64,000 nucleotides of DNA from Patescibacteria group bacterium (lineage in GTDB: Bacteria; Patescibacteriota; Patescibacteriia; SG8-24), in contig JAYEJB010000059.1 in the NCBI GenBank assembly GCA_034716415.1, forward strand, positions 68-64,067. Direction: 5' to 3'. How positions within the stretch are numbered: position 1 is the first letter of the stretch; each line of letters starts with the position of its first letter. The notes below the pieces were generated by a model. It was not told the DNA's origin, did no database searches, and worked only from the letters and a program-made list of their open reading frames with translations. This document shows, one piece after another, positions 1 through 64,000 of this stretch. The translations under genes and the position numbers were made by a program.

Positions 1-155
1 GGCGGATTCGCGCATCCCATCGCGGATTGCATCCGCTTTCATTATGGAAACGAAATGACCTCCTCCCCGGGTTCCGCTCCGCTCCACCCGGGGTTTCCTG
101 GGATATGAAAAAGACGCGGACCTTCCCGTCCGCGTCTTTGAACTCTTGCGGGCTA

Positions 156-584
156 TTACGCCACCGGGGGCTGACCACCTTCTTCCGGAGTCGGCATCGG
201 AGGCTGATCGCCTCCCTGAACGGACGGGTTCGGCCCGTACTGGTTGGCCCCGGAATCACTACCCATCACCATGAACACCAGCAATACGATGGGTCCGACG
301 AGCGGCACGAATCCGAGAAGCAACCACCAGCCGGAACGGTTCGTGTCATGAAGTCTCCGCGCACTGACCGCCAGGCTCGGAATCAACACGGCCAGACTGT
401 AAAGCGTAGTGAGCACGCTGACAGCCATCTGCCCCGGCTCGATGGGTCCTGAAATCAGCCGGTCGACTATGCCCAGCACGATGTAAATGATGAAGTTGAA
501 CAGGGCGAAATACCAGTATTCGGCCCGGCCCGCCCGACCGCTGAAGACGGCGTATTTCTTCAGTACGCCAATATAATATTGCAT
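156..584 (-). CDS. DUF805-family small inner-membrane protein
   Basis: 142-aa ORF; RAEYWYF signature plus hydrophobic helices typical of DUF805 (YhaH-like) proteins; Pro/Gly-rich C-tail. Confidence 0.55.
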   Translation of the reverse strand: MQYYIGVLKKYAVFSGRAGRAEYWYFALFNFIIYIVLGIVDRLISGPIEPGQMAVSVLTTLYSLAVLIPSLAVSARRLHDTNRSGWWLLLGFVPLVGPIVLLVFMVMGSDSGANQYGPNPSVQGGDQPPMPTPEEGGQPPVA

Positions 585-675
585 AAATAAACGTTTAGCG
601 ACTCGTTACGTCTGTAAATATAGCATGGATCGCGGATCGACAGAAGCCGTCGTGACAACCCCCCGAATACGGGTG

Positions 676-790
676 ATATCCTATGCACAGTTTGGAGCAA
701 AACACAGACAGTCTGTTCCCCGCGGGAAACAGGCTGCCTGTTTTTACCCCAAACTGTGCATAGGATATCTGCTGTTTACCCCAAAAAAAT
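676..790. repeat. ~95-nt near-perfect hairpin element with conserved 3' tail (copy 1 of 2; other copy 58355-58466)
   Basis: Arms TATGCACAGTTTGG..CAGACAG / CTGTCTG..CCAAACTGTGCATA read directly; both copies share tail ATCT(G/A)CTGTTTAC(C/T)CCAAAAAA. Confidence 0.8.
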
Positions 791-807
791 AATGAGCATA
801 AGGATTT

Positions 808-2613
808 TTATATCGCTTCAACCTGAAGCTTCAACAATAATCTGGCCATCCTCAACTCGTCATACGAATACTCCTCCCCGAGCAGTTCCCGTACCGGGGC
901 CAGTCTGTCTGTTTCGGTCTGCTTGAAAGCTCGTCCGATCTTCGCCAGTCGCTTCGGCTCGATCTGAAGATGGGCGACATCCGGAAAATCTCCGCCCTCC
1001 GCCAAATCCTCCAGGTGACTCATGACGGAGCCGGTCGTAAGACCGCGGCGTTCGGCGATCTGCCCCACGTCCAGACCCTGCTCCAACAATCGTTTGGTCT
1101 CAAGACGGGTGTCCAGTCGCGGCTTCTTCACGGAGTCGGGACTCGGCTCATGCGCCTGGATCACGGCCAGGAACGCCGCACCGAAATCATCCAGCTTCTT
1201 GGCGCCTACGCCGAAGATATCGGCCATGTCAGCCAAGGTCTTGGGTTGTCTGTCGGCCAGCTCATGCAACGTGCGGTCACCGAAGATCACGAACGCCGGC
1301 ACGTCACGCTCATCAGCCAGATCCTTGCGCAGCTGCCTGAGCTTATTGAATAGTACCGGATCGCCCTTGCCGGCCGGTACACGCCGAAATGTCTTCTCTT
1401 CAACCGCCTGCGTCACACTCAGGTCCGGTTCGCAGATATCGCACCCGCCGCAATTGCCTTTCGCGTACCGCTCACCGAAATATCCGAGCAAAAACCGCCG
1501 CCGACACGTCCCGCCCGAACAAAACCTGATGACCAGATCCAACTTCGCCACGGCTTTCCGCCGCTCTTCCGGATCATCCGACTGATTTATAATGAACAGC
1601 TGCTTATGCCGATCGCCATAGGTGTAGAACAGCACGCACCGGGCCGGGAGACCGTCCCGTCCGGCGCGGCCTGTCTCCTGATAGTAGTTCTCGATGGTCT
1701 TCGGTGAATCATGGTGGACGACCAGTCGCACGTCCGGCTTGTCGATACCCATGCCGAACGCGATGGTCGCCACCACCACCTGAACCTCATCACGGATGAA
1801 CTGCTCCTGCACCTGATGTCGCTCGGCCGTCTCCAAGCCGGCGTGGTACGCCTTCGCCGCAATCCCCCTGTCGCGCAATGACTCGGCCACCTTTTCCGTG
1901 GTCTTGCGTGACGAGCAGTACACGATGACGCTCTCATTCTCATAACCTCTCAGCAGACCGATCAGTTTGGGCAGGGACTTCTTCTTCGGCCAGACGGAAT
2001 ACGACAGGTTGGGCCGGTCGAAGCTGGTGATGAATATCCGCCCGCCGCCCAGCCCCAGCTGTTCGGCGATATCACGCCGGACCTGATCAGTGGCAGTGGC
2101 GGTCAATGCCAGCACCGGGACATCCTTAAAGCGTTGTCGCAACGACTGTAGATTCCGATAGTTCGGACGGAAATCATGCCCCCACTCGGAGATACAATGC
2201 GCCTCATCGACCGCGATCAATGATACCGACAGTTCACTCAGAAAATCCGCGAACGACGGCACGGCAAAACGCTCCGGCGCGACATATATTATCTTCAGTC
2301 GCCCGGCCAGTGCTTCGGATTGGACGTCGGCGATCTGGTTCGGTCGCAACGTGCTGTTGATGAAGGCCGCCGGCACGCCAGCCGAGTTCAGCGCGTCCAC
2401 CTGATCTTTCATCAACGATATCAGCGGCGACACCACCAGCGTCACGCCATCAAGCATCAACGCCGGCAACTGAAAACACAACGACTTGCCGCCGCCGGTC
2501 GGCATGATCACCAGAGCGTCCTTGCCGTCCAAGACATGCCTGATGATCTCCTCCTGCCCGGGACGAAATTCCTCATAGCCGAAATACTCTTTCAGTGGCG
2601 CTTGTAGATTCAT
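808..2613 (-). CDS. recQ: ATP-dependent DNA helicase RecQ (with Zn-binding and C-terminal HTH region)
   Basis: 601 aa; Walker A PTGGGKS, DEAH box (AVDEAHCISEWGHDFRP), RecQ Zn cluster CGGCDICEPD, helicase C motifs. Confidence 0.9.
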   Translation of the reverse strand: MNLQAPLKEYFGYEEFRPGQEEIIRHVLDGKDALVIMPTGGGKSLCFQLPALMLDGVTLVVSPLISLMKDQVDALNSAGVPAAFINSTLRPNQIADVQSEALAGRLKIIYVAPERFAVPSFADFLSELSVSLIAVDEAHCISEWGHDFRPNYRNLQSLRQRFKDVPVLALTATATDQVRRDIAEQLGLGGGRIFITSFDRPNLSYSVWPKKKSLPKLIGLLRGYENESVIVYCSSRKTTEKVAESLRDRGIAAKAYHAGLETAERHQVQEQFIRDEVQVVVATIAFGMGIDKPDVRLVVHHDSPKTIENYYQETGRAGRDGLPARCVLFYTYGDRHKQLFIINQSDDPEERRKAVAKLDLVIRFCSGGTCRRRFLLGYFGERYAKGNCGGCDICEPDLSVTQAVEEKTFRRVPAGKGDPVLFNKLRQLRKDLADERDVPAFVIFGDRTLHELADRQPKTLADMADIFGVGAKKLDDFGAAFLAVIQAHEPSPDSVKKPRLDTRLETKRLLEQGLDVGQIAERRGLTTGSVMSHLEDLAEGGDFPDVAHLQIEPKRLAKIGRAFKQTETDRLAPVRELLGEEYSYDELRMARLLLKLQVEAI

Positions 2614-2617
2614 AATT

Positions 2618-2702
2618 CGGGAGCTTAGGAGCCTAGAAGCTTAGGAGCTATTGTTTACTAACACACTCCTTAGCTCCTCGGCTCCTGCGCTCCTTAGCTT
2701 TA
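2618..2702. promoter_or_regulatory. Leader-region array of TTAGGAGC/GCTCCTAAG inverted motifs immediately 5' of recQ
   Basis: GGGAGCTTAGGAGCCTAGAAGCTTAGGAGC ... CTCCTTAGCTCCTCGGCTCC..CTCCTTAGCT; a closely similar array lies 5' of ligA (33282-33372). Confidence 0.4.
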
Positions 2703-2742
2703 TCTTTTCTTCGCTTCGACCAACCTTACCACGTGCGTACCT

Positions 2743-3000
2743 TTAGCCCTTAATAAGGCTCAATATCTCATCCAGCTTCTGCTCGATACTGATCAGCCGA
2801 TCCTGACTGATAGGTTGCGCTTCCGCCGGAATCGGAGCCGATTGTGCGGCTTCGCCTTCTGCCCGGGCAGTCTCGCCACAGCCTCCATTGCGCTTGTCAC
2901 ATGTCCAAAACGCCATATACGGCTTGTTTGTCTTTTTGCTCACTCCAGCCGGAATGAGGCGCATCTCCCTGTCGCATCGTTCACAGATCTTGATATTCAT
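2743..3000 (-). CDS. small zinc-ribbon-like hypothetical protein
   Basis: 85 aa; two Cys pairs (CERC ... CDKRNGGC), Ala/Glu-rich tail; no family recognised. Confidence 0.4.
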   Translation of the reverse strand: MNIKICERCDREMRLIPAGVSKKTNKPYMAFWTCDKRNGGCGETARAEGEAAQSAPIPAEAQPISQDRLISIEQKLDEILSLIKG

Positions 3001-3171
3001 AATGAGTGTCGATTACAGCCGCCTTAGGAGCGGTCGTGGATAAAAAACTCCGATCCCCAAAGAACCGGCGGTGAATATAGGCGGAGCGGAGATTGTTGTC
3101 AAATGGGGGTGGGTGGGGTGAGTAGACACAAGACCCAAGACACAAGTTTTTAAAAAATCCTTTCCCCCCGC

Positions 3172-3256
3172 TCTCCCCTTGTCATTGCGAGGAGCGGAGC
3201 GGCAATCCCGGCGGGATTGCTTCGTCGGCGGCGGTCTCCTCGCAATGACAAGGGAA
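3172..3256. repeat. GTCATTGCGAG...CTCGCAATGAC hairpin repeat, copy A of 4
   Basis: Perfect long inverted repeat CCTTGTCATTGCGAGGAG..GGCAATCCCGGCGGGATTGC..CTCCTCGCAATGACAAGG; family members at 16626, 17390, 37150. Confidence 0.85.
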
Positions 3257-3290
3257 TGGTGGGAAAAACAGGAAAAGAATAGAGGTCAAG

Positions 3291-3358
3291 AAATACAGGA
3301 GTACAGAAGTTTGAGAGTTTAAAAAATACTTCTGTACTTCTATACTCCTGTACTCTTC
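3291..3358. repeat. CAGGAGTACAGAAGT...ACTTCTGTACTCCTG hairpin (copy 1 of 2; other at 43297-43372); probable terminator of the 3368-4417 gene
   Basis: Inverted repeat read directly; sits just 3' of the minus-strand gene's stop codon. Confidence 0.7.
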
Positions 3359-3367
3359 CTGACCCCG

Positions 3368-4417
3368 TCACTGATACTGGATGAAGACGGGTTGCGGTGT
3401 CAGATCAAGGATCTCGGCCGGAGTCAATACGGGAAGGCCGTAATTGAGACGGTCGTTCTTGTAGAAAATCTTGAACCCGGTGAATTGGACCGGATACGGT
3501 ACGATGTAGGAATTGTACGAACCGAATTTCTGCCACGGTGGCCCCCAACCGTCCATGTCCATCACGACCTGCACCTCCGGCGTGGGTTCTATGCCGGTCG
3601 CGTTCGTTACCATCGGACGGGTGTAGCGATGGACGATCAGAACCTTAGGGGGCAGACCGCCGGCCTGAACCAGCCCGGACAGGTATCCGATCGCGGCGTT
3701 CACGTCCGTGGCATCGACGGAACCGACCCTCTGACCGGGCAGGCCGCCGTACTTCATGTTGAATTCCGGATCTATCGCCAGGTGCACCTGCGGCAGGACC
3801 AGATACTTCTCCAGCGCCTTGATCTCGCCCTGAAGGTCGGCCAGTCCCGACTGGACTTCCAGGATGACGATACCGTCGATCTTCTCGGCCATCGCTATCG
3901 CTTTGTCGATTTCCTTATCCGGCATGCGTAGCCGGTACTTGCCGTCCCTGCCCGCACCCGCCTGCGCGACTACCGCGATGTAATCGATCGCCGGCTGGAC
4001 CGGCGTCTCGGGGTCCGCCTCTTCCCAAGCAGCGACCTCGCGCGCCAGCATCTCAAGCATGGTCTCTTCGACGTATTCTCCGAGCACCCCCATACCTCTG
4101 GAATAGAAATTGCCGTAATACGCGACGATACGCTTGAACGGCAGGATAGCTCCGTATTCCGGATAGACTGATTCAGCCGGCCACAATTTTCCCTCATCGG
4201 TGCCGGTACCCACATCCATATGCGCGAGCCGTGCCAGCCTGCGATCATAGTCGAACCTGTCGAGCGTCGGCTCCGACGGCACGGTCGGACCTTCGACGGT
4301 CGACAACCCCCCGTCTCCGCGATCACGCAAGAGCGAAAACAGCGCGACCCCAAACAACGCCAGCGACAGCAACGCGACACCTCCAGCGACCAGCATTTTC
4401 GGAGTCGGTCTTTTCAT
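3368..4417 (-). CDS. exported/membrane-anchored hypothetical protein (possible TIM-barrel glycosidase-like fold)
   Basis: 349 aa; N-terminal hydrophobic helix after MKRPTPK; no catalytic motif I can name; function not established. Confidence 0.5.
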   Translation of the reverse strand: MKRPTPKMLVAGGVALLSLALFGVALFSLLRDRGDGGLSTVEGPTVPSEPTLDRFDYDRRLARLAHMDVGTGTDEGKLWPAESVYPEYGAILPFKRIVAYYGNFYSRGMGVLGEYVEETMLEMLAREVAAWEEADPETPVQPAIDYIAVVAQAGAGRDGKYRLRMPDKEIDKAIAMAEKIDGIVILEVQSGLADLQGEIKALEKYLVLPQVHLAIDPEFNMKYGGLPGQRVGSVDATDVNAAIGYLSGLVQAGGLPPKVLIVHRYTRPMVTNATGIEPTPEVQVVMDMDGWGPPWQKFGSYNSYIVPYPVQFTGFKIFYKNDRLNYGLPVLTPAEILDLTPQPVFIQYQ

Positions 4418-4484
4418 GTATATATAACCGCAGACTTTGTCTACCTGAAATATATCAGGTGCAGGTCATACGGTCGATATCAAT

Positions 4485-4520
4485 GAAAAACCAGACATCT
4501 GATAGATGTCTGGTTTTTCA
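4485..4520. terminator. bidirectional intrinsic terminator hairpin
   Basis: AAAAACCAGACATC-TGATA-GATGTCTGGTTTTT: 10-bp perfect stem with A-run 5' and T-run 3'; lies 3' of the 1019-aa gene. Confidence 0.7.
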
Positions 4521-4635
4521 TGGCTCAACACCGTGAACAACGTTAGAACCATAATTCAACAGAGTGAAGAATATATTTACATCCCAGATTTGAGGGAATA
4601 CGCGATGGTTTAGTTTTACCCTACCCCGCGTTACA

Positions 4636-7600
4636 CTATTTCTCTTCGACAATATCCTCAAATTTCCAGAATATACTGCTTCCTTCGCGAACCAAATCAT
4701 CAATAAGCGTATAGGTGGCCTTTTTTGTTTCCGAAGTATTGTAAAGGGTTCTTAAAGCTTCGACCCATTCGTCATCATACATGAAAGGCATACGCATTTT
4801 TTTACCGCGAACACCACCCTCAAGTAAAAACAGACGGGCAATTTCCAGAGTATCCGACGGACTCGCTTCGGCAAGTTTATCAATGTTTTTTACCAAAGCG
4901 TAATCCCAATCCAATGCACCTTGCGTTTTGCTCAAGGTTTCTTTCACTTTTTCGGCAAGCCATTTAGGGGCAAAAAGATTTTTCTCAAAATTAATCCAGA
5001 AACCAAAAGACTCAAAAATTTTCGAATCCGTATGATTTTCAAGTACCCATTCCCATAATTTGACAAGTCTTTCTCTGCTTTCCGTGTCTTTACTCAATTG
5101 CTCGTTTGCGCGCGCGTTATCACCCGATACGAACATTCTGCCAATAAAACTGATCAAATCAGCTTGTCTTTCGACATCTTTAGCCCAAAACTTTTTAAAA
5201 AGCTCGTCATCAAAACCAAATCTTTTGTGATAAACGATAAAAGCCAATGCGACATGAACCGCAATGCCTTCGTCGGGGTCTTTAAAATATCGACGATTTG
5301 AATCCTCATCGCCCGTTAAATCAAGACCGCGTTCATACAATTTCTGAAATTCGGGATCAAAGAAAATTTCCTCGTAAAGATTGTTGGCCAGATATCCTTC
5401 CCATGAGGCGAGATATAGATGTTGATTATTGCTGTCGGTGGGGAATATTTGGGGTAAAAGTCCATGAATCCAATCTTTATCGCGGAAGTAGAAAGACGGC
5501 AGATAATGACCGAACATGAACATCAAAGCGCGCGTGTTTTCTTCTTTCAAAACCGTTTCGTAAACCCCTTTGACCTCATTTTTGATTTTTACACTATCCT
5601 CTTTTGAGAATTGTTTACCGTCCTGATAAACGAATAAAACAAAAGCCTGGAAAGCCCGTCCTCGAACGGTGTTTATGGCAATGGTAAACGGATCGGTAAC
5701 TTGATACTCTTCTTTGTCTCCCGCCAAGCGCGTCTTAGAAACGGCGGTCTCCAATTCTTCGTCTTTCGGCTCGGGATCAGGTGATGAAAGCAGATACTCG
5801 ATTATATCGAATAGTTTGTCCCTATATTTATCAAAATCAATAACGGGTTGTCCTTCATTTTCATTCAACAATTCTTGTAAGACATCGGTCATTGAAGAGT
5901 GCACACCCGACCAGCTCGCAAGCCACGAGTCATAAGTTTCTCGCTCACGCTTTTCATAATCAAATGGCTTTTCTTTGCCCGATTTAACAACTGTAACCAT
6001 AATCTCGATTAAGTTATCCCAATCCAAGTCTTTAGCAACCGTTTTATCGACCTTCATGGCCTCTTGAATTCCCCTGAAAAATGAGTAAGTGTAATGTTCA
6101 TCGAGCACATCTCTATCGAAAAACAGGCTTGAGTTTGCCAGATAATCCTGCAAACGCTTGGCTATATCAGTACGTAATTGTGAACCGACTCCCTCAGCAT
6201 TAAGGGGATTAAGAAAATCATCATGAGTGTTTTGTACATGCAATACATCGGGTTTCCATTCATTTTTCAATTTTCCAATAATGTCGACGATTGTAAGTTT
6301 ATTAAACTCGTCTTGCGATATAGCTCCTCTCGGTGATACCGTTCCGCCTCGCATTGTTCCGATTGAGGTTTCGGGAATAAATTCGGAATCGCATTTGTTG
6401 CCGAAAATTTTCTCGCATTTATTCTTTTCATCCGCGGAAAGAAATTTGCAAATTGAAGACAAAATCTGCCATCCGTCACGTTTGTGCCACTGTTCTTCTT
6501 TTTTGTCTTCAAGCGATTTTCCGAAATATTGAAGTACTTTAGCGATAAATTCGCGTTGATAATCCGAATCGAAAACACCAAAAGACTTTTTTAAGGCTTT
6601 TTTATATTCGGTTCCCGACTCGATTTCATAATAATTTTTACCCGCTTCCATCACCTCAAACAATCTTGAAAACGCTTGCTTCAACCTATCTTGAAAGGCG
6701 TTCGGGCAAAGACTCATAACGTAAAGTTGCAATCGCCACATTGAACGACATTGAGGCAAGGTTTGAAAGCATTTATCGTAAATGAAAATCGCGGAATCAG
6801 TGTTTTGACAATTACTGCCGATAAGATTTTGAGCCAGTTTTTTAATACTTGCGGCCAATTCTTTGACATTTTCTCTATCTGATCTAAGGCGTTCGTTTTT
6901 CAAATCGAGCGTGAAAAAATCGACATCATAGAAAGAAAACATATCTTCAATCTCGAAAACGGCTTTTTCGTCGGATCTTTTATCACCCAATTTGACGATC
7001 TCGGATATTGTCAGACAGGCAAGTTCAAGTGCTTTTTCGGCATTTTCATCGTTAACGTTAACCAGATATTCAAAGATCTTGGTGTAAGATAAATCTTTAA
7101 AGTAGAATGGATTATCGGCAAGATAACCGTGCGAATTTTTATTGAAGGCCTCTTTCGTTTTTACCGCAAACACAGCTTTCGCCAGAATCAATAAACCGTC
7201 ATATTTTTTATTCTTTGCCAAAGTCGCAAACATTTTTTCATATTCAGAGCCCCAATCGTTGAAAATACTCATCAGCTGAACCCATTTGTCGTCACGAATT
7301 TTAACAACCATCCTTGCCAATTCTTCCGCAGGTAATGAACCGCAAATATGCAAAAATTGATCGACAACTTCGGGATTGAAATTATCTTTTGAAATTTCAA
7401 CTGAAAGCATACTATCAACCACTTCTTTCGGCTTCTTATCGGCAACCTTAACGAGATAATTCAATTCGGGAGTGCGATAACCGTATCGTGTGGGATCTTC
7501 GGATTTTTCTTTTATGACATTCAGAAAACCGTTTTGCCATAGAAAATCGAGCCAATTCTCATCGGCTTTTGTGTAAAAGTATTGCTTTGCATCGAGATTC

Positions 7601-7695
7601 TCTGAAATCAAATTTGACACAGCTTGAATCTGACTACCATCAGGCGCTTTTGACAATATTTCATCTATTCTTTTATGTAATTCAATCTGAGTCAT
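4636..7695 (-). CDS. large (1019 aa) predicted all-alpha hypothetical protein, last gene of AT-rich island operon
   Basis: Long uninterrupted ORF in AT-rich DNA; no Walker A, DExH or other catalytic motif seen; Lys/Glu/Asp/Phe/Tyr-rich helical composition. Confidence 0.7.
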   Translation of the reverse strand: MTQIELHKRIDEILSKAPDGSQIQAVSNLISENLDAKQYFYTKADENWLDFLWQNGFLNVIKEKSEDPTRYGYRTPELNYLVKVADKKPKEVVDSMLSVEISKDNFNPEVVDQFLHICGSLPAEELARMVVKIRDDKWVQLMSIFNDWGSEYEKMFATLAKNKKYDGLLILAKAVFAVKTKEAFNKNSHGYLADNPFYFKDLSYTKIFEYLVNVNDENAEKALELACLTISEIVKLGDKRSDEKAVFEIEDMFSFYDVDFFTLDLKNERLRSDRENVKELAASIKKLAQNLIGSNCQNTDSAIFIYDKCFQTLPQCRSMWRLQLYVMSLCPNAFQDRLKQAFSRLFEVMEAGKNYYEIESGTEYKKALKKSFGVFDSDYQREFIAKVLQYFGKSLEDKKEEQWHKRDGWQILSSICKFLSADEKNKCEKIFGNKCDSEFIPETSIGTMRGGTVSPRGAISQDEFNKLTIVDIIGKLKNEWKPDVLHVQNTHDDFLNPLNAEGVGSQLRTDIAKRLQDYLANSSLFFDRDVLDEHYTYSFFRGIQEAMKVDKTVAKDLDWDNLIEIMVTVVKSGKEKPFDYEKRERETYDSWLASWSGVHSSMTDVLQELLNENEGQPVIDFDKYRDKLFDIIEYLLSSPDPEPKDEELETAVSKTRLAGDKEEYQVTDPFTIAINTVRGRAFQAFVLFVYQDGKQFSKEDSVKIKNEVKGVYETVLKEENTRALMFMFGHYLPSFYFRDKDWIHGLLPQIFPTDSNNQHLYLASWEGYLANNLYEEIFFDPEFQKLYERGLDLTGDEDSNRRYFKDPDEGIAVHVALAFIVYHKRFGFDDELFKKFWAKDVERQADLISFIGRMFVSGDNARANEQLSKDTESRERLVKLWEWVLENHTDSKIFESFGFWINFEKNLFAPKWLAEKVKETLSKTQGALDWDYALVKNIDKLAEASPSDTLEIARLFLLEGGVRGKKMRMPFMYDDEWVEALRTLYNTSETKKATYTLIDDLVREGSSIFWKFEDIVEEK

Positions 7696-7697
7696 AA

Positions 7698-8240
7698 TTA
7701 TTTATTTTTGAATTTAAAATATTTTCCCAAATGCAGAATAAAACCAGTACATAGTTTATCAAAATCTTCTTCACTGATAACTTTAAGAGATTTGTTATCA
7801 GGATCTAGTAAAGTATTAGCATGTCCAATTGCCGAATCTTTAAAGTGTGCAAAATCATTAAAAAAATCTTTATAATTACGTATTGTCTCACACACCTGCT
7901 TTGCTTCATCTGAATCACTTCTTTTGGGTACGCATTTCAGAAATTTTAAGCAATTAGCTTCGAAATGCCCGTCAACCAACTCTCGAATTGATCCAGAACA
8001 ATGCTCTTTCCAAAATTTATCGTTTGATTTGGTATCCTCACTTTTAAATATGCTTTGGGCATTAAAGATAATATCTTCCGGTTTTACGTTTTTTTTATAA
8101 TTACCCATAATCCAGACCAAATGAATGTTAACGTTAACAATTTCAATCACCGATTTTGGTAGATTAACAACATCGTATTCCGCACCATTTGTGGAAATAC
8201 TTTTTTGTTCCGCTAATATTGGATCAAGGGTTTTACTCAT
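7698..8240 (-). CDS. 180-aa hypothetical protein (island operon gene 3)
   Basis: ORF; its start ATG overlaps the Vsr stop as ATGA, and its stop lies 2 nt before the 1019-aa start; no family recognised. Confidence 0.6.
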   Translation of the reverse strand: MSKTLDPILAEQKSISTNGAEYDVVNLPKSVIEIVNVNIHLVWIMGNYKKNVKPEDIIFNAQSIFKSEDTKSNDKFWKEHCSGSIRELVDGHFEANCLKFLKCVPKRSDSDEAKQVCETIRNYKDFFNDFAHFKDSAIGHANTLLDPDNKSLKVISEEDFDKLCTGFILHLGKYFKFKNK

Positions 8241-8650
8241 TTATTTTCTTGCAACTTATTTAGTATTTTTTCCACGGTTTTATCAAATTTTTTCTTTATT
8301 TCATGCTCCCAAATTCTGATAACCGTCCAGCCTTTATTTTTGTAATACCGAGTGACTTCTTTGTCCCGCTCTTTGTTGCGAGCCATCTTGGCCTCCCAGA
8401 ATTCTCTGCGGGTTTCTGGCATTGAACCGTGCTCTTTGCAACCGTGCCAAAAGCAAGAATCCACGAATATTACGGTTTTCAATTTCGCCAGTACGATATC
8501 GGGTTTTCCAAAATGTTTGGTCGAATTTTTGCGGTATCGATAACCGGCTTTCCATAACTCTTTACGCAAGGCGATCTCGATTTTACTGTCCTTATTTCGG
8601 ACTTTGGACATTATTTCGCTTCGTTTTTGTTTGGAAAACTTATCGGCCAT
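8237..8650 (-). CDS. vsr: very-short-patch-repair (Vsr)-like endonuclease
   Basis: 137 aa; GKPDIVLAKLKTVIFVDSCFWHGC matches the Vsr catalytic core (GKPDIV..AIFVHGCFWHGH); C-terminal W..IRIWEHE region. Confidence 0.85.
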   Translation of the reverse strand: MADKFSKQKRSEIMSKVRNKDSKIEIALRKELWKAGYRYRKNSTKHFGKPDIVLAKLKTVIFVDSCFWHGCKEHGSMPETRREFWEAKMARNKERDKEVTRYYKNKGWTVIRIWEHEIKKKFDKTVEKILNKLQENK

Positions 8651-8653
8651 AAT

Positions 8654-8893
8654 TTATTTCGTAAAGCGAACTTGCAAATTAAGTTTGATGAACAAGTCAC
8701 CGTTTTCCTCATAAACGGTTCCGTATCCGTGACGAGTTGCACTCGGCGACTCCATTCTGGTGTGATTGAACAAATAATCCCTGAAAGCTTCGGCATTGTA
8801 CAAGTGATAACAAACCACCTCGCCGTCTTCGCGAACCACAATAACTCCTCCGTGAGCGCGCAAATTACCATCCCAAGCACTTGCGGGTACCAT
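8654..8893 (-). CDS. 79-aa hypothetical protein (island operon gene 1)
   Basis: ORF stop lies 3 nt upstream of the Vsr ATG; intermediate GC; no family recognised. Confidence 0.4.
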   Translation of the reverse strand: MVPASAWDGNLRAHGGVIVVREDGEVVCYHLYNAEAFRDYLFNHTRMESPSATRHGYGTVYEENGDLFIKLNLQVRFTK

Positions 8894-8901
8894 ATAAAAA
8901 T

Positions 8902-8966
8902 GGGGTCAGGTCTTGTATTTTAACATTTTTGATATCTGGTAATGATACTATGTTAGACTTGACCCC
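8902..8966. repeat. Inverted repeat GGGGTCAGGTCT / AGACTTGACCCC bracketing a possible TGnTAAAAT -10 for the island operon; third direct copy at 9234-9246
   Basis: 13-bp imperfect inverted repeat separated by ~40 bp immediately 5' of the 79-aa start; GGGGTCAGGTCTT recurs at 9234. Confidence 0.5.
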
Positions 8967-9040
8967 GAAGCACATTCCCGCGTCAGCAAAATGCTCGCCA
9001 AGGAGCGGGAGAGGGCAAGAGTCAAGATGTGACCCCTATT

Positions 9041-9205
9041 TTAGTGAAGTATTGCCCAAAGACCAATAGCGACTGGCCATAAAAAAACGATATAAAGAAA
9101 AGTAAAAATATTTTCTGGAAACGGTGCGTCAATATATCCGACCCGCCAGAAAAATACTCCTATTGCAAGATAGCTTATTGCGATTAAAAATATTTTTATC
9201 TTCAT
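9041..9205 (-). CDS. 54-aa hydrophobic (two-helix) small ORF, below the ORF-track length cutoff
   Basis: My own translation: MKIKIFLIAISYLAIGVFFWRVGYIDAPFPENIFTFLYIVFLWPVAIGLWAILH; AT-rich; flanked by GGGGTCAGGTCT direct repeats. Confidence 0.25.
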   Translation of the reverse strand: MKIKIFLIAISYLAIGVFFWRVGYIDAPFPENIFTFLYIVFLWPVAIGLWAILH

Positions 9206-9410
9206 CACTCACTTTATTAAATTTTGCTTGGGGGGGGTCAGGTCTTTAATTGTCGGATTTTCGACCTTAAAATCTAGCCAAAATGGTACTCACTGCAATT
9301 TTTGAGACCCGACTCCACACGATAAACAATTTAGCATAGCTACAACAAAAAACCACCACAAAGTGATGGTTTTTTGACTGAACGCATATGGGTCGCCACA
9401 CACGTTCACT

Positions 9411-9444
9411 CATGGCTCCGAGGTGACGATTCGAACCGTTCTCC
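9411..9444 (-). other. degenerate copy of the tRNA-Asn 3' end (putative att-site remnant)
   Basis: TGGCTCCGAGG is identical to the acceptor/CCA region of tRNA-Asn at 16360-16370, followed by a T-arm-like GATTCGAAC; does not fold into a full tRNA. Confidence 0.5.
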
Positions 9445-9484
9445 TGAAATTCAGAACCTAGCTCTAAGAATCTCGTGGTTCGCC

Positions 9485-12400
9485 TTAACCAACCGGCATG
9501 AACAGCCGGTAGAGAAAGGTCCAAGCGTTGAGGGTGACATACCTCTCGGAGAGGGAGAGTGGAGCGGTCCGGGCGGGCTTTATCTTACCGTCCGTGACGC
9601 GCACGCCTCTCGCCTTCATCTCGGCGACATCGAGACCCTTGGCCTTCACGAACTCCTCGGTCATGGGCGTCGGGATGCTGCGACGGAGGTGCTCCGTGCG
9701 ACCGTCGTGGGTGACCTCGATGTCGATGCCCGTGCCGCATTCCCAGCAGGAGCCGATGTCGGTCAAGGTGAACTGTAGGACCTTGTAGTCGGTGTTGACC
9801 TCCGTGGAGAGATTCTCGTAGTCGGCAACGAAACCTTCCGGCGGTTCGACCGTGACCGTGACGCCCCAGTCCCCTTCCGAGTCGAAGACGAACGGGTAGA
9901 GTTCCGTGGTGTCATCCCACTCGATGTACTCCGGTTCGATGACGTAGAGAACCGAGCCATCGTGCTTGGATGTCTTGGCCGGGACGGAAGTGCCGTCCGC
10001 GCGGACGATGACGTTGAGGCGCTTATCGACGGTGTCGCCGTTGGCGAGAATGCCGGAGTGGACGCCGGCCACGACCGTGGTCTGCGGGTCTTCGGAGACA
10101 AGGAGATATTCACCCGGATCGAGGGTCATGAGAGCGTGACCGTCGGATCCGGTGGTGCCGGTGCCGTCAGGGATACAGGTCGAGAGGACGGTGGAGTAGT
10201 CGTGCGGATTGTATCCGATGGTGTCGGCGCAGGAACTGGAGATTTTGGTGTATGCGTTGACTGTGGCACCGACCACGGGCTCCTTGGTGCTGCCAGGTTC
10301 GTTCCCCTGCCCCACGGTGTGACGGCGAAAGAGCACGGAGAGCTCAGCGGAGGACAAGTCGATGGTAATCTCCAGCGTCTGTGTAACTTCCTCGTTCCCG
10401 GCGTTGTCCGTGGCGCCAAAGTGGAGGGTATGGGTGCCTTCTTCGGTGAGTTCGATGGAGCCCGAGTACTCGCTCCAATTGAGGCCGCCGTCGGTGGAGT
10501 ACAGGAGTGAGGCGACGCCGGTGCCTGAAGGGCCGTCGTCGGCTGTGAGGACCACTGTGACCGGGGTGACGTACGTGACGCCGTCAGGGGCGAGAGTGCC
10601 CGTAACCTCGGCGATAGTGACCGGTGCGGTGGTATCGACCACTCCCGGGGCGATGCTGACGTCCGTGGTGCCGGAAACGGCATGGACGACCGCCTCGTCA
10701 GGCTCGACTGACTGGGCTTCAAGAATCGTTGAGGTGTATATCCCCGAGGCCGGATCGATGTACCGGGCATAAATGTCGTATGAGTCGGAGGTATCGGGAA
10801 GCTGCGCGGCGATGTCCGGATTCGCTGCCAGGAACTCGGCGTTGTCGTGCGCGGAGACCACGTGGCGGCACCCTTCATTCCCCTCCGGCGGGAAGAAGAT
10901 CCATTCCGGAGCACCTTGGTTGTCGCCATTCATGATGACGTCATCGATCTCCGCCTCATACTCGCCGGTTTCGTAGTTCATGCCGACGTGCCGCCCGTCA
11001 TCGCAGTACACATGGAGGTCGAGGTCGGGCTGCACAGAACCTTCAACAAACGGGGCATACCTGATCTGCTCGAACGGCCAAGCTGAACGGAACGGAGCAT
11101 CATCGATAAATCTAGCTAAAGCACCGAACACGACGAATGTAATCACCATGATGCCGATCACAACACCGATTACCATCTTCAGACGTTTAATACGTCCCTT
11201 CCCTTGTTCAGAGCGATTCTTTCTCGTTAAGACGACGATTGCGACAGCTGACAGCAAAACCACTAAAATCGCGAGTTCGATAATCAACAACCCAAGAACA
11301 TAGCCCGACGGTTCAACGCGATAGACGTCCTCCACGACAAGCGTACCCTCCTCCTCTGTACCCAGCACCACATTGCCGTCGGGGTTAATGATCAATGTCA
11401 AACCCTGTAAAATTGCAAGCGGCCTTAAGACTTCCCCGACAACAACGCCCGGCAAATTCAATGCGAACCAAGCTGCATCCATCTCACCGATAACAGCCTC
11501 AATCTCCAGTTGGCCATCAACGGCCCTCAGATCATTGGCCTTGATCGTCACGAGATGTGAAAAATCATTATAGCTCTCATGTATCGTGGGACTAAGAAGA
11601 CCGTCATTGGCTGTCATCAACGGATCGACAATACCGTTGCCGGGTATCGTCACTACGTCTGACTCATCGTTCACGTAATACACGACAAGATGATTATCAT
11701 CGATTCCGGGCAACGATGTGTCCCAGTTACCGTATTCTTCGTTACTGGTCCTTGATTCAATCAGCAGATATTCCGATTCAGCCTGCGAAAGATCTAACCG
11801 AAGGACTTCGTCTCCGAAGGAAGACGAGGAAAGCGATTCGACCCAAACATTACTGGGGTAATTCCCTGATCCGTATCGCGATTCAGTCAACCAACCTAAA
11901 TTTATCCTGCTATAAGCGGTCATCGAGGCGGGATTCGATCCACCATCATTCTTACTGGCAGTCGCCATGACACCCCAAGCCCTGACATCACCACGCCTAT
12001 ACAGATCGGGCAGTAAATCTGAATCGGGCGACATAAGTGGCTTCATCACGTGCCCTAACTCATGTACCCATACACCCAGCGGTTCGGTTTCAGCGACTGT
12101 AATGAAATGACTGTCCGGATCATGGATGACGGCAGCAAACGAATGAATCAGGTCGGTCTGATTCTCATGCTCTTTACCGTCGCCGGCATGCACCAACAGG
12201 ACGGCATCAACGGTGGTCGTATCAATACCAGATACCGCTAAAGTATCTGATACAAGAGCCAGTCTTGATGATGGGCTATTTACACCATAATCATTTAAGT
12301 AGCCGGGTAAGTCATACCAATCGCCCGCATTATCCATTATTAATGGTTCGATATTGACTGCACCGAACGAGTTCTCCCGAAAATAATCATTCACGCAGAG

Positions 12401-14080
12401 CAGAAGATCCTCATAGTATTCCCTCCCATGTCCGTCAGCGTAGGTCTTCTCCTCGATGAGCTTGCAGGGCTGGGCGGTGATAGGTCCGGATTCGTGCTGG
12501 ACGTCAGCGAGATCAGCCAGGATGACCGCGACCGTGATGATCTGCGCATCGACTGTCTTCCACGGTTCGAAAGCGACGTTGTCGGAGACGGTATCACCGA
12601 GACCGTCCGGATTGAGCATGCCGTGGTAGGGACCTGATGCGTCACCCCACCAATTGTCGGTCGCGGTGAGGGTGCCGGACGGAGAGTTGTTCAGGGCGCC
12701 GTAATGGACGTTGTCGTGGATACTGCCATCCGTGACCGTGGCGTTCCCACCGGCCATGGCGTAACCGTAGAGGTTGTGATCGATCTCGGTGCGGGAGACG
12801 GTCGCCGTGCCGCCGTATTGGAGGATGCCGTACTCGAGGGAGTCATGGACATGCGAATCGGAGATCAAGAGGGAGATGTTCGTGCCATCCAGGGTGACGC
12901 CGCCGCGACAGGGTCCGGGTGAGCAGACGACTCCGGCGTAACGGATGTCGACGTAATTGATGGTTCCCGAGGTGTTCGGTCCGAAGACGATACCGTCCCA
13001 GTCTCCCGGGGCGGGGGTGGTGACGCTACCGTCGCTGTTCGTATCACCTCCGACCGTGTCGTCATGGATGGAGGTGAAGACGACCGGTGCGGCTGAGGTA
13101 CCGTTCACGACGAGGGTGCCGTCGTTCTGCAAGGTGCTGAATTGTTCGCCCTTGACGACAGTGCCGGGATTGATGGCGAGAGTGTGATATTGCGGAATCG
13201 TAAAACGGGTGCCACCGGGGTGCGTAGCGTCCTCTATTATATATGGAAGGTCCGCGCTCCAGGTCTGGTCGTGGGTGAGGAAACCGTACATCAGGAGTCC
13301 GTTCCGGGCACTGCCGGTGCTGATGTTACCGGAAGCCGAGACGAGGTCCACCCCGCCGTTGATACGAGCCGAGGCGCTGGCGTTCGCGGTGAAGGTGTTG
13401 TTCGTGAGCGTCAGGGTACCTTCCCAAGCGTTGGCGTTCACGCCGTAATAGTCGTTGTCGTGGATGATGTTGTCGGCAAGGGTCGCGGTGCCATGGGCGA
13501 GAGAGAAACCGTACGGCTGATGATCGATCTCGGTCCCGGCGACGGTCACCAGGCCGTCGTACTGGACAATGCCGTATGTCAGAGAATCATGGACGCGTCC
13601 GGAGATGATGTCGATCGGACCGGTGACGATGGTGATGCCGCCACGACAGATTCCGGAACAGGGCGCGCCGGCGTAGCTGATATCGGCGTGGACAAGGGTG
13701 CTCTCTGCACTGCCGGAATCGAAGAGGATGCCGTTCCAGCTTCCGGGAGTCGCGGAGAGAGAGGTGAAGACCGCCGGGGCGGACTCGGTACCGTTGACGT
13801 TGAGACTGCCTTCGACGGTGAGGCCGGTGCCGGTCGCAAACTCGACGGTGACGCCGGATTCGATGGTCAGGGTCGCTCCAGCCGGAACGATGGCGTCGGA
13901 GTCGACCGTGTACGGACTGCTGGCGGCGTTCCAGACCGTGCCGTCGGGGATGGTGCCGGAGACGGGTGTGGCTGCCCGTGCCGAAAAGACGGGCAATAAC
14001 AAGAACAACAGCAGAGACGTTGCAGTCGAAAAGATAAACTTGCGACGGATGAAGGATGATATGTCTTTTACCATATACAT
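9485..14080 (-). CDS. giant (1531 aa) surface protein: signal peptide, two duplicated right-handed beta-helix modules, M6 (InhA/PrtV)-like HExxH metallopeptidase region, 2 TM helices, Ig-like/Big-type domains
   Basis: N-terminal hydrophobic signal; two ~150-aa paralogous blocks (..CRGG.T..G..I....V.DS..YGI.QY.G..TV..TEIDH..YG..); VHELGHVM then AWGVMATAS..AYSRINLGWL resembling the M6 family; hydrophobic segments LGLLIIELAILVVLL and MVIGVVIGIMVITFVVF. Confidence 0.8.
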   Translation of the reverse strand: MYMVKDISSFIRRKFIFSTATSLLLFLLLPVFSARAATPVSGTIPDGTVWNAASSPYTVDSDAIVPAGATLTIESGVTVEFATGTGLTVEGSLNVNGTESAPAVFTSLSATPGSWNGILFDSGSAESTLVHADISYAGAPCSGICRGGITIVTGPIDIISGRVHDSLTYGIVQYDGLVTVAGTEIDHQPYGFSLAHGTATLADNIIHDNDYYGVNANAWEGTLTLTNNTFTANASASARINGGVDLVSASGNISTGSARNGLLMYGFLTHDQTWSADLPYIIEDATHPGGTRFTIPQYHTLAINPGTVVKGEQFSTLQNDGTLVVNGTSAAPVVFTSIHDDTVGGDTNSDGSVTTPAPGDWDGIVFGPNTSGTINYVDIRYAGVVCSPGPCRGGVTLDGTNISLLISDSHVHDSLEYGILQYGGTATVSRTEIDHNLYGYAMAGGNATVTDGSIHDNVHYGALNNSPSGTLTATDNWWGDASGPYHGMLNPDGLGDTVSDNVAFEPWKTVDAQIITVAVILADLADVQHESGPITAQPCKLIEEKTYADGHGREYYEDLLLCVNDYFRENSFGAVNIEPLIMDNAGDWYDLPGYLNDYGVNSPSSRLALVSDTLAVSGIDTTTVDAVLLVHAGDGKEHENQTDLIHSFAAVIHDPDSHFITVAETEPLGVWVHELGHVMKPLMSPDSDLLPDLYRRGDVRAWGVMATASKNDGGSNPASMTAYSRINLGWLTESRYGSGNYPSNVWVESLSSSSFGDEVLRLDLSQAESEYLLIESRTSNEEYGNWDTSLPGIDDNHLVVYYVNDESDVVTIPGNGIVDPLMTANDGLLSPTIHESYNDFSHLVTIKANDLRAVDGQLEIEAVIGEMDAAWFALNLPGVVVGEVLRPLAILQGLTLIINPDGNVVLGTEEEGTLVVEDVYRVEPSGYVLGLLIIELAILVVLLSAVAIVVLTRKNRSEQGKGRIKRLKMVIGVVIGIMVITFVVFGALARFIDDAPFRSAWPFEQIRYAPFVEGSVQPDLDLHVYCDDGRHVGMNYETGEYEAEIDDVIMNGDNQGAPEWIFFPPEGNEGCRHVVSAHDNAEFLAANPDIAAQLPDTSDSYDIYARYIDPASGIYTSTILEAQSVEPDEAVVHAVSGTTDVSIAPGVVDTTAPVTIAEVTGTLAPDGVTYVTPVTVVLTADDGPSGTGVASLLYSTDGGLNWSEYSGSIELTEEGTHTLHFGATDNAGNEEVTQTLEITIDLSSAELSVLFRRHTVGQGNEPGSTKEPVVGATVNAYTKISSSCADTIGYNPHDYSTVLSTCIPDGTGTTGSDGHALMTLDPGEYLLVSEDPQTTVVAGVHSGILANGDTVDKRLNVIVRADGTSVPAKTSKHDGSVLYVIEPEYIEWDDTTELYPFVFDSEGDWGVTVTVEPPEGFVADYENLSTEVNTDYKVLQFTLTDIGSCWECGTGIDIEVTHDGRTEHLRRSIPTPMTEEFVKAKGLDVAEMKARGVRVTDGKIKPARTAPLSLSERYVTLNAWTFLYRLFMPVG

Positions 14081-14360
14081 GGATGTTGAGACCTAAACCT
14101 GCATTGATTGTATCACAGCCGCTCTAGATCAACCGAGATGCGGCTCCACCATGAACATAAGTGATATGCTCTGTGGAATTATTGGCTGACTACCGTGCGT
14201 GGGACTCGAACCGTCAAATAAGTCTAAAATTTCAGATTCCTATCCGAGTGCCGATTTCTGCATAAGATATGACGAGTGCAATCGCCTGCGAAACGAGGCC
14301 TGAAAATATGCAAACTGCTAATGCTGCCCCCCCCCCGACACTTTCGAAAGGAAGACCAAG

Positions 14361-14714
14361 TTGTCTGACTCCCTGGTTGATATCCCTCTTGTCCATGCGC
14401 TTTATGATACATACGCTTGCTGGCACCAGCTTGCACTTAAGTTCCCGAAGTCGCAGCGCTACACCCTCGGCCGGAGGTGCGATGACTATATGCTCTCTGT
14501 ACTGGAACTCGTCCTTGAAGCGGCTACGGCCGGCGAACCGAAGAAAAAAGAATCGGCTATCGTCGCCGCAAGCGCCAAGCTCGACACACTTAAGCTGTTG
14601 GTCCGGCTCTCCAAGGACTGTAAGTGTATCTCACACCGGCACTACCAGGCCATGGAGACCCGCCTTTACCGCATCGGCAGGATGACGGGCGGCTGGCTCA
14701 AGTCGATGCGATAG
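14361..14714 (+). CDS. four-helix-bundle protein (23S rRNA intervening-sequence-type protein family)
   Basis: 117 aa; TLGRRCDDYMLSVLELVLEA and LKLLVRLSKD..ISHRHYQAMETRLYRIGRM pattern typical of the TIGR02436 four-helix-bundle family. Confidence 0.65.
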   Translation: MSDSLVDIPLVHALYDTYACWHQLALKFPKSQRYTLGRRCDDYMLSVLELVLEAATAGEPKKKESAIVAASAKLDTLKLLVRLSKDCKCISHRHYQAMETRLYRIGRMTGGWLKSMR

Positions 14715-14751
14715 GCAAAAAACGCCGACATTGGCGTTCTTTGCGCGGGCA

Positions 14752-14890
14752 GGCACTCCCGGGCAGAGGGCACCGAGTAGTCCGAGTTGTCGTTACTGTG
14801 CCAGTTGGCGTTCAAATTCACCTTGCCGGAGTCGGTGTTGCGGTTCACGATCGGCACGTTCTGCCACGACTCATCGTCGTTCTCGGGGAC
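14752..14890 (-). pseudogene. duplicated fragment of the C-terminal module (plus 3' flank) of the 15214-16053 gene
   Basis: ~135-bp near-duplicate of 15222-15352 at DNA level (CTCCCGGGCAGAGGGCACCGAG...CTTGCCGGAGTCGGTGT..CACGATCGGCAC); encodes WQNVPIVNRNTDSGKVNLNANWHS vs WQCVPIVYRDTDSGKVHLDAYWHS; the containing ORF overlaps the convergent 14361-14714 gene. Confidence 0.4.
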
Positions 14891-15213
14891 CATCAGCATT
14901 ACGCCGCCCCCTTCCGGACCACCGGACACAGACGCGTCCATGCCCTGTATTTTATGCGGAATCCACTGGCCTATGGCCCCGATTCCAAGGGAAGGCGCGG
15001 AGTACCCGTCCATCGCGCCGCGCGCTCCGCAGATCCGTGAACATACGGACTCTGGCGGCATATGCGATAGCGAGGGATTTCGGCGACGCATACCCGTAAA
15101 TATGCGTTCATGAGCCTATTCTCCAATAGTGAGTATACGAAAAAAGAACCCGGAGGGCCAAGGTCCAAAGACCAAGGCCATCCGAGTTCAAAGGTTCCGA
15201 GTGCCGAGTTCCG

Positions 15214-16053
15214 CTACTCCCGGGCAGAGGGCACCGAGCAGTGCGAGACGTCGTAACTGTGCCAGTAGGCGTCCAAATGCACCTTGCCGGAGTCGGTGTC
15301 GCGGTACACGATCGGCACGCACTGCCACGACCCAGCGTCGTACTCGGGGACATTGATCTCGTACCCGGCACAGAACCACGCGCACCATTCATTATAATCG
15401 ATAGCGCGCACCCGGTCGGGCACGAGCCAGGCGAGCACGAGGCCTTCGTCGGCGAGCGACCTTGATCTGCGCACGGACGTGACGGAGTTGCGCTTGCGGT
15501 GAGCGGACAGGTCGGGGATTATGATCCACTCGACCACTGGCATGAGGCTACCGTTGCCGTTCAGGAGCCGGAGCCTGTCCACATTTTCGCCTCGGTACGG
15601 GTGCTCTCCGGATAGCAGCAAGTCCCATCGCCAGGACTTGTCGTGGGCGTGTTTCACGGCATCGGCGTGGGCTTCGAAGGTCCTGATGACCCCATCGCGC
15701 CCCTTGCCGAAACGAATGCGGAAGCTACGGTAGGCGTCCCGACCTTCCGGCCACTCGAGAGCGGTCTCGGCGAGACGCGTACAGACGGCCTCGATATCCC
15801 CGATGTGGGGATGACCGCTGTCTTTCCAGAAGCCGTTCATCTCGCGCAGGGCGGCAAGCTGCTCTTCGACCGTCTGCTTGAAGGGGTTGATGTTCACCAG
15901 GCCGAACACCTGGAGAAGCGCCTCGACCGCTCTGTCCGCGCCGCCCTCCTTGCGGATGGCGGTAGCCAGTTCGGCCGTGAACTTCGGATGCCCGAGAAGT
16001 ACCCGGACGGTCTCGAAACCGCGAGAAAACGTGTCATCATTCAGGCGTGCCAT
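15214..16053 (-). CDS. hypothetical protein (~280 aa from MARLNDD), Cys/Trp-containing C-terminal module
   Basis: ORF; start chosen at the first Met after the upstream spacer; no family recognised. Confidence 0.55.
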   Translation of the reverse strand: MARLNDDTFSRGFETVRVLLGHPKFTAELATAIRKEGGADRAVEALLQVFGLVNINPFKQTVEEQLAALREMNGFWKDSGHPHIGDIEAVCTRLAETALEWPEGRDAYRSFRIRFGKGRDGVIRTFEAHADAVKHAHDKSWRWDLLLSGEHPYRGENVDRLRLLNGNGSLMPVVEWIIIPDLSAHRKRNSVTSVRRSRSLADEGLVLAWLVPDRVRAIDYNEWCAWFCAGYEINVPEYDAGSWQCVPIVYRDTDSGKVHLDAYWHSYDVSHCSVPSARE

Positions 16054-16359
16054 GTGGCATACCTCCTTTTCATGCCGTCGGCTTACCCTTGTCGCGCCCC
16101 ATGCACGATGTCGGGCATACCCGTTGAAAACGGCGTACTGGAGCCGGCGGCTCGGCCACAGTACGTCGTTTTCAACGACAGTGGAATTGGAATGTTCAAC
16201 AGTAGACAATAGCATGAAAATACTCGACTGTCAAGAACACGTGAAGCAAAACGCAGGACTTTCATCCCGCGTCTGCATATCTCCAGTTTCAGCTGTTCCG
16301 GTCTTCCTGAACCCTGCACTCGCAGGGGTCGCGTACCGGTCCACCTGAAAAAATTGTTG

Positions 16360-16434
16360 GTGGCTCCGAGGGCGAGATTCGAACTCGCGACCAATTGGTT
16401 AACAGCCAACTGCTCTACCACTGAGCTACCTCGG
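16360..16434 (-). tRNA. tRNA-Asn (anticodon GTT)
   Basis: Minus-strand read TCCGAGGTAGCTCAGTGGTAGAGCAGTTGGCTGTTAACCAATTGGTCGCGAGTTCGAATCTCGCCCTCGGAGCCA folds as a cloverleaf; anticodon loop CTGTTAA; CCA encoded. Confidence 0.85.
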
Positions 16435-16625
16435 AATATCTTGTTTTTTACTTAGCATGGCTACGATCGGCCACGGCCACGCTTATCACGACTTGTCCCC
16501 CGAAGCTTTACTTGTCCTCCATAGCTTTAGCGAAGGAGGAGCGAAGGGGGAAGCTACCTCGGAATATGCTCTGGCGAAAGGAATATTAACATAATAACCC
16601 GATTTTGCAAGAGCTGGAATGAGAC

Positions 16626-16746
16626 TGTTGCACAGCCTCCTTTGTCATTATGAGGGAGCGGAGCGACCGCGGCAATCCCGTTGGTTTAAGTCCGAACACG
16701 GGATTGCTTCGACCTTCGGTCTCGCAATGACAAAGGAGGCTGTGCA
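16626..16746. repeat. GTCATTGCGAG-family hairpin repeat, copy B (extended outer stem TTGCACAGCCTCCTTTGTCATTATGAGGG...CTCGCAATGACAAAGGAGGCTGTGCAA)
   Basis: Inverted repeat read directly; shares GGCAATCCCG..CGGGATTGCTTCG core with copies A, C, D. Confidence 0.85.
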
Positions 16747-16891
16747 ACGATCTCAAAATAGACATCCGGCAGTCCGCGTGGGATACTGCCCCTACGGCCG
16801 TCAGGCCTATTTTTTGAAGCTCATTCCACAAGGAGGTCTTTTGATAGACGGAAAACAGATATGGCAGGCTATCCTGAAGGACAACGCCTGT

Positions 16892-17344
16892 ATGGAGGAG
16901 ATGCCGGAAGGGGAACAACAGGACGTCATGCGACAATACATCGAGCGTCGCCTGCTCACCGTGTTCGGAAACCTCATCGACGCACCGGCGACCGCGACGA
17001 ACGTCTATCGCGCGCGCATCGCCCACGCGTCAGCCTTCATTCTTGAGGGCTGGTTCCTGCGGATGATAGAGGCCTCGACCGAATACAGGGAGAACCCGCT
17101 TAGGCGAGCTTTCCTCCTATACGAGATTCAGCTTCGTAGTTACGCCATGCTTGAGAGGCTCGCTCCGCTTCAGGGTGACATCTTCAACTTCATGCTGATG
17201 GACGGCAAGTCCGACAGGAAACATCTCCTAGAGCTCGGCGTGACCGCGGAAAACATCTGGCAATGCGTCAGGGGCGAGATGACCATCGGCGAGCTATTCG
17301 CCGGACAGCCCTACGTCTTCCTCAAACTCTACGGCAAAAGCTAA
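16892..17344 (+). CDS. hypothetical protein (~150 aa from MEEMPEGEQQ)
   Basis: Plus-strand ORF; the longer track ORF (16619) begins inside the hairpin repeat, so I chose the first Met downstream; followed by a clean terminator. Confidence 0.5.
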   Translation: MEEMPEGEQQDVMRQYIERRLLTVFGNLIDAPATATNVYRARIAHASAFILEGWFLRMIEASTEYRENPLRRAFLLYEIQLRSYAMLERLAPLQGDIFNFMLMDGKSDRKHLLELGVTAENIWQCVRGEMTIGELFAGQPYVFLKLYGKS

Positions 17345-17345
17345 G

Positions 17346-17370
17346 ACCGCCCTTTCGGGCGGCCTTTTTA
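17346..17370 (+). terminator. intrinsic terminator
   Basis: GACCGCCC-TTTC-GGGCGGCC followed by TTTTTA. Confidence 0.75.
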
Positions 17371-17389
17371 TCTATTCTCCCCTTTCCTA

Positions 17390-17487
17390 TCGTCATTGCG
17401 AGACCGGAAGCCACGGTAATCCCGTCGTCACGAGCCGAAATGACGGGATTGCTTCGTCGGCTGCGGCCTCCTCGCAATGACAAAGAA
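17390..17487. repeat. GTCATTGCGAG-family hairpin repeat, copy C
   Basis: CGTCATTGCGAGACCGG..GGTAATCCCGTCG..GACGGGATTGCTTCGTCGGCTGCGGCCTCCTCGCAATGACAAAG. Confidence 0.85.
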
Positions 17488-17518
17488 GGGTGTCTCCGCC
17501 CCTTCTCACCTTCTCGCT

Positions 17519-18898
17519 CTAATAATCCCTCAACTTGATGATGTCCGGATGTTCTTTTATCTTCTCCAGCGCTTTCGCTTCGATCTGTCTGATACGTTCC
17601 CTGGTGACATCGAACTCCTGCCCGACCTCTTCCAGTGTGTGACTGACACCATCGATCAGACCGAATCGCATCTCCAGGATCTTCTGCTCCCGGGGCGACA
17701 ACTCCTGGATGATCTCTTTCACGTAATCTTTCAAAAGCTGCAACGCGGCGGCGCGGTTCGGCGCGACGTTCTTGACGTCCTCCACAAAGTCAACGAGTGT
17801 CGAATCCTCGTCGTCCTCACCGACCGAAGTCTCCAGCGAGACCGTATCCTGCGAAATCTTGATGATGTGCCGCACCTTGTCGACCTCTTCCCCCATCTCC
17901 GCGGCGATCTCCTCGGGAAGCGGCTCGCGACCGAGGTCCTGGATGAGCTGCCGTTCGATCTGCTGGAACCGATTGATCGTCTCGACCATGTGCACGGGAA
18001 TACGGATGGTCCGGGACTGATCCGCGAGCGCCCGCGTGATCGCCTGTCTGATCCACCACGTCGCGTAGGTCGAAAACTTGTACCCTTTACGATACTCGAA
18101 CTTCTTGACCGCGCGGAACAATCCGATGTTGCCTTCCTGAATGAGGTCGAGCAGTGACAGCTGCTTGCCGACGAACTTCTTCGCGATCGATACCACCAGA
18201 CGCAAGTTCGCTTCGATCAGCCTCTTCTCGGCCTCGCGATCGTTGCGCTCCTTGCGTTTGGCGAGCGCGACCTCCTGTTCGGCGTTCAACAGAGGTATCT
18301 TGCCGATCTCGCGTAAGTACATCTGAATAGAATCCGCGGAGATGTCCGTCAAGTCGAAACGCTTCTTTTCTTTGCTCATCCTGATCTGATCCAGAAGCTG
18401 CTCACGATCTTCCTTCCGGCCGATAATCCCCTCTTTCATCTCGATGACGCCGATGCCGATGCCGTCCAATTCATCCAGGAACTTCTCATAGAGATCGGTG
18501 TATTCCTCAAGATCGTTAAAGACGTACAGAACTTCCGGCTCCGTGATGAATCCGCGCTGCTGACCCTTTTCGATCAATACGGCAATCCTTTCCAGCGTCG
18601 GCGGCGCGGATTTCTCCCGTTTTGTCGCTCTGTGTTTGACCGGAGCTTTCTTCTTCGAGACGACCTTCTTAGCTGGCTTCTTCACGGCCTTCTTCTTCGG
18701 GACGGCTTTCTTCTTCGGGACGGCTTTCTTCTTCGAGACGGCTTTCTTCTTCGAGACGACCTTCTTAGCTGGCTTCTTCACGGCCTTCTTCTTCGGGACG
18801 GCTTTCTTCTTCGAGACGACCTTCTTGGCCGGTTTCTTCACGGCCTTCTTCTTCGGAGCGGCCTTCTTCTTCGTCGTTTTCGTTGCTTTCTTCGCCAT
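17519..18898 (-). CDS. rpoD: RNA polymerase sigma-70 factor RpoD with N-terminal Lys/Ala-rich histone-H1-like repeat tail
   Basis: 459 aa; N-terminus ([18 protein letters not shown])n; sigma regions 1.2-4 with [13 protein letters not shown] (region 2.4) and [23 protein letters not shown] (region 4.2 HTH). Confidence 0.9.
18640..18890. repeat. nested tandem DNA repeats (21-bp GACGGCTTTCTTCTTCGRG subunits inside ~100-bp units) encoding the RpoD lysine-rich tail
   Basis: Direct tandem repetition visible in the sequence; coding, in frame. Confidence 0.8.
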
Positions 18899-18959
18899 AA
18901 CTCAAAATTCGTGAGTGCCCCTAAATTCCGAGGACACATAAACGGACCGTTCGGGACGG

Positions 18960-20777
18960 TTAACCCATGATTTCGTTCAATTGTTCCTGTATCTCCCGAA
19001 TTCTTTCCATGTCACCCTTTTTTTCTGCCGCGCCCATGGCCCGGGCTAATTCTTGTTTTTGACGGCTTATTTGGAGCGATTCGAGTTCTCCGATAAGTTT
19101 GCCCATCTCTTCCGCGCGCTGTTCGGGGGTCAGTCCACCGAACTCCTTTTCCGCAAGGAGTTCCAGGATTACGGCCCTGCGCGCTTCTTCATGACTTTCG
19201 CGCGCTTCCAACCAGACGTGAAACGATGGAGCATTGTCGCCATCGTGCTGAATTGCATTATAGAAACCCCTGAAACTACTGTAAAGTCCGGCATATTCAG
19301 GATGTATACCCTCGGACAGGACCGACTCAATCAATCTTCGGGCTTCTTGGGGCCAGGAAAAGGCCATTCCGACCACATATTCGGTCACCAACGACTCGCG
19401 ATTTTTACTCTTTTTAGCCTTAATTGGCGCATCTGTCGTCGGGTCCGGACTGACCTTCCGACCCTCATACTTTCCGACTTTCAGACCCTTCAATTTCTCG
19501 AAAAGAAGCGATTCCGGCGTACTGAACAGCTGTGCGGCCTTGGTAACCCAATGAGATCGTTCCACCGGATCCGGAATCTTAGCCACCTCGCGCAGAAGTT
19601 CGTCGGCTGACCTGCGTTTCGACTCCCCATCACCGAAATCCGTCCGCTCCGAAGCGATTTCGGTGTACCAAGCCATGTACGGCACCGCGTCCTCGATCGC
19701 TTTCTTCCAGAGCTCGACATCTTTTCTGATACAGTCATCCGGATCCTTGCCGACACCTTCGGGAAGACGCAACACGCGGACAGCGAATCCCGCCGCGACA
19801 GCCGAATCGATCCCGCGACGCGCGGCGTTCTCGCCGGCGGCATCATCATCGAACGACAGCACGACCCGATCCGCGAACCGCTTGAGGACGGTAAGATGAT
19901 CGTCGGTAAGCGCAGTTCCGGAACTCGCGATAACGTTACGGACGCCCGCCTGATGCGATGAGATGACGTCCATGTTCCCCTCGACCACGACCACGGATCT
20001 CTGTTTCCTGATGTCCTGTTTAGCGAGATTGATGCCGTACAAGGCACGGCTCTTATTGTAGATCAGTGTCTGTGGCGTGTTGACGTACTTCGGACCGTCC
20101 GGATCCTTGCCGTCCGCGCCCGGCATGATACGTCCGGTGAATCCGATCACTTCTCCGTTCACGTCGAATATCGGAAACATCAATCTCCCGCGGAAACGAT
20201 CGTACTGTCCGGTGCCCCGTTCACTCTTCACCGCCAACCCCGCGTTGAATATCTCCTGCTCATTGAAGTCACGCTCCTTCAGGAAAGACGATGTGGCTTC
20301 CCAGGAATCCGGCGAAAAACCGAGCATGAAATTCTCAACGGTCTCATCCGACAACGCGCGACACTTCACGTATTCCCTGGCCGCCTCCGCTTTCGGAGAC
20401 TCAAGCAGTATCTTGTGGTACAGCTTGGCGGCCAGTCCGTTGACCTCGTACAACCTGCGTTTCTCCGAACGCTGTCCGTCGTCGGGCCGCCGCTCAAGTT
20501 TGACGCCGGCCTTTTCCGCGAGAAGACGCAGTGCGTCCGGAAATTCCAGCCCCTCTATCTTCATGACGAAGCTGAACATGTCGCCCCCTTCGCCGCAACC
20601 GAAGCAATGCCAGATCTGCTTGTCCTGCGAAACGAAAAACGACGGGGTCTTCTCCTGATGGAACGGGCAAGGCGCCTTGAAAGACGTCCCTGCCTTACGG
20701 AGCTGCATGAAATCACCGATTACCTCGACTATGTCGAGCCGGTTCTTGATCTCCTCGACTGCGCCGTCTCCTGACAT
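18960..20777 (-). CDS. dnaG: DNA primase DnaG
   Basis: 605 aa; CHC2 zinc finger CPFHQEKTPSFFVSQDKQIWHCFGCGEGGD; RNA-polymerase core and TOPRIM (VVVVEGNMD..DDDAAG) motifs; directly upstream of rpoD in the classical arrangement. Confidence 0.9.
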   Translation of the reverse strand: MSGDGAVEEIKNRLDIVEVIGDFMQLRKAGTSFKAPCPFHQEKTPSFFVSQDKQIWHCFGCGEGGDMFSFVMKIEGLEFPDALRLLAEKAGVKLERRPDDGQRSEKRRLYEVNGLAAKLYHKILLESPKAEAAREYVKCRALSDETVENFMLGFSPDSWEATSSFLKERDFNEQEIFNAGLAVKSERGTGQYDRFRGRLMFPIFDVNGEVIGFTGRIMPGADGKDPDGPKYVNTPQTLIYNKSRALYGINLAKQDIRKQRSVVVVEGNMDVISSHQAGVRNVIASSGTALTDDHLTVLKRFADRVVLSFDDDAAGENAARRGIDSAVAAGFAVRVLRLPEGVGKDPDDCIRKDVELWKKAIEDAVPYMAWYTEIASERTDFGDGESKRRSADELLREVAKIPDPVERSHWVTKAAQLFSTPESLLFEKLKGLKVGKYEGRKVSPDPTTDAPIKAKKSKNRESLVTEYVVGMAFSWPQEARRLIESVLSEGIHPEYAGLYSSFRGFYNAIQHDGDNAPSFHVWLEARESHEEARRAVILELLAEKEFGGLTPEQRAEEMGKLIGELESLQISRQKQELARAMGAAEKKGDMERIREIQEQLNEIMG

Positions 20778-20788
20778 GTACCTGTCCG

Positions 20789-21601
20789 TTATTTAGTCAC
20801 GTCGATCAGCTGATCCATACTTAACCGCGACGGCATGACGTTGGGCGCCAAGTCACCGCCACAGATCAGCATCTGCTTCGAATGATGGAAAAACCAGCCG
20901 GCATCCGGTTCACGCCTCTTGAGCTCATCATTGATGGGTGTGAGGTCGATACCGCTTTCGACGCTGGCGCGGATGGAATGATAACTGTGCGCCACGTTCA
21001 TGGTCACGACCAGATTGAAACCCTTCCTGTAGGCGAAGACGTCGGCATCATGAGCCGATGTCTCGATCGCGACCGCCAGACCGACCATGGATTCGAATTC
21101 GATCCGCTTCTCCCAGTCTTTTTCGAGTCGGATCAGGTTGAACTGTGTGTGCAGTAGCGCGTCAAGGATGGCGAACCCGATCGACGCGACCGCGTGCGAA
21201 TCCTTGCCGGCCCGGTCATACTCTCCGCGCAGGACCGCCGACACGCTGAAGTCACGATACTCGATCATCGCCAGTTTGCCGGTATCCTCAAGAAGGACCC
21301 AGTCGACGACGCGACCGAGCGCCTTGGTGATATTACCCTCCAGACTCGCCTTCTCCCTGACATAAGCGAGAACCAACGAGGCAGAACACTCGCCATGGTC
21401 GCCCTTATGCTCATCGAACTTTCCGCGCCCGACTCCGACATAAGTCTTGTTGGGGTCAGCCTCATCCGCGCCACCCTCAACGGGTCCGGCGTTCGCGAAA
21501 TCGATACCGGCGTTCTGATAATCAGGCAGAAAGCGTTTCAAGAGCCACATCGCGCAGACGTCGTCGAGATGGGGCCTGTGGTGAGTGAGAATCGTCTTCA
21601 T
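20789..21601 (-). CDS. hypothetical metal-dependent hydrolase (possible MYG1/UPF0160-like)
   Basis: ~270 aa from MKTILTHHRPHLDDV; His/Asp-rich N-terminal motif; assignment tentative. Confidence 0.5.
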   Translation of the reverse strand: MKTILTHHRPHLDDVCAMWLLKRFLPDYQNAGIDFANAGPVEGGADEADPNKTYVGVGRGKFDEHKGDHGECSASLVLAYVREKASLEGNITKALGRVVDWVLLEDTGKLAMIEYRDFSVSAVLRGEYDRAGKDSHAVASIGFAILDALLHTQFNLIRLEKDWEKRIEFESMVGLAVAIETSAHDADVFAYRKGFNLVVTMNVAHSYHSIRASVESGIDLTPINDELKRREPDAGWFFHHSKQMLICGGDLAPNVMPSRLSMDQLIDVTK

Positions 21602-21980
21602 AGGGCTTAAAGTAGCCAAATTAGCCCAAGATGTTGAGCTTCTCTTATTCCTTAAATTAACCATAAAAAAGAGATGCCGTGAAGAGCGGCATCTGAAGGG
21701 GCGCTTTACTTGCTGGCGCTATATTCGTCGGCCAGACTGCTTATCTTGTGCTTCTCCTCGTCGGTCATCGTCCGGGTATCCCCTGTCTCTTCCATTACGC
21801 TCTGTCCGAAGTCGACACTGTTCCATCCGGAATCGTAACACTGTGCGGCCTCAGGCAACGTGCACCATCTGCTCTTAACCGCCGACGATCATCTCAAAGA
21901 GCGGGAAACGGCTTTGTCGGGACATCTGATTCTCCTGACATCGACGTAAAAATCCCGTCCAATCGGGATTCTCACGTCGG

Positions 21981-22068
21981 TGGCGGAGGGAGAGGGATTT
22001 GAACCCTCGAGACCTCTCGGCCTACCCGCTTTCCAAGCGGGCGCACTAGACCACTATGCGACCCCTCC
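21981..22068 (-). tRNA. tRNA-Ser (anticodon GGA), long variable arm
   Basis: Minus-strand read GGAGGGGTCGCATAGTGGTCTAGTGCGCCCGCTTGGAAAGCGGGTAGGCCGAGAGGTCTCGAGGGTTCAAATCCCTCTCCCTCCGCCA; anticodon loop TTGGAAA; CCA encoded. Confidence 0.8.
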
Positions 22069-22354
22069 GCAGTGGTAGTGGCGTATCGTATTGTAGAACG
22101 AGAAACCACTCTATGCAAGGCGTGAAGCGGGCGGATGCCCGCGATGTCCGACTAACTCCGTCTCAAGTCTGATGCGCAACTCCTTCCGACCGTCAGTGGA
22201 TTTCAGATACCTTTCTCTGCGTAAGGCATCACGTTTTGTCGTATACGCCTCATAGCACATCAAAAGAAGAGGCTTTCACCCCTTCGTCGATCTGACCGAA
22301 CCACTAGACCACTATGCGACCCCTCCGCAGTGGTAGTGGCGTATCGTATTGTAG
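22044..22354. repeat. 53-bp perfect direct repeat (22044-22096 and 22302-22354) spanning the tRNA-Ser 5' half plus 5' flank, bracketing a 205-bp segment
   Basis: CACTAGACCACTATGCGACCCCTCCGCAGTGGTAGTGGCGTATCGTATTGTAG occurs twice. Confidence 0.8.
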
Positions 22355-22385
22355 CCCTAAATTCACTCTGACAGCAAGGACCGGA

Positions 22386-24155
22386 TCAGTTAACCTTCCA
22401 AACATGCACCAACGGCCTATCTTCGTCCGCCAAGGTCTCAAAAATGTACATCAGACTATTGTCACGATCGAATGCCATGGCTCCGACCTGGAACATCACC
22501 TGATCAGATCCGTTCCTGAACATGAACGGCTCAAGGTCCACGGTCGCATACGGTTGTGGTTCCCACGATTCCATCGTACCGGCGGCGACAGCGGCCAGGT
22601 CCGCTGGATCATACATTATCAACTGCGCGACCATTTCCGTGCTCCACCAGCCGCGGGACAACGCGCAATCCAGACACGGGCCATTGATATCACCGTACCA
22701 GTAGTCACCGAGTCCTTTGGTGCCGACAATCGCCACTGCCGCGCGATTCCCTGCCGAGAGCCAGGCCGCGCCGGTCCAGGTGTCAGTGTGATGGTATCCG
22801 TCCATCGTCCTGGCCGTGTCGCTGAAAAGAGCGTCGTTCACGTACGAAGTATCGTATTGCAGCAAAGTTGTCGTGCCGAGCCGTGAACCGGGAGCCGGTG
22901 GATTTCCATCCTGCCAGGGCGCGACAGCGAAGAGCGGCGGGCCCTGACCCGACCAACCGCCGTCGCGATAGCGTCCGGTGATGAGTGTGCGCCCTCCCGT
23001 GTATGCCGCGGCCCAGTCGACGGGCGCTCCGAACATGTAATCGTTGGTGCTGTAGTTATTGCCGTCCGCGACCCACCAGGACCCTCGGGTGTCCGGACTC
23101 GACAGATCGACGTCGCACCACATATGCGACGGGATGTCTTCCGGCGTGCCGGTCTCCTGAAAGTGTTGGCCCCACGCCAGATGCAGCTTGTCGTTCTCCG
23201 GCATATATTCCATGCCGACACGGATGATCTCCACGAATGGATCGAACAGTCCTCCCCTGACGTCCGTGAAATCCTGAAGCGCGACCGCACGATTGAGATC
23301 CACTGGATCCTTCGTCGCCGATATTATCGGTGCGGGAATAGTGACCTCCGATACGCTCATGTTCCAGGCGTGTCCCGTGCCGAACAGCGAACCCGGGTAA
23401 CCGTCGGTCGGGCCGGTGCTGTCACCGGCCGGGTAATGGGTCATGGCATCACCACCCCACTCCCAACCCATCCATTCCGGATGCGTGGGCAGGCGGAAAG
23501 TCCCGCGGTACTCGAAGTCCGAGGCCTGAATCAGGCTGATACCGGTCGGTGTCGGGACTGGAGTCGGATCAGGTTCCGGTTCGGGCGCGGGCGACGGTGA
23601 AGGTGTCGGCGCCGGTGTTCCGGTCAGCCCCTTATCCGTCCTGATATCAGCCGCGCCCGCCATCTGTCCGGAGGGGCTGAAATCGGAACCGCTCTCGACC
23701 GGACGGTCTTCGGTCCTGTAGTTCACGAAAAACGCATCCGGGATGTCACGTACCTGATACCTCCAGTCGGTCCCGTACATTTCACGCGCGGCCGTTTCGT
23801 TCTTGACCCAACGAAGCACGCCGCCCCGCTCGACCGCGTAGACCATGGGCGACGAGATTATCTTGACCAACAGCTTGCCGGGACGATACGTCACGTTTCC
23901 ACCAAGCGGAATGTCCGCGAGTAATCCGGAAGTCACGGTGACCACTCCGGAAAAATCGTCATACCAGCTGAAATACGTCTTCGAGTCCGGAAAGACGTAA
24001 CGATTACCGTCGCTGTAGTAATAGACGGCTGCGTATTCATCCGATTTGATGAGCGACCCGTCGGCCAGCTCGCCCATGTCACTGACCGCCGCGACAGGCG
24101 AACCTAGCATGACGATTGCCAGCAGGACTATCGCTATGGATATGGTTCTTTTCAT
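22386..24155 (-). CDS. secreted hypothetical protein with Pro/Thr/Ser/Glu-rich linker
   Basis: 589 aa; signal peptide MKRTISIAIVLLAIVMLGSPVAA; TPAPTPSPSPAPEPEPDPTPVPTPT linker between two domains; no family recognised. Confidence 0.65.
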   Translation of the reverse strand: MKRTISIAIVLLAIVMLGSPVAAVSDMGELADGSLIKSDEYAAVYYYSDGNRYVFPDSKTYFSWYDDFSGVVTVTSGLLADIPLGGNVTYRPGKLLVKIISSPMVYAVERGGVLRWVKNETAAREMYGTDWRYQVRDIPDAFFVNYRTEDRPVESGSDFSPSGQMAGAADIRTDKGLTGTPAPTPSPSPAPEPEPDPTPVPTPTGISLIQASDFEYRGTFRLPTHPEWMGWEWGGDAMTHYPAGDSTGPTDGYPGSLFGTGHAWNMSVSEVTIPAPIISATKDPVDLNRAVALQDFTDVRGGLFDPFVEIIRVGMEYMPENDKLHLAWGQHFQETGTPEDIPSHMWCDVDLSSPDTRGSWWVADGNNYSTNDYMFGAPVDWAAAYTGGRTLITGRYRDGGWSGQGPPLFAVAPWQDGNPPAPGSRLGTTTLLQYDTSYVNDALFSDTARTMDGYHHTDTWTGAAWLSAGNRAAVAIVGTKGLGDYWYGDINGPCLDCALSRGWWSTEMVAQLIMYDPADLAAVAAGTMESWEPQPYATVDLEPFMFRNGSDQVMFQVGAMAFDRDNSLMYIFETLADEDRPLVHVWKVN

Positions 24156-24173
24156 ACGATTATTCCATTCCGG

Positions 24174-25745
24174 TCAGGAACGATCCTGATCCCCGACCAT
24201 CTCCACCATCGCTTCTGAAATCATTCCGTCGGTCATGTGCTCGATCGGAGCCCAGTCGTCAGTGAAGACACCGGTATCACCGTCATAAGCCACGCGTCGC
24301 GCCGCCAGGAAGGCTTCCGCGACATCCGCGTAATCCTCGGGGAGGCTGCCCGCGACCGCGGTGAAATCAGGCGCGGTATTCCCGGCGATAACGAGCCAGT
24401 TCCACGAACTGCCGGCCTTGAGCACGTAGACATGAGGGAAGACCGAGGCGACCGTGTTGGTCATGACCGTCAGCAGGCGCGAATCGGCATGCGGGGCGTT
24501 GATGTTCATCGCGGCAAAACCCCGGTCAGACAGCCTATCGCGGACCGAAGAAAAGAATTCCCGGGACGCCATGTGAGACGGGATATACAACTGCGTACTG
24601 TACGCGTCGATGATGATGTTATCGTACTGTTCGTCACCGGAAGTCAGGAATTCCCGACCGTCCCGCTCGACGATCTTCAGGGGCAGTTCATCCAGTGCGA
24701 AATACTGCCTGGCTGCGTCGACGACCGCACCATCTATCTCCACGCCCACGATATCCATGACGGTTCCGTCCGGTAGCGCGGAAACGTACTGTCTGACCAG
24801 GGTACCACCGGCAAGACCCAGGACAGCAGCCTTCGAGTGAGGCGTCTCGCTGCCTCCGAGAAACGGAATAGCCGCGAAATGGTCGTAATAATAACGCGTC
24901 CTCCCGCCATCAGGCCGGTAGACCGACTGAACACCGCTCGCTTCGTTGAACGTCAGATAACGGATGCCGCCCCGCTCCTCGATCCTGATGAGCTGATACG
25001 GGGAGTCATGCTCGTAGACCACGGTTTCGGGCCTGCTCCTTCCCTGAACGACGACAAGCGATATCGCCAGCGCCACGACACAGACCGCGATCGGCCTCAT
25101 CACACCCCGCACGAACAGCATCCCGAGAACGCCGAGCACTACCGCAATGGAAATCATGGTCGCGCGCACCCCGAATTCCGGTACGAATACGAGTGTCGGA
25201 GTCACGGTTCCGATGACACTGCCGACAGTCGATATCGCGAAATACTTTCCGGCTACAGCGCCGACATCTTCACCGTCCTCGGCCCATCTCGCGAGTATGA
25301 ACGGCCCAGCCATGGCAAGCAGGAAGACGGGCAGCGAAAAAACCAGGAACGAAACCAGAAGCGAACCCGCAAAAAGCACGGCGGTCGCTCCGCCGAAATC
25401 GGTCAAAAGTTTCGGCACAGAAACGGAAATCCTGCCTGTAGCCCACATGCCCAGCATGAGAAGGACAGATGCCCCGCACAGGAACAACCCCAAGACGCGC
25501 GCATCGGCGAACCTGGACGTGAGCTTACCTCCGAACCAGTAACCCAACGACATCGACAACAGCACGGTCACGATAAGCGCCGTCCAGACGAACAACGACG
25601 CGCCGAAATGCGGCGCCAGCACCCGTGACGCCGTAATCTCGATCGCCATCACCGACGCACCGACGGTAAAAGCCGTGACAGCAAGCATGACGGATTTCAT
25701 CTTATGTTTGACCGTATTTATCATATAGACACACTTTTTTTCCAT
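24174..25745 (-). CDS. spermidine synthase-like (aminopropyltransferase fold) protein fused to N-terminal polytopic membrane domain
   Basis: C-terminal part has LGLAGGTLVRQY..IVGVEIDGAVVDAARQYF..IIIDAYS (SAM-MTase/PABS-like motifs); N-terminal ~9 hydrophobic helices; the track ORF's first 112 aa read through the upstream hairpin, so the start is set at MEKKCVYM. Confidence 0.7.
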   Translation of the reverse strand: MEKKCVYMINTVKHKMKSVMLAVTAFTVGASVMAIEITASRVLAPHFGASLFVWTALIVTVLLSMSLGYWFGGKLTSRFADARVLGLFLCGASVLLMLGMWATGRISVSVPKLLTDFGGATAVLFAGSLLVSFLVFSLPVFLLAMAGPFILARWAEDGEDVGAVAGKYFAISTVGSVIGTVTPTLVFVPEFGVRATMISIAVVLGVLGMLFVRGVMRPIAVCVVALAISLVVVQGRSRPETVVYEHDSPYQLIRIEERGGIRYLTFNEASGVQSVYRPDGGRTRYYYDHFAAIPFLGGSETPHSKAAVLGLAGGTLVRQYVSALPDGTVMDIVGVEIDGAVVDAARQYFALDELPLKIVERDGREFLTSGDEQYDNIIIDAYSTQLYIPSHMASREFFSSVRDRLSDRGFAAMNINAPHADSRLLTVMTNTVASVFPHVYVLKAGSSWNWLVIAGNTAPDFTAVAGSLPEDYADVAEAFLAARRVAYDGDTGVFTDDWAPIEHMTDGMISEAMVEMVGDQDRS

Positions 25746-25775
25746 ACCGACGATGGGGCAGGAAGGGTCGAGCTG

Positions 25776-25835
25776 GAGCGGAGAAAGGGAACAAAGCGGA
25801 GATTGAAATTTTTCTCCGCTCTCTCTGCTTTCTCT
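25776..25835. repeat. GGAGCGGAGAAAGGGAACAAAGCGGAG / CTCCGCTCTCTCTGCTTTCTC hairpin (family also at 31136-31205 and, inverted, 37044-37138)
   Basis: Inverted repeat read directly in the lgt / spermidine-synthase-like spacer. Confidence 0.7.
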
Positions 25836-25849
25836 ACTCAATTTCCTCC

Positions 25850-26629
25850 TCAACTTTCTATTTTTCCAACTTCCTCTCTCTTTACCAACATCCACACACC
25901 CACTCCCACCAACACCATCGCCCCGTACTGCGCCGGTGTCAAATACAGATACCGCGCGTCCGCGTTGGGCAAGTCCCAAGCACGCAGGAAATCGAGAATT
26001 ATCCTGACGATGCCATAGATAATCAATAGCGCGGGCAGATAACGCCAGCGGTCGGCACCGATCTCCCAGCCCCGACGCCACATTATCAGGAACAGCGCGA
26101 ATATACCGAAGCCTGTCAGGGACAACAGCAGTCCGTGATCGAGCCTCGCGCCACCCGGAAAATCGACCGCAAGGAAAAAATCAGTCAGTACGCCCGGATG
26201 GTCATGGATGAGGAAACAACCTAACCTTCCGATCCCGTAACCGATCGGCAGAACGAACGCCCCGACTTCGACATGGCGACGCAATGGTATCTTGCGTCTC
26301 CTGGCGAATAGCCACGCACCGAGCGCGGCACCGAGGTATCCGCCGAAGCTGGACATGCCGCCCTCCCAGACCCGAAAAATCCACAACGGATCCTCCAGCG
26401 TGTGTGACAATCCGTAGAACAATACGAAAATGACGCGCCCGAATATAAGCGCCCCGACCATTACCCAGATCGCCAAATCCATCAGCACGTTCGGATCGAG
26501 TCCGCGCTTGCGCGCGATTCTCCTGCCGACAAATAGCGCCACCAGTAGTCCGGAGGCGACCATGAACCCCCACACATGGATCGTCAGGGGGCCTAGTTGA
26601 ACAGACGAGAATTCGAGATATGGAATCAT
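25850..26629 (-). CDS. lgt: prolipoprotein diacylglyceryl transferase
   Basis: 259 aa, polytopic; GIGRLGCFLIHDH resembling the Lgt GRIGNFIN signature region; W/G-rich periplasmic loops. Confidence 0.75.
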   Translation of the reverse strand: MIPYLEFSSVQLGPLTIHVWGFMVASGLLVALFVGRRIARKRGLDPNVLMDLAIWVMVGALIFGRVIFVLFYGLSHTLEDPLWIFRVWEGGMSSFGGYLGAALGAWLFARRRKIPLRRHVEVGAFVLPIGYGIGRLGCFLIHDHPGVLTDFFLAVDFPGGARLDHGLLLSLTGFGIFALFLIMWRRGWEIGADRWRYLPALLIIYGIVRIILDFLRAWDLPNADARYLYLTPAQYGAMVLVGVGVWMLVKREEVGKIES

Positions 26630-28377
26630 GGCCTTCTCCTGATAAGTACGAACAGCCAGACGACCGCGACCAGCGCGATGATCAGCCCGAGCTCACCGAC
26701 CGAGACCCCGAGCGCGACCGCTTTCTGATCGATCCTCATTACCGCCGCCGAAGCTATCAGCAACGATGCCGCCAGTAACGCCAACACGCGTACGTCGTTC
26801 TGACGATCGAACTCCTCCTTCAGGTCGCGCAGTTCCTGCAGATTGAGCTTCACCCCGATCTCTCCCTTCTCTAGACGTTCAAAAAGCGCCTGCGTCTGTT
26901 CCGGGAGATGACGCATAAAATACAGGCTATCGAACGCACTGGTCTTGAGATTAGCCACGACCTGCCGCGGACTGAATTCCTCTTTGATGACCTCGGCCAA
27001 GAAAGGCCGCATCTCCTTTTCGATATCAATATCAGGAAACAGCTGCAGGACGTTATTCTCTATGGTCACGAAGGCCTTGGCTAAGAGGACGAGATCGGTC
27101 GGGAAGATGATGCCGTAGTTGGCACCGCTGATCAGGACCCTGTAGAGAGACTTCGACATGCTGTTCTTCTCGATCGGCTTGTAGAGTACTCCCTCGAGAA
27201 TGGTCCGCGCCTCGCTGTGGAACGTCTTGATATCCGCATCCTCTTCCTTTTTCGACAGGTCGAGGATGTGCTTGATGTAACCGTCCAGATCACGCTCCAG
27301 GAAACTGACGAAACAGCCGATGAGCTCGAACCGGTGCTTGTCCGATATGCGGCCGATCATGCCGAAATCATACAGACCCAGACGGAGCGGCACGCCTTCT
27401 TCGCCTTCTTTCTTCGGCGGCTCAGCCGGCAACACAGTCAGGTTACCGGGGTGCGGATCAGCATGGAAAAAACCGTCGATCAGGAACTGCCGGATGCCGG
27501 CCCTCAATCCGATTCGCGCGAGCTTCCGCTTATCGACGCCAGCCTCGTCCAGCGCTTTCATGTCATTCACGCGTAAGCCCTGGACGAGATCCGTGACGAG
27601 CACGGACGGCCCGACATAATCCCAGTAGACCTTCGGCACCACGACCTCGGGCATGTCGACGAAACTGTTGCGGAACATATCGATATGCGCGCCCTCTATC
27701 TCGAAATCGAGTTCGCGCATCGTCCAATCGGCGAATTCACGGACCACTCGCATCGGTCTGTAGCGCCTGCTCGACCGGATATGTTTCTCCATCAGCTGAG
27801 CCATATACGCGAGTATATGGATATCATTGACGACCGTCTCTTCTATTCTCGGCCGCCTGACCTTCACCGCGACCGGTGTGCCGTCCCTAAGCTCGGCGCA
27901 ATGTACTTGCGCCAGCGAAGCCGCGGCCAGCGGTTTTTCATCGAACGTCGCGAAGACATTCTCGATGGAGATTCCGAGTTCGGCCTCGACGATCTTTTCG
28001 GCGACTCCCGGCATGAGAGTCGGTCCGCGATCCTGTAGCTTCGACAGCTCCAAGACGAACTCCGGCGGCACGATATCCGGCCTGACACTCAAGAGCTGCC
28101 CCAACTTCATGAAGGCGGGACCCAGCCGCTCGAGAACACACCTCAGCCGCACCTCGGGTGGAACCTCCCGCACCCGGATCCCGACCGCCCGCACGCCGGT
28201 CCGCGCACCCTTCTTCAACGAGTACTTCATCCTGCTCCGGAGCGGTACCAGATACCGCAGATGCATCTCATCGACAAGAAAAGAGAAGCCCTCCTCGAAC
28301 AGTACGGTCACGACCGTCCTGAACCGGCGGATATCTCCGATAGTCTGCTTGAATTTCGGGAAAGGCGAGCCGTTCAT
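26626..28377 (-). CDS. ABC1/UbiB-family atypical protein kinase
   Basis: 583 aa; GPAFMKLGQLLSVRPDIVPPEF, ASLAQVHCAEL..VAVKVRRP, HADPHPGNL motifs of the ABC1/ADCK family; two C-terminal TM helices. Confidence 0.85.
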   Translation of the reverse strand: MNGSPFPKFKQTIGDIRRFRTVVTVLFEEGFSFLVDEMHLRYLVPLRSRMKYSLKKGARTGVRAVGIRVREVPPEVRLRCVLERLGPAFMKLGQLLSVRPDIVPPEFVLELSKLQDRGPTLMPGVAEKIVEAELGISIENVFATFDEKPLAAASLAQVHCAELRDGTPVAVKVRRPRIEETVVNDIHILAYMAQLMEKHIRSSRRYRPMRVVREFADWTMRELDFEIEGAHIDMFRNSFVDMPEVVVPKVYWDYVGPSVLVTDLVQGLRVNDMKALDEAGVDKRKLARIGLRAGIRQFLIDGFFHADPHPGNLTVLPAEPPKKEGEEGVPLRLGLYDFGMIGRISDKHRFELIGCFVSFLERDLDGYIKHILDLSKKEEDADIKTFHSEARTILEGVLYKPIEKNSMSKSLYRVLISGANYGIIFPTDLVLLAKAFVTIENNVLQLFPDIDIEKEMRPFLAEVIKEEFSPRQVVANLKTSAFDSLYFMRHLPEQTQALFERLEKGEIGVKLNLQELRDLKEEFDRQNDVRVLALLAASLLIASAAVMRIDQKAVALGVSVGELGLIIALVAVVWLFVLIRRRP

Positions 28378-28838
28378 ATGGCACCGATCAACTGAAGCGC
28401 TTTCCTGAAGGACCGGACGGCTTTCCGTGCTATCCCCCGATCCAGCCGATAGGTAGCCTCATGGACCAGCTGGTTTCTGACCTTGTGCGCCCACCAGACC
28501 TCACGGATCTTCGGGTATTTATAGGACGCGAACTTCAGCCGCTCACCCAATGTCGTTCCGGGCATCGCCATCGATTTCAGCGCGTGGTCGAGTAGTTTGT
28601 CCGCCTCTATGACGGCGAGCTTTGGACTCAACTCACCCGGTGCGTCCAGGAGGGACTCCACTTCTTTCCACCGCCGTCGCATGGCGCTGCGGTCGCCCAC
28701 CTCATACTGCCTGGATGCGGCAAAACGCCTGAAATTGACGTAGATGAGCCAGAACAGGATCACCAACAAGGCGATCAGCAGTACCGCGCCGATCCCCTTG
28801 GACACTTCCAGAATGTTGAATGTCACTGTCATCGTCAC
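28374..28838 (-). CDS. membrane-anchored hypothetical protein with HEPN-like R-x4-H motif
   Basis: 154 aa; N-terminal TM (IGAVLLIALLVILFWLIYV); AHKVRNQLVHE motif; assignment speculative. Confidence 0.5.
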   Translation of the reverse strand: MTMTVTFNILEVSKGIGAVLLIALLVILFWLIYVNFRRFAASRQYEVGDRSAMRRRWKEVESLLDAPGELSPKLAVIEADKLLDHALKSMAMPGTTLGERLKFASYKYPKIREVWWAHKVRNQLVHEATYRLDRGIARKAVRSFRKALQLIGAI

Positions 28839-29350
28839 TCAATATCAGCTATCCATAGGACCCGCACAGGCAAGTCGTGGTGCGACCAGGTGATGCTTAA
28901 TTCTCCACCCTTTCTGGCCCTATGGAGTTTCTTCCCGATAGCGACCGCTAAATGAGACTTGGCCGTACTCACGACGAAGCCGCTTCTGGTCGACTTGATG
29001 CGCAGTATCCGGTCACAGGCGTCTCTCTGACGCTGCAAATCCCCGATGTTCTCCACCAGATTCAGCAACTCCTGCTTTTCGGATCGGCTGAATTTACCGA
29101 CGGCCGTGACTTGCCCACCGAAATTTACGACCTGACCGCCCTCACGCATGTATTTCGGCCCATGCTCGTGCAGTTCCAGTTCATCGGCATACATGTTATC
29201 GCGTCTAGCCTTAAAATGAAACGAACCGGATATCTCTGACCGGGTCTTTTCGTCAATTTTCCTGACATTCTTGCTAGGTGTTATTTTTCGCCTGATGACT
29301 CTTTTGCCAGGCTTATTTGGATGATTACTCATAAAATCACATCCTTTCAT
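28835..29350 (-). CDS. hypothetical protein (basic N-terminus)
   Basis: ~170 aa from MKGCDF; the longer track ORF would overlap the gatA stop, so an internal start was chosen; no family recognised. Confidence 0.45.
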   Translation of the reverse strand: MKGCDFMSNHPNKPGKRVIRRKITPSKNVRKIDEKTRSEISGSFHFKARRDNMYADELELHEHGPKYMREGGQVVNFGGQVTAVGKFSRSEKQELLNLVENIGDLQRQRDACDRILRIKSTRSGFVVSTAKSHLAVAIGKKLHRARKGGELSITWSHHDLPVRVLWIADIE

Positions 29351-29354
29351 TATA

Positions 29355-30818
29355 TTATACAGTCGCGGGGATGAATTCAGTGAATCCGCCACTGGCCTGC
29401 TCAAAGGCATGCGCAGCCTTAAGCACTGTTTTATCGTCAAAATGGCGCCCGATCAACTGTAGGCCCACGGGAAGCCCGTCCGACAAGCCGCATGGCACGC
29501 TGATCGCCGGAAGACCGGCAACATTCACCGACACCGTAAAGATATCCTGCAGGTACATCGAGAGCGGATCATCCATCATCTCACCGAGTCGCCAGGCAAC
29601 GGTCGGTGCGGTAGGCGACAGAATGCAGTCGACATCAACGAACGCCTTGGTGAAATCGTTGGCGATCAGGCGTCGTACTTTCATGGCGCGCAAATAATAC
29701 GCATCATAGTATCCGGCCGACAGCGCGTAGGTGCCGATCATTATCCGTCTGCGGGCTTCCTTGCCGAAACCCGCGCCCCTCGACTTCCTGTATGTCTCCT
29801 CAAGCGTATCCGCCGGTATGCGCGTCCCATACCTGATACCGTCGAACCTCGCCAGATTGGAACTCGCCTCGCACGGCATGATGATGTAATACGTAGCGAG
29901 CGCGTAATCGGAATGCGGTAGGCTGATCTCCTTGATTTCCGCCCCAAGCTCCTTGAACCGCTCAATCCCTGACCGAACGGCGGCTTCGACACCGTCTTCC
30001 ATCCCGGACACGAAGTACTCCTTCGGAATGCCGATCTTAAGTCCTTTCACGTCATGTCCGATCGATTCCGGCAGCACCCAGTCATCCTTCAGGTCCACAC
30101 TGGTCGAATCATTGCTGTCGCGTCCCTCGATGATGCGCAGCAGATCGGTAGCGTCACGGACACTCCTCGCGAACGGACCGATCTGATCGAGACTCGACGC
30201 GAGAGCGATCAGTCCGTACCTGGAAACGCGTCCGTAGGTCGGTTTGAATCCGACGGTACCGCAAAGAGCGGCTGGCTGACGGATGGATCCGCCGGTATCA
30301 GAACCCAAGGCGATCGGAGCCGATCCTTCCGATACGGCCACCGCTGAACCACCCGAGGAACCACCAGGAACCCGCTCCGTATCCCAAGGGTTCCTGGTCA
30401 CACCGTGACAGGAACTTTCTGTCGACGAACCCATCGCGTACTCATCCATGTTCGTCTTTCCGAGAATCACGAGTCCTGCCTTGCGCACCCTCACCACTGC
30501 TGTCGCGTCATACGGAGCGACATATTCCTTCAAGATGTTCGAGCCCGCGGTCGCGCGCCTCCCGGTGACCAGCATGTTGTCCTTGATCGCGATCGGCACC
30601 CCGTCGAGACACGACAACGTCTTCCCTTTCGAGCGACGCCTGTCGGCTTCATCGGCGGCGGCAAGCGCGCCGTCTTCATCGATATCGACGTAAGCATGAG
30701 TACTTTCGGTGTTCCCCTTGGCGACCCCAAGATAGGCTTCGGTGACATCACGCGAACTGAACTTGCCCTCTTCGAGGTCTTTTGCGATATCGGAAGCCGT
30801 AAGTCCTTTAGTTTCCAT
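29355..30818 (-). CDS. gatA: Glu-tRNA(Gln)/Asp-tRNA(Asn) amidotransferase subunit A
   Basis: 487 aa; amidase signature GGSSGGSAVAV and KDNM...G motif; adjacent gatC. Confidence 0.9.
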   Translation of the reverse strand: METKGLTASDIAKDLEEGKFSSRDVTEAYLGVAKGNTESTHAYVDIDEDGALAAADEADRRRSKGKTLSCLDGVPIAIKDNMLVTGRRATAGSNILKEYVAPYDATAVVRVRKAGLVILGKTNMDEYAMGSSTESSCHGVTRNPWDTERVPGGSSGGSAVAVSEGSAPIALGSDTGGSIRQPAALCGTVGFKPTYGRVSRYGLIALASSLDQIGPFARSVRDATDLLRIIEGRDSNDSTSVDLKDDWVLPESIGHDVKGLKIGIPKEYFVSGMEDGVEAAVRSGIERFKELGAEIKEISLPHSDYALATYYIIMPCEASSNLARFDGIRYGTRIPADTLEETYRKSRGAGFGKEARRRIMIGTYALSAGYYDAYYLRAMKVRRLIANDFTKAFVDVDCILSPTAPTVAWRLGEMMDDPLSMYLQDIFTVSVNVAGLPAISVPCGLSDGLPVGLQLIGRHFDDKTVLKAAHAFEQASGGFTEFIPATV

Positions 30819-30822
30819 ATGA

Positions 30823-31122
30823 TTAAGAGAAAACCGCCTTTACCTTCAGCATGTCGTCCTCGCTTTCCGGGAACGAATCCACGACCTGGTCTCGCACTCC
30901 TTTCGCGCATGGCACGGCTTCATCTTCGCGTAACACATTCAGGACGGGCACGCTGTGGCTCATGGGTTCCGTATCTTCGACATCGACTTTCGACAACTTA
31001 CCGACATATTCAAGAACCGACGAGATATTCTCGCGGAAAGACTCCTTCTCGTCATCCGCCAGCTCCAACCTGGCCAGGCCGGCGATCTTTTCGACTTCTT
31101 CAGAGGTGAGAGACATATGCAT
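30823..31122 (-). CDS. gatC: Glu-tRNA(Gln)/Asp-tRNA(Asn) amidotransferase subunit C
   Basis: ~98 aa from MHMSLTSEEVEKIAGLARLEL; typical GatC N-terminus; the upstream extension in the track ORF reads through a hairpin repeat. Confidence 0.8.
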   Translation of the reverse strand: MHMSLTSEEVEKIAGLARLELADDEKESFRENISSVLEYVGKLSKVDVEDTEPMSHSVPVLNVLREDEAVPCAKGVRDQVVDSFPESEDDMLKVKAVFS

Positions 31123-31135
31123 CAGTAGATAAGGT

Positions 31136-31205
31136 GACGGAGCGGGGAAAGGGGACAAAACGGAGAAACATCCTTCCTCCGCCCCCTCCGCTTCCTCCGC
31201 TCCGA
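31136..31205. repeat. GGAGCGGGGAAAGGGGACAAAACGGAG...CCTCCGC hairpin (same family as 25776)
   Basis: Read directly in the gatC / ligA spacer. Confidence 0.6.
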
Positions 31206-33278
31206 TTACTTCATAACCATAGCCAAAAAGTCAGGCTCCTTCAAGACTGTCACGCCGAACTTCTTCGCCTTATCCAACTTCGACCCCGGACTCTCCCCCA
31301 CCACCAGGAAATCAGTACTTCCGGAAACAGAACCGACGACCTTGCCGCCCAGGACGCGTATCCGATCCTTAGCCTCATTACGGGTCATTTTCCGCATGGT
31401 TCCGGTAAGCACGAAGGTCTTTCCCGTAAGCGGACCGGCCGTCTTCCTGCCGCTGACCGACTGGACTTCCATGTATTCGAGCAGACGATCTACCAGTCTG
31501 GAATTCTTCTTGTCGCTGAAATAAGCTGCCACGCTTTCGGCTACGATCGGTCCGACTCCCTCGACAGAAGCCATCCTCTCTTGTGGTGCCTCCCGCAGGG
31601 CTTCGATGCCGCGGAACTCATCCGCCAGATCCATCGCGGTCTGCGTGCCCACATGTCGGATACCGAGCGCGTAGATAAACTTGCCGAGCGGCACCTTGCG
31701 GCTGGTCTTGATGGAAACGATCACGTTCTCGGCGGATTTCTTTCCAAAACCCTCAAGACCCGTCAGATCCGCCTCGGTCAGCGTAAACAGATCCGCCGCG
31801 TCGCGGACAAGCCCTTCTTCCATGAACTTTTCGATCATCTTGCCACCGACCCCATCCGCATCGATCCCGCCTTTCGATATGAAGTGCATGATACCCCGCA
31901 GTGAACGGGCATAGCAGTCCTTATTGGCGCAGTAATGAGCTACTCCGCCTTCATCCTTCCTGACGGCGGAGCCGCAGAAAGGACACTTCTTGGGCATCCT
32001 GAACTTGCGCTCATCACCGTTCCTGGCCTCTTCGATGACCCTGATCACCTTCGGAATGATGTCACCCGCCTTCTCGATGACGACGGTATCCCCTATCATG
32101 ACGCCCAGCCGTCCGATCTCATCCATATTGTGGAGCGTCGAGTGCGTAACGGTCGTTCCGGCGACCTTGACCGGACGCATGACAGCGACCGGAGTAAGAG
32201 CTCCCGTGCGTCCGACCTGAATGCGGATATCCTCTATCACGGTAGTCGCCTGTTCCGCCGGAAACTTGAAAGCGACACTGCCTCGCGGCGCCTTTCCGAC
32301 GACGCCGAGCCGCCCGAACAACGCATCGTCATTCACCACGACGACGATACCATCGATCCAATACGGCAACCTGTCGCGCTTCTTGTGTATCTTCCGATAG
32401 TGGTCGCCGATCTCGCCCGGCGATTCCACCCGAATGCTGAGTGGATTTATCTTGACCCCCAACAGCTTCATCAGTTCATGGGCCTGTTCGTGAGTACCGA
32501 GACCCAAGTCACCGAGTAACGCGTAACCGAAGAAGTCCAGACCTCTCTGCCGCGCGACGGCCGGATCCAACTGTCGGATACTGCCGGCGGCCGCGTTCCT
32601 GGGATTGGCGAACAACGGCTGCCCTGCTTTCTCCTGCTCCACGTTCAGCCGGTCAAAAATACCCTTTGGCATGAACACCTCACCCCGCACCTCGATCCGC
32701 CCGGCCAATCCACTCATCACCTCACGGAACCTGTCGACATCAAGCCGCTCACCGAACTTCCTGATGAACGCATCGACCTCCTTCTGTTCCGGTCGTCGCA
32801 ACCGCAACGGAATCGCTTCGACTGTCTTGAGATTGTTCAGGACATCCTCACCCACTTCTCCGTCTCCCCGGGTCGCACCGACCGCAAGTAGCCCGTCTTC
32901 GTAGACAAGAGAGACCGCGAGACCGTCCATCTTGAGCTCCACATAATACTCTTCCGGGGTCTCGCCGACATGCTTGCTGATCCGTAAGTTCCAGTCTTCG
33001 AGTTCATCCGACGAAAAGACATCCTCCATCGAGAGCATCCGCGTCTCGTGCCGGACCTTCCTGAACCTGTCGAGCGGTTTTCCCTCGACCCGCTGCGTGG
33101 GCGAATCTGACGTGACCAGGTCCGGATACTCACGTTCCAGCCCGAGAAGTTCATGTTTCAGGGAATCGAGCGCCGCTTCGGATATCTCCTGCTTATCGAG
33201 GACATGATAAAGATAGCGATGATGGTTTATCGCTTCTTTCAGCTGGTCAATACGTTTTTTCGCTTCTTGTTTGGTCAT
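31206..33278 (-). CDS. ligA: NAD-dependent DNA ligase LigA
   Basis: 690 aa; KMDGLAV adenylation motif, Zn finger CPFCGSAVRKDEGGVAHYC, HhH and C-terminal BRCT region. Confidence 0.95.
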   Translation of the reverse strand: MTKQEAKKRIDQLKEAINHHRYLYHVLDKQEISEAALDSLKHELLGLEREYPDLVTSDSPTQRVEGKPLDRFRKVRHETRMLSMEDVFSSDELEDWNLRISKHVGETPEEYYVELKMDGLAVSLVYEDGLLAVGATRGDGEVGEDVLNNLKTVEAIPLRLRRPEQKEVDAFIRKFGERLDVDRFREVMSGLAGRIEVRGEVFMPKGIFDRLNVEQEKAGQPLFANPRNAAAGSIRQLDPAVARQRGLDFFGYALLGDLGLGTHEQAHELMKLLGVKINPLSIRVESPGEIGDHYRKIHKKRDRLPYWIDGIVVVVNDDALFGRLGVVGKAPRGSVAFKFPAEQATTVIEDIRIQVGRTGALTPVAVMRPVKVAGTTVTHSTLHNMDEIGRLGVMIGDTVVIEKAGDIIPKVIRVIEEARNGDERKFRMPKKCPFCGSAVRKDEGGVAHYCANKDCYARSLRGIMHFISKGGIDADGVGGKMIEKFMEEGLVRDAADLFTLTEADLTGLEGFGKKSAENVIVSIKTSRKVPLGKFIYALGIRHVGTQTAMDLADEFRGIEALREAPQERMASVEGVGPIVAESVAAYFSDKKNSRLVDRLLEYMEVQSVSGRKTAGPLTGKTFVLTGTMRKMTRNEAKDRIRVLGGKVVGSVSGSTDFLVVGESPGSKLDKAKKFGVTVLKEPDFLAMVMK

Positions 33279-33281
33279 GGT

Positions 33282-33372
33282 GGAGTTTAGGAGCTAAGGA
33301 GTTTAGAGGCTCAAGAGCAATTCTTTTAAAAAATTCGTCCCTTAGCTTCTCGGCTCCTTAGCTCCTAAGCTT
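33282..33372. promoter_or_regulatory. leader-region TTAGGAGC/GCTCCTAAG inverted motif array 5' of ligA (paralogous to 2618-2702)
   Basis: GGAGTTTAGGAGCTAAGGAG...CCCTTAGCTTCTCGGCTCCTTAGCTCCTAAGCTTCG. Confidence 0.4.
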
Positions 33373-33375
33373 CGA

Positions 33376-34191
33376 TTATGGACAACTTATCGGCCGGTTT
33401 CCCTTGACGAGAGAACATTCACTGAATACCACGAAATCAAAGATGCCGGAAAGCGGCGCGCCATGCAGCATACTGGCCAGAAGACGACGTCTCGTATCAC
33501 CGAATTCACCGGTCACATCTATCTCTATGCGGCCCGGCAGCGCCACCGGATTCGATCCGACATCATAAGCGCGGACGGTCACATTGTCGAGTGTGGCGTT
33601 TTTCGCGCGGAGACGCACCTTGTAGAGCTTGTTGGACGGTCCGGTGGATATCGTAGCCGGCCTCGAAGCGAAGTCATAGGTCCGGGTCTCGGAGCTCGGC
33701 GCCCAGGCGATCGGTGCTCCCGGTATCCAACTGACCATACTCAACGTAAGGACCGAACAGCCGCCACATCCGTCACTCCAGTCTATCTCTACGTTGGCGA
33801 TCGGTGTCGCGATTGTCGGAGCTTCCGGACTGAACAGGTTCACTTCGATGAACTCATCTTCAGGAATGGTCGCGTAGACGATCTCTTTCGTGTCCGAGAC
33901 GACACTCGACCAGGTCGAACCGGACGGTACGGTCCGGAGCGCATAGGACCCAGGCAGATTACCGGTCTTTCTGGCGTTATATAATGACTCCTCGATACCC
34001 GTTTCAGCCGCGTAGAACGCCACAATTGACTGGTCGATGACCTTAGTCTGCTGTAGCAGGTTCAGCACCAGCGAACCGAGCCCTACCGAACCGATCATGA
34101 CAGCGCTCAACACGAGAAGCGAAAACAGCAAGACCGCTCCGCGCCCCTGCCCGACTCCGGACGATCTCGTTTTTTTACCGGAAATAATCAT
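33376..34191 (-). CDS. membrane-anchored hypothetical protein at the distal end of the pilin cluster
   Basis: 271 aa; N-terminal TM (AVLLFSLLVLSAVMIGSVGLGSLVL); no prepilin GFxxxE motif. Confidence 0.5.
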   Translation of the reverse strand: MIISGKKTRSSGVGQGRGAVLLFSLLVLSAVMIGSVGLGSLVLNLLQQTKVIDQSIVAFYAAETGIEESLYNARKTGNLPGSYALRTVPSGSTWSSVVSDTKEIVYATIPEDEFIEVNLFSPEAPTIATPIANVEIDWSDGCGGCSVLTLSMVSWIPGAPIAWAPSSETRTYDFASRPATISTGPSNKLYKVRLRAKNATLDNVTVRAYDVGSNPVALPGRIEIDVTGEFGDTRRRLLASMLHGAPLSGIFDFVVFSECSLVKGNRPISCP

Positions 34192-34814
34192 CGCTCGTAT
34201 CTACGGCTGGTGGCCGTGGTCTGTAAATAAGTATAGGTGCGCTCATCAATCTTGCGTGACGCGCTTTCGAATGACATCACGATCGTGACAGAGGGCTGGA
34301 TATTCGACAGGTAGGAGCCGGCCGCGGAATTGAACGCGAACGGATCCACGTCAGGACTGACGTAAAAACTGACGGACCTGACCCTGATGCCTTTCGGGCT
34401 GATGGGGGCGGGCGGATTGACGCCGACCGCCACCAGCAGACACGGACGACTGTTCTCGTTCGGACAATCGGCTTCAGTGCTTGCGTCGCTCTCGAAAAAC
34501 CTGATCTGATCCCCCTCACTGTCGATCAGAGCGAGCTCCGTATCCGGCGTACCGAGCGGTTGGGCACGGCCGGCATAATAATCCAGGTCGATCACACCCG
34601 TCCTGACTTCTCTGACCATCGCCTCCATCGTATACCTGGCGCTGGCCTGCATGCTTTCGAGGTCGAACACCTTCCTCTGGGTGCGACTGGCCAACAAGAA
34701 AATGTCTGTCGCCGCGACGATGAGCGTCGAAAAGATCGTGATAGCGACGATCATCTCCATCAGCGTGAATCCACGACAGCTACTCCTCACGGCCTTTCGC
34801 TCATGCATGCGCAT
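34188..34814 (-). CDS. type IV pilin-like / pseudopilin
   Basis: RGFTLMEMIVAITIFSTLIVAA prepilin N-methylation motif; start placed at the Met after the upstream CCCGTCTTGCC tandem repeats. Confidence 0.65.
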   Translation of the reverse strand: MRMHERKAVRSSCRGFTLMEMIVAITIFSTLIVAATDIFLLASRTQRKVFDLESMQASARYTMEAMVREVRTGVIDLDYYAGRAQPLGTPDTELALIDSEGDQIRFFESDASTEADCPNENSRPCLLVAVGVNPPAPISPKGIRVRSVSFYVSPDVDPFAFNSAAGSYLSNIQPSVTIVMSFESASRKIDERTYTYLQTTATSRRYER

Positions 34815-34909
34815 ACCCAAAACACGCGGAAAGACGCGAAAAAACAATCCCGTCTTGCCCCGTCTTGCCCCGTCTTTCCACATTTTGCCCCGTCTTGCCC
34901 CGTACATAA

Positions 34910-35566
34910 TCACCGCCAATTAAACATCCGTTCGACCACGTGAATCTCGCGCTCGTCTCCTCCCGCACTGGTCCACCTCACGTATGATCTGACGTCAATC
35001 CCGATCTTTTCGGTGGCGCAACTTTCACCGTCGGCCTTCAGTTCGTAATTGATGAAGTTGGACGTACTGCCGGCCACGACACTACAAAGCGCCCTGGTGT
35101 GCGTTATCCGACGAAAAAGCGTGGTATCGGTGCCAGCTGGCTGAGGAATCCCCTGAAGAAACATTCCCGGCTGTTCGGGTCCGCCGGTCACGACTTGTCT
35201 GTATACGGCGGTCTCGACATCATCGAGACTGCCTGCCCCGAAATCCATCGACCAGGACTTAGTGGCGGCATCGAATATGACGACGCCCGAGTAATCGAAG
35301 CCCGCACCCTCCAGACCCTGATCCCAGTCGTTTCCGGCCAGCCAGTTGGAATCGCGCATGGCCCTGACGACCTCCACGCCCTCTCTAGCCAGATTTGACG
35401 CGATGAGCCTGTTATCACTCTCCTTGGCCGCGTTGATCGAGCTTTGGACCAGCGTCAAAGCGGCCCCCACCGCAGTGACGATGATTCCTGAAGCCACGAT
35501 CGCCTCAAGCAAGCTCTGCCCGGCGCTACGCGCTTTCATATTTTTATGTGCGCTCCTGGAGAACAT
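34910..35566 (-). CDS. type IV pilin-like / pseudopilin
   Basis: 218 aa; N-terminal AGQSLLEAIVASGIIVTAV (G-x-S-L-L-E class III leader-like). Confidence 0.55.
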   Translation of the reverse strand: MFSRSAHKNMKARSAGQSLLEAIVASGIIVTAVGAALTLVQSSINAAKESDNRLIASNLAREGVEVVRAMRDSNWLAGNDWDQGLEGAGFDYSGVVIFDAATKSWSMDFGAGSLDDVETAVYRQVVTGGPEQPGMFLQGIPQPAGTDTTLFRRITHTRALCSVVAGSTSNFINYELKADGESCATEKIGIDVRSYVRWTSAGGDEREIHVVERMFNWR

Positions 35567-35573
35567 AGTGATG

Positions 35574-36206
35574 TCATTCCACTGAAACCAGTCCGGAAAT
35601 GCGGTTCACCGTCACTGATTGCTGCGTACCGGTATGTTGATGCTCGAGAACGATCGTCGCGATGCCGTTTACGATAGAATCGTTGAAATACATCTTGGGT
35701 TTCGGCGGTTCAAATATGATATCCAGAACGTTCGCGTCATTCGGGGTCACTGACAGGATATTGACGAACGGCCCCGATGATATCGCATCGAACCTGACCG
35801 CCTCACCTGACTCATATCGCTTGCTTCCGTTCGTGTCGGCGAATACGATCAGCTCACGATTTTCGCCGGAAAGAGTCGATATCCTGACTCCCCACGCATC
35901 AGGTATGTCCTTCGTGCAGACACCGCCGCCGCATTCCGAATCATTCCCTGACGGACAGACCTTGCCTTCGTCCGCACCGCCATGACAGAAAAAGATCGAA
36001 TATCCGGCAACGGCCTGCGTCTGCGCTCTCCTGACGGTCGATGCGACCAGCCGCGCAGACACCCTTAATTCATCACCTTGAGCACCGGCCCTGAAATTCG
36101 CCACGGCCATCGCAGTGATTACCGCGAATATCGACAGCGAAATCAACATCTCGATGAGTGTGAATCCGCGCTGCCCTCGTTTTCTTCGCATGAATGATTG
36201 CGACAT
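35574..36206 (-). CDS. pseudopilin (GspH/FimT-like)
   Basis: 210 aa; RGFTLIEMLISLSIFAVITAMAV prepilin motif. Confidence 0.7.
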   Translation of the reverse strand: MSQSFMRRKRGQRGFTLIEMLISLSIFAVITAMAVANFRAGAQGDELRVSARLVASTVRRAQTQAVAGYSIFFCHGGADEGKVCPSGNDSECGGGVCTKDIPDAWGVRISTLSGENRELIVFADTNGSKRYESGEAVRFDAISSGPFVNILSVTPNDANVLDIIFEPPKPKMYFNDSIVNGIATIVLEHQHTGTQQSVTVNRISGLVSVE

Positions 36207-36207
36207 A

Positions 36208-37008
36208 CTATAGCAGACCCATATACCAGCCCAGTATCACCTGACCGTAAAGCAAGGTGAATACAGTTCCCGCCGCCAGAAACGTACCGAACGGCAACTC
36301 GCTTTTCATGGTCTTCCTCTTGATGACCATCAACGAAACACCGATCAATGCTCCGGCGACATAAGCGATGAACAGCGCGACCAGGATTAACGGATATCCA
36401 AGGACTGCCCCCATGAACAGACCTAGATAGACATCACCGCCGCCCACCCATTTACCCTTGGACAATAGCCGCTGCAGCCAGAAGAATCCCCCGCCGATCG
36501 CGACACCGATCACAAGATGGGCGATATCCATCCCCAGTGCCACGTTCGCCGCAAGTGCGAGCACTGTAGCCGGAAGCGTAATCGAGCGCGGTATGAGCAT
36601 GTAGCGCAGATCGTAGACGAATACGATCACCAGTACGGAAACCACGAACCAGCCAAGAAGTAAGTTCGCGAACGCGACCGCCCCGATAGACTCGGCTCCG
36701 ACCGGAAAGGATGTCAATGCAACCATCAGAAACAACAGGCCCGTGACTGCCTCAATAAAGAAATATGACGACCCTATCGGCAGGAAACAGTAGCGACACT
36801 TCCCTCTCAAGAGAAGGTAGCTGAATAACGGGACTAGATCGAAGACCGACAGTCGATGCCTGCATTTCGGACAATAGGACCTGCCGTAAAGGAAGCTTTC
36901 CTTCGTCCGAAGGCGCCAGAGGACCGCGTTCAAGAAACTGCCGATCATGGCCCCAAACGCAAAAATAAATACCTGTAAAAATGGTAGCATACGACTGAAT
37001 GATACCAT
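36208..37008 (-). CDS. pilD: prepilin peptidase (A24 family)
   Basis: 266 aa; N-terminal CPKCRH..CRYC zinc motifs, polytopic, GGGDVYLGLFMGAVLG catalytic-Asp region. Confidence 0.85.
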   Translation of the reverse strand: MVSFSRMLPFLQVFIFAFGAMIGSFLNAVLWRLRTKESFLYGRSYCPKCRHRLSVFDLVPLFSYLLLRGKCRYCFLPIGSSYFFIEAVTGLLFLMVALTSFPVGAESIGAVAFANLLLGWFVVSVLVIVFVYDLRYMLIPRSITLPATVLALAANVALGMDIAHLVIGVAIGGGFFWLQRLLSKGKWVGGGDVYLGLFMGAVLGYPLILVALFIAYVAGALIGVSLMVIKRKTMKSELPFGTFLAAGTVFTLLYGQVILGWYMGLL

Positions 37009-37043
37009 GATTCTTACCTATATTATACCGGGGTTGAGGGTGT

Positions 37044-37138
37044 GGGAGCGTAGGGGTTAGAGAGTGAGAAAGTGAGAGGGTGAGAAAGATTCCAATCTCC
37101 GCTTTGTCCCCTTTCTCCACTCAATTTACCCCTTCTCC
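37044..37138. repeat. inverted copy of the GGAGCGGAGAAAGGG hairpin family plus (GTGAGA/GTGAGAAAG) short repeats
   Basis: CTCCGCTTTGTCCCCTTTCTCC is the reverse complement of the 25776/31136 motif. Confidence 0.6.
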
Positions 37139-37149
37139 AGCTCCCCACC

Positions 37150-37252
37150 TTTTTGTCATTGCGAGAAGGCCACAGCCGACGAAACAATCCCGTCGGCTTA
37201 AGCCTAAACCACGAGATTACTTCGGCCTTCGGCCTCGCAATGACAAAAAAGG
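37150..37252. repeat. GTCATTGCGAG-family hairpin repeat, copy D (most diverged)
   Basis: TTTGTCATTGCGAGAAGG..CAATCCCGTCGG..CTTCGGCCTTCGGCCTCGCAATGACAAAAAAGG. Confidence 0.8.
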
Positions 37253-37366
37253 AGCCCCGCTCTCAATCCCCGCCCCCCATAATAAAGACTTCCGCGGAGG
37301 GCGGAAGTCTTTATATTGCCGAATTCGGCCACGAACCGCCCTGTTCATACAAGGCGGCAACGAAGC

Positions 37367-37831
37367 TTATTGAATGCCGTTTGCACTGCCAGTGTGTGCT
37401 CCAGCGGTTAAGTCACCGACTGTGCCACCGATGCAGAACAAAAGCGTGTACCCACTACCACTGCCCGTTTGGGTATAGTCGTACGGGTTGGTTGACGTCG
37501 TACATGTACCGTCAGCAGGCGTAGGAGCGGACGGGACGAGACCCATGTAAGTGGTGTTTGAACCACATGTGGCCTGCCAGCCGTTCGAACACAGAGCCAC
37601 AGCTCCGGTTTCGCCGAGGTAACCGGTCGGATCCGCCGGGTAACCGTTCTGGTCGGCAAAGTACAGCTCAAGTGCGGTCTGGACCTGTTTGATGTCCGCG
37701 ACACGCTTCGAGTCACGAGATTTCTGACGAGCGCTGTTGAGAGCGACGACGGCCAGCGTTGAGAGCAGACCGATGATCGCGATAACGACCAGCAGCTCGA
37801 TCAGTGTGAAACCTTTATTAGTTTTGCGCAT
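37367..37831 (-). CDS. pilA: type IV major pilin (PilA-like)
   Basis: 154 aa; MRKTNKGFTLIELLVVIAIIGLLSTLAVVAL canonical class III signal plus N-terminal helix; Cys pairs in the C-terminal domain. Confidence 0.85.
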   Translation of the reverse strand: MRKTNKGFTLIELLVVIAIIGLLSTLAVVALNSARQKSRDSKRVADIKQVQTALELYFADQNGYPADPTGYLGETGAVALCSNGWQATCGSNTTYMGLVPSAPTPADGTCTTSTNPYDYTQTGSGSGYTLLFCIGGTVGDLTAGAHTGSANGIQ

Positions 37832-37852
37832 ATTACACCTCCCTTCGGGTTA

Positions 37853-37910
37853 GAGATTTTCCTCCAGACGTCTGGAGATGACATGAAATAAATATCCACA
37901 TGTCCTTTAA
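37853..37910 (-). promoter_or_regulatory. putative pilA promoter/leader: extended -10 (TGATATAAT on minus strand, 37902-37910) and 16-bp perfect palindrome CTCCAGACGTCTGGAG (37853-37868) in the 5' UTR; SD GGAGGTG
   Basis: Read directly from the reverse complement upstream of the pilA ATG. Confidence 0.3.
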
Positions 37911-37977
37911 ATTATATCACACACGCATAAGTTCGTTTATAGCTGGCGAGTCAAGTTGAGAAACCTGGGAGTGGTAC

Positions 37978-38068
37978 GGGCGGGAAGCGGGAAGCGGGAG
38001 GCGGGAAGAAGTGTCATAAAATTATGAATACCTCCCGCCTCAAGCCTCGTGCTTCCCGCTTCCCACCC
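37978..38068. repeat. (GGGAAGC)n / (GCTTCCC)n hairpin between pilC and pilA; probable terminator
   Basis: CGGGAAGCGGGAAGCGGGAGGCGGGAAG...CCTCCCGCCTC..CTTCCCGCTTCCC. Confidence 0.7.
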
Positions 38069-38145
38069 ACCGTTTCACAATAACAAAAAGACAGGATTGC
38101 TCCTGTCTTGCCCCTATCCTACTATCAAGCTATCCCGAAAGCTGT

Positions 38146-39354
38146 CTAGAACTGCGTGGCCATGTTGTACATTGGGAGGAGGATAGCGGCCACCATCACC
38201 CCCACAGCCACGCCCATAACCATCATTATCAACGGCTCAATGGCGTGTACAAGATTGGATACGGCGTGCGACAGCTCCCTGGTATAGAAATCCGTCAATT
38301 TAGCCAGGACCTCGGCCAAGCGCCCGGTCTCTTCCCCGACTGATATCATTTGGGGGACCATGTCCGGCATGGAACGCTCCCGAACGAATACAGAAGTCAG
38401 CGGATTACCATCCGAAACCTCCCTCTTCGTTTCCATCAGCTGCTCCCTATAATAGGCGTTACCCACGACATCGGAACTTATCTGCAGACCGCTCGGAATA
38501 TCCACACCCCCGGTAATCATCGTCCCGAAGCTCTGCGTAAACCGGACGACGTAAATCATTTTCAAGATATTACCGAAAATAGGAAGGTACAACTTATACT
38601 TGTCCCAGATATATCGCCCAGTCTTCGTGCTCGTCCACCACTTGAAACCCCCAATGGCGAGAAACGCCGCCACAATGATGTGAATCGCATAGACCTTGAA
38701 GAAGCCGCTGGTGACGATCAGCAGTTCCGTGGTCCACGGAAGGTCGGTACCGGATTGCGACAACACTTCGGTCAACTTGGGAATAACGAACGCCATCATG
38801 ACGAACCCGACGATGACCAGACCGATAAGAATGAATATCGGGTAGATCATCGCCCCCCGTATCCGCTGGTTCAGGTCGTAATCCTTCTCCATCTGATCAG
38901 CCAGATAGTTCATGATCTCTTCAAGCCGGCCAGTGGTCTCTCCAGACCGCACCATGTGGACGAAAAACTCCGAGAAGGCATTCGGGTGGCGCTCCAACGC
39001 GCCGGACAGCGCGGTTCCCGCCTCCACTTCATCCGCCACCTCCAGCAGGATCTTGTGCAATCGAGGATTCTTAGTCTGCCTGGCAACGGTCTGCAATGAT
39101 TGCACGAGCGGAACAGCGGCACCCATCAGCACTGAAAACTGGCGGGAAAAGATCACGATATCCTTGATCGGAATCTTGTTGAAGAACGGCAATTCAAACT
39201 CGAACACCCCGGCCTTCTTCGCCTCCTCCAACGAAACGACAAAAAAACCCCTATCCCTTAGGGTCTCCATAGCGATTTCCGATGTGGGTGCTTCAATAGC
39301 ACCTGTAATCGCCTGACCTTCCTTGTCTCTTACGCGGTAATCGAACCTTGGCAT
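38146..39354 (-). CDS. pilC: type IV pilus assembly platform protein PilC (GspF family)
   Basis: 402 aa; two T2SSF repeats, polytopic. Confidence 0.9.
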   Translation of the reverse strand: MPRFDYRVRDKEGQAITGAIEAPTSEIAMETLRDRGFFVVSLEEAKKAGVFEFELPFFNKIPIKDIVIFSRQFSVLMGAAVPLVQSLQTVARQTKNPRLHKILLEVADEVEAGTALSGALERHPNAFSEFFVHMVRSGETTGRLEEIMNYLADQMEKDYDLNQRIRGAMIYPIFILIGLVIVGFVMMAFVIPKLTEVLSQSGTDLPWTTELLIVTSGFFKVYAIHIIVAAFLAIGGFKWWTSTKTGRYIWDKYKLYLPIFGNILKMIYVVRFTQSFGTMITGGVDIPSGLQISSDVVGNAYYREQLMETKREVSDGNPLTSVFVRERSMPDMVPQMISVGEETGRLAEVLAKLTDFYTRELSHAVSNLVHAIEPLIMMVMGVAVGVMVAAILLPMYNMATQF

Positions 39355-39423
39355 GGGACTGGGGACGAATCCTTAATGCTGACAATCAATTGCCAGCTTT
39401 TCGCGGCGCCCTGAGTTTACCAA

Positions 39424-39813
39424 TCACTCGACCTTAAGTACCGCCTTGATCTTCTCGACCGCCTCCGCCGGCACGAAGTGCGCCTTTATGAGATAGTCTT
39501 GGGCTCCGGCTTCCAGGGCTTGTTCGATATCCTCTTTCTGGCCCAGGTTAGTAAGCATGATCACGGGAATACCCTTCGTCGCCTCGTCCTGCTTGAGCCG
39601 CTTGAGTGTCTCGAAACCGTCCAGCTTGGGCATCAGGACGTCTAGCAGGATTATATTGGGTTTCTCCTCGCCCGCTGCCTTCAGTCCCTCCTCACCGTCC
39701 CTCGCGGTCACGACCTGAAATCCCTCAAGCTCCAGCTTGGTCGCATAGATACCGGAAAGGAACGCGTCGTCGTCCACGATAAGCACCTTGTTTTTTCCGC
39801 CTTCTTCAGACAT
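39424..39813 (-). CDS. single-domain response regulator (CheY/PilH-like receiver)
   Basis: 129 aa; VLIVDDD, phospho-acceptor D in ILLDVLMP, T in MLTN, K in YLIKA. Confidence 0.85.
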   Translation of the reverse strand: MSEEGGKNKVLIVDDDAFLSGIYATKLELEGFQVVTARDGEEGLKAAGEEKPNIILLDVLMPKLDGFETLKRLKQDEATKGIPVIMLTNLGQKEDIEQALEAGAQDYLIKAHFVPAEAVEKIKAVLKVE

Positions 39814-39835
39814 AAGGTTTTCGTCTGGGGGTAAA

Positions 39836-41581
39836 TCAATCTGCGGTGACCCTCATCACCTCCTCAATTGTAGTTAATCCTTCCAAAGCTTTCAACAGCG
39901 CGTCCTGACGCAGGTTTATCATCTGCTGATCCTGGACCGCGGCCCGGACCTCCTCCGCCGGAAAACCTCTTGTCACCAACCGCTCCAACTTATCGTCGAA
40001 TACGATCATTTCTGCCATGGCCACACGACCGACGAAGCCGGAATCCTGGCATCTGATACACCCACGACCTTTATAGAATACGGGCGAAGCGGATTTGTCC
40101 AGTCCCACCTCCTGAAAATACTCGTCGGGAATCTCTTTCAGTTCTTCGATCACACCTCGCTCGACTTCAGCCGGCAGCGCCACCTTGGCCTTGCAACGCT
40201 CGCAGATCTTCCGAGCCAGACGCTGGGCTATGGCGACATTAATCGTAGCACCGAGCAGGAACGGTTCCACGTGCATGTCGACCAGGCGCGGAACCACGCC
40301 GACAGCATCGTTCGTGTGCAGGGTCGAAAAGATCAGGTGACCGGTAAGGGCGGCATGAACAGCCAGCTCAGCCGTCTCCCCATCACGGATCTCACCTACC
40401 ATTATGATGTTCGGGTCCTGACGCAATATGGAACGCAATCCGGCAGCGAACGTAAACCCTACAGCGGGCCTGATCTGTGACTGATTGACGCCCTTTATCT
40501 GATACTCCACCGGATCTTCGAGGGTCGAGATGTTCACGCCATCCTCATTCCTCATGTTCAGTATCGTAAAGAGTGTCGTCGACTTACCGCTACCGGTCGG
40601 ACCGGTGATCAGGAACATGCCGTGTGGCTGTCGAATCTGTTCTTTGATCAACTCGACGTATCTCGGACGGAAGCCGAGCTCATGAAGTTGCGGCACTCCC
40701 CTTGTCGTATCCAAGATACGCATGACGACCTTCTCGTTATCCGTCAACGGAAGGGTCGAGATGCGGAAGTCGATGATCCTGTCTCCGATCGTGTCCCGAA
40801 TCCTGCCGTCTTGCGGAATACGTGTCTCGTCTAGTTTCAGGTTCGCGAGAACCTTGATGCGCGAGACGATGGACGGATGGATATATTTCGGGAGAGTGAT
40901 GGATGTGCGCAATACCCCGTCCACACGATACCTCACCCTTGTCTCCTCTCCATAGGGTTCGATGTGAATGTCGGAGGCGTTTCCCTCGACGGCATGTTTC
41001 AGGATCACCGATACGATCCGTGAAACCGGCGCCCCTTTGATCACCTCTTCGATGTGCTCTTCCGCCTTGACTTCTAACTCCTCCGGCCCCTCGAACTTCT
41101 CCTTGGCCACTTCGAGGGCGTGTTCGACCTCCTTGCCGAGCTCCCGATATTTCTTGAAGGCTGCATCGTATGAAGCCTTGGATATGATGTGATACCGCGG
41201 CTTGAACTTGTTGGTCCTGGCGAGAAAATCAATCGCCTGCGCGGCCCGCATGGCCCGTGGCTCAAGCATGCCTATGCTCACCAGATCATCGACCTTGGCG
41301 AAAGCGACGGCCTTATTGTTGTCGGCGACCTCCTGCGGGATCAGGTTAAGCACGTCGAGCGCGATCTCCTGACCGACCAGATCGGCATAGGGAATACCCA
41401 AAACCGTGCCCCTGGCCTTCACCAGAAGCTCATCATCGACCAATCTCTTCTCCGCGATAAGCTTCTCGTAGGACTTACCGCTTTCACCCTGCTCCGTGAT
41501 CAGCTCCTTGTATTGCTCCTCTGTTATCTGACCGGTCTCGAGCAGGATGTCCAAGAGTTCTGTGCCCTTCTTATTCGCCAT
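39836..41581 (-). CDS. pilB: type IV pilus assembly ATPase PilB (GspE family)
   Basis: Walker A GPTGSGKSTTL, Asp/His boxes, tetracysteine CERC..CIRC; start set at MANKKGTELL (the track ORF's first 50 aa overlap the upstream gene). Confidence 0.9.
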   Translation of the reverse strand: MANKKGTELLDILLETGQITEEQYKELITEQGESGKSYEKLIAEKRLVDDELLVKARGTVLGIPYADLVGQEIALDVLNLIPQEVADNNKAVAFAKVDDLVSIGMLEPRAMRAAQAIDFLARTNKFKPRYHIISKASYDAAFKKYRELGKEVEHALEVAKEKFEGPEELEVKAEEHIEEVIKGAPVSRIVSVILKHAVEGNASDIHIEPYGEETRVRYRVDGVLRTSITLPKYIHPSIVSRIKVLANLKLDETRIPQDGRIRDTIGDRIIDFRISTLPLTDNEKVVMRILDTTRGVPQLHELGFRPRYVELIKEQIRQPHGMFLITGPTGSGKSTTLFTILNMRNEDGVNISTLEDPVEYQIKGVNQSQIRPAVGFTFAAGLRSILRQDPNIIMVGEIRDGETAELAVHAALTGHLIFSTLHTNDAVGVVPRLVDMHVEPFLLGATINVAIAQRLARKICERCKAKVALPAEVERGVIEELKEIPDEYFQEVGLDKSASPVFYKGRGCIRCQDSGFVGRVAMAEMIVFDDKLERLVTRGFPAEEVRAAVQDQQMINLRQDALLKALEGLTTIEEVMRVTAD

Positions 41582-41588
41582 AATGAAA

Positions 41589-41879
41589 TCACTCCTCTTC
41601 GTCGGTCTTCGGTGTCCTGAACGGCACCTCGCTGCCGACATTGCCGACATTCCAGGGGTCGACCGGCGCGGCAAATGTATCCAGACCCTTGTAGACGCCC
41701 CGATTGAAAAGGTTATCCCGTTCTCCCTCATCGAATATCAGCTGCGGGAGTGCCGGAGGAAGCTGAACCGCCATACCGGGTTTTGGGACGAAACGATGTC
41801 TATTGAAGAACACCAATACACCAGCGATGACCACCAGTAACGCTATGAATAGTACAATCTGTTTTTGCTCTTTATTCAT
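41589..41879 (-). CDS. small membrane-anchored protein in the pilus operon
   Basis: 96 aa; single N-terminal TM (IVLFIALLVVIAGVLVFF); acidic C-tail. Confidence 0.5.
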   Translation of the reverse strand: MNKEQKQIVLFIALLVVIAGVLVFFNRHRFVPKPGMAVQLPPALPQLIFDEGERDNLFNRGVYKGLDTFAAPVDPWNVGNVGSEVPFRTPKTDEEE

Positions 41880-41893
41880 GGTCTATACATCGA

Positions 41894-42508
41894 CTAAATC
41901 CTGTCCGGAAGCAGCGGCGCCGTCGGGGCCGCCTGAACAGGAGTGAACCCCGGCTCTATGAAATATGCTGTCAGAATCACGCTGTAATCCGTCCCGCCGG
42001 ACGAAAAAGTCACTGACTCGATATCGGACACCCGCACGAGACGTTCGAGATCATTCAGTAAATTCTGGAATTCCTGATACGTGCCGCCCGCGAGACTGAG
42101 TGAAATACGCACTTTCTTGACCCCATGAGGACCGGTCGTCGCTTCGTCGACGACCGTATCTATCGAAACCAGCACAAGGCCGTTGCCCTGAGCTATCGCA
42201 TCCATCTGCACGTATAGGTTCGGCTCGTCCGGCTTGTCTGGGAGTATCGTCGGTATCTTACTGACATGATCCTTGTGAACTTGCTCGAATTGCTCTTTTT
42301 CTTCGATGATTCGACTCAAATAAGCCTGATAGTCACCTAACCGCGCCTCCAAGGGCTTCAGGTCAAGCGATCCGCCGGGCATCAGATGACCTATCTTCGG
42401 CATGAACAGAAGGAAATATGCCCCCACGCCGTACGACAAGACGACCACCACGATTATGACCGGGAGATACTTTACGATCGGCGATTTCTCCTTCTTCTCC
42501 TCCTCCAT
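41894..42508 (-). CDS. pilO: PilO-like pilus assembly protein
   Basis: Single TM then periplasmic domain; position between pilN-like and pilB; start set at the internal Met to avoid overlap. Confidence 0.5.
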   Translation of the reverse strand: MEEEKKEKSPIVKYLPVIIVVVVLSYGVGAYFLLFMPKIGHLMPGGSLDLKPLEARLGDYQAYLSRIIEEKEQFEQVHKDHVSKIPTILPDKPDEPNLYVQMDAIAQGNGLVLVSIDTVVDEATTGPHGVKKVRISLSLAGGTYQEFQNLLNDLERLVRVSDIESVTFSSGGTDYSVILTAYFIEPGFTPVQAAPTAPLLPDRI

Positions 42509-42509
42509 A

Positions 42510-43283
42510 TTACTGACCGTTACCGTTTCCGGAACCGTTGACGACGACGTCTCCGTTTCCACCGGCCCCTGCCTCGTTCCATACGTCCTGATTCAACTTA
42601 AGCACCATCCCGAACGATACCCCTAGGATATTGCCGACCTCATCGATATTGGCCGATGCTGAAGAGGTTATCACTTCATCGACCATAGGATCCTCCCGAA
42701 GGATGACGATCTGCTCCGCCACGTCGCGGTACGTCTGCCCCATCGCATCAAGTGTAACCACACCACTGGCATAGTCACCGGAAAAGTTCAGAAAAAGCAC
42801 GGAAGGCTTGGTGCGGCTCTGGATGTAATCGAATAACGAAGACCAGTAGACGTGACTGTCCAGGAGGTCGGTGGCCGCGCGGACGCGCGAATCGAAAAGA
42901 GTCATGGTCTTCGTGCTGTCCTCGCTTTCCCGTATCTGCTGAGTCACTTCCGTTAGCGTCTGCTGAAGTTCCTGTCTGTGCACATTGGCCTCGGCTTCCC
43001 GCTTGGACACGAACAGGAACGCACCGCCGATGATGATGGTTTCGATGATGAGCACGGCGAAAAGAATGACCAATTGTCGACGCATGTCCGCCCCCTTCTC
43101 CTCTCTTTCCCCGGATGGCATCAAAGAAACCCGAAGACCCCCCATGAATCCGGAGGGTTCCGCCTCTTTCTTTTCGGGTGAGGGCGGAGGCGACGGGATA
43201 GGCAAAGCTCCGGAACCGGTCGGCTTTTCGGCCGGTCCTGCGCCTTCCTGCCCTTTTGCGTTGTCCCCTTGAAAAAGGTCCAT
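42510..43283 (-). CDS. pilN: PilN-like pilus assembly protein
   Basis: 257 aa; cytoplasmic N-terminus, single TM (LVILFAVLIIETIIIGGAFLFV), coiled-coil periplasmic region; directly after pilM. Confidence 0.55.
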   Translation of the reverse strand: MDLFQGDNAKGQEGAGPAEKPTGSGALPIPSPPPSPEKKEAEPSGFMGGLRVSLMPSGEREEKGADMRRQLVILFAVLIIETIIIGGAFLFVSKREAEANVHRQELQQTLTEVTQQIRESEDSTKTMTLFDSRVRAATDLLDSHVYWSSLFDYIQSRTKPSVLFLNFSGDYASGVVTLDAMGQTYRDVAEQIVILREDPMVDEVITSSASANIDEVGNILGVSFGMVLKLNQDVWNEAGAGGNGDVVVNGSGNGNGQ

Positions 43284-43296
43284 GCTTATTGAGTCA

Positions 43297-43372
43297 GGGA
43301 GTACAGGAGTATGGAAGTATAGAAGTAATTCTTTCTCGCTTCTATGCTTCTGTACTCCTGAACTTGTCCCTA
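43297..43372. repeat. CAGGAGTATGGAAGTATAGAAGT...CTTCTATGCTTCTGTACTCCTG hairpin (copy 2 of the 3291-3358 family) between pilM and pilN
   Basis: Inverted repeat read directly. Confidence 0.7.
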
Positions 43373-44473
43373 TTCCATCTCTGACATGGCGAGGCCGACC
43401 GCCACGGAGAATCTCGTCCCGATTTCATCGAGCACAGGCCTCAAATCACCCGGGTAGGCCACGCGTGCCCATGGATCCCCCACGTACACCTTCATGTTCA
43501 GCTGACCGGAAAAATATCCGGCAAGTGCCGGCAGTGCGGCCGTACCGCCAGTCAGTATGATCTTTTCGACACCCTTCTCTTCCCCTTCAGCCGCCTGACC
43601 CGTGTAGAGATTGATCGAATACTGCAGCTCGGTGACCATGGGCGCCATCGTCTTCTCGAAGATCTTCGGCATACCCTCACCCGGATAGAGAGTCGATACG
43701 CTCTTGATGTCGGTCTTCATCTCCTCGGCCCCTTTCAGATCCATGGACAACGTCTTAGCCATCGCCCTGGTCAGACTGACACCGCCCATGTCGACGCTTC
43801 TGGTGACGTACGGGATTCCGTTCTCGACTATGATGATGTTCGTCCGAGACGCCCCGATGTCCACGAGCATTGTCGTCGAACGGTCCTTGCCGACTAACGA
43901 CCGAATGAGAGCCAGTGTTTCGGTCTCCAGGCTGGCCAGATCAAGACCGGTCCGCCCGAAAACCTTGATGTATTTCTCTATCATCGCCTTCGACGCGCCG
44001 GTAATCAGAACCTGGACTGTCTTTTTCTCCTCATCTCCTTTTCCCTTTCCCCCTGTCTTCTTCTCCTTCTTAGCTTTCTTGCCATACCCGTTAATGGGCT
44101 TGAAATCGAGTTGCATCTCGTCAAGCGGGACCGGTATGAGCTTCTTGGCCTGCCAGCGCGCCGCGTCATTGATCTCCTTTTCGTTTCCTCTCGGCACGGT
44201 CACGACGGAACTGAATACGGAAGCTACCGGCAGACCCGTAATCGCCCTGCTGGTGGTCACCTTCGCTTTCGCGAGCATCTTCTTGAGCAGGTCTGCCGCC
44301 TCTTCGGGTGCATCCACCAGATTCAGCGGTTCTGCTCCCGGCATTCGTTCAGTAAAAGCATAAGTGAAGAGCTTGGCCCTTCCCTTCTCACTTTTAAGCT
44401 CGACTAATTTTATACCCCCGGAACCGAAATCGATGCCGAGGTAACTTTTTTTCTTCGAACCGAACAGACCCAT
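43370..44473 (-). CDS. pilM: type IV pilus assembly protein PilM (actin-like ATPase)
   Basis: 367 aa; YLGIDFGSGGIKLVEL N-terminal actin-fold phosphate-1 motif. Confidence 0.85.
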   Translation of the reverse strand: MGLFGSKKKSYLGIDFGSGGIKLVELKSEKGRAKLFTYAFTERMPGAEPLNLVDAPEEAADLLKKMLAKAKVTTSRAITGLPVASVFSSVVTVPRGNEKEINDAARWQAKKLIPVPLDEMQLDFKPINGYGKKAKKEKKTGGKGKGDEEKKTVQVLITGASKAMIEKYIKVFGRTGLDLASLETETLALIRSLVGKDRSTTMLVDIGASRTNIIIVENGIPYVTRSVDMGGVSLTRAMAKTLSMDLKGAEEMKTDIKSVSTLYPGEGMPKIFEKTMAPMVTELQYSINLYTGQAAEGEEKGVEKIILTGGTAALPALAGYFSGQLNMKVYVGDPWARVAYPGDLRPVLDEIGTRFSVAVGLAMSEME

Positions 44474-44556
44474 AAATCAGACGTGATTAGTTGTCGTTCC
44501 TAATCAAGGTCATTATACACCATTTAAGCGTGGTGTGCATGGTTATACACATGGTG

Positions 44557-44662
44557 GAGTCGAAGAGTCTAAAAGTCTAAAAGTTAAAAAAGGTTTCCGT
44601 TCGCGAAACAGTACAAAAAATCAACACTCTTAGTCTTTTCGACTTTTAGACTTTTTATTACG
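44557..44662. repeat. AGTCTAAAAG / CTTTTAGACT inverted-repeat hairpin (family also at 53815-53888, 57400-57535, 59731-59770)
   Basis: GGAGTCGAAGAGTCTAAAAGTCTAAAAG...CTTAGTCTTTTCGACTTTTAGACTTTTT. Confidence 0.7.
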
Positions 44663-47600
44663 GCGTATCAGTAATCACCGGCAGTGACTTCCCGATATCT
44701 TCAAACCCAGGCGGCGGATTGACGACCGCCCGGCCATCATAGATGAACCGCTCCGACCCCATGTCCACACTCCTTAAGTTGCGCTTGAAGTGGAACTTAC
44801 GCGCTATCGCCAGCCCGTAGACAGTGAGTGGGGTTTCGCTTGCGGGAACCGGCGGCGTTACGGTGTAGATTCCTTCATTGCCCCCGACGAAGAACGCGCC
44901 CACCAGTGCCTGGACCCCCTGATCGATGAAGACATGCCCCTTGGATCCATCTGCCGCCGGCAGGACGATCCACCCGACAGAAGCGAGCTGTGAGAGCCTC
45001 GACACCGTTCCCGGTCCGTAGTCCATGTCACCGGTGATGTAGAGATCGCCACCGACGATAAGGATGGTCCCGTCCCCTTTGTTGCTGAGCGCGCCGTTAG
45101 CGAAAGTGTGGGCTCCGATGGTCGCGTCACCGCCGTCAGTGACGGCGATCACCCGACCGTTCAGGGGATTCCCCATCGTAGTCAAAGTGGCTTCGAGCTC
45201 GGCCGACGTGACGGTCGTGACATCACCATACCGGCCGGCCAGCAGACCATTGACATCAATCCTGCCCAGGATGGTCGCATAGGCGTTCTCCTGCTTCGGT
45301 CGCACGAAATCCACGGTCGAATCCGCTTCCTCACTACAAAGCTCGCTCGTGAAATTCAGTATCGAACTCTTGGCGATGATACAGTAGGTAGCATTAAACT
45401 TGGCGGACGGCGGATCTTCCGGCGCGTAGATCTTCTTGCCCGAAAACACGTTACCGTAGGTAGTCTCCAGCCAGGGGAACATCAGGTTATCGCAAATGTT
45501 GGCGCCCAGACAGGGTCCGTCGACGGTTGCCGCGGCGCAATCCGCGTCCCGTTTGCAGGCCGTGGTGCCATCTCCGGCGCACAGACCAAAACCACCGCTA
45601 CCGTCACAGAGGCCCCCGACACCGGCTAACACACAGTCATTATCCGTAATGCAACCGATGGATAAATCGTTATCGCAATATTTGCATTCCGGGTCATCGA
45701 AACAGACCTGACCACCATAGAGACACAACCCCCACGGGCATTTGCACTCCTGAACAGGACCCGTGTCAGGACAGCACCAGGTATTCCCCGGACAGACCGC
45801 ATCGTCCGAATTATAACCGCAGATGTAATCCCGATCTACTTCGCATCTGCCGGTGTGGCTCTCAGGCGGCCCGCAAGCACCTGGCTCGCACTGCTCCCCG
45901 ACACCGTTGGCGTCCTCGTCATCCTGCGACGGGTTGGCCAGGTTGACGCAGTTGTCGCAGGCCTGATGCGAGGTCCAATAAAGAGTCGTGTACAGCGCTT
46001 CAGCCGCGCCATCCCGGTCGAAATCGGCCCAAGAACAGACATCCTCCGGATCGCCCGGTGCCGGCGTGCTGTTACAGACGTACATGACCTGACGGTTCGA
46101 TTCGACGGTATCACCATCCTCGTCCGTAGCCCTGAAAGTCACGAAGTATTCACCGTCCGCATACGGCCAGCCGGTCAGCGTGGACAGGTCAAGGCTCAAA
46201 TTCTCGCAAATCAAGCTATTTCCGGCGGGCAATCCGACAAAGGATGTCGTATTCAACGGTCCATCCATCACCGCTCCAAACTTGTCCCGAATGAGCACTT
46301 CACAGTTCGGATTAAAATTTCCGCTGGCCGCGGTCAGGAATTCTGTCCTATCGAGGGCTAACGTGTGCTTATTCGTACGGAAAAAGGGAGCCGACGTAAT
46401 GATGCCGTCGGCGGGATACGCGATCAGCTGATCGACCACCTCTGGCGTGACGTTGATGGTAAAATTCTGCACCGGACTCGCGGCCCCGACATTATTGACG
46501 CCGTCCTCGGCGAACGCCGTGACTGGAACGACCCCATCATCGAAAAACTGGATCGGTCCCGTGACGCAGTCGCTATCCGGAGTATCATAATCGATACCAT
46601 CGACCGTCACCGTGCAGGCGCAGATGCCGCTCGTGTCCAGACCGACACCCGGATCCTGCGCAATCGCCCGAAAACGCCGCCCTTCCGCACGTCCGACCCT
46701 GATCGTACCGGCCGGACTCTCTCCCTCGGCCTCCACATCGGACACTATCGGCGGAGTCCCCTCGAACAACGTGTAATCGAAGACCTCATCTCCGTACTCC
46801 GGCACGTCACCCGGCAGTTTCAGGACAGAGATACTGATCGGATAATCCTGGAGCGGTGTCGGTATGGCAGTGGTCGGACAAGTGAACGTCAAATCAAAAC
46901 CGTCGACCGTCTGGCCGGCCAAATTGAAGATCTGGACGACATGACCCGGCACGGCGATGAAATCCAGCTTGGCGCTGTTGGTACCGGCGAGAACGCATGG
47001 CGAGCCAGCGGTCTTCGGCTGGGCATAAGGATAATAATCGGCCGGATTGGTATTATCTCCGATCACGATCGTCAAAGAGGAATAATTACCGGCTCCGATA
47101 AGGCGGATAATGTCGGTAGAATTGACATGCGTGGCCTCGGTCGCCGCCGCGGTCACTGTCGGGTCGATGCCGGCGAACGCACTGAACGGACCCAGGCGCG
47201 GGACTATCTGGCAGACGGCATCCGTCCAACTCTTGGCCGCGCAGGCTCCCACAACACCCCAACAATCCGGATCCACGCAATCGATCAGGCCGTCTCCGTC
47301 ATTATCGTAGACGTCGCCGCACATCACGAGGGTGTTCTCCGACGCGGAGCACTGAGCGAAACCGGCGCAGTCGCCGTCCGCACAATCGGTATCACCATCT
47401 CCGTCATTATCGAACAGGTCCTGGCACATATCGGCTGAATTTTCCGTCGCACCGCAACGGGCCGCATGTCCGAGATAACCGAGACTGGCGTCAGGTCCGG
47501 GGCCACCGACCTGGCAGTCCGGATCCACACAATCGGTGTCACCGTCATTGTCGTTATCCTGACTGTCAGCGCATGAACCGTAGACGACATCCTCGCGCGA

Positions 47601-49004
47601 CGGACACGGTCCGCAATTTCCGAACTGACTGCCGCAGTCTCCGTCAGCACAGTCCGTATCGCTGTCACCGTCGTCATCGAAGCTGTTAGCACATTTCTGG
47701 TATCGCTCGACGATGTCGAATTCCTTCTCGTAACAGATGAGCACTCCGTTATCCATACCGACACAGTCCGGATCCGCGCAGTTGAACAGCCCATCCAGGT
47801 CGTCGTCCAGGGTGTTGAAGCACTGTAGATCAGCGTCGCCCCCGGCCGCGTCACGATGCTCCTGCGACGGACAAGCAGGATCACCGGCACAGTCGTAGTC
47901 GCTACAGTCACGCCCGGTCAACGGATTGGCGTCCCACGCGGAATCGAAAGGACTGTCCTCGTCGTTATCCACCCCATCAGCGCAAAACCCGGCTTCACTG
48001 TCCAAACAGCCGTATGCCACCTGTTTCCAGCACGTCCGCGCGGGATTTCCGACCGGATTGGCGGAAACGTTGTCCACGCAATCAATCAGGCCGTCACCGT
48101 CGTTATCGAACGTATCGCCGCACGTCGCGGCTCCCCACTCATTCTCGAATTGGCAATTCGCTAAAGGTGCCAGCCTTCCCGGAAGGCCGTCGCAGCTGTC
48201 ATCCTGGCAGTCGGTCAGACCATCGCCGTCATTATCGAAACCGTCGGTGCAGGTCACCTCGGGATCCTCGCAAATCGAACCGTCGGCGACCCGACCGATT
48301 TCGCCCGTACACACCGCCGCGTCGAGACAATCGCCGTAAAAATTGATGTCGTTGTCCACAGTGTCGGCGCACGGATCGCTCATGCCGGCAATCGCGCCCC
48401 ACACCTCGCTCTCGTCGCCGTTCGACGGGGCGTTGGTATCGACGTAAAAATCGAGAAGACTTTTGCTACCTCCTTCACCATTCTGGAAAACCGAAATATC
48501 AAAATTATACGCACCTTCGGCCAAACCGGAGAATGTCACGGTCAGCACCTGATCGACGATACAACCGATACAACCGTCGGCGTCGAGCCGCTCATAAGCC
48601 GTCTGCGCGGGATTGATATCCTCACTCGGCAGGAATACGGCGCCGTTCGTGGGATTGGCGTACTTGTCCCAACTATCGAAAGCCGGAAGGCTGTGGATAA
48701 TATGCGAAATCAACGTGGCTTCGCTGTAGACACCTCCATTAAGGCGAATTTTCAGGGTTCCGTTGGGCCTGATGTGCTCCGTATAGGCATAATTGATGGT
48801 CTGTCCGCCGACCACGAATGAGCCGACGCAGACGTTGCCGGGGCAAGGGGTGGGTGAGACGGTCGCTCGTGCATCGGTCGGCATGAACAACAAGAAAGTC
48901 ATCAGAATCAAACCGCATAACGGGAACAGCGGGAAGGAGCGGGAAGGAGCGGGAAAAGAGCTTCTTTTCCCGCTGTTCCCGCTGTTCCCGCTATATTGAC
49001 TCAT
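44658..49004 (-). CDS. giant (1448 aa) secreted protein with >10 Cys-rich thrombospondin-type-3-like Ca-binding repeats (C..DxxDNDGDGxxDCxDxDC)
   Basis: Repeated CGDTFDNDGDGLIDCVDNV / CQDLFDNDGDGDTDCADGDC motifs; hydrophobic signal region; the 5' end of the CDS reads through a (GGGAAGGAGC)n hairpin; start ATG overlaps the upstream gene's stop (ATGA). Confidence 0.75.
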   Translation of the reverse strand: MSQYSGNSGNSGKRSSFPAPSRSFPLFPLCGLILMTFLLFMPTDARATVSPTPCPGNVCVGSFVVGGQTINYAYTEHIRPNGTLKIRLNGGVYSEATLISHIIHSLPAFDSWDKYANPTNGAVFLPSEDINPAQTAYERLDADGCIGCIVDQVLTVTFSGLAEGAYNFDISVFQNGEGGSKSLLDFYVDTNAPSNGDESEVWGAIAGMSDPCADTVDNDINFYGDCLDAAVCTGEIGRVADGSICEDPEVTCTDGFDNDGDGLTDCQDDSCDGLPGRLAPLANCQFENEWGAATCGDTFDNDGDGLIDCVDNVSANPVGNPARTCWKQVAYGCLDSEAGFCADGVDNDEDSPFDSAWDANPLTGRDCSDYDCAGDPACPSQEHRDAAGGDADLQCFNTLDDDLDGLFNCADPDCVGMDNGVLICYEKEFDIVERYQKCANSFDDDGDSDTDCADGDCGSQFGNCGPCPSREDVVYGSCADSQDNDNDGDTDCVDPDCQVGGPGPDASLGYLGHAARCGATENSADMCQDLFDNDGDGDTDCADGDCAGFAQCSASENTLVMCGDVYDNDGDGLIDCVDPDCWGVVGACAAKSWTDAVCQIVPRLGPFSAFAGIDPTVTAAATEATHVNSTDIIRLIGAGNYSSLTIVIGDNTNPADYYPYAQPKTAGSPCVLAGTNSAKLDFIAVPGHVVQIFNLAGQTVDGFDLTFTCPTTAIPTPLQDYPISISVLKLPGDVPEYGDEVFDYTLFEGTPPIVSDVEAEGESPAGTIRVGRAEGRRFRAIAQDPGVGLDTSGICACTVTVDGIDYDTPDSDCVTGPIQFFDDGVVPVTAFAEDGVNNVGAASPVQNFTINVTPEVVDQLIAYPADGIITSAPFFRTNKHTLALDRTEFLTAASGNFNPNCEVLIRDKFGAVMDGPLNTTSFVGLPAGNSLICENLSLDLSTLTGWPYADGEYFVTFRATDEDGDTVESNRQVMYVCNSTPAPGDPEDVCSWADFDRDGAAEALYTTLYWTSHQACDNCVNLANPSQDDEDANGVGEQCEPGACGPPESHTGRCEVDRDYICGYNSDDAVCPGNTWCCPDTGPVQECKCPWGLCLYGGQVCFDDPECKYCDNDLSIGCITDNDCVLAGVGGLCDGSGGFGLCAGDGTTACKRDADCAAATVDGPCLGANICDNLMFPWLETTYGNVFSGKKIYAPEDPPSAKFNATYCIIAKSSILNFTSELCSEEADSTVDFVRPKQENAYATILGRIDVNGLLAGRYGDVTTVTSAELEATLTTMGNPLNGRVIAVTDGGDATIGAHTFANGALSNKGDGTILIVGGDLYITGDMDYGPGTVSRLSQLASVGWIVLPAADGSKGHVFIDQGVQALVGAFFVGGNEGIYTVTPPVPASETPLTVYGLAIARKFHFKRNLRSVDMGSERFIYDGRAVVNPPPGFEDIGKSLPVITDTP

Positions 49005-50569
49005 AGCTTCGTCACATCATCATTCGCGTCACAACACAGGTCTCCCGCTTGATATCCGGGCGCGAAACAATCATCGATTTCGCTCACGTCAAATTCCGCG
49101 GCACTGGTGCAATCGCAATCGTAATAACCGTCATGATCGTCACCGTAAGCGCACTCCGCGCCGTTTACAATATGGAAGATGCCGCTGCTCTCGGAAACGG
49201 GTTGTCGGGTGCAACATAGATCACCGAGTTCATACGTGACTTCCGAACAATCGGCGATGCCGTCGCCGCCCATACCCCAGACGCATTCAGTCCGCGGCCT
49301 GGTCTGACAACGGTAGGAGATGCCCTGGCAATAACGATCGGCGCAGTCGATCTGACCGTTACCGTCGTTGTCGATACCGTCGTGACAGTCGCCCTCAATC
49401 GGCACGCCCCGCCGCATGACAAGCGAAAAGGAGGCGTCACCGGTGAAGTCGCACCAGGCGGCGTTGTTGAAATAACTGGCCGGAAAACCTGAATTGCAAC
49501 GTAATGCCTTGTATTGGTCGTCGCCCAGATCCAGCCCGGACCAGTTATTGGAGTGCGTGAAGATCGGCCACTTGCGTATCTTCTCGCGCAGGGTGAGCCG
49601 ACAAAATCCCGCCGCTTCGTCGCAGAACCGTTGCGCCGCACAGTCCGCATCAGTGACGCACGCATCCGCGGTCAGGATGCTGCCGATACGACAGCCGTCG
49701 ATGAACCAAAGCTGATCCGGATCCACGAAATCGGCGGGCTGCATCACGTATTCGAGATAGTCGTAGTCGTCACGAACCACATCCGGCATGACCTTGCTCA
49801 ACTTCCGGGTCGATGCGTCCGGAACGCTGATATCGCACTCCAGAAGCGCGTCCTTCGGCGCGAACAGATGATCGAAACCGATTCGGAAAGCGGTCAAGTG
49901 CGTACCCACGAGACCAGGATTGTCAGGTTCGTACACCCCCTCCGGACGCAAGACGATACCTAACGACGAAACAGTCCATCTCGTTTCCGCGTAACTGGAG
50001 TCCACCCAGCCCGCACCGGTATCCGCGTCGGTCATACCCCAGGCCCAGTTGTCGTTGAAAGCGCCTTTGTCGAAGACGCCGTTCGTGGTGTCGAGTGATA
50101 CATGATAGTTGGATGACGCGCATTCGGCCAGATTCTCGCAATTCAACGATATCCAACCGTCATCTCCGAGCGAATCGATCTTGGCCCAGCCCCAGAGCTG
50201 GTCCTGTTTACCACCGAAATCGTCACGGAACTGCGCGTATGAAGCGCCACCTTCGGGCGTAGTGCCGCCACAAGTCGTGCCGAAACAGACCCAGCCCATG
50301 GTTTCTGACCAGGCCCAGCCGGTCATGTCGGCCCAACCGAAGAAGCCAGCCGTGTCGGTGAGCGTGACACCATAATCGATGGTCGCGCAGGTCGCTGTAT
50401 TGGTGCAGTTCAGGGAAATCCAGCCGATCGTCCCGGACCAAAGCCAGCCGTAGACGTTGTCCGCGAGACCCGCAAACGCGGGCTTGGGCGTGAACAACGC
50501 AAACGAAGCGACCATCACCGCGATAGCCACCAAAATGCGCGTATTGTAACGACGCGCGTGTATATCCAT
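49001..50569 (-). CDS. secreted Trp- and Cys-rich repeat protein (522 aa)
   Basis: Signal peptide ..VAIAVMVASFALFTPKPAFA; GW(I/V)S..C / GWAWSETMGW repeats; one CHDGIDNDGNGQIDCADRYC repeat of the same type as the downstream giant protein. Confidence 0.7.
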   Translation of the reverse strand: MDIHARRYNTRILVAIAVMVASFALFTPKPAFAGLADNVYGWLWSGTIGWISLNCTNTATCATIDYGVTLTDTAGFFGWADMTGWAWSETMGWVCFGTTCGGTTPEGGASYAQFRDDFGGKQDQLWGWAKIDSLGDDGWISLNCENLAECASSNYHVSLDTTNGVFDKGAFNDNWAWGMTDADTGAGWVDSSYAETRWTVSSLGIVLRPEGVYEPDNPGLVGTHLTAFRIGFDHLFAPKDALLECDISVPDASTRKLSKVMPDVVRDDYDYLEYVMQPADFVDPDQLWFIDGCRIGSILTADACVTDADCAAQRFCDEAAGFCRLTLREKIRKWPIFTHSNNWSGLDLGDDQYKALRCNSGFPASYFNNAAWCDFTGDASFSLVMRRGVPIEGDCHDGIDNDGNGQIDCADRYCQGISYRCQTRPRTECVWGMGGDGIADCSEVTYELGDLCCTRQPVSESSGIFHIVNGAECAYGDDHDGYYDCDCTSAAEFDVSEIDDCFAPGYQAGDLCCDANDDVTKL

Positions 50570-50668
50570 ATTCGGATGGATTATACCACTGAAAATAAGC
50601 GTGCGCCACGCTTTCCGTGGATAAAAAAAGACCGACAGCTGACGGCCTTATTGTTGACGCGTAATTCA

Positions 50669-51208
50669 CTACCAACGCGCGATGATCCGAAAAAGGTGAC
50701 CTTCGCCCTCGATCCAGTCGTCGTCCCGATTTATATGAGGACAGAGCCGACTGTCGACAGCGAACTGCCAGACAGTTGCCGCGTATCCTTTGGCAAAGGG
50801 TTCAATAGGCCAGCTCTCATCGAACTGACTGAACTCCTTCAGGTAGGTCCCGAGCTGGGCCCGAAATCGAGCTATTTCCAGATCATGCGTGTCTTCGTCC
50901 ACTGCGACCGCCCTGAGCTTGACCCTGATATCATCAAGCTCTGCCCGGGCCTGTTTGACACCGTCATCATAGAGACGCTGATCCTCTTCGGCCTGCTTTG
51001 CCTCCTCCTCTAGGCGCATCTCTTCCGCCTCCTGCTCCAGCGGAGACAATTCAGCCCAGGCTTTCTTCTTGTTGCGTTTGTCCCTCGCTCTTGACCGGAT
51101 GCCCCTCAACTCACTACCGAGATCTTCCACGTGCACCCTCCTAAAAATGAACTCTGATGAACATGACCTTATCACAGGGAAAAGAAAAAACCAGCCTGAG
51201 CCAGTCAT
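50669..51208 (-). CDS. hypothetical protein with charged coiled-coil segment
   Basis: 179-aa ORF; EEAKQAEEDQRLYDDGVKQARAELDDIRVKL; start uncertain. Confidence 0.4.
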   Translation of the reverse strand: MTGSGWFFLFPVIRSCSSEFIFRRVHVEDLGSELRGIRSRARDKRNKKKAWAELSPLEQEAEEMRLEEEAKQAEEDQRLYDDGVKQARAELDDIRVKLRAVAVDEDTHDLEIARFRAQLGTYLKEFSQFDESWPIEPFAKGYAATVWQFAVDSRLCPHINRDDDWIEGEGHLFRIIARW

Positions 51209-51289
51209 GCCTGAAACACCCGCGGAAGAAGGTCGTGCCCTTCAGGGAAGGCTTCGGCATGACCAGGCCCCGACCTGTCTTGAACGTGG

Positions 51290-51694
51290 TCAATGTCCGC
51301 GATCCATGGCGTCGTTGGCCAAACGATCGGCGCGCTTATTCTGTTCGCGGCGGATGTGCGTGAAAGTCGCCTTACGAAACGCACAACGCAGGTTGTGCAC
51401 TTTCAGGTACAGCTTGGCGAGTTCAGGATCCTTAACCTTGTACTCTCCGTTCAGCTGGCGTACGACGAGTTCCGAATCAAGATAGCAGTCGACCTCCTCG
51501 CCATCACGGTTCTTGGCATGCTCCAACGCGTCGATCAGCGCGGTGTACTCGGCCTGATTATTGGTAGCCTCGCCGAGATAGCGCGAATGTTCGAGAACGG
51601 TGTTCCCCTCCTCGTCTTCGATAAGCACTCCGATGCCGGCCGGACCGGGATTCCCGCGAGCGCCACCGTCGGTGTGTATAATTAATTTACGCAT
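51290..51694 (-). CDS. rnhA: ribonuclease HI
   Basis: MRKLIIHTDGGARGNPGPAG..AEYTALI..D..YLDSELVV..W catalytic DEDD pattern. Confidence 0.85.
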   Translation of the reverse strand: MRKLIIHTDGGARGNPGPAGIGVLIEDEEGNTVLEHSRYLGEATNNQAEYTALIDALEHAKNRDGEEVDCYLDSELVVRQLNGEYKVKDPELAKLYLKVHNLRCAFRKATFTHIRREQNKRADRLANDAMDRGH

Positions 51695-51797
51695 ACTGAT
51701 TCCATGTATCACTTGCTAAGTCCATCTTGCTACCTCACGTCAGCGGGAACCGCTCCCATTCGGTCGCTAGGCGGGGACCGCCAGGCATTCGCCCGGT

Positions 51798-53615
51798 TTA
51801 GCGGGGATCACTCGCATCGCTCGCTAGCCGGGAAAGAACTTTCTCCCCCCGTTTCTCCCCGCTTTCCCCGCTTTCCCCGCTGGGTTTTACATCCACCAGC
51901 CTCAATTGAATACTCTTCGATCCGTTCCACTCATTCACCCCCACTTCCGCGACCGCGTCAATCGCACTGCCGGGCGTAAATTCCGACATGCGCTCCGTCA
52001 TACCGAATCCTATCATCTTGAACTCCTTCGGTGCATCTCCCTTGACGCCGACGCGGACATGTTTGCCGTCCTTGCCGACCGGATACAGGGAGTTCAACAT
52101 CAGGTTATGGAACATGAACAGCGGCTTCGGGTTGCTTTGACCGAATGGTTCGAACTTCTCCAGTTCGTTCACCAGTTCCCAGGTCACCTGGCTTGTCTTC
52201 AACTCACACTCAACCCGAAGTGTCGGACGCAAATCCGCACCATCGAGCTTCTTGGCCGCGCACTCCCCGGCGATGCGGATGAACTCGTTCAAGTTCTCGT
52301 CGCCCTCGATGGTCAGGCCGCATGCTTCCGGATGACCGCCGTATCGCGCCAGCACATCACTCGCCTCGTTCAACAGTTCCATGACGTCGAACTCCGGGAT
52401 ACTGCGCCCGCTGCCGACAATGTGATCCTTCTGTCTGCAGAGCACGAACGCCGGCATGCCGAGTTCGGTGACAAGCTTTCCGGCGACGATGCCGACGATC
52501 CCGGCGGACCAGCCGTCACCGACGACCACCTGGACCTTCTTCGACGGATCGACCATCTTTTTCGCCTTCCTGAACATCTCCTCGGTCCGTTTCTGTCGCT
52601 CGGCATTGCATAGGTTGAGTTTCTGCGCCAATTCCTGCGCCTCCTCGTCACTCTTCGCCATCACGGTGTCGAGCGCCAGATCGGCATGATCCATGCGCGA
52701 CGCGGCGTTGATGCGCGGACCGATGTAATAACCGACGGAAACGGTATCGAGCTGGCCTGGCTCGAGTCCGGCCGCTTCGATGAGCCTCTTCAACCCCGGT
52801 CGTCGGGTCTTGTTCAGCACGATGAGTCCATATTTCTCCAAAGTCCGATTTTCACCCAAGAGAGGCATGATATCAGTCACCGTGGCGATCGCCACCAGGT
52901 CCAACAGCCACTTCTCACGCCCTTCCGGCACCTCGACACCACTCCTTCTGGCGTAATCCAGAAACGCGGCCGCGAACTTGAAAGCGACACCCGCCGCGGC
53001 AAGTCCCTTGAACGGATACTTCTCCCCGGGCGCGAGCGGATGGATGATGGTGCATTCCGGCACCTTCTCCGAAACCTGATGATGATCGACTACGATAGCG
53101 TCCATCCCCAGCTCCTTGACCCGCGCGATCTCATCGGCGTTCGAGATGCCGCAGTCGACGGTCACCAACAGGTTGTTGCCGTCGGCGGCGAGTTTCTTCA
53201 CGGTATCCATGTTCAATCCGTACCCTTCGTGCTCCCGATGCGGGATGTAACTGGTGAACGCCTCTGAATCACCGCCGACCTCTTGGGCGATCTCCCGAAA
53301 GACCGAGAGCAGTATCGCCGTTCCCGTGACTCCATCCGCGTCATAGTCACCGTGGATGACCACTTTTTCGCGACGGGTCGCGGCGTTCCAGACACGCGCG
53401 CAGGCCTCTTCCATCTCCCGGAAAATGAACGGATCATGCAGGTCCTGCCCGTAATCGGGCAGGAGGAACTCGTCGATCTCCTGTTGGGTCGTGATTCCCC
53501 TGTTCGCCAACAACTGCACCGTTACGGGGTGCAGTTCCGGAAAACCATCACGTAGCGCAGCCGAGACCGGCTCCGCGTTTTTCCATTTCTTTTCCTTCAT
53601 TCGTGGTAACGGCAA
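51798..53615 (-). CDS. recJ: single-stranded-DNA-specific exonuclease RecJ
   Basis: 605 aa; DHH motifs (VIHGDYDADGVTGTA, VVDHHQ), DHHA1 (GGGH-type GGHPEACG), C-terminal OB region. Confidence 0.9.
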   Translation of the reverse strand: MPLPRMKEKKWKNAEPVSAALRDGFPELHPVTVQLLANRGITTQQEIDEFLLPDYGQDLHDPFIFREMEEACARVWNAATRREKVVIHGDYDADGVTGTAILLSVFREIAQEVGGDSEAFTSYIPHREHEGYGLNMDTVKKLAADGNNLLVTVDCGISNADEIARVKELGMDAIVVDHHQVSEKVPECTIIHPLAPGEKYPFKGLAAAGVAFKFAAAFLDYARRSGVEVPEGREKWLLDLVAIATVTDIMPLLGENRTLEKYGLIVLNKTRRPGLKRLIEAAGLEPGQLDTVSVGYYIGPRINAASRMDHADLALDTVMAKSDEEAQELAQKLNLCNAERQKRTEEMFRKAKKMVDPSKKVQVVVGDGWSAGIVGIVAGKLVTELGMPAFVLCRQKDHIVGSGRSIPEFDVMELLNEASDVLARYGGHPEACGLTIEGDENLNEFIRIAGECAAKKLDGADLRPTLRVECELKTSQVTWELVNELEKFEPFGQSNPKPLFMFHNLMLNSLYPVGKDGKHVRVGVKGDAPKEFKMIGFGMTERMSEFTPGSAIDAVAEVGVNEWNGSKSIQLRLVDVKPSGESGESGEKRGEKVLSRLASDASDPR

Positions 53616-53814
53616 GACTTGTCCCTGCTTCTCTGGCGAATCCGCAAAGGCAGGGATAGACCCTGCTACTACGATGTGTCATCGATCAGAACATGGATAA
53701 CCCCGGCGCGACGGTAAAGACGATCATCGACAACACCGCGCAGACCGAGATGACGATCCAGCCGAACCTCTTCAACTGACGCCGACGAATTTTTCTGTTG
53801 AATATTTTCATATC

Positions 53815-53888
53815 GGAGTTAAAAAGCTAAAAAGTTTAACAGCTTAACAGCTTTTGGACTTTTTGGCTGTTAGGCTTTTAAGCTTTAT
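53815..53888. repeat. GCTAAAAAG/CTTTTTGGC and TTAACAGC/GCTGTTAG inverted-repeat hairpin (AGTCTAAAAG family)
   Basis: Read directly in the recJ-end / lepA-end spacer. Confidence 0.6.
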
Positions 53889-55690
53889 CTCTTCAAAACA
53901 GCTATATACGCCTCGGGCGGTATATCCACCTTGCCGCCTTTGCCCATGCGCTTCTTGCCTTTCTTCTGCTTCTCCAGCAGTTTCTGCTTCCGTGACACGT
54001 CACCACCATAGAGACCTGCCGTGACATCCTTGCGGTATGGCGCTATGCGCGACGACGCGATGATCTTACCTCCCACCGCGGCCTGGATGCGGATCTCGAA
54101 CTGTTGGCGCGGCAGGTTCTCTTTCAGGCGATCCACGATGCGCCGCCCTTCGCGCTGCGCGGCATCATTATAGACGATAAGCGAGAGCGACTCGACCGGC
54201 TCGGCATTGACCAGGATATCCATGCGCACCACCTTGGCCGGACGGTATTCGGTCAGCTCGTAATTCAACGAAGCGTATCCGCTCGTGGCACTCTTCAACT
54301 TATCATAGAAATCCACGAGTATCGACGCGAGCGGCATGTCGTAGTGTATGATGGCGCGGGATTCCTTTCCGCCGGAAGACAGATACTCCGTATTCAGATA
54401 GACGCCGCGGCGTTCCTGCGAAAAAGCCATGACCGCGCCGAGATATTCTTTCGGCGTGACGATATCGGCGCGCACCCACGGTTCGGAGATGGACGAGATG
54501 CGACTCGGGTCCGGCAGGTCGGCCGGACTCTTGGCGATGATCTCCTCGCCATCCGTCTTCGTGACCTCGTAGGCGACAGACGGCAACGTCACGACGATAT
54601 CGAGTCCATGCTCGCGTCGCAGACGCTCTTGAGCGATCTCCAGGTGCAACATGCCGAGGAATCCGCAGCGGAAACCGAAACCGAGCGCGGTCGAGTGTTC
54701 AGGTTCGAAGACGAGCGCCGCGTCGTTCAGCTTGAGCTTGAGCACCGCCTCCCTCAAACGTTCAAAGTCGTTCCCCTCCTTTGGAAATATGCCGGCGAAC
54801 ACCATCGGCCTGACCTCGCGGTAGCCGGAGAGCGACTCCGTGCCCAACTCCTTGAAATCAGCGACGGTGATCGTGTCACCGACGCGACAGTTGTCGATAT
54901 CCTTGAATCCGGTGACCACATAACCGATCTCGCCCGCATCGAGCGCGTCAGCCGCCGACATCTTCGGCAGGAAGTGGCCCGTTTCCGTGATCTCGCCCGA
55001 CGCCAGTGTCGCTACCATCTGGAACTTATTGTCACGTGTCACCGAACCGTCGACCACTCGGACATAAGCCACGACACCGCGATAGGAGTCATAGACCGAA
55101 TCGAAAATAAGCGCGCGGAGCGGCGCGTCCGGATCACCCTCGGGCGGCGACACCTTCTCGACGACCGTTTTCACCAAGCCCTCGACACCTTCACCGGTCT
55201 TGCCGGAAGCGAACAATACGTCTTCCGGTTCACAACCCAAAAGGTCGACTATCTCATCCCTGACCCTGTCGGGTTCCGCGTTCGGCAGGTCCATCTTGTT
55301 AACGACCGGAATGATAGTCAGATTCTCCTCGAGAGCCAGGTACAGGTTACCGATGGTCTGCGCCTGCACGCCTTGCGTCGCGTCCACCAACAGGATCGCG
55401 CCCTCGACCGCAGCCAAGGATCGCGAGACCTCATACGTGAAATCCACGTGTCCAGGAGTGTCGATCAGGTTCAACGTGTACTCATCACCGGAATCAGCCT
55501 TATATCTCATCCTGACAGGCTGTAACTTAATCGTGATACCGCGTTCTCGCTCGAGGTCCATCTGGTCCAGGATCTGCTCTTTCATCTCCCGCTTACTGAT
55601 CGTGCCGGTAAATTCCAAAAGACGGTCGGCCAGAGTCGACTTTCCGTGATCGATATGCGCGATTATGCAGAAATTCCTGATGTTCTTCAT
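53885..55690 (-). CDS. lepA: translation elongation factor 4 (LepA)
   Basis: 601 aa; NFCIIAHIDHGKSTLADRLL G1 motif, DTPGHVDF, NKMD; LepA-specific C-terminal domain. Confidence 0.95.
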   Translation of the reverse strand: MKNIRNFCIIAHIDHGKSTLADRLLEFTGTISKREMKEQILDQMDLERERGITIKLQPVRMRYKADSGDEYTLNLIDTPGHVDFTYEVSRSLAAVEGAILLVDATQGVQAQTIGNLYLALEENLTIIPVVNKMDLPNAEPDRVRDEIVDLLGCEPEDVLFASGKTGEGVEGLVKTVVEKVSPPEGDPDAPLRALIFDSVYDSYRGVVAYVRVVDGSVTRDNKFQMVATLASGEITETGHFLPKMSAADALDAGEIGYVVTGFKDIDNCRVGDTITVADFKELGTESLSGYREVRPMVFAGIFPKEGNDFERLREAVLKLKLNDAALVFEPEHSTALGFGFRCGFLGMLHLEIAQERLRREHGLDIVVTLPSVAYEVTKTDGEEIIAKSPADLPDPSRISSISEPWVRADIVTPKEYLGAVMAFSQERRGVYLNTEYLSSGGKESRAIIHYDMPLASILVDFYDKLKSATSGYASLNYELTEYRPAKVVRMDILVNAEPVESLSLIVYNDAAQREGRRIVDRLKENLPRQQFEIRIQAAVGGKIIASSRIAPYRKDVTAGLYGGDVSRKQKLLEKQKKGKKRMGKGGKVDIPPEAYIAVLKR

Positions 55691-57333
55691 GCGTTTTCCG
55701 TTTCGGATCCATCCGGCGGGGTGATGGTCCTGACCGGCGAGAATCTCGCTCTAGCCATGCCGATCAGCCGCCTCGATTCCTCACTGCCCAGAAGGTACGT
55801 CACGATGAAGTAAACCGCAATACCCGCCGTACCGGCGACCGCTCCCTGCGTGAAGATGCCGAAGAAAGTCTGCATGTCAACGACGCCTCCGAGTGCGGTC
55901 TTGATTCCCTGCACGGTCAGACCCATCGCGACCGCGGCGGCCATCATCACGGAAATCGACTTGAGGATGCGCCGTTCGTCCAAAGCACCGATCAACACGC
56001 GTAACAATACCCACAGCAACGTGATACGCAATGCCGCGCTTATCGAATACGCCAGCACCAGTCCCGACGTTCCCATGCCGAGATCGATCAATTTCCAGGC
56101 GAGCAGACGTTCGAAGACGATACTGGCCGCCGCGACCATGAGCGGAAAACGGACGTTATGAAACGCGAAGAACGTCTTGACGATGAACGGTAGCAGCGCC
56201 TGCGCGAACATGCTGATCGAGAAGAGGGCGAGCGCGTCGGCGGTGTCTACGGTGTTGGCCCAATCGAAGTTGCCGCTACCCAGCACGACACGCACGATCT
56301 GTGCGCGCAACAGCACGAACGCCACGGTCGCGGGAATGACCAGGAACATCACCAGACGCACGATACGCGAGAACTCACGTTTGACACCTTCCTTGTCGCC
56401 GCGCTCCACGAGTTCGGCGATGAACGGAAACGACGCGACCGCGAACGATACACCAAGAACGCCGACCGGCAAGCTCTGAAGATTCAACGCCAAATTGAAG
56501 ACCGCAATGCTGCCGACACCTAATGTCGACGCGATTCCGGTCAGTATTATGAAATTGACATGCTCGAGAGCGACGCTCGCGGTCCGCGGCACCATCATCC
56601 GACCGATCTCCTTCATGCTTTCGTCGCATACACTCGGCCGAAAAGCGAACTTGAAACCGAGCCGCCAGACAGAGATCAGCTGGATGAACATGTGCATGAA
56701 CGAACCGCCGACCACACCGATTACCACGCCGAAAATCCCGAAACGTTCCGCCAACAAGACGATGCCGAGTATGATTCCCAAATTGTAGACGACCGGCGCG
56801 AGCGAATAGACCAGGAAACGTTTGTAGGTCTGTAGTATGCCGGAGAACACCGCGGACAACCCGAGGAAGAACGGCGACAGGAACATCAGCCGTGTCAGCA
56901 GAATGGAAATCTGCTGCTGTTCCGATGTGAAGCCTGATGTGTAGAGCGGTACGAACCACTGCGCGGTCGCGGCTCCGATTACGGAGATCACCGCCAAGAT
57001 GACACCCATGATCGAAATGACACGCGAGGCGAATTCGCTGGACGAATCGCCCATGTGACCGTCTCCGTCCTGGACGACATATCTGGTGAAGACAGGAATG
57101 AACCCCGCACTGATCGCGCCCGCGACAAAAAGGCCGAACATAAAGTCCGGCGCGCGGAAAGCGGCGTAATACGCGTCGAGTTCAGCACCCGCGCCGAAAG
57201 TGCCGGAAAGCAGTCGGTCGCGGAACATCCCCAGGAACTTGCTCAACAGCGTGGCCACGCCTAAAAGCGCGGCCGCCCAGGTGACCGAGCTGCGTATCGC
57301 GCTCTGAAGCCTTTTTCCTGACAGTATCGCCAT
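55687..57333 (-). CDS. murJ: lipid II flippase MurJ (MVIN family)
   Basis: 548 aa; 14 predicted TM helices; N-terminal LLSKFLGMFRDRLLSGTFGAGAELDAYYAAFRAPD MurJ signature. Confidence 0.85.
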   Translation of the reverse strand: MAILSGKRLQSAIRSSVTWAAALLGVATLLSKFLGMFRDRLLSGTFGAGAELDAYYAAFRAPDFMFGLFVAGAISAGFIPVFTRYVVQDGDGHMGDSSSEFASRVISIMGVILAVISVIGAATAQWFVPLYTSGFTSEQQQISILLTRLMFLSPFFLGLSAVFSGILQTYKRFLVYSLAPVVYNLGIILGIVLLAERFGIFGVVIGVVGGSFMHMFIQLISVWRLGFKFAFRPSVCDESMKEIGRMMVPRTASVALEHVNFIILTGIASTLGVGSIAVFNLALNLQSLPVGVLGVSFAVASFPFIAELVERGDKEGVKREFSRIVRLVMFLVIPATVAFVLLRAQIVRVVLGSGNFDWANTVDTADALALFSISMFAQALLPFIVKTFFAFHNVRFPLMVAAASIVFERLLAWKLIDLGMGTSGLVLAYSISAALRITLLWVLLRVLIGALDERRILKSISVMMAAAVAMGLTVQGIKTALGGVVDMQTFFGIFTQGAVAGTAGIAVYFIVTYLLGSEESRRLIGMARARFSPVRTITPPDGSETENA

Positions 57334-57399
57334 AATCTAAACCATATTCCCGCTCTTAAGGGCGGGAATGCGTAGTGATTATATATATGATAGGGCCGA

Positions 57400-57535
57400 T
57401 GGGCAAGGGTTTTGGAGAGATCGAAAGCTTAACAGTCTAAAAGCTCAAAAGCCGATAATGTGTCTGGTCTGAAGTCGGACTCCTTATTAAGACTTTTAGG
57501 CTGTTAAACTTTCAAGCTCTCTAAAACCCTTGCCA
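57400..57535. repeat. ~44-bp imperfect inverted repeats (GGGCAAGGGTTTTGGAGAGATCGAAAGCTTAACAGTCTAAAAGC / revcomp) in the divergent murJ / 57592 gene spacer
   Basis: Read directly; long hairpin in a probable divergent promoter region. Confidence 0.65.
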
Positions 57536-57591
57536 CCCCGCCCGTTCCGTGCTATAAATATAAGAAGCTCATTTCAAGGAAGGGAAGAATA

Positions 57592-58308
57592 TTGGACTAC
57601 GAACCGTTGATAAGGCTCTGCAAAGGCGAGGGTGCACTGAAGCAGATGGAGATGGTCGAGAAGACTCTCGTCAAACTGGAACCGATACTGCCTCCGCTGG
57701 CGGCCGGCGAATTCGAATTCGCGCCGGAAGATTCATTCCAGCTCAGCATGACGATCGTCACCGCGTTGACGACGACCGCCGGCATCAAGAAGGAGGACAT
57801 CAAGAATCCTCGCGCCATATCCCTGTCTGAACCGTTCGTCAGACCACCTTGGATGACAGACGAGGTCTTCAGGCGGGGTCAGGAAAGTTGTCTGAAACGG
57901 CCGATGCTCAAGATGATGTACATGTCCATCGACACCTTCAACAGTTGGCACGGTCGATTGCATGACAGGTACGAACGCTCGCTGCGCGATACCCTGGGTG
58001 TCGAACCGCTGAGAGAACTGGATTCGACCCTCCACCACGCGCTCCACCTCGGTGAGAATATCTCCACGGGCGTGAACAGACTGCTCGGTGTCAGACCGTC
58101 CCGCGACGAGAACCGCCCGGGAGAATCGCTCCGGCAATGCGCCTACAACGCCATCTACCACACCATCCGATACGCTATCGGATTCGCGGTAGCCGGTCGC
58201 GGCCAAGAGGTCGACGACTTCGAGACCGCCATTCGCCTGCTCCGCATGGGCCTGCCCCTCGCCGAGACCAAAGGAGAGCCAGGCAGTTGGGGCGTGCTGG
58301 TGAGATAG
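57592..58308 (+). CDS. hypothetical protein (238 aa), one of only three plus-strand genes
   Basis: ORF with downstream intrinsic terminator; no family recognised. Confidence 0.55.
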   Translation: MDYEPLIRLCKGEGALKQMEMVEKTLVKLEPILPPLAAGEFEFAPEDSFQLSMTIVTALTTTAGIKKEDIKNPRAISLSEPFVRPPWMTDEVFRRGQESCLKRPMLKMMYMSIDTFNSWHGRLHDRYERSLRDTLGVEPLRELDSTLHHALHLGENISTGVNRLLGVRPSRDENRPGESLRQCAYNAIYHTIRYAIGFAVAGRGQEVDDFETAIRLLRMGLPLAETKGEPGSWGVLVR

Positions 58309-58316
58309 CGAGATCG

Positions 58317-58344
58317 AAAAACCGGCCAAGGCCGGTCTTTTTTA
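58317..58344 (+). terminator. intrinsic terminator
   Basis: AAAAACCGGCCAAGGCCGGTCTTTTTTA. Confidence 0.8.
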
Positions 58345-58354
58345 TTGGTGGGAT

Positions 58355-58466
58355 GATGTCTTATGCACAGTTTGGGGTAAAACACAGACAGCCTGTTTCT
58401 TACGAGAAACAGGCTGTCTGTTTTTGCCCCAAACTGTGCATAAGACATCTACTGTTTACTCCAAAA
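58355..58466. repeat. ~95-nt perfect hairpin element with conserved tail (copy 2 of the 676-790 family)
   Basis: GATGTCTTATGCACAGTTTGGGGTAAAACACAGACAGCCTGTTTCTTACGAGAAACAGGCTGTCTGTTTTTGCCCCAAACTGTGCATAAGACATC + TACTGTTTACTCCAAAAAAG. Confidence 0.85.
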
Positions 58467-58578
58467 AAGTGAAGAATCTGGGGATCAGAGAGCATTACTT
58501 TAATAATCCCTTCCGACCGCCTGTCCTGAGTGAAGTCGAAGGGTCCGACATTCCGACATTCCGACCCCCTTCTAACCC

Positions 58579-59727
58579 TCAAACTATCTCCCCGACCTCT
58601 CTCGCGATCATCAATTCCTCGTTCGTCGGCACGACCATCACCTTCGGTTTCGGCTTCAGCTTCACCATCGACATGACTTTCTTCCTGATGAGCTGGCTCC
58701 GCTCCCCTATCCCGGCCGTGAATACGATCGCGTCAACGCTTCCGAGGATTCCCGCATAAGAACCGATGTGCTTGGCGACGCTGTAGCAGAACATATCGAC
58801 CGCGATGCGCGCCTGTTCCTTCTCTTCCTTGTTCGGCCGCTTCTTAAGCGAGAACCCGGGGAAATCATGACCGAGCATCGACAGCACTTCGCGCAGGTCG
58901 GCATATCCGGTCAGCCCTTTAAGACCCGACTCGTGGTTCAGGTCATCGTAAACGTCGTCCGGATCGCGACCGACTTCCCTGATCATGAACAGCGGGATGG
59001 CCGGGTCGATGTCACCGCAACGCGTGGACATCACCAGTCCCTGCAGCGGCGTGAAACCCATCGAAGTATCCACGGACTCACCGCCCCTGACCGCCGTTAC
59101 TGACGCCCCGCTGCCGAGATGACAAGTAATCAGATTGACCTTTTCTGACGGCTTTTTCATCTTCCGCGCCGCCTCTTCGCTGACGTACTGATGCGAGATG
59201 CCGTGAAAACCGTATTTACGGATACCATGCTTCTCGTACCAACGCCATGGCAGAGCGTACATATGCGCGAAGTCCGGAATCGTCGCATGGAATGCCGTAT
59301 CGAACACCGCGACCTGTTTCGCCTTCGGTAATACCCGCGTAGCCGCCTCGATTCCCGCGATGTTGGCCGGATTGTGCAGCGGTGCCAGCTTGTCGTACTT
59401 TCGCAGTTGCCTCAAGACCTCTGATGTCACCAATATCGGTCGGGTGAACCGCTCTCCGCCATGTACCACGCGATGCCCGACCGCCTTCACGTCACCATCT
59501 TCAAAACCGAACTCATATAGCAGAGAGAACACTTCGTTCAGCGCTTCCTCATGATCAGGTAGCCCACCCGCAAAAGTCCGATGCTCGTGATCACCGCCGA
59601 ACGCGCATTCGATGAACGAACGCCGCAAACCGACCCGTTCGACGATACCGCCGCCGAGCTCCTTCAGGTCCGCGTCAAATACACGAAACTTGAGCGTTGA
59701 GCTACCGGAGTTGATTACGAAAATCAT
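58579..59727 (-). CDS. ackA: acetate kinase
   Basis: 382 aa; VINSGSSTLKF, HLGSGASV, VHGGE acetate/propionate-kinase motifs. Confidence 0.9.
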   Translation of the reverse strand: MIFVINSGSSTLKFRVFDADLKELGGGIVERVGLRRSFIECAFGGDHEHRTFAGGLPDHEEALNEVFSLLYEFGFEDGDVKAVGHRVVHGGERFTRPILVTSEVLRQLRKYDKLAPLHNPANIAGIEAATRVLPKAKQVAVFDTAFHATIPDFAHMYALPWRWYEKHGIRKYGFHGISHQYVSEEAARKMKKPSEKVNLITCHLGSGASVTAVRGGESVDTSMGFTPLQGLVMSTRCGDIDPAIPLFMIREVGRDPDDVYDDLNHESGLKGLTGYADLREVLSMLGHDFPGFSLKKRPNKEEKEQARIAVDMFCYSVAKHIGSYAGILGSVDAIVFTAGIGERSQLIRKKVMSMVKLKPKPKVMVVPTNEELMIAREVGEIV

Positions 59728-59832
59728 GGTTAGAGTTAAAAAAGTCTAAAAGTCGAAAAGACGAAAAGCATTTTTTAAATATTCCATCCCCGCTTCCCTG
59801 CCCACCGAAGCTTCAGCGTAGGTGGGTCCCCG

Positions 59833-60423
59833 CTACTTGATAATTTCCCCTTCATTACCGACCACGTCCAACCAAGCAGCGTTGCCCTCATCGGTATCGA
59901 GGTGCACGTTCAGCCGGAACGAATCACGCACCCGGATGTTGACTTCATGGAACGTCAGGCCGCGGTCCCCGCCTATCTTCACCGACACGATGTCACCATC
60001 AACTAGTCCGCGCTCCTCCGCTTCCTTGTCGGAAATATGGATATGCCGCCGAGCGACGATGACACCCTCTTCGAGAACGACCTCGCCGGCCGGACCGACC
60101 AGCGTGCAACCGGGCGTGCCGGCGATATCACCCGACAGCCGCAGTGCGGGCTCGATACCGCTCTTGATGCAATCGGTCCTCGAGAGCTCGATCTGGGTCT
60201 GTTTGCGGCACGGTCCGAGGACACGTAGCGCCATGTCCCTCTTGGACGCCTTGAGAGTCACCTTGTCTTCAGCCGCCCACTGCCCGGTCTGCGAAAGCTC
60301 TTTCTTGACGTTCATTACGTATCCCTCGCCGAACAGCGCATCCTGATCTTTCTGCGAAAGATGCACGTGGCGCGCGGAGACTTCGAGCGGGACTTTTTTC
60401 AAGTCATTATCCATATGATGCAA
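59833..60423 (-). CDS. pduL: PduL-type phosphate acyltransferase (phosphotransacetylase substitute)
   Basis: 196 aa; two PduL half-repeats with SARHVHLS and ARRHIHIS metal-site motifs. Confidence 0.8.
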   Translation of the reverse strand: MHHMDNDLKKVPLEVSARHVHLSQKDQDALFGEGYVMNVKKELSQTGQWAAEDKVTLKASKRDMALRVLGPCRKQTQIELSRTDCIKSGIEPALRLSGDIAGTPGCTLVGPAGEVVLEEGVIVARRHIHISDKEAEERGLVDGDIVSVKIGGDRGLTFHEVNIRVRDSFRLNVHLDTDEGNAAWLDVVGNEGEIIK

Positions 60424-60441
60424 CGATTATGTCGAGTTTTC

Positions 60442-61803
60442 TCAGACCAGCAACACCGTCGCCAGTCCCAAGAATACGAAAAATCCGAATATGTCGGTGA
60501 CCGCGGAGACGAATACGGTCGAGGCGAGCGCGGGATCGGTCTTCATGGCGCGCATCGAGAGCGGAATCGCCACGCCGACCAGGCCGGCCGCGAACAGGTT
60601 CATCGTCATGGCCATGACGATGACCGCGCCGATACCCGCGTTACCGGTGAAGACGGACGCGACGATGCCGACGATGACACCGGCCAAGAATCCGTTCAAG
60701 GAACCTACCGCCACCTCCTTCATGATCACCTTGTAAGTGCGCAGATGCTGGAACTCACCGAGCGCCATGGCGCGCACCGCGATGGCCAGTGATTGCTGAC
60801 CGGCGTTACCGCCCATCCCGGCGATGATCGGCATGAATGCCGCAAGTATCACGATCTGTTCGATGGTGCCCCTAAAAAGTCCGATGACACTTGCGGCCAG
60901 AAGGGCCGTCACCATGTTCACCGCCAGCCAAGGGATACGACGACGGGCCGACAACCAGATCGGATCGCTGATGTTCGCGTCCTCATGCACGCCGGCAAGC
61001 CTGATGACGTCCTCACTATGCTCTTCCTCCATGACCGCGAAAATATCGTCCGCGGTGATGACACCCAACAGTTTCCCCTTACGGTTCACCACGGGCAATT
61101 CAATCGCGCCCTCCTCGTCGAACACCAACGCCGCCTCCTCCTGATCCATGTCCGCGGGCAACGAGACCACCGTGGGATCCAGAATCTCGATCAGCGAACC
61201 TTCACCACTCGCCTGAATGAGACGAATCGGCGAAAAACGACCGATCAGCTCGTCGTTCTCGTCCGTGATATATATGTAATGACTCTTCGACCGCGCCTTC
61301 GGATCCTTTACGACTTCCTGACGGATATCATCCACTGTCCGGTCTTGCCGATACTTCAGTATCTCCGTCTTCATCCTGCCGCCGGCGGTATGTTCGTCGA
61401 ACACCAACAGCGGCAGTATCCCATCCGGATCGCTCTCCTTCAGCCGATCCACCACTTTCTTATGCCTCGGTCCGTCGAGCCATTGGATGATGTCCACGGC
61501 GTCATCCGACTGCGCCTTAGAGATCAGCTCCCAGATCTCATCGAACGTCAGACGCGGCAAAAGCATCTGGAACGAATAATCGCTCAAATCGAGCAGTATC
61601 TTCACTTTCCGCTTGGGCTGTAACGCCCTGAACACGATCAGTTTCTGCTTCGGCGACAAGGAATCTATCGTGTGTATGACTTCGTCGTCACCGACTTTCG
61701 GCAGGAACTCGGCCAACAAGGTCTTGCCGTTGCCGAAAAGCGCATCGCGCAGACGATCCTTCAGCGTATCCAGCGGTTTTTTGGTCTTGTCAGTCATCAT
61801 CAC
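60442..61803 (-). CDS. mgtE: magnesium transporter MgtE
   Basis: 453 aa; MgtE-N region, two CBS domains, five C-terminal TM helices. Confidence 0.9.
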   Translation of the reverse strand: MMMTDKTKKPLDTLKDRLRDALFGNGKTLLAEFLPKVGDDEVIHTIDSLSPKQKLIVFRALQPKRKVKILLDLSDYSFQMLLPRLTFDEIWELISKAQSDDAVDIIQWLDGPRHKKVVDRLKESDPDGILPLLVFDEHTAGGRMKTEILKYRQDRTVDDIRQEVVKDPKARSKSHYIYITDENDELIGRFSPIRLIQASGEGSLIEILDPTVVSLPADMDQEEAALVFDEEGAIELPVVNRKGKLLGVITADDIFAVMEEEHSEDVIRLAGVHEDANISDPIWLSARRRIPWLAVNMVTALLAASVIGLFRGTIEQIVILAAFMPIIAGMGGNAGQQSLAIAVRAMALGEFQHLRTYKVIMKEVAVGSLNGFLAGVIVGIVASVFTGNAGIGAVIVMAMTMNLFAAGLVGVAIPLSMRAMKTDPALASTVFVSAVTDIFGFFVFLGLATVLLV

Positions 61804-62369
61804 TTGCTGTTTTCGATGAGTTCCTGTCCCAACTCGAACGCTTTTTGATTGAGCTCGCGCAATTCCGGTCTCTTTTCGTACTTGTCCGCGAACGTCTTCT
61901 CGATCGACTTGGCGAAACCTTCCGGCGACACGTCCGGGATGAAATGCAACATCGCGCCCATGATGATCATGTTGAACGTGCGCGGTTCATCGAACTTCTC
62001 CTTGGCGAGTTCGGTGAACTCGAACGAGTACGGTTTCCATTTCTTGATCTTCGACAGGTCCTTCACGAGATGGCTGTTCACAATGACGACAGAGTCATCC
62101 TTGAGGAACGGATAGATGCGGTCAATCGCGCGCTGTGACAGCGCCACCCACAGGTCGGACTTCATGAACTTCGGGAACGGAATGTGCTCATCGCTGATCT
62201 GCACGAACGCCGACGACACACCGCCGCGTTTCTCCGTACTGAAGTACGGCACATAAGTGACCTTCTTGCCTTGGTTCCAGGCGCTCTTGGCCGTGATCTT
62301 GGCGATTGAGAGAATACCCTGACCGCCCTCCCCACTGATGATGATCTTGTACTTGTCTGACATAAGCAT
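61800..62369 (-). CDS. 2-oxoacid:ferredoxin oxidoreductase, gamma subunit
   Basis: 189 aa; IISGEGGQGILS motif of POR/KOR gamma. Confidence 0.8.
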   Translation of the reverse strand: MLMSDKYKIIISGEGGQGILSIAKITAKSAWNQGKKVTYVPYFSTEKRGGVSSAFVQISDEHIPFPKFMKSDLWVALSQRAIDRIYPFLKDDSVVIVNSHLVKDLSKIKKWKPYSFEFTELAKEKFDEPRTFNMIIMGAMLHFIPDVSPEGFAKSIEKTFADKYEKRPELRELNQKAFELGQELIENSK

Positions 62370-62372
62370 CCT

Positions 62373-63113
62373 TTAGTATTTCCCGGTCGGGAAGACCTTC
62401 ATGTGTTCTTCTTCGAGAAAACGGAAAGTCTCTTCCGGCTTGTCCATCGTCTTCCAATTCAGCGGACACTGCGACAACACCTCTACGAACGCGAAGCCCT
62501 TATTATCCATGACATGCTGCAGACCTTCCCGCATCAGTTTACGCAGATCCGGCTGGCGGGTCGTGATGCCGCGCGCCACGAACGCGGTCGGATTGACGTT
62601 CCTGACGATCTCCGGAGCGCGGATGTAATACTCGTCCGCACCGCACGGGGCGGTCGTGACTTTAGCGCCAGGATGCGTGGTCGGGGCTTCCTGCCCGCCG
62701 GTCATAGCGTAGACCGCGTTATTGACGACGATAGTGAAAATGCGGTCATTGCGGATCGCCGCGTTCAGAAAATGCCCGCCACCGATGGCGTAAGCTCCGC
62801 CGTCACCGACATAGGCGACCGGCACGGAGTCGGTATTGGCCTTAGAAAACCCGACCATGAACGGCACGGTCCGGCCGTGGTGTGTCTCGATCGTGTCCAG
62901 GTTGAAATAGTCCCAGGCCAGTAGCGAACAGCCGATATCGACACCGAAAGCGACCTTCTGTTGGATGTCGAGCTCGTCAATGGCGAAACCGAGCGCCTTC
63001 AGAACTTGCGGATGCCCACAGCCCGGACAGAACGTATGCGGTTTCGATTCGAGCCGGGCGCACTTCGGGAAGGCCGAGCGCAATTCCTTGTCCTTTGCTT
63101 TCTTTGCGAACAT
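62373..63113 (-). CDS. 2-oxoacid:ferredoxin oxidoreductase, beta (TPP-binding) subunit
   Basis: 246 aa; FCPGCGH N-terminal Cys motif; TPP-binding VGDGGAYAIGGGHFLNA. Confidence 0.85.
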   Translation of the reverse strand: MFAKKAKDKELRSAFPKCARLESKPHTFCPGCGHPQVLKALGFAIDELDIQQKVAFGVDIGCSLLAWDYFNLDTIETHHGRTVPFMVGFSKANTDSVPVAYVGDGGAYAIGGGHFLNAAIRNDRIFTIVVNNAVYAMTGGQEAPTTHPGAKVTTAPCGADEYYIRAPEIVRNVNPTAFVARGITTRQPDLRKLMREGLQHVMDNKGFAFVEVLSQCPLNWKTMDKPEETFRFLEEEHMKVFPTGKY

Positions 63114-63117
63114 AGGC

Positions 63118-64000
63118 TTACTGCTTAACCGACTTTACGACTTCGATGATGTCCTCGGCGAGAATACCGATCGACGGCCGGAAGTATTCGGTGATCGGCA
63201 CGGTCAGACCGTACAGCGATTCCTTGACGAAACGCGACAACTGATTGATGGCCGCCTCAGCGACGATGATGCGATCCGCGCCTTCGGCCGTCTTCTTGAG
63301 CTCGTCGTACGGGAACGGATTCAGCGTTATCGGACGGAACAGCCGCACCGACCCGCCATTGTCGTTCATCTCATCTACCGCGGCACGCGCGGCCGCCGCG
63401 ACCACGCCATGCGCCACGATGAGCGTCTTGGCGTCCTTCGGCCCGTAGTTCTCGAACTCGGTCACGTCTTTCGCCATCTTATCCCAGGCTTCCTTGATCT
63501 CCATATTCACGGCGAGCGTCTCTTCCTCCAGATTCAGGCAGTTCCTGATGCAGGCATACTCGACGCCGTCCACGTGACGGACCCAGATTTCCGGTGACGG
63601 AACGACATCGGTGAGCGGAACCTTACGTTCGCGTTCCAACATATACGCTTCGGTCGGCGCCATCTCCATACCGCGCTCTTCCGGAGTCCACAGCTCGACC
63701 TCACCCATCATCTTGGCCATGTAGCCGTCGCCCAGCAGGAACGTCGGGAAGCGGTGGCGCCAGGCCGTGTCGAACACCTTGATGCCGTAATCGTAAAGCT
63801 CTTGCAGGGAGGACGGCGAATAAACAATACGGAAGCCGTTGCCGTTGCCGCCGAAGCAGGTCAGGTTCACTTCTTGTTGCGAAAAGATGACGGTCGACGT
63901 AGACGGACCGCCGCGCTGCATGATGATGGCGACCGAGGGGATACGCATCGCTTCGGCCATCGAGAAGGCATCCTGCATCAAGACGTGTCCCGGCCCGGCG
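63118..64000 (-). CDS. 2-oxoacid:ferredoxin oxidoreductase, alpha subunit (C-terminal part; gene continues beyond the window edge)
   Basis: ORF open to the window end (..PGHVLMQDAFSMAEAMRIPSVAIIMQRGGPSTS..); operon order alpha-beta-gamma. Confidence 0.8.
   Translation of the reverse strand, partial: AGPGHVLMQDAFSMAEAMRIPSVAIIMQRGGPSTSTVIFSQQEVNLTCFGGNGNGFRIVYSPSSLQELYDYGIKVFDTAWRHRFPTFLLGDGYMAKMMGEVELWTPEERGMEMAPTEAYMLERERKVPLTDVVPSPEIWVRHVDGVEYACIRNCLNLEEETLAVNMEIKEAWDKMAKDVTEFENYGPKDAKTLIVAHGVVAAAARAAVDEMNDNGGSVRLFRPITLNPFPYDELKKTAEGADRIIVAEAAINQLSRFVKESLYGLTVPITEYFRPSIGILAEDIIEVVKSVKQ

Follow-up and report, generated by a model that had tools for sequence, protein, structure and literature searches.

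Four hairpin repeats in a Patescibacteria contig

The 64-kb stretch of a Patescibacteria (Uhrbacteria-like) contig that was analysed here, from now on called the window, carries four hairpin repeats (copies A to D), all of them intergenic. Each is a near-palindrome of 85-120 nt composed of (T/C)GTC-ATTGCGAG, a variable linker, GCAATCCCG, a variable centre and the mirror image of the whole. With up to one mismatch allowed, the outer motif has eight matches in the window versus 1.7 expected from shuffles, and these eight form four inverted pairs, properly spaced. GTCATTGCGAG/CTCGCAATGAC is exact in seven of the eight arms, the exception being the left arm of copy B (GTCATTATGAG). Seven arms are tagged TGTC and one CGTC, all read ATTGC...GCAAT apart from point changes in arms of copies B, C and D, and the tail is CCC (CCCG); the right arms group A with C and B with D. 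Further copies were found in the window neither by a covariance model scan with the filters off nor by a regular-expression scan.

A sequence-only reading of this DNA had reported four intergenic copies, and inspection of the sequence bore out their positions; in every copy either strand folds into a long hairpin (z −4.5 to −11). The core coordinates given below run from tag to tag and have no strand; the wider spans of that reading add pairing in the flanks, which amounts to 17 bp in copy B, 5-7 bp in A and D and none in C. The inner CAATCCCG/CGGGATTG stem, described there as common to all copies, is intact in A and B, but in C (TAATCCCG) and D (GAGATTAC) one of its arms has degenerated. Although the CTTCG..CGG element is present, it is no separate entity: it is nothing but the 3′ arm, with GATTGCTTCG and a small hairpin formed locally.

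Copy A (core 3180-3250; 52.4 bits with the covariance model) is an inverted dimer, TGTC-ATTGCGAG ... CTCGCAAT-GACA, with the shortest centre of the four (GCAATCCCG-G-CGGGATTGC) and flank pairing out to about 3175-3255. Its neighbours are the 3′ end of a gene for 349 amino acids (3368-4417, minus strand) and a promoter-like site (3102-3074). Copy B (core 16643-16732; 49.7 bits) has a degenerate left arm (TGTCATTATGAG), the centre GGTTTAAGTCC, a local hairpin in its 3′ arm (GACCTTCGGTC) and a palindromic extension of 17 bp, peculiar to this copy, that lengthens it to 16627-16748; its fold reaches −76 kcal/mol, the z of −11 given above. It lies between a plus-strand open reading frame ending at 17344 and tRNA-Asn (16361-16435, minus strand), the distance to the latter being 190 bp, as had been noted. 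A nesting of copy B in the window's second family of palindromes is unsupported, nothing longer than 7-mers being in common.

Copy C (core 17391-17482; 51 bits) has a CGTC head on its left arm and a TGTC head on its right one, and its inner stem is lengthened by copy-specific pairs (CCCGTCGTCA..TGACGGG). It is flanked by the stop codon of rpoD (17519, minus strand) and a terminator-like hairpin (17347-17362), and the closest relative (L242) has an orthologous copy at the corresponding position. Copy D (core 37154-37245; 55 bits) has TGTC heads, the degenerate inner stem GAGATTAC in its right arm, the centre GGCTTAAGCC, a local hairpin in the 3′ arm (GGCCTTCGGCC) and flank pairing to about 37148-37252. 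It had been placed directly 5′ of pilA, which is a misreading of the strand: because the pilin gene is encoded on the minus strand (37367-37831), copy D lies downstream, 3′ of this gene and its conserved hairpin and 5′ of the prepilin peptidase gene. Like copies A and C, it sits behind a gene end.

The wider family

The exact outer motif pair occurs at no fewer than 120 loci in IMG/VR and at no fewer than 120 in a collection with one genome per species. Among the matches listed, the hosts include Bradyrhizobium, sphingomonads, Bacteroidota, Chloroflexota, Patescibacteria, Planctomycetota and Cyanobacteria, many of them assigned via MAG binning. A right core follows within 140 nt for 289 of 330 left cores. 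Only eight plasmid records matched; phage contigs contain multiple copies, half copies and tandem arrays of arms. In one locus (L052, at 5814) a right end adjoins a left end (CTCGCAATGAC-N10-GTCATTGCG).

The family statistics were taken over 264 copies (528 arms) among the matches listed. In each copy two units are paired in inverted orientation, with their (C/T)GTC tags outermost and a short variable spacer (median 25 nt, range 8-67) in between. A unit of roughly 30-40 nt consists of the tag, ATTGC, an interior of 12-18 nt, GCAAT and a CC(A/C) tail, the interior often being a GCGNAGC mini-hairpin or a small copy-specific hairpin. The tags are CGTC in 66% and TGTC in 30% of the arms; the tails are CCA in 55%, CTC in 22% and CCC in 7%. 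A core of 11-12 bp is invariant over many phyla, and every element contains four ATTGC/GCAAT duplex motifs, which alternate in orientation.

The complementary part of an arm is just 5 bp long, and its interior measures 12 nt in 39% and 18 nt in 20% of the arms. Ten arms folded as single-stranded DNA gave z values from −2.0 to +1.1, only one of them at −2, which is no better than shuffled sequence; the idea that every arm forms a REP hairpin of its own is rejected on this basis. Since an arm with a 5-bp stem does not fold alone, the stable structure is the whole dimer.

Placement and turnover

The copies settle just past stop codons, between co-directional or convergent genes. By crude calling of open reading frames the flanking genes are co-directional in 101, convergent in 31 and divergent in 19 cases, and in two plasmids the copies lie 14 and 21 nt past annotated stop codons. 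Relative to the flanking genes 25 copies have the same and 33 the opposite orientation, which is no bias. The flanks are random past ±2 nt. Target-site duplications were not detected in the 264 copies among the matches listed, the frequency of direct repeats being that of the control for k = 2-9 at offsets 0-5. The copies carry no gene; translations of the element hit no family in Pfam or NCBIfam.

Copies are gained and lost at orthologous intergenic sites. At one site the plasmid pNL2 carries the element, and two related plasmids from Novosphingobium carry different hairpin repeats there; copy D is missing from the same spacer in the syntenic relatives L251 and L252; the copy downstream of rpoD was found in the closest relative only; and close relatives of identical synteny have zero copies in 15-20 kb. 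The comparisons found were all diverged (68-85% identity), and among them there was no clean empty site at high identity. The MITE-like mobile hairpin suggested by the sequence-only reading is supported in so far as the repeats are a structured, hairpin-forming interspersed family of the MITE/REP kind. What is copied within a genome is the entire dimer including its spacer: full elements resemble each other more closely when they come from one locus than when they come from different loci, and the distance in the central region is 0.29 within versus 0.51 between loci (p = 8e-14).

Could the repeat be a DNA site of benefit to the host, namely a palindrome or cruciform that a widely conserved protein binds, for nucleoid organisation, for binding of the gyrase/IHF-like kind or as a replication or recombination site, and that would be conserved across phyla much like parS? 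The invariant core, the alternating ATTGC/GCAAT motifs and the symmetry at the level of DNA would all suit such a site, and between the window and L242 the core of the element is better conserved than the flanking intergenic DNA. The latter could speak against selfish spread and for purifying selection on a host function instead. We nevertheless consider a host-beneficial site unlikely, because the element is sporadic down to syntenic close relatives and a handful of plasmid records, because other hairpin repeats take its place at the same sites, and because phage contigs harbor multiple and half copies and tandem arms. We know of no candidate binding protein.

RNA or DNA

The sequence-only reading had seen in the largely preserved pairing a sign of either selection on an RNA or a MITE-like mobile hairpin. 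A structured RNA family, either a cis-regulatory element of 3′ untranslated regions or an sRNA, would account for the great stability of the hairpins, for the covariation of the outermost P1 pair and three distal P3 pairs, and for the copy-specific local hairpins, some of which show compensatory changes. Copy C and its ortholog moreover lie within the 3′ untranslated region of rpoD, ahead of the terminator, and REPs are probably transcribed according to the literature. Against it stands that the orientation with respect to transcription is random and that either strand folds alike. On the sense strand G:T mismatches (60) are no more frequent than A:C mismatches (62), and a strand-specific RNA is therefore unsupported. 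The differences between copies do keep pairing in the distal inner stem and the local hairpins (GACC..GGTC versus GGCC..GGCC in B and D), but not in the arm linkers, which within one element are no more complementary than the arms of unrelated copies; that the arms are held complementary by selection or templating is thus rejected for the linkers. The covarying positions are lineage-specific variants common to both inverted units, and the P1/P3 covariation needs no pairing constraint because inverted duplication suffices to explain it. Copies B and D are outside obvious transcripts. Rfam 15, proposed earlier as a check, gave no match at the gathering threshold or at E ≤ 10 with the window copies and 18 typical loci. 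Selection on RNA secondary structure is in our view quite unlikely.

Several narrower assignments were also tried. An intrinsic terminator was rejected, the element having no U-tract (T is unenriched at +3 to +10 in the 264 copies among the matches listed), and a terminator scan flagged the adjoining hairpin at 17347-17362 instead. A promoter was discarded on sequence grounds. An integron attC site does not fit, the ends being YGTCATTGCGAG/CTCGCAATGACR with no GTTRRRY and most copies being solitary without cassette arrays.

Search for a mobilising enzyme

A mobilising enzyme was detected neither in the window nor near about 290 copies, and Y1 transposases in particular were absent from the window, the 64 kb of this genome that were covered, and from the neighbourhood of the copies. 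Within 2.5 kb of the copies no transposase recurs among the matches listed, and clustering of the open reading frames around about 260 copies yielded phage structural genes only. Distant pairs of ends enclose ordinary genes and nothing transposase-like; the open reading frame that separates copies B and C lacks both a Pfam match and an HUH motif. A tblastn search with an approximate IS200 TnpA query found one RAYT in 2.1 Mb, and this was flanked by a different, GTAG-tagged REP family.

A classical MITE, derived from an insertion sequence with a DDE transposase and the same terminal inverted repeats, had also been considered and would explain small, intergenic, multicopy elements with such ends, but it is highly improbable, as there is no target-site duplication of 2-9 bp at any offset, no distant end pair spanning a transposase, and no transposase family, let alone a related autonomous insertion sequence, recurring beside the copies.

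Interpretation

We propose that the four elements are non-autonomous palindromic repeats of the REP type and belong to the CGTC-tagged REP superfamily as members or as a close variant (probability about 0.65). The repeats of the window are most likely selfish or structural DNA rather than a new RNA gene.

The element may spread at the level of DNA via a folded single-strand hairpin or cruciform; this structure would be recognised, and cleaved at the conserved tag, by an enzyme provided in trans. If GTAG REPs and their RAYTs are a guide, the enzyme could be an HUH/Y1-like nuclease, and phage and GTA-like contigs are possible vehicles between hosts. Where the element has come to lie in a 3′ untranslated region, as copy C between the rpoD stop codon and the terminator, it would be co-transcribed, and the hairpin might then act like E. 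coli REPs as a passive stabiliser of the 3′ end or as a substrate of RNase III. Such an effect would be a by-product and not the cause of the conservation of the element.

A bolder version of this proposal, which we regard as doubtful, is that the ATTGCGAG...GCAATCC element represents an undescribed fifth branch of the CGTC REPs, of which the whole hairpin of about 85 nt is recognised and copied, and which is still spreading across at least ten phyla and phages via a broadly distributed or phage-borne enzyme acting on single-stranded DNA. If so, genomes like this Patescibacteria genome, of roughly 1 Mb and with very few genes, could reveal the machinery that mobilises all CGTC REPs, since the element reaches a density of about 4 copies per 64 kb there.

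For annotation it follows that an sRNA gene is unwarranted here, and the repeats account for spurious small open reading frames, their translation yielding peptides like ..HCERSEAIQ.. and ..DCFASLAMT. The repeats flag fast-evolving intergenic slots. They are notable chiefly for their huge host range and the missing mobilising enzyme; the invariant 12-bp end, the minimal CPR genomes, the viral contigs, the half-units and the tandem arm arrays make them a convenient handle for phylogenetic profiling and for a population-level hunt for the mobilising activity.

Comparison with known repeats

The sequence-only reading did not recognise a named family, yet the element bears the defining features of the CGTC-tagged REPs, a large REP class with no known transposase that was described by Di Nocera, De Gregorio and Rocco in BMC Genomics in 2013 (PMC3733652). 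According to that paper, these have a CGTC tag (TGTC and CCTC being allowed), a stem of 8-9 bp that starts with A-T and then T-A, a loop of 4-5 nt and a short 3′ tail, "most" of the tails fitting CCA; they are mostly tags-outward inverted dimers with spacers of tens of bp, heterodimers being common; and they lie mainly between unidirectional or convergent open reading frames near 3′ ends, without flanking a transposase gene (PMC3733652). The element shares the CGTC/TGTC tag, the A-T/T-A stem start, the heads-outward inverted dimer, the position behind open reading frames of unidirectional or convergent genes and the lack of an associated transposase; as in the published cases, the spacers are short and variable, some with complementary ends or small stem-loops. 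It differs from the units described there in that its arm has a 5-bp stem around an interior of 12-18 nt in place of a continuous stem. Its tail is of the CCA type in 55% of the arms, but the window copies end in CCC, with heads that are mostly TGTC. The host range agrees as well and is wider here: the published hosts come from five phyla (alpha-Proteobacteria, Bacteroidetes, Rickettsiales, Coxiella and Micavibrio are mentioned) (PMC3733652), to which the element adds Patescibacteria, Chloroflexota, Planctomycetota, Cyanobacteria and viral contigs.

Judged from units deduced from encoded peptides, CGTC-3 appears to be the closest of the four published families (CGTC-1 to CGTC-4): from the peptide VIAGLDPAIH (GTCATTGCCGGGCTTGACCCGGCAATCCAT) one obtains a unit in which CGTCATTGC...GCAATCCA is common to the arms of the element. 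The dimer peptides in the paper have the same heads-outward layout. None of the REP-encoded peptides given there matches the element variant, and the stems derived from them (ATTCCCGC, ATTCTGAA-like, ATTGCCGGG and ATTCCGTGG) are none of them ATTGCGAG. When literature text was searched with strings from the element (as DNA, RNA and peptide), only unrelated primers came up.

The Neisseria dRS3/NIME and the Rickettsia RPE-4/RPE-6 repeats are members of CGTC-1 and CGTC-4, according to the same paper (PMC3733652). In common with the element they have the CGTCATT head and the AAT-CC tail, and they differ from it in their stems (ATTCCCGC and ATTCCGTGG). Unlike the element, dRS3 units flank larger RS modules and act as integration sites of phages and insertion sequences; RPEs are often in frame within genes, whereas the window copies are all intergenic. 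The Bradyrhizobium repeats Br-REP1 and Br-REP2 differ from the element in sequence, and bll1319_ISGA, termed a "widely conserved sORF", is a fragment of a dehydrogenase (Hahn et al. 2016). Coxiella QMITE1/2 are unrelated to it, having target-site duplications and being GTAG-based.

The REP/BIME sequences of E. coli likewise consist of palindromic units in inverted pairs behind genes, but they are unrelated in sequence, GTAG-tagged, RAYT-associated and found in enterobacteria only. Roles proposed for them are protection of mRNA 3′ ends, termination and protein binding. REPINs and GTAG REPs, which Bertels and Rainey in 2011 and Nunvar in 2010 reportedly found to be mobilised by RAYTs, also resemble the element: inverted doublets of short units form one long hairpin, the doublet is what replicates, target-site duplications are absent, the location is intergenic and singlets remain as remnants. 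The element is set apart from them by its CGTC/TGTC tag in place of GTAG and by the fact that it flanks no RAYT, and whereas pairs of REP and RAYT are lineage-specific, the core of the element is identical across phyla.

The four copies in the window

All four hairpin repeats claimed by the sequence-only reading are present (cores: A, 3180-3250; B, 16643-16732; C, 17391-17482; D, 37154-37245). Each folds into a single long hairpin, alike on both strands, with an energy 4.5-11 SD below that of shuffled controls. Alignment of the four revealed the common layout (T/C)GTC-ATTGCGAG, variable linker, GCAATCCCG, variable centre, CGGGATTGCTTCG, second variable linker, CTCGCAAT-GAC(A/G), an inverted dimer of two outward-tagged arms around a spacer. 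The 11-mer GTCATTGCGAG, with its complement, is matched exactly in seven of the eight arms; the left arm of copy B deviates (GTCATTATGAG). No fifth copy was found in the window with a regular expression for generic heads or in a covariance model scan with the filters off, in which copies A-D scored 46-55 bits, values that are not independent evidence because all four belonged to the training set. The next-best matches (28.9 and 18.7 bits) belong to a second, unrelated palindromic family of two intergenic, near-perfect hairpins of ~95 nt (680-772 and 58353-58450), which contain ATGCACAGTTTGGRGYAAAACACAGACAGYCTGTT and are each followed by CTGTTTACYCCAAAAAAA. Another hairpin, built of repeated GGGAA(C/G)(A/G)GC words, lies at 48920-48991 where a 522-aa and a 1448-aa minus-strand ORF meet; since the hairpin and the annotated start of the 1448-aa ORF overlap, the true start may be further downstream.

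The window comes from a Patescibacteria (Uhrbacteria-like) contig: its rpoD product has its best matches in this group, and its prepilin peptidase shows 100% identity to a protein encoded on a 'Patescibacteria group bacterium' MAG contig. Copy A lies between the 3' end of a 349-aa gene of no known function and a promoter-like site preceding a small ORF and recQ, copy B between tRNA-Asn, at the 190 bp reported earlier, and a plus-strand ORF, and copy C behind the rpoD stop codon, ahead of a terminator-like hairpin that the convergent gene shares. Copy D had been placed 5' of pilA, which was a strand error, because the pilin gene is on the minus strand: the copy lies downstream of this gene, beyond the gene's conserved hairpin, and upstream of that for the prepilin peptidase.

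Three syntenic Patescibacteria contigs, the window, L251 (9646-9730) and L252 (3706-3790), share a conserved stretch behind the pilin stop codon (37290-37366 in the window, minus strand); the remaining spacer is not conserved. The stretch reads GCTTCGTT..GGTTCGTGGCCGAATTCGGCAAT, with a hairpin after it that has compensatory changes, and may be a conserved pilA 3' UTR or terminator module. C/T-rich tracts on the plus strand (CCCCTTCTC, CTCAC repeats) lie beside three of the four copies, at 37010-37150 and in the flanks of copies A and C (3160-3179, 17365-17390, 17483-17520). L251 has tandem GCTGTCG heptamers upstream of pilD, at the place equivalent to the window's tract.

Anatomy and host range

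Among 264 non-redundant copies, conservation outside the core is limited to one or two flanking positions (left Y, right R). The remaining flanks are random and without complementarity, so the long outer stem is a peculiarity of copy B. The same set has no T-run behind the hairpin and no target-site duplications (k = 2-9, every offset). In the family set heads are CGTC (66%) or TGTC (30%), tails CCA (55%), and the spacer has a median of 25 nt; in one element (L053, 8960-9040) it holds five tandem 16-nt units (CAGACTGCTTATGGCC). Linkers within the arms are of three kinds: short (CGNAGCG, where N is any base), long (GAGCGNAGCGAC) and small hairpins specific to single copies.

In pair counts from a 96-sequence alignment, in which P1 is invariant by construction, the pair flanking P1 covaries (C-G 51, T-A 26), as do three distal inner-stem pairs; linker positions are largely unpaired. 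The distal variants are CCAG/CTGG in alpha-Proteobacteria, CGCA/TGCG in Bacteroidota, CCCG/CGGG in the window and CTCN/NGAG elsewhere. Because such lineage-specific variants sit in both inverted units, the covariation is explained by inverted duplication, without selection on pairing. Within one element the two linkers resemble each other no more closely (0.445) than linkers from unrelated elements do (0.440), which fits this account.

The pattern GTCATTGCGAG-N40-70-CTCGCAATGAC occurs at no fewer than 120 loci in IMG/VR, and at least 120 in a one-genome-per-species collection. Isolate hosts among the matches listed are many Bradyrhizobium and sphingomonads, also Pedobacter, Mucilaginibacter and Flavobacterium; these isolates by themselves represent two phyla. 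MAG hosts among the matches listed, for which binning can mislead, are Rickettsiales, Legionellales/Coxiellaceae, Burkholderiales, Desulfobacterales, Chloroflexota, Patescibacteria, Planctomycetota, Cyanobacteria, Margulisiibacteriota, Zixibacteria and Clostridiaceae. Only eight plasmid records carry the element (Novosphingobium, Methylosinus, Methylocystis, Legionella), and from cultured-phage records it is almost absent.

Placement, turnover and copying

The element is placed behind genes. Crude ORF calls put 101 copies between co-directional genes, 31 between convergent and 19 between divergent ones, and in annotated plasmids it begins 14 and 21 nt past stop codons. It turns over at orthologous sites, where it is variably present: a homologous phage spacer has it in three contigs and is empty in two; in pNL2 of N. 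aromaticivorans it lies in a dioxygenase-VOC spacer, in which two related plasmids have other GC-rich hairpin repeats; and copy D is missing from the pilA-pilD spacer of L251 and L252, no element being found anywhere in 35 kb of these relatives. The pilA-pilD slot of L251 holds a different inverted repeat of ~170 nt (GGCGAGTTCTGGGCCGGG...CCAGGACTCGCC; 9735-9905), which suggests that several families of hairpin repeats have such intergenic slots as hot spots; the Novosphingobium plasmids L249 and L250 show this pattern too.

In the closest relative (rpoD 93% identical) an orthologue of copy C occupies the corresponding position, after the rpoD stop codon and before the same terminator, with the ends kept, the interior strongly diverged and the left arm tandemly duplicated. 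Whole central regions differ far less among copies of one locus (0.29) than among copies of different loci (0.51, p 8e-14), and the right arms of the window form the pairs A-C and B-D; local copying therefore involves the dimer as a whole.

In two phage contigs, L052 and L116, solitary arms occupy whole gene-gene spacers, directly preceding the next start codon; there are also one-arm tandem arrays (41-nt period), arrays of the terminal word CGCAATGAC and right-end/left-end junctions (L052 1830-1870, 3690-3727, 4265-4305, 5814-5850, 10700-10990; L116 690-890, 3350-3580, 5500-5670).

Mechanism and alternatives

By analogy with the RAYT-mobilised GTAG REPs, the element would spread at the DNA level via a folded single strand, its tag being cut by a putative trans-acting enzyme, and might move from host to host on phage or GTA-like DNA. 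Clustering of ORFs within 2.5 kb of copies yielded phage structural families only, genes enclosed by distant end pairs are ordinary, and no domain was matched by the ORF that separates copies B and C; the element carries no cargo. An 85-aa ORF adjoining copy A (2743-3000, minus strand) has a sub-threshold match, probably by chance, to the recombinase zinc beta-ribbon (PF13408, E 0.066), the sole recombinase-like hint close to any copy. In 2.1 Mb there is a single Y1 transposase, a RAYT with a flanking GTAG REP of another family. The RAYT-like gene (HVH, YGAFSY motifs) lies at 7140-7720 of contig L211, from a Bacteroidales MAG, with GTAG-tagged REPs on both sides (GCATTCCGTAGGAATGC, GCATCCCGTTAGGGATGC), 3.7 kb from a CGTC-type element, so that both repeat classes coexist there.

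The main rival is a palindrome beneficial to the host and bound by a putative protein, a reading sustained by the extraordinary degree to which the 12-bp end is conserved.

A strand-specific RNA or a peptide finds no support, because orientation, judged by arm asymmetry, shows no preference relative to co-directional flanking genes (25 same, 33 opposite), sense-strand mismatches in the 101 copies between co-directional genes show no G:T excess (G:T 60 vs A:C 62), element lengths have no 3-nt periodicity, translated copies hit no model in Pfam or NCBIfam, and in the Rfam search proposed earlier neither the copies of the window nor 18 typical loci matched a family. The sequence-only observation holds, and its interpretation holds in part: a structured hairpin repeat stands, whereas selection on an RNA is not supported, the element being strand-symmetric. 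Copies in 3' UTRs must nonetheless be transcribed, and could then passively affect the 3' ends of mRNAs.

Comparison with CGTC-tagged REPs

The element is an already known kind of repeat. Di Nocera, De Gregorio and Rocco defined in 2013 the CGTC-tagged REPs (PMC3733652), which have CGTC, often TGTC, at the terminus, stems of 8-9 bp beginning with the pairs A-T and T-A, loops of 4-5 nt and the tail CCA. They are mostly inverted dimers, frequently heterodimers, and sit behind ORFs with unidirectional or convergent neighbours; their spacers vary, and some have complementary ends or form small stem-loops. They are prevalent in alpha-Proteobacteria and occur also in Bacteroidetes/Chlorobi, Spirochaetes and Thermotogae, with further members in Rickettsia (RPE-4/6), Neisseria (dRS3), Coxiella and Micavibrio. 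By this definition they have no dedicated transposase, and later papers that cite the study make no connection between CGTC REPs and an enzyme.

The arms described here differ: they have 5 bp and an interior of 12-18 nt and fold no better than shuffles. No published intragenic REP peptide corresponds to this variant. Classical CGTC-1 and CGTC-3 units were found in a few loci that also hold the element. The CGTC-3 unit GTCATTGCCGGGCTTGACCCGGCAATCCAT, which we back-translated from the published peptide VIAGLDPAIH, has CGTCATTGC...GCAATCCA in common with the arms. Heads and spacers fit the definition, though the stem and loop feature fails; we therefore assign the element to the CGTC-tagged REP superfamily, of which it may be a variant not described before.

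Follow-up and report, generated by a model that had tools for sequence, protein, structure and literature searches.

The window analyzed here, a 64-kb stretch of DNA from a Patescibacteria bacterium, contains an AT-rich island at ~4500-9500 with four tightly packed minus-strand ORFs encoding proteins of 79, 137, 180, and 1019 aa (Table 1). The initial annotation placed these ORFs correctly and gave their spacing correctly (3 nt, an ATGA overlap of 4 nt, and 2 nt). The sharp compositional discontinuity it described also holds, although its range of 27-40% GC was slightly too low: in 500-nt windows the island has a GC content of 0.32-0.43 and both flanks ~0.6, while the island core (4636-8893) averages 0.386 and the remaining window 0.562. 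The hairpin terminator it had recognized is borne out. The conserved non-coding element at the cassette 3′ end is always on the same strand and downstream, at positions ranging from a 4-nt overlap with the solenoid stop codon to a distance of 1.8 kb. No Rfam match, covariation, or conserved RNA structure was detected for this element, and the candidate interpretation as a structured RNA was rejected on the Rfam and covariation results.

Table 1. Features of the AT-rich island, in window coordinates
Feature	Position	Strand	Basis
Strong hairpin terminator closing the operon	4470..4534	.	31-nt inverted-repeat arms, then T-run
Conserved non-coding element, ~125 nt, cassette 3′ end	4517..4640	-	nhmmer, 5 loci
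Large partner, HEAT/ARM-like α-solenoid, 1019 aa	4636..7695	-	Highly conserved unannotated family
Small partner, 180-aa helical bundle	7698..8240	-	Alignment A4, AF2, adjacency to solenoid
Vsr, 137 aa, intact	8237..8650	-	TIGR00632, PF03852, PADLOC Vsr
HpaII-family type II REase remnant, last 79 codons	8654..8893	-	Pfam RE_HpaII, PADLOC REase_II, tblastn
Junction segment in place of lost MTase and REase 5′ part	8902..9264	.	GC 0.41
55-aa two-TM ORF between junction repeats	9041-9208	-	ORF

The 79-aa protein had been thought to lack a recognizable family; it is in fact the C-terminal fragment of an HpaII-family restriction endonuclease (REase). It aligns only to positions 283-359 of the 359 in Pfam RE_HpaII (PF09561; E 9e-33) and to positions 287-366 of the 366 in PADLOC REase_II, and its start codon corresponds to an internal methionine (M280) of the intact 358-aa enzyme. 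When the REase of a related cassette, L001, was searched against the window by tblastn, only residues 280-358 were recovered, at 94% identity. DNA homology with L001 and with a second relative, L068, begins exactly at 8893/8894, which is the REase Met280 codon, and neither a trace of residues 1-279 in 8894-9484 nor a full-length enzyme of ~358 aa was found. In L001 and L068 the gene order is C5-methylase, full REase, Vsr, small gene, and 1019-aa gene; relative to these, the window lacks the methylase as well as residues 1-279 of the REase. The initial annotation was right that a methyltransferase is missing, as tblastn with C5, N6/N4, and Eco57I seeds and motif scans identified no DNA methyltransferase in the full 64 kb. 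With the MTase missing and the REase truncated, the window contains no functional type II restriction-modification (R-M) system. The lost portion is replaced by a junction segment with no similarity to any related locus, in which two direct repeats (GGGGTCAGGTCTT...; 8902-8932 and 9234-9264) lie on either side of the 55-aa two-TM ORF. This repeat occurs twice in the window, against 0.09 copies expected by chance, and was not found in any related locus. Because the 79-aa ORF is a 5′-truncated gene fragment, the proposed four-gene functional module resolves into a gene remnant, a Vsr gene, and a conserved two-gene module.

The 137-aa protein is a genuine Vsr, as first annotated, scoring 135.1 bits against TIGR00632 (cutoff 97.85) and 94.4 bits against PF03852 (E 4e-27; cutoff 27), with a further match to PADLOC Vsr and a dN/dS of 0.07-0.11. 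It shares 92.5% amino acid identity with the L001 Vsr, which sits after a C5-MTase and REase. Four intact relatives (L001, L005, L026, and L068) carry a C5-MTase and a full HpaII-family REase directly upstream of the same Vsr, so on comparative sequence grounds the protein is an ordinary “V.” accessory of a C5-methylase R-M cassette, now orphaned. Such “V.” Vsr proteins are recognized R-M accessories (PMC4081073). A dcm-type partner, the first of the findings that the initial annotation had said would refute it, thus does in substance account for Vsr, though it has been deleted here rather than lying nearby. Across the genome-scan loci, Vsr falls within the four genes upstream of the large gene in 4/64 cases (including L001 and the window), and the non-decayed Vsr-bearing solenoid loci always contain a C5 MTase. 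The four genes therefore do not generally travel together, the second such finding, whereas a gene of the 180-aa type adjoins or is fused to the large gene nearly everywhere.

Horizontal acquisition of the island, also suggested at first reading, is upheld by its composition, its relatives, and its distribution. The island GC of 0.39 matches the donor-like contigs L001 (0.405) and L068 (0.389) rather than the host (0.56), its DNA is 85-90% identical to the cassettes of these contigs, which derive from unrelated samples, and it is missing from 80 loci bearing an orthologue of the flanking host gene. The nearest of these orthologues are just 50-66% identical to that of the host, and therefore the exact empty site and insertion boundaries are not definable. 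CCGG sites are avoided in the island (2 observed vs 13.3 expected) and not in host DNA (501 vs 491). All island genes have a dN/dS of 0.03-0.12, which indicates that truncation of the REase was recent. The island is almost certainly a recently acquired, half-deleted HpaII-type R-M cassette. On this reading, the ancestral mobile cassette, of the CCGG class, comprised, in order, an HTH gene, the C5 methyltransferase, the REase, Vsr, the small helical protein, and the large solenoid; a Patescibacteria chromosome recently acquired it and retains the 3′ portion. Vsr is the ordinary accessory that repaired T:G mismatches for the C5 methylase now lost, and it stands outside any new system. This part of the locus is ordinary, representing textbook decay of an R-M cassette after horizontal transfer, and it indicates that calls of a “solitary Vsr” need to be checked for flanking gene remnants.

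The small and large genes form an autonomous, widespread, and unannotated two-component module, fused into a single protein in some members of the family. Across the module loci, which come mostly from MAGs and whose ORFs were called by a simple in-house caller, the two genes are adjoining or fused in nearly all cases; the small gene lies immediately upstream at a median gap of 1 nt (n=41), and full fusions occur in 12/64 loci. Sequence identity in one partner is uncoupled from that in the other (rho 0.20), such that large proteins 83-90% identical can accompany small proteins only 16-24% identical. Neither protein was matched by Pfam, NCBIfam, PADLOC, or PHROGs, with no system-specific HMM in PADLOC-DB v2.0.0 matching either at E<=1, and no earlier description of the family was found in the literature, which is not proof of absence. 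The module is found mostly in CPR bacteria, and its patchy, cross-phylum spread at high identity indicates horizontal transfer. Serine recombinases, an integrase, a primase, and IS elements lie near several loci. A phage or viral origin was considered and rejected, as no relatives were detected among 50,697 phage records, IMG/VR, or the PHROG families.

The large partner is all-α and devoid of an enzymatic domain, as predicted initially. Among the 90%-identity clusters that were scored, 366 homologs reach E<=1e-3, and a dN/dS of 0.11-0.12 reveals strong purifying selection. Residues 76-897 align with residues 598-1378 of WP_247996002.1 (hhalign 97.4%, E 1e-11), a region that forms the C-terminal sensor of a haloarchaeal STAND NTPase whose gene adjoins an ApeA-HEPN gene in a defense-island context. 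No NTPase family in Pfam or NCBIfam matched the 1019-aa or the 180-aa protein, which gives no indication of a central P-loop NTPase, and no SIR2 domain was matched in either by Pfam or PADLOC. We propose that the large partner is a sensor or scaffold. Kinship between the STAND N-terminus and the small partner was rejected, their sequences having no similarity.

The small partner is modeled by AF2 as a helical bundle (pLDDT 81, pTM 0.78). Its sequence is hypervariable and has been shuffled with respect to the large gene, and its alignment (A4, n=50) retains an invariant Arg86 and His132 within the motifs A-x-S-L-R-E and A-H-H. The HEPN Rx4-6H motif is not conserved in this alignment, R86 and H132 being 46 residues apart. 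Sub-threshold matches to PF18165 (pP_pnuc_1) occur in 19/50 members, the best reaching 21.3 bits (E 1.7e-4 to 2.2e-4) against a gathering threshold of 26.3; the matches cover approximately the first third of the profile, in the region that holds the invariant Arg. A profile of the small domain matches 251 clusters at 50% identity, and among complete matches two architectures alone occur, the domain standing by itself or forming the N-terminus of solenoid fusions 1110-1313 aa in length (39 of the best 150). Three subtypes of the small gene were distinguished, and since all three pair with several R-M types, a role as an R-M-type-specific adaptor was rejected. We propose that the small partner is an effector or adaptor, and it is possibly a nuclease.

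In ~58% of loci the pair lies immediately downstream of an R-M operon, the operons being of many types, and elsewhere it is standalone. This association is directional: an R-M gene occurs within the four upstream genes in 27/48 loci and downstream in 2/51. R-M families predominate among the two upstream genes, with N6_N4_Mtase (12) followed by MmeI_Mtase (8), Eco57I (7), ResIII (7), DpnII (3), and RE_HpaII (2). The module pairs with R-M types II, IIG/IIL, and III, and the last R-M gene is separated from the module by a median of 2 nt (17 loci). Approximately 40% of loci have no R-M neighbor, often residing amid housekeeping genes, and the window itself retains an intact module after the loss of its R-M genes.

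The initial annotation had suggested an uncharacterized defense system of four genes with Vsr as its effector. The four-gene composition and the role of Vsr fall away, and the 180-aa and 1019-aa genes stay plausible as a defense-type module. We put forward a sensor-effector defense module of the small protein and the solenoid as a tentative reading, held at somewhat below even odds. It is proposed because the conserved solenoid is homologous to a STAND/NLR-like sensor region, because in fusions the small partner sits at the N-terminus, the “effector” position, and keeps its invariant Arg and His, and because co-transcription with varied R-M operons, at their 3′ end, is usual for the module. 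The HEAT-like solenoid would be the trigger-binding part and would keep hold of the small partner, which would provide the output or act as an adaptor domain and might be a nuclease, and the module would serve as a second layer traveling with restriction. Immune proteins usually combine a variable sensor with a conserved effector; the putative sensor is conserved here and the putative effector variable, opposite to that pattern, and the roles could therefore be reversed. Several points count against a defense role: neither protein has a known catalytic domain, all pP_pnuc_1 matches score below threshold, the PADLOC searches were negative, and ~40% of loci lie outside an R-M context. A more elaborate scenario seems unlikely in its entirety: an undescribed immune module abundant in Patescibacteria/CPR, co-transcribed with many restriction types as a restriction-coupled second layer, in which the solenoid detects a phage factor or restriction product and releases a new helical Arg/His effector (a nuclease or other toxin), with the hypervariable small subunit as the arms-race interface. 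Patescibacteria/CPR have been reported to largely lack CRISPR.

Alternatively, the pair may serve R-M systems as an accessory, guarding restriction or regulating it, either by sensing anti-restriction proteins or R-M failure and triggering a suicidal response as PrrC does with EcoprrI, or by modulating restriction upon establishment in a new host. The operonic coupling to the last R-M gene, the upstream bias of the association, and the 85-90% DNA identity that the module shares along with the R-M cassette are all consistent with such a role, and PrrC provides a precedent, in that the R-M enzyme linked to it keeps it silent and an anti-restriction factor from a phage activates it (PMC1484252, PMC3458546). 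However, the module and each small-gene subtype pair with mechanistically unrelated R-M types, which argues against specific physical contact with a restriction enzyme; the loci without an R-M neighbor, the persistence of the module after R-M loss in the window, and the lack of the NTPase or HEPN nuclease seen in PrrC further render an accessory role, in all its variants, improbable. Still less probable is a selfish maintenance or addiction element akin to toxin-antitoxin pairs, or non-defense mobile cargo, that stabilizes R-M cassettes or rides along with them and plays no part in immunity. The tight layout with the small gene upstream, the patchy high-identity spread, the nearby recombinases, primase, and IS elements, and the survival of the module through R-M decay would all fit this explanation, but natural fusions, found both among the loci and among the profile matches, are unusual for toxin-antitoxin systems, searches of phage records, viral contigs, and PHROG families gave no match, and a 1000-aa solenoid under strong purifying selection, homologous to a STAND sensor region from a defense context, speaks against it. 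The initial model, in which four genes make up the system, a solitary Vsr-fold nickase acts as effector, and the 1019-aa protein serves it as sensor, could draw on the translational coupling of the four ORFs and the missing methyltransferase and is now very improbable, being already refuted by the comparative data on the REase fragment, the intact relatives, the scarcity of Vsr beside the solenoid, and the many Vsr-less R-M types with which the module pairs.

The module matters as a large, highly conserved, cross-phylum, and entirely unannotated family found in operons with several mechanistic classes of restriction, and mostly in CPR bacteria, whose defense repertoire is poorly known. Were it a defense system, it would add a sensor-effector family with a new effector fold and a tangible example of immune layers that are physically tied to restriction. 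Direct handles for experiments are available in the natural fusions and in the invariant Arg and His.

Several described systems resemble parts of this locus. With HpaII-type M.-R.-V. cassettes it shares the RE_HpaII fragment, a Vsr directly downstream, a PF00145 C5 methylase upstream in intact relatives, and CCGG avoidance; the window differs in that deletion of the methylase and REase residues 1-279 has left a non-functional remnant, and it adds two 3′ genes outside any described R-M system. Like the PrrC/RloC anticodon nucleases (PMC1484252, PMC3458546), the module is a non-R-M addition in or appended to an R-M operon, read as a second line of defense. PrrC, however, combines an ABC-ATPase with a HEPN RNase and is tied to type Ic, whereas the module has neither ATPase nor Rx4-6H motif and is linked to types II, IIG, and III. 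PF18165 (pP_pnuc_1) denotes a helical domain that bears a conserved Arg and forms part of the nuclease subunit in pPIWI-RE operons (Burroughs et al. 2013, PMC3702460); the small partner matches it weakly and recurrently, and the two share a helical make-up and a place in conflict systems, but the scores lie below the gathering threshold and the module lacks the ZnR, REase, DinG, and pPIWI partners. Among the STAND/NLR-like NTPases of prokaryotic conflict systems, the nSTAND1-like WP_247996002.1 from a Halocatena salina plasmid has a C-terminal sensor region to which the solenoid is homologous, while the window protein has no NTPase domain and the STAND N-terminus is unrelated to the small partner. 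Finally, DSR2 (defense-associated sirtuin 2) joins an N-terminal effector to a C-terminal α-solenoid sensor (PMC11850899, PMC11263360). The fused forms of the module are alike in pairing a small N-terminal domain with an α-solenoid of ~1000 aa, at similar size and with no NTPase; they differ from DSR2 in lacking SIR2 and detectable sequence homology, in having a novel helical bundle as the N-terminal domain, and in that this small domain is mostly a separate, hypervariable protein.

The sequence between ~4500 and 9500 is an AT-rich compositional island, as the initial annotation held, with a GC content of 0.32-0.43 in 500-nt windows vs ~0.6 either side (0.386 across the island core at 4636-8893, and 0.562 in the remaining window). 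The four minus-strand ORFs proposed within it were likewise recovered, with gaps of 3 nt between the first two and 2 nt between the last two, and an ATGA overlap of 4 nt in the middle. For the host, a Patescibacteria MAG, NCBI annotates the 1019-aa product as a 'hypothetical protein' and the 137-aa product as a 'very short patch repair endonuclease' (Vsr), and the chromosomal genes around the island encode RecQ, RpoD, DnaG and two tRNAs. GC also dips to 0.48-0.50 at 11000-12500 and 14000-14500, in or just upstream of the gene for a 1531-aa surface protein, coinciding with a predicted transmembrane/linker region of the product. The terminator hairpin of this gene is overlapped by a weak Rfam RNAI match (9345-9453, minus strand; E 0.29, 24 bits vs a gathering score of 47), almost certainly due to chance.

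Features of the island and its surroundings, with a plasmid-borne relative of the large protein
Feature	Location	Strand	Remark
79-aa ORF	8654-8893	minus	restriction endonuclease (REase) C-terminal fragment
137-aa ORF	8237-8650	minus	Vsr
180-aa ORF	7698-8240	minus	small partner
1019-aa ORF	4636-7695	minus	large solenoid
Strong hairpin terminator	4470-4534		after 1019-aa gene
Conserved non-coding element, ~125 nt	4517-4640	minus	cassette 3' end
55-aa ORF, apparently two-TM	9041-9208	minus	between direct repeats
1531-aa gene	9485-14080		beta-helix/Ig-like surface protein
Halocatena salina STAND gene	L071:5433-9914		plasmid NZ_CP096023.1

Comparative analysis shows that the 180-aa and 1019-aa genes form a conserved module linked to restriction-modification (R-M), in which a hypervariable helical protein accompanies, and is sometimes fused to, a HEAT-like solenoid. 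Among the scored candidates, 366 are homologous to the large protein at E<=1e-3; the 120 matches listed are 48-90% identical over nearly their full length, and none carries a Pfam domain or an informative name. These homologues are mostly from Patescibacteria, and also from Omnitrophota and Elusimicrobia, and a scan of GTDB representative genomes identified 66 loci, including Caldilineaceae, Nitrospirales, Anaerolineae, Bdellovibrionales and others. Of 64 loci, with context drawn throughout from MAGs or metagenomes and ORFs called by a simple in-house caller, 41 have a 170-260-aa gene directly upstream of the solenoid (median gap 1 nt) and 12 have it fused to the solenoid N-terminus (1157-1205 aa). 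An exhaustive search of 1.84 billion representatives with the small-domain profile returned 251 clusters, where the domain is standalone or, in 39 of the best 150, N-terminal in a protein of 1110-1313 aa, and occurs in no further architecture; matches of intermediate length are probably truncated ORFs. No description of the family was found in Pfam, NCBIfam, PADLOC v2, PHROGs or the searchable literature. Only 2-4 loci (including the window and L001, the locus of the large protein's closest relative) have Vsr, the HpaII REase and a C5 methylase near the module.

R-M functions predominate among the Pfam families of the 106 proteins encoded in the two positions upstream of the module (N6_N4_Mtase 12, MmeI_Mtase 8, Eco57I 7, ResIII 7, N6_Mtase 6, Vsr 4, TaqI_C 4, DpnII 3, RE_HpaII 2, EcoRI methylase 1, Type_ISP_C 1), and the two genes downstream (112 proteins) are a heterogeneous mix. 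Local seed profiles, whose R-M counts are lower bounds, detected an R-M gene among the four upstream genes in 27 of the 48 loci with enough upstream sequence, and downstream in 2 of 51; one extra locus with an EcoRI-type methylase brings the R-M-linked share to ~58%. In 17 loci the nearest upstream gene is a same-strand R-M gene, and the median gap to the module of 2 nt implies co-transcription. In the other loci of this set the module occurs on its own, with housekeeping or miscellaneous genes around it and occasionally integrases, resolvases, a Cap15 effector or AbiEii-like ATPases. Given both R-M-linked and stand-alone loci, the module is autonomous, yet often occupies the 3'-terminal position in type II, IIG/IIL and III R-M operons. 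We tentatively favor a sensor-effector defence unit, with slightly less than even confidence. A guardian or regulator of R-M, in the manner of PrrC (PMC1484252, PMC3458546), is unlikely, as the module pairs promiscuously with R-M systems of unrelated type and also occurs at R-M-free loci, which weakens this reading. Less probable still is a selfish maintenance element, against which the natural fusions of small domain and solenoid argue.

In the window, the genes preceding the module derive from a decayed R-M cassette. Of the 359 positions in the Pfam RE_HpaII profile, the 79-aa product covers only 283-359 (E 9e-33), and it also matches the C-terminal end of the PADLOC type II REase model. Two donor-like loci retain intact cassettes. 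L001, which encodes P0001, the nearest relative of the large protein (90% identity), has the order HTH_17, C5 DNA methylase (300 aa), RE_HpaII (358 aa), Vsr (135 aa), a 200-aa gene and a 1019-aa gene, with a Toprim primase upstream of the cassette. L068, encoding the nearest relative of the 180-aa protein (P0121, 93% identity), has a C5 methylase, RE_HpaII (358 aa), Vsr, a 180-aa gene and the large gene. Its DNA aligns unbroken to window 8894..7060 at 85% identity, and that of L001 to 8893..8238 and 7715..4636 at ~90% identity. Homology to both starts exactly at the ATG of the 79-aa ORF, which is the internal Met280 of the intact enzyme (...AALG-M-VPASPWDG...); at 8894-9484 neither the methylase, the HTH gene nor any part of REase residues 1-279 could be found. 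The analysis shows that the island is a recently transferred, 5'-truncated HpaII-type R-M cassette.

Vsr repairs T:G mismatches arising from 5-methylcytosine deamination. No methyltransferase of any class was detected across the 64-kb window, consistent with the initial annotation, which had left Vsr unexplained by a dcm-type partner; L001 and L068 supply that explanation, with a C5 methylase and RE_HpaII preceding the same Vsr. Because Vsr is a recognized accessory ('V.') component of R-M systems (PMC4081073), and the intact cassettes carry a C5 methylase, the window Vsr is an ordinary R-M accessory whose methylase has been lost. The four-gene model with Vsr as effector is refuted by these comparative data, namely the intact R-M cassettes and the occurrence of Vsr near few modules, and is highly improbable.

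CCGG is strongly avoided in the island (2 sites vs 13.3 expected) and not in host DNA (501 vs 491 expected); it is likewise avoided in the module of L001 (1 vs 8.7) and of a further locus, L005 (1 vs 5.9). Measured against the intact cassettes, dN/dS is 0.03-0.12 for all island genes including the REase tail, which makes the truncation young compared with the 10-15% divergence. Both observations fit a recently arrived CCGG-class cassette. The truncated island is present at 100% identity, equivalent to window 8927..4388, in L069, an independent assembly from another run (Logan SRR26901924). Module and REase were found in 0 of 80 metagenomic loci carrying an orthologue of the flanking 349-aa host gene; as these orthologues are only 50-66% identical, this absence is supporting evidence rather than an exact empty-site test.

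Two direct repeats at 8902-8932 and 9234-9264 (GGGGTCAGGTCTT plus ~18 similar bases) flank a 332-bp AT-rich segment containing the 55-aa ORF, and the window has no further copy. The REase truncation point is 8 nt away from one repeat, and the other is at the host-side island edge, close to the 1531-aa gene's terminator (9346-9376). This arrangement suggests cassette-like junctions, and nothing like the repeat-flanked segment was found in related loci. L069 ends inside the first repeat and ~30 nt into the flanking host gene, break points that hint at strain-level variation at both island edges. The ~125-nt element at the cassette 3' end also occurs in other module loci (L029:1986-2110, L038:13813-13938, L003:14034-14141, L017:6492-6600). 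In the window and in L029 it starts 4 nt inside the stop codon of the solenoid gene; in L038, L003 and L017 extra genes intervene, and the distance past that codon is 0.7-1.8 kb. The element has long invariant runs, e.g. CTCAAATCTGG, with no Rfam match and no conserved RNA structure, and may be a cassette-end mark, or a recombination or protein-binding site.

The 180-aa protein is modeled by AF2 as a helical bundle (pLDDT 81, pTM 0.78). R86 and H132 are the sole invariant residues across 50 diverse members; A82, S84 and E87 come close to invariance, and the resulting motifs are A-x-S-L-R-E and A-H-H. From the order of predicted helices, R86 (end of helix 77-88) and H132 (end of helix 111-131) would lie at the same end of the bundle. 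The 50-member alignment shows no conserved Rx4-6H motif, and HEPN membership is therefore unsupported. Independently, 19 of the 50 members give sub-threshold matches (best E 1.7e-4), spanning the region of the invariant Arg, to Pfam PF18165 (pP_pnuc_1), which we assume models the helical, conserved-Arg domain within the nuclease subunit of pPIWI-RE operons (PMC3702460). The small-partner genes of three loci (L049, L052 and L046; 255-282 aa) have an extra 95-120-aa N-terminal extension, which is hydrophobic in L052.

The small gene is also shuffled. The window and L001 share ~90% DNA identity on both sides of it and no DNA homology across it, with small proteins only 28% identical. Over 861 locus pairs, small-domain and solenoid identity are almost uncorrelated (Spearman 0.20), and in some pairs the solenoids are 83-90% identical and the small domains just 16-24%. 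Three small-gene subtypes (28, 9 and 7 loci) are each found with several R-M types. With identities uncoupled and subtypes so distributed, the small gene is swappable, fast-diverging and matched to no particular restriction enzyme.

The AF2 model of the 1019-aa protein is almost entirely helical (mean pLDDT 87.7). The protein has no sequence relative in the PDB or PHROGs and no match among the phage records or viral contigs searched; distant homologues are found on Legionella conjugative plasmids and haloarchaeal plasmids. A 1493-aa Halocatena protein has an nSTAND1/AAA-type NTPase at ~residues 180-340, and its residues 598-1378 align to solenoid residues 76-897 (hhalign probability 97.4%, E 1.4e-11); an ApeA-HEPN gene adjoins it. 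The solenoid is thus homologous to the part of an NLR-like conflict protein that lies C-terminally, in the sensor position. Plasmids of Haloferax, Halobiforma and Natronorubrum also encode ~1500-aa STAND-type 'ATP-binding proteins', with C-terminal 800 residues homologous to the solenoid; in the Halocatena protein the first ~180 residues precede the NTPase domain. Legionella pneumophila conjugative plasmids (e.g. NZ_CP016871.1; L070:7107-9476) encode a 789-aa hypothetical protein distantly related to the solenoid C-terminal half (22% identity) and flanked by IS256 and IS3 transposases, possibly a truncated solenoid relative in a culturable host.

Within the proposed defence unit, any assignment of the sensing and acting parts is tentative: a conserved solenoid with a variable partner is the reverse of the usual arrangement, and the small protein may therefore be the arms-race interface instead. 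The closest homology of the module is to the STAND sensor region, and its closest architectural analogy is DSR2, in which an N-terminal effector is followed by a C-terminal alpha-solenoid to which a phage protein binds (PMC11850899, PMC11263360), just as the small domain precedes the solenoid in the module fusions.

Follow-up and report, generated by a model that had tools for sequence, protein, structure and literature searches.

The tRNA-Asn gene and a second copy of its 3' end

The locus raises the question of how a second copy of the 3' end of a tRNA-Asn gene came to lie 6.9 kb from the intact gene, and whether one or more integration events brought in the neighbouring DNA. We analysed a 64-kb stretch of DNA, referred to here as the window. 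The intact tRNA-Asn gene (GTT, CCA encoded) occupies positions 16361–16435 of the minus strand (ARAGORN; Rfam RF00005, 75.4 bits), and its final 11 nt (16361–16371) form the proximal copy of a direct repeat. The window contains exactly two copies of the 11-mer TGGCTCCGAGG, at 9413–9423 and 16361–16371; the identity had been noticed in the original prediction, which placed the proximal copy one base off, at 16360–16370. By itself the 11-mer is not significant (1.4 matches expected with one mismatch allowed). The 9-nt T-loop GATTCGAAC is also exact in both copies (9428–9436 and 16376–16384) at the same 4-nt spacing, and the 24-nt remnant span 9413–9436 corresponds to the tRNA-Asn 3' end at 16361–16384. 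For the combined pattern TGGCTCCGAGGNNNNGATTCGAAC, with three mismatches allowed, 0.01 matches are expected per window and no shuffle gave two; the match is specific with the spaced T-loop 9-mer, but not as the 11-mer alone. The T-arm-like stretch that follows the 11-mer had been described as diverged, whereas only the 4 intervening nt, which represent the 3' strand of the T-stem, differ between the copies (TGAC vs GCGA, plus strand).

Based on sequence comparison, the remnant extends over 9413–9444 (minus strand), where it forms the putative far junction of an insertion. Read in the tRNA sense, it contains CCTCGGAGCCA (9423 to 9413) and the T-loop GTTCGAATC (9436 to 9428), both exact; both strands of its T-stem differ from those of tRNA-Asn and are mutually non-complementary. 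The two repeat copies are co-oriented and the remnant lies downstream of the tRNA-Asn 3' end, which agrees, from the ARAGORN placement and the sequence, with the orientation and side that had been proposed for integration at a tRNA 3' end. The statement that the remnant folds into no tRNA also holds: no tRNA was called there by ARAGORN, no tRNA match was found by Rfam even when 151 nt were searched at E ≤ 10, and the folding energy z-score is −0.05.

An uninterrupted site in a related genome

Immediately after the CCA of the remnant there is a 41-nt imperfect palindrome (hairpin; 9372–9412, minus strand), identified by blastn to the related CPR contig L086 and by folding, and this is followed by an intrinsic-terminator-like hairpin with a T-run (9347–9375, minus strand; sequence and fold). 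Folded together, the two have a z-score of −4.7. In L086, an intact tRNA-Asn body, the last 11 nt and the 41-nt hairpin are all contiguous: positions 9290–9341 match window positions 9423 to 9372 at 51 of 52 nt (blastn, E 7e-22), and the sole difference within the hairpin converts a G.T pair to G–C. The flank of the intact tRNA-Asn of the window is unrelated to the 41-nt hairpin flank. This difference, together with the contiguity of tRNA and hairpin in L086, supports the view that 9424–16360 is a putative 6.9-kb insertion within the 11-nt 3' end of the tRNA-Asn gene, with the tRNA regenerated.

The original prediction had proposed a search of related genomes for an empty tRNA-Asn site, and L086 presents this uninterrupted configuration, in one distant genome (DnaG 52% amino acid identity, rpoD 79% nucleotide identity to the window organism). 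No same-species empty site was found, as none of the collections searched contains a close relative of the organism, and the predicted joined junction of an excised element was not found among viral contigs. The 41-nt flank (98%) is better conserved between the two genomes than tRNA-Asn itself (83% over 77 nt), which is odd for vertically inherited intergenic DNA. At the position of the terminator after the 41-nt hairpin, L086 has an entirely different hairpin.

The tRNA-Asn locus in relatives

The gene order dnaG–rpoD–tRNA-Asn is kept in more than 20 CPR loci, and the content downstream is variable. None of the genes of the block, including any homologue of its 1531-aa protein, was found downstream of tRNA-Asn in the related loci fetched. 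In at least five relatives (L091, L138, L128, L119 and L092) a large serine recombinase gene terminates within tRNA-Asn. The Resolvase, Recombinase and Zn_ribbon_recom domains were confirmed in four of the five; the exception is L092, whose recombinase is cut by the contig end and was identified by tblastn. A C-terminal vestige of a large serine recombinase gene (34 aa matched) is all that is found in L126, another such gene is present in L153, at a locus where no tRNA-Asn was detected, and L093 and L106 contain tRNA-tail scars of 20–22 nt. These serine-recombinase elements and short scars mark the site downstream of rpoD–tRNA-Asn as a landing pad that integrative elements have used repeatedly in this CPR clade.

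The elements of the five relatives share with the window both the chromosomal site, tRNA-Asn downstream of dnaG–rpoD, and their location on the 3' side of the tRNA. There are also differences: their recombinase genes enter the tRNA in antisense and reach the anticodon loop (ending ...WLRGWDSNPRPIG before the stop), and no such gene exists in the window, where the junction involves the last 11 nt of tRNA-Asn as opposed to its 3' half.

Search for a recombinase and composition of the block

In agreement with the predicted lack of an integrase or excisionase, the sizeable ORFs of 2.7–17.3 kb gave no Pfam, NCBIfam or PADLOC match to an integrase, excisionase or transposase domain. In tblastn searches with seven recombinases of relatives (five full-length, two fragments) only a trivial antisense reading of the tRNA matched, and an HMM built on the C-termini of these recombinases had no match in the window. 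The block is filled by the gene for the 1531-aa protein and a diversity-generating retroelement (DGR) cassette, with gaps of about 60, 145, 280 and 325 nt, the last of which belongs to the DGR cassette itself; being fully occupied, it has no room for a recombinase pseudogene. Terminal inverted repeats of the block were not seen on reading the sequence. Concerning base composition, the 6.9-kb block (GC 0.574) is indistinct from the DNA elsewhere (about 0.56). The AT-rich island beyond it, described previously, is real (4550–9348, GC 0.386), but the remnant does not lie exactly at its boundary, as the hairpin and terminator (9347–9412), of ordinary GC, are found between them.

The DGR and the surface protein

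The 1531-aa predicted surface protein (9485–14080, minus strand; Pfam PF13229 and PF19077, NCBIfam NF047446, TIGR03296 below the cut-off) comprises beta-helix repeats, an M6-metalloprotease-like region, a transmembrane stretch and an OmpL47/Big_13 domain. Its gene makes up the cargo of the block's distal part and occupies the position expected of the DGR reverse transcriptase (RT). The remainder is the DGR; the prototype of such cassettes is that of Bordetella phage BPP-1 (mtd–avd–TR–brt), and Paul et al. are said to have found in 2017 that DGRs are abundant in CPR. The original prediction had listed a four-helix-bundle gene and a gene with a duplicated C-terminal fragment; both are present, but they had not been recognised as Avd and as the TR/VR of a DGR. 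Avd, the accessory four-helix-bundle protein (14361–14714, plus strand), matches Pfam bAvd (PF22296, 57.6 bits, cut-off 40) and falls just under the cut-off of 80 for NCBIfam DivGenRetAVD (NF033474, 73.4 bits). The template repeat (TR; 136 nt, 14755–14890, minus strand) contains 34 adenines, among them those of eight AAC codons and one AAT codon, and the variable repeat (VR; 15216–15351, minus strand) corresponds to the final 45 codons of the target gene. Comparison of the two repeats gives 15 mismatches, 14 of which are at TR adenines (14/34 adenine vs 1/102 non-adenine positions, Fisher P = 4e-9). The target gene, annotated as 279 aa (U9Q03_04885; 15214–16053, minus strand), has an open frame that extends to 16215; family comparison assigns its product to a CPR-restricted family of 265–280 aa without a Pfam domain.

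The cassette shares with DGRs in general the adenine-specific TR/VR differences, the VR at the C-terminus of the target and the Avd gene. The same gene order and strands are found in a complete DGR of the related locus L165, which consists of a target homologue followed by TR, Avd (49% identical to that of the window and, here as there, encoded on the strand opposite to TR) and an RVT_1 reverse transcriptase. With rpoC on one side of it and yebC/ruvC on the other, that DGR shows that the family is not confined to tRNA-Asn sites. Unlike DGRs in general, the cassette of the window encodes no RT. Its homology to L164 and L165 stops at about 14379–14260; tblastn with the L165 RT found nothing below E ~1 in the 64-kb window, which contains no YxDD open frame of at least 150 aa besides one within the surface protein gene. 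As judged from the sequence, the DGR has lost its RT, and since the RT is missing both at the locus and in the whole window, the cassette is either dead or reliant on an RT encoded elsewhere.

The AT-rich segment

The AT-rich DNA is evidently a separate, recently acquired fragment, which combines a truncated HpaII-type module and Vsr with a pair of genes for 180-aa and 1019-aa proteins. The endonuclease is represented by a C-terminal fragment of 77 aa (8654–8893, minus strand; Pfam PF09561, E 9e-33) that covers profile positions 283–359 of 359, and homology to the intact copy in L166 stops exactly at 8893. Vsr, the very-short-patch repair endonuclease (8237–8650, minus strand; Pfam PF03852, PADLOC Vsr), has 89.5% DNA identity to L166; proteins of this kind usually accompany a C5-cytosine methylase, and the window segment contains no methylase gene. 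Compared with HpaII-type (CCGG) type II systems with Vsr, the Vsr and the endonuclease C-terminus are homologous and in canonical order, but L166 has an intact HTH_17–M–R–Vsr arrangement, whereas the window has neither the methylase nor the N-terminal portion of the endonuclease (before position 283). With these deleted, the restriction-modification system is non-functional here. The earlier suggestion that the element or elements are decayed is thus borne out by the DGR without RT and by a restriction-modification module without methylase, whose endonuclease lacks the first 282 of 359 profile positions.

The main cargo of the segment is the gene pair (180 aa, 7698–8240; 1019 aa, 4636–7695; together 4636–8240, minus strand), identified by homologue comparison. 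It has no match in Pfam, PADLOC or NCBIfam, but at least 366 homologues, mostly in CPR; some of these are 1180–1200 aa long, the length expected of a 180+1019-aa fusion. The pair has 89.9% DNA identity to L166 and L167, and in L166 and L168 it comes after different restriction-modification systems.

Proposed mechanism of the insertion and alternative explanations

The remnant at 9413–9444 is probably the displaced original tail of tRNA-Asn, i.e. the far-end junction of an element integrated by site-specific recombination. The attachment site of the element would have carried ...GGTTCGAATCGTCA-CCTCGGAGCCA-CCAACAATTTTTT..., its chromosomal partner would have been the 11-nt 3' end of the tRNA-Asn gene (CCTCGGAGCCA), and the crossover would have taken place inside this 11-nt core. 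The tRNA-Asn would thereby have been rebuilt from its own T-arm and 11 element-derived nt, while the original 11 nt and the native flank (41-nt hairpin and terminator) would have been displaced 6,948 bp downstream. The T-loop-like 9-mer at the remnant would be part of a tRNA-mimicking arm of the element and not a decayed tRNA; such an arm explains why both T-stem strands are mismatched, in contrast to the T-loop and the terminal 11 nt (acceptor strand plus GCCA), which match exactly. The recombinase gene would have been lost after integration, and the DGR of the element would have retained the target gene with VR, TR and Avd and lost its RT, with the 1531-aa gene in its place. As no recombinase or vestige is present, the mechanism rests on anatomy and analogy. 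Several observations count against this explanation: the uninterrupted site is known from one distant genome, a conserved mobile-element end would fit the 98% conserved hairpin equally well, the GC content of the block matches that of the genome, the L165 DGR is not at tRNA-Asn, and the 11-bp core is short relative to many tRNA-targeting islands.

It is possible, but rather doubtful, that the region from 16360 to about 4520 is instead an 11.8-kb tandem array of two to three successive tRNA-Asn integrations, each of which displaced the earlier ones outward. The 41-nt hairpin and terminator would then belong to the AT-rich element, as its conserved end on the tRNA side, and would not be native flank, the true native flank would be the terminator at 4484–4520, and a site at 14183–14225 would divide the DGR element from that of the 1531-aa gene. 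The latter site (minus strand; GACGGTTCGAGTCCCACG...AGCCA, by sequence comparison) is a T-arm-like element in the 280-nt gap where the DGR RT gene breaks off. It includes a perfect GGTTCGAGTCC and a 14-mer identical to L086 9468–9481 (23 of 28 nt match by eye when the upstream CTTATTT is included), recurring in L086 as a T-arm-like piece about 170 nt after its tRNA-Asn; no acceptor or CCA part follows that piece, however, which counts against the array. Aligned to the remnant, the window element scores P = 0.044 against shuffles and has no Rfam match; it might be another tRNA-tail junction, further decayed than the first. Positions 4520–4552 (minus strand; GGTTCTAACGTTGTTCACGGTGTTGAGCCA followed by TGA), at the outer limit of the AT-rich segment and ahead of the terminator hairpin, share GAGCCATGA with the remnant, and both have GAGCCA followed by TGA, and TCAC. 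Their alignment score is 113 vs 80 ± 11 in shuffles (P = 0.008, under a scoring chosen post hoc). Also in favour of an array, a TGAAAAA–hairpin–TTTTTCA sequence directly after 4520–4552 resembles the native tRNA-Asn flank of L093, a hairpin that is 98% identical in genomes whose rpoD genes share only 79% identity points to horizontal spread, and the AT-rich cargo has 90% DNA identity to L166 and L167. Against it, the significance values for both extra sites were computed after the sites were seen, and in a whole-window search the sites are unremarkable under two of three scoring schemes (4520–4552 ranks fifth under one and outside the top eight under the other two). The homology of the AT-rich cargo to L166 stops at 8893 and 4636, away from the proposed junctions, and the wholly different terminators after the hairpin in L086 and the window fit better with a conserved site in native DNA. 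The region 4520–4552 thus hints faintly at a third, strongly decayed tRNA-tail-like site, and as faintly at a separate tRNA-linked integration for the AT-rich island. The original prediction had allowed for one or two events; integration at tRNA-Asn agrees with L086 and the elements of relatives, while the second event, which depends on this decayed repeat, is rather doubtful.

Transposition or illegitimate recombination, with the 11-bp repeat as a target-site duplication or microhomology and no tRNA-directed recombinase, is very unlikely. The exact repeat is just 11 bp, no recombinase is present, and the recQ–p85–349aa block on the far side is not adjacent to tRNA-Asn in relatives, which makes the region a rearrangement breakpoint; on the other hand, an exact 9-nt T-loop at the same 4-nt spacing is unexpected from target duplication, terminal inverted repeats and a transposase are lacking, and tRNA-Asn is a proven recombinase target in relatives. 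That there was no insertion, the remnant being a chance or functional tRNA-like motif (e.g. a processing or stability element) in the 3' UTR of the 1531-aa gene, is hardly credible: it does lie 41–72 nt past the stop codon of that gene and ahead of hairpin and terminator, but it is unfolded, matches no RNA family, has the low chance expectation given above, and in L086 its flanking sequence directly adjoins a real tRNA-Asn, which already contradicts this reading.

Comparison with known islands

Islands at tRNA 3' ends include P4-type and other tyrosine-integrase islands, and K. P. Williams is said to have classified in 2002 the integration sublocations within tRNA genes. The insertion favoured here shares with them a co-oriented copy of the tRNA 3' end that flanks the inserted DNA as a direct repeat on the 3' side, a regenerated tRNA, a site that is variable among relatives and accessory cargo, in this case a surface protein together with a system for hypervariable proteins. 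It differs in that their integrase is usually inside the island, next to the tRNA, whereas the block has neither integrase nor excisionase, an exact core of only 11 bp and no compositional signature. The tRNA-Asn insertion is therefore ordinary in kind, although its host, an uncultured member of the Patescibacteria (CPR), is unusual, and current concepts are unchanged by it. To our knowledge, such tRNA islands have seldom been described in these hosts, and CPR mobile elements in general are, as far as we know, poorly described. The locus provides a clean sequence-level example of site-specific tRNA-gene integration in an uncultured CPR bacterium. Its cargo, a system for hypervariable proteins together with a giant surface protein, beside a broken restriction-modification module, fits a lifestyle of cell–cell contact and phage pressure.

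The points of note are the integration hot spot with tRNA-overlapping serine recombinases, the unusually conserved hairpin and the DGR without RT. The 41-nt hairpin may serve as a site of recombination or processing and not be a neutral flank. We regard it as unlikely that all three go together, i.e. that a dedicated pad after tRNA-Asn for tRNA-overlapping serine-recombinase elements coexists with a functional hairpin and a trans-diversified DGR. Concerning the last of these, the RT of a second DGR locus in the same genome may still act in trans on the RT-less cassette and diversify it; a paralogous DGR target (U9Q03_05150) is present on another contig.

Direct repeat and uninterrupted site

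The tRNA-Asn(GTT) gene was located at 16361-16435 on the minus strand by both ARAGORN and Rfam. The 11-mer at its 3' end, TGGCTCCGAGG, occurs in exactly two copies in the 64-kb window, at 9413-9423 and 16361-16371; the original prediction had placed the first copy correctly and the second one base off. By itself this 11-mer would not be remarkable. Four unmatched bases past it, a 9-mer (GATTCGAAC) is also identical in both copies, and the 11-mer and spaced 9-mer combined have an expectation of 0.01 per window. On the tRNA strand, the displaced copy (the remnant, 9413-9444) reads GG-AGAACG-GTTCGAATC-GTCA-CCTCGGAGCCA. Its T-loop is exact, as are its final 11 nt, which comprise the acceptor strand and GCCA; both strands of the T-stem differ from the tRNA and are mutually non-complementary. 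This identity pattern argues against plain decay of a duplicated tRNA end, and also against duplication of a target site. The remnant does not fold as a tRNA, as had been anticipated: ARAGORN called none there, an Rfam tRNA search of 9380-9530 (151 nt, E<=10) gave no match and the fold (z-score -0.05) does not improve on that of shuffles. A full-length decayed tRNA, considered because of weak upstream similarity in a MAFFT alignment, was ruled out by the same Rfam search and fold.

More than 20 related loci share the gene order tRNA-Ser ... dnaG-rpoD-tRNA-Asn, and the DNA past tRNA-Asn is variable. Of the related contigs, L086 (JGI Ga0315275_10008816) is the decisive one: it carries TGAGTGAACGTGTGTGGCGACCCACATGCGTTCAGTCAAAA directly 3' of an intact tRNA-Asn, and the last 11 nt of its tRNA plus the 41-nt flank align to the window from 9423 to 9372 with 51 of 52 nt identical (E 7e-22). 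In a three-way alignment the L086 tRNA body resembles the intact tRNA of the window and the L086 flank resembles the flank of the remnant; the flank of the window's intact tRNA-Asn is unrelated (CCAACAATTTTTT...). Because L086 pairs the tRNA body with the remnant flank, the block at 9424-16360 is, relative to L086, an insertion within the last 11 nt of the tRNA, with these 11 nt duplicated. The GC content of this 6.9-kb block is ordinary (0.574 vs 0.56), and its genes are absent downstream of tRNA-Asn in every related locus examined.

No close relative of the source organism is present in any collection searched. An exact-protein look-up of the window RpoD gave no match, and the best relatives by protein reach 62-72% for RpoD (species-representative genomes), 64% for DnaG in JGI metagenomes (72% over a partial match, residues 4-383) and 80% for a 349-aa protein widespread in CPR. 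The synteny around the 349-aa gene in relatives extends to no tRNA. Viral contigs contained no remnant, tRNA tail, hairpin, predicted joined attachment site or 1019-aa protein of the AT-rich segment.

Integration model and alternative readings

In this model, the final 11 nt of the tRNA would have recombined with a site on the element that has a T-loop-like left arm (...GGTTCGAATCGTCA / CCTCGGAGCCA / CCAACAATTTTTT...), with the crossover inside the 11-nt core. The predicted empty-site junction would read ...GAGTTCGAATCTCGCCCTCGGAGCCATGAGTGAACGTGTGTGGCG... and the predicted joined element ends ...GGTTCGAATCGTCACCTCGGAGCCACCAACAATTTTTTCAGG.... We consider a simple single insertion at tRNA-Asn fairly probable. 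The phenomenon is of a textbook kind, seen here in a lineage that has been little studied; what this case adds is an integrated cargo consisting of a diversity-generating retroelement (DGR) without its reverse transcriptase (RT).

The 41-nt flank of the remnant (9372-9412) forms a long, imperfectly palindromic hairpin, after which comes a terminator (fold z-score -4.7). This hairpin is 98% identical between L086 and the window, the tRNA 83% and rpoD 79%. In L086 it lies directly after the tRNA-Asn CCA (9301-9341), with 40 of 41 positions identical, and the single difference preserves a base pair. The flank is either a functional element in native DNA or a conserved mobile-element end. The latter would make the AT-rich segment beyond it an earlier insertion at the same tRNA-Asn, so that the region would be a tandem array, a reading that we regard as rather doubtful. 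Two features are consistent with such an array: a decayed sequence resembling a tRNA tail at 4520-4552, with a terminator after it, and a T-arm-like element at 14183-14225, with a 14-mer common to L086. These sites at 4.5 kb and 14.2 kb are weak leads, suggestive against local shuffles (P = 0.008 and 0.044, obtained after the fact) and not outstanding window-wide. The tandem-array and single-insertion readings agree on the identity of the remnant. An origin by transposon insertion or target-site duplication was rejected, as there are no inverted repeats and the T-loop 9-mer would be left unexplained.

Serine recombinases at tRNA-Asn in related loci

Five related contigs contain a large serine recombinase gene immediately downstream of tRNA-Asn and antisense to it: L091 (13187-14797), L138 (10138-11775), L128 (5950-7668), L119 (13089-14633) and L092 (11866-12528). 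The Resolvase, Recombinase and Zn_ribbon_recom domains were confirmed in the first four; the L092 gene is cut by the contig end and was assigned from tblastn. The last ~13 codons (WLRGWDSNPRPIG*) overlap tRNA-Asn up to the anticodon loop, this peptide being the antisense reading of the tRNA from the T-arm through the anticodon loop. A C-terminal vestige (34 aa matched) is found in L126 at 5091-5369, the rest of the gene being gone, and L153 has another such recombinase gene, with no tRNA-Asn detected there. In L093 and L106, exact tRNA-tail copies of 20-22 nt are located 100-250 nt downstream of the tRNA; these short scars look like those of excised or deleted elements. The copies (20 nt, 22 nt and a third, partial one) lie at 13596-13662 in L093 and 13965-14140 in L106. 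Based on these loci, the tRNA-Asn site is an integration hot spot.

Concerning the window itself, no recombinase domain was found in the block. With tblastn, seven serine-recombinase sequences of relatives matched only the antisense reading of tRNA-like bases, and an HMM of the 30 residues preceding WLRG found nothing near 16.3 kb or 9.4 kb. These searches rule out a recombinase vestige adjoining the tRNA or the remnant, and the block has no room for a pseudogene, since one 4.6-kb gene and the 2.1-kb cassette fill it. tRNA-targeting integrases are usually tyrosine recombinases, and the serine recombinase family at tRNA-Asn may therefore merit separate study; a literature search on serine recombinases at tRNA-Asn in Patescibacteria gave nothing relevant.

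DGR cassette

The block had been described as holding a four-helix-bundle protein and a gene with a duplicated C-terminal fragment. Both are present, and are here identified as the DGR accessory protein Avd (14361-14714, plus strand; PF22296 57.6 bits, NF033474 73.4 bits) and as a pair of template repeat (TR, 14755-14890) and variable repeat (VR, 15216-15351), the VR forming the last 45 codons of a 279-aa target gene. TR and VR differ at 15 positions, 14 of which are TR adenines (mismatches at 14/34 adenines vs 1/102 other bases, P = 4e-9), and at AAC (Asn) codons of the TR the VR encodes Tyr, Cys, Asp, His and Val. The target is a member of a family of ~137 proteins confined to CPR; its structure, predicted with confidence (pLDDT 86.9), has no significant PDB match, and a lectin-like fold would be the expectation for such a target.

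The same architecture is seen in the related contig L165, where TR, Avd (on the other strand) and a 350-aa RT (RVT_1) come after a target homologue of 63% identity. DNA homology of the window to L164 and L165 stops at ~14379; at the protein level there is a possible trace that stops by ~14260. A motif scan and tblastn detected no RT in the 64-kb window; with the RT missing, the cassette is either dead or served in trans. Another contig of this genome carries a target paralogue (U9Q03_05150, P0161; 52% identical). The genome probably has a second DGR locus, possibly one carrying an RT. The C-terminus of U9Q03_05150 differs from the window TR also at non-adenine positions.

In L164, the closest DGR relative (target 63% identical), the RT is fragmented (1-222, 4321-4539 and 4685-4891): residues 15-90 and 253-321 follow Avd, and a further C-terminal piece lies where the contig begins. 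In this DGR family, the RT may commonly be lost or broken. A 25-nt inverted repeat (16122-16177) is found in the 5' leader of the target gene, with a good promoter (TTGACA-17-TATTGT) upstream. The L164 DNA homology starts at 16176, the promoter-proximal edge of this hairpin, which it includes.

AT-rich segment

The AT-rich block noted in the original prediction is confirmed, with a GC content of 0.386 for 4550-9348. It contains Vsr (8237-8650), a 77-aa C-terminal fragment of a HpaII-type endonuclease (8654-8893; profile positions 283-359 of 359, E 9e-33) and a pair of genes of 180 and 1019 aa (4636-8240) with no known domains. An intact version is present in the related contig L166: HTH_17, C5-methylase, R.HpaII (358 aa), Vsr, a 200-aa gene, a 1019-aa gene and further genes. 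The 1019-aa proteins share 90% amino acid identity, and DNA identity is 89.5-89.9% over 3.7 kb; the homology breaks off exactly at 8893 on one side and, on the other, at the 4636 stop codon. This identity is far above that of any housekeeping gene of the organism, which makes the segment a recent horizontal acquisition, truncated since. The truncated restriction-modification genes, the RT loss, the recombinase-negative searches and the comparison with L086 all support the earlier proposal of integration at a tRNA, no integrase and decay.

The pair of ~200-aa and ~1015-aa genes is also found after a different restriction-modification system in L168 (7387-11042) and among housekeeping genes in L169 (5189-8841); in L166 it spans 6131-9795. 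The pair behaves as a mobile module and probably has a role in defence. At least 366 homologues, mostly in CPR, were found for the 1019-aa member, and some of 1180-1200 aa have the length expected for a fusion of both genes. The pair lies downstream of differing restriction-modification systems, themselves preceded by HTH_17 and DUF5659, and may be an uncharacterised module with a defence or accessory role. Also, a 31-nt direct repeat (GGGGTCAGGTCTT..., 77% identical) at 8902-8932 and 9234-9264 surrounds 332 nt of AT-rich DNA in which a 54-codon ORF (about 9040-9205, minus strand) resembles a membrane protein; its left copy is at most 10 nt from the endonuclease truncation point.

Surface protein and dispersed repeats

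The 1531-aa predicted surface protein (9485-14080) contains beta-helix repeats, an M6-protease-like region and an OmpL47/Big_13 domain. The centre of its gene (11001-12500, the M6-protease-like region) has a GC content of 0.49 vs 0.61-0.62 at both ends, which suggests a mosaic origin. The T-arm-like CTTATTTnnCnGTTCGAGTCCCACG is common to the window (14183-14225) and L086 (9456-9483), and in both a promoter-like TGATACAAT and a gene are found downstream of it, the gene being that of the 1531-aa protein in the window and enolase in L086. Intergenic REP/MITE-like palindromic repeats built on CGGGATTGCTTCG...CTCGCAATGACA are found at 3167-3263, 16620-16755, 17392-17493 and 37154-37245, their 12-mer occurring seven times vs 0.43 expected; the copies at 3.2 kb and at 16.7 and 17.4 kb bracket the whole variable region.
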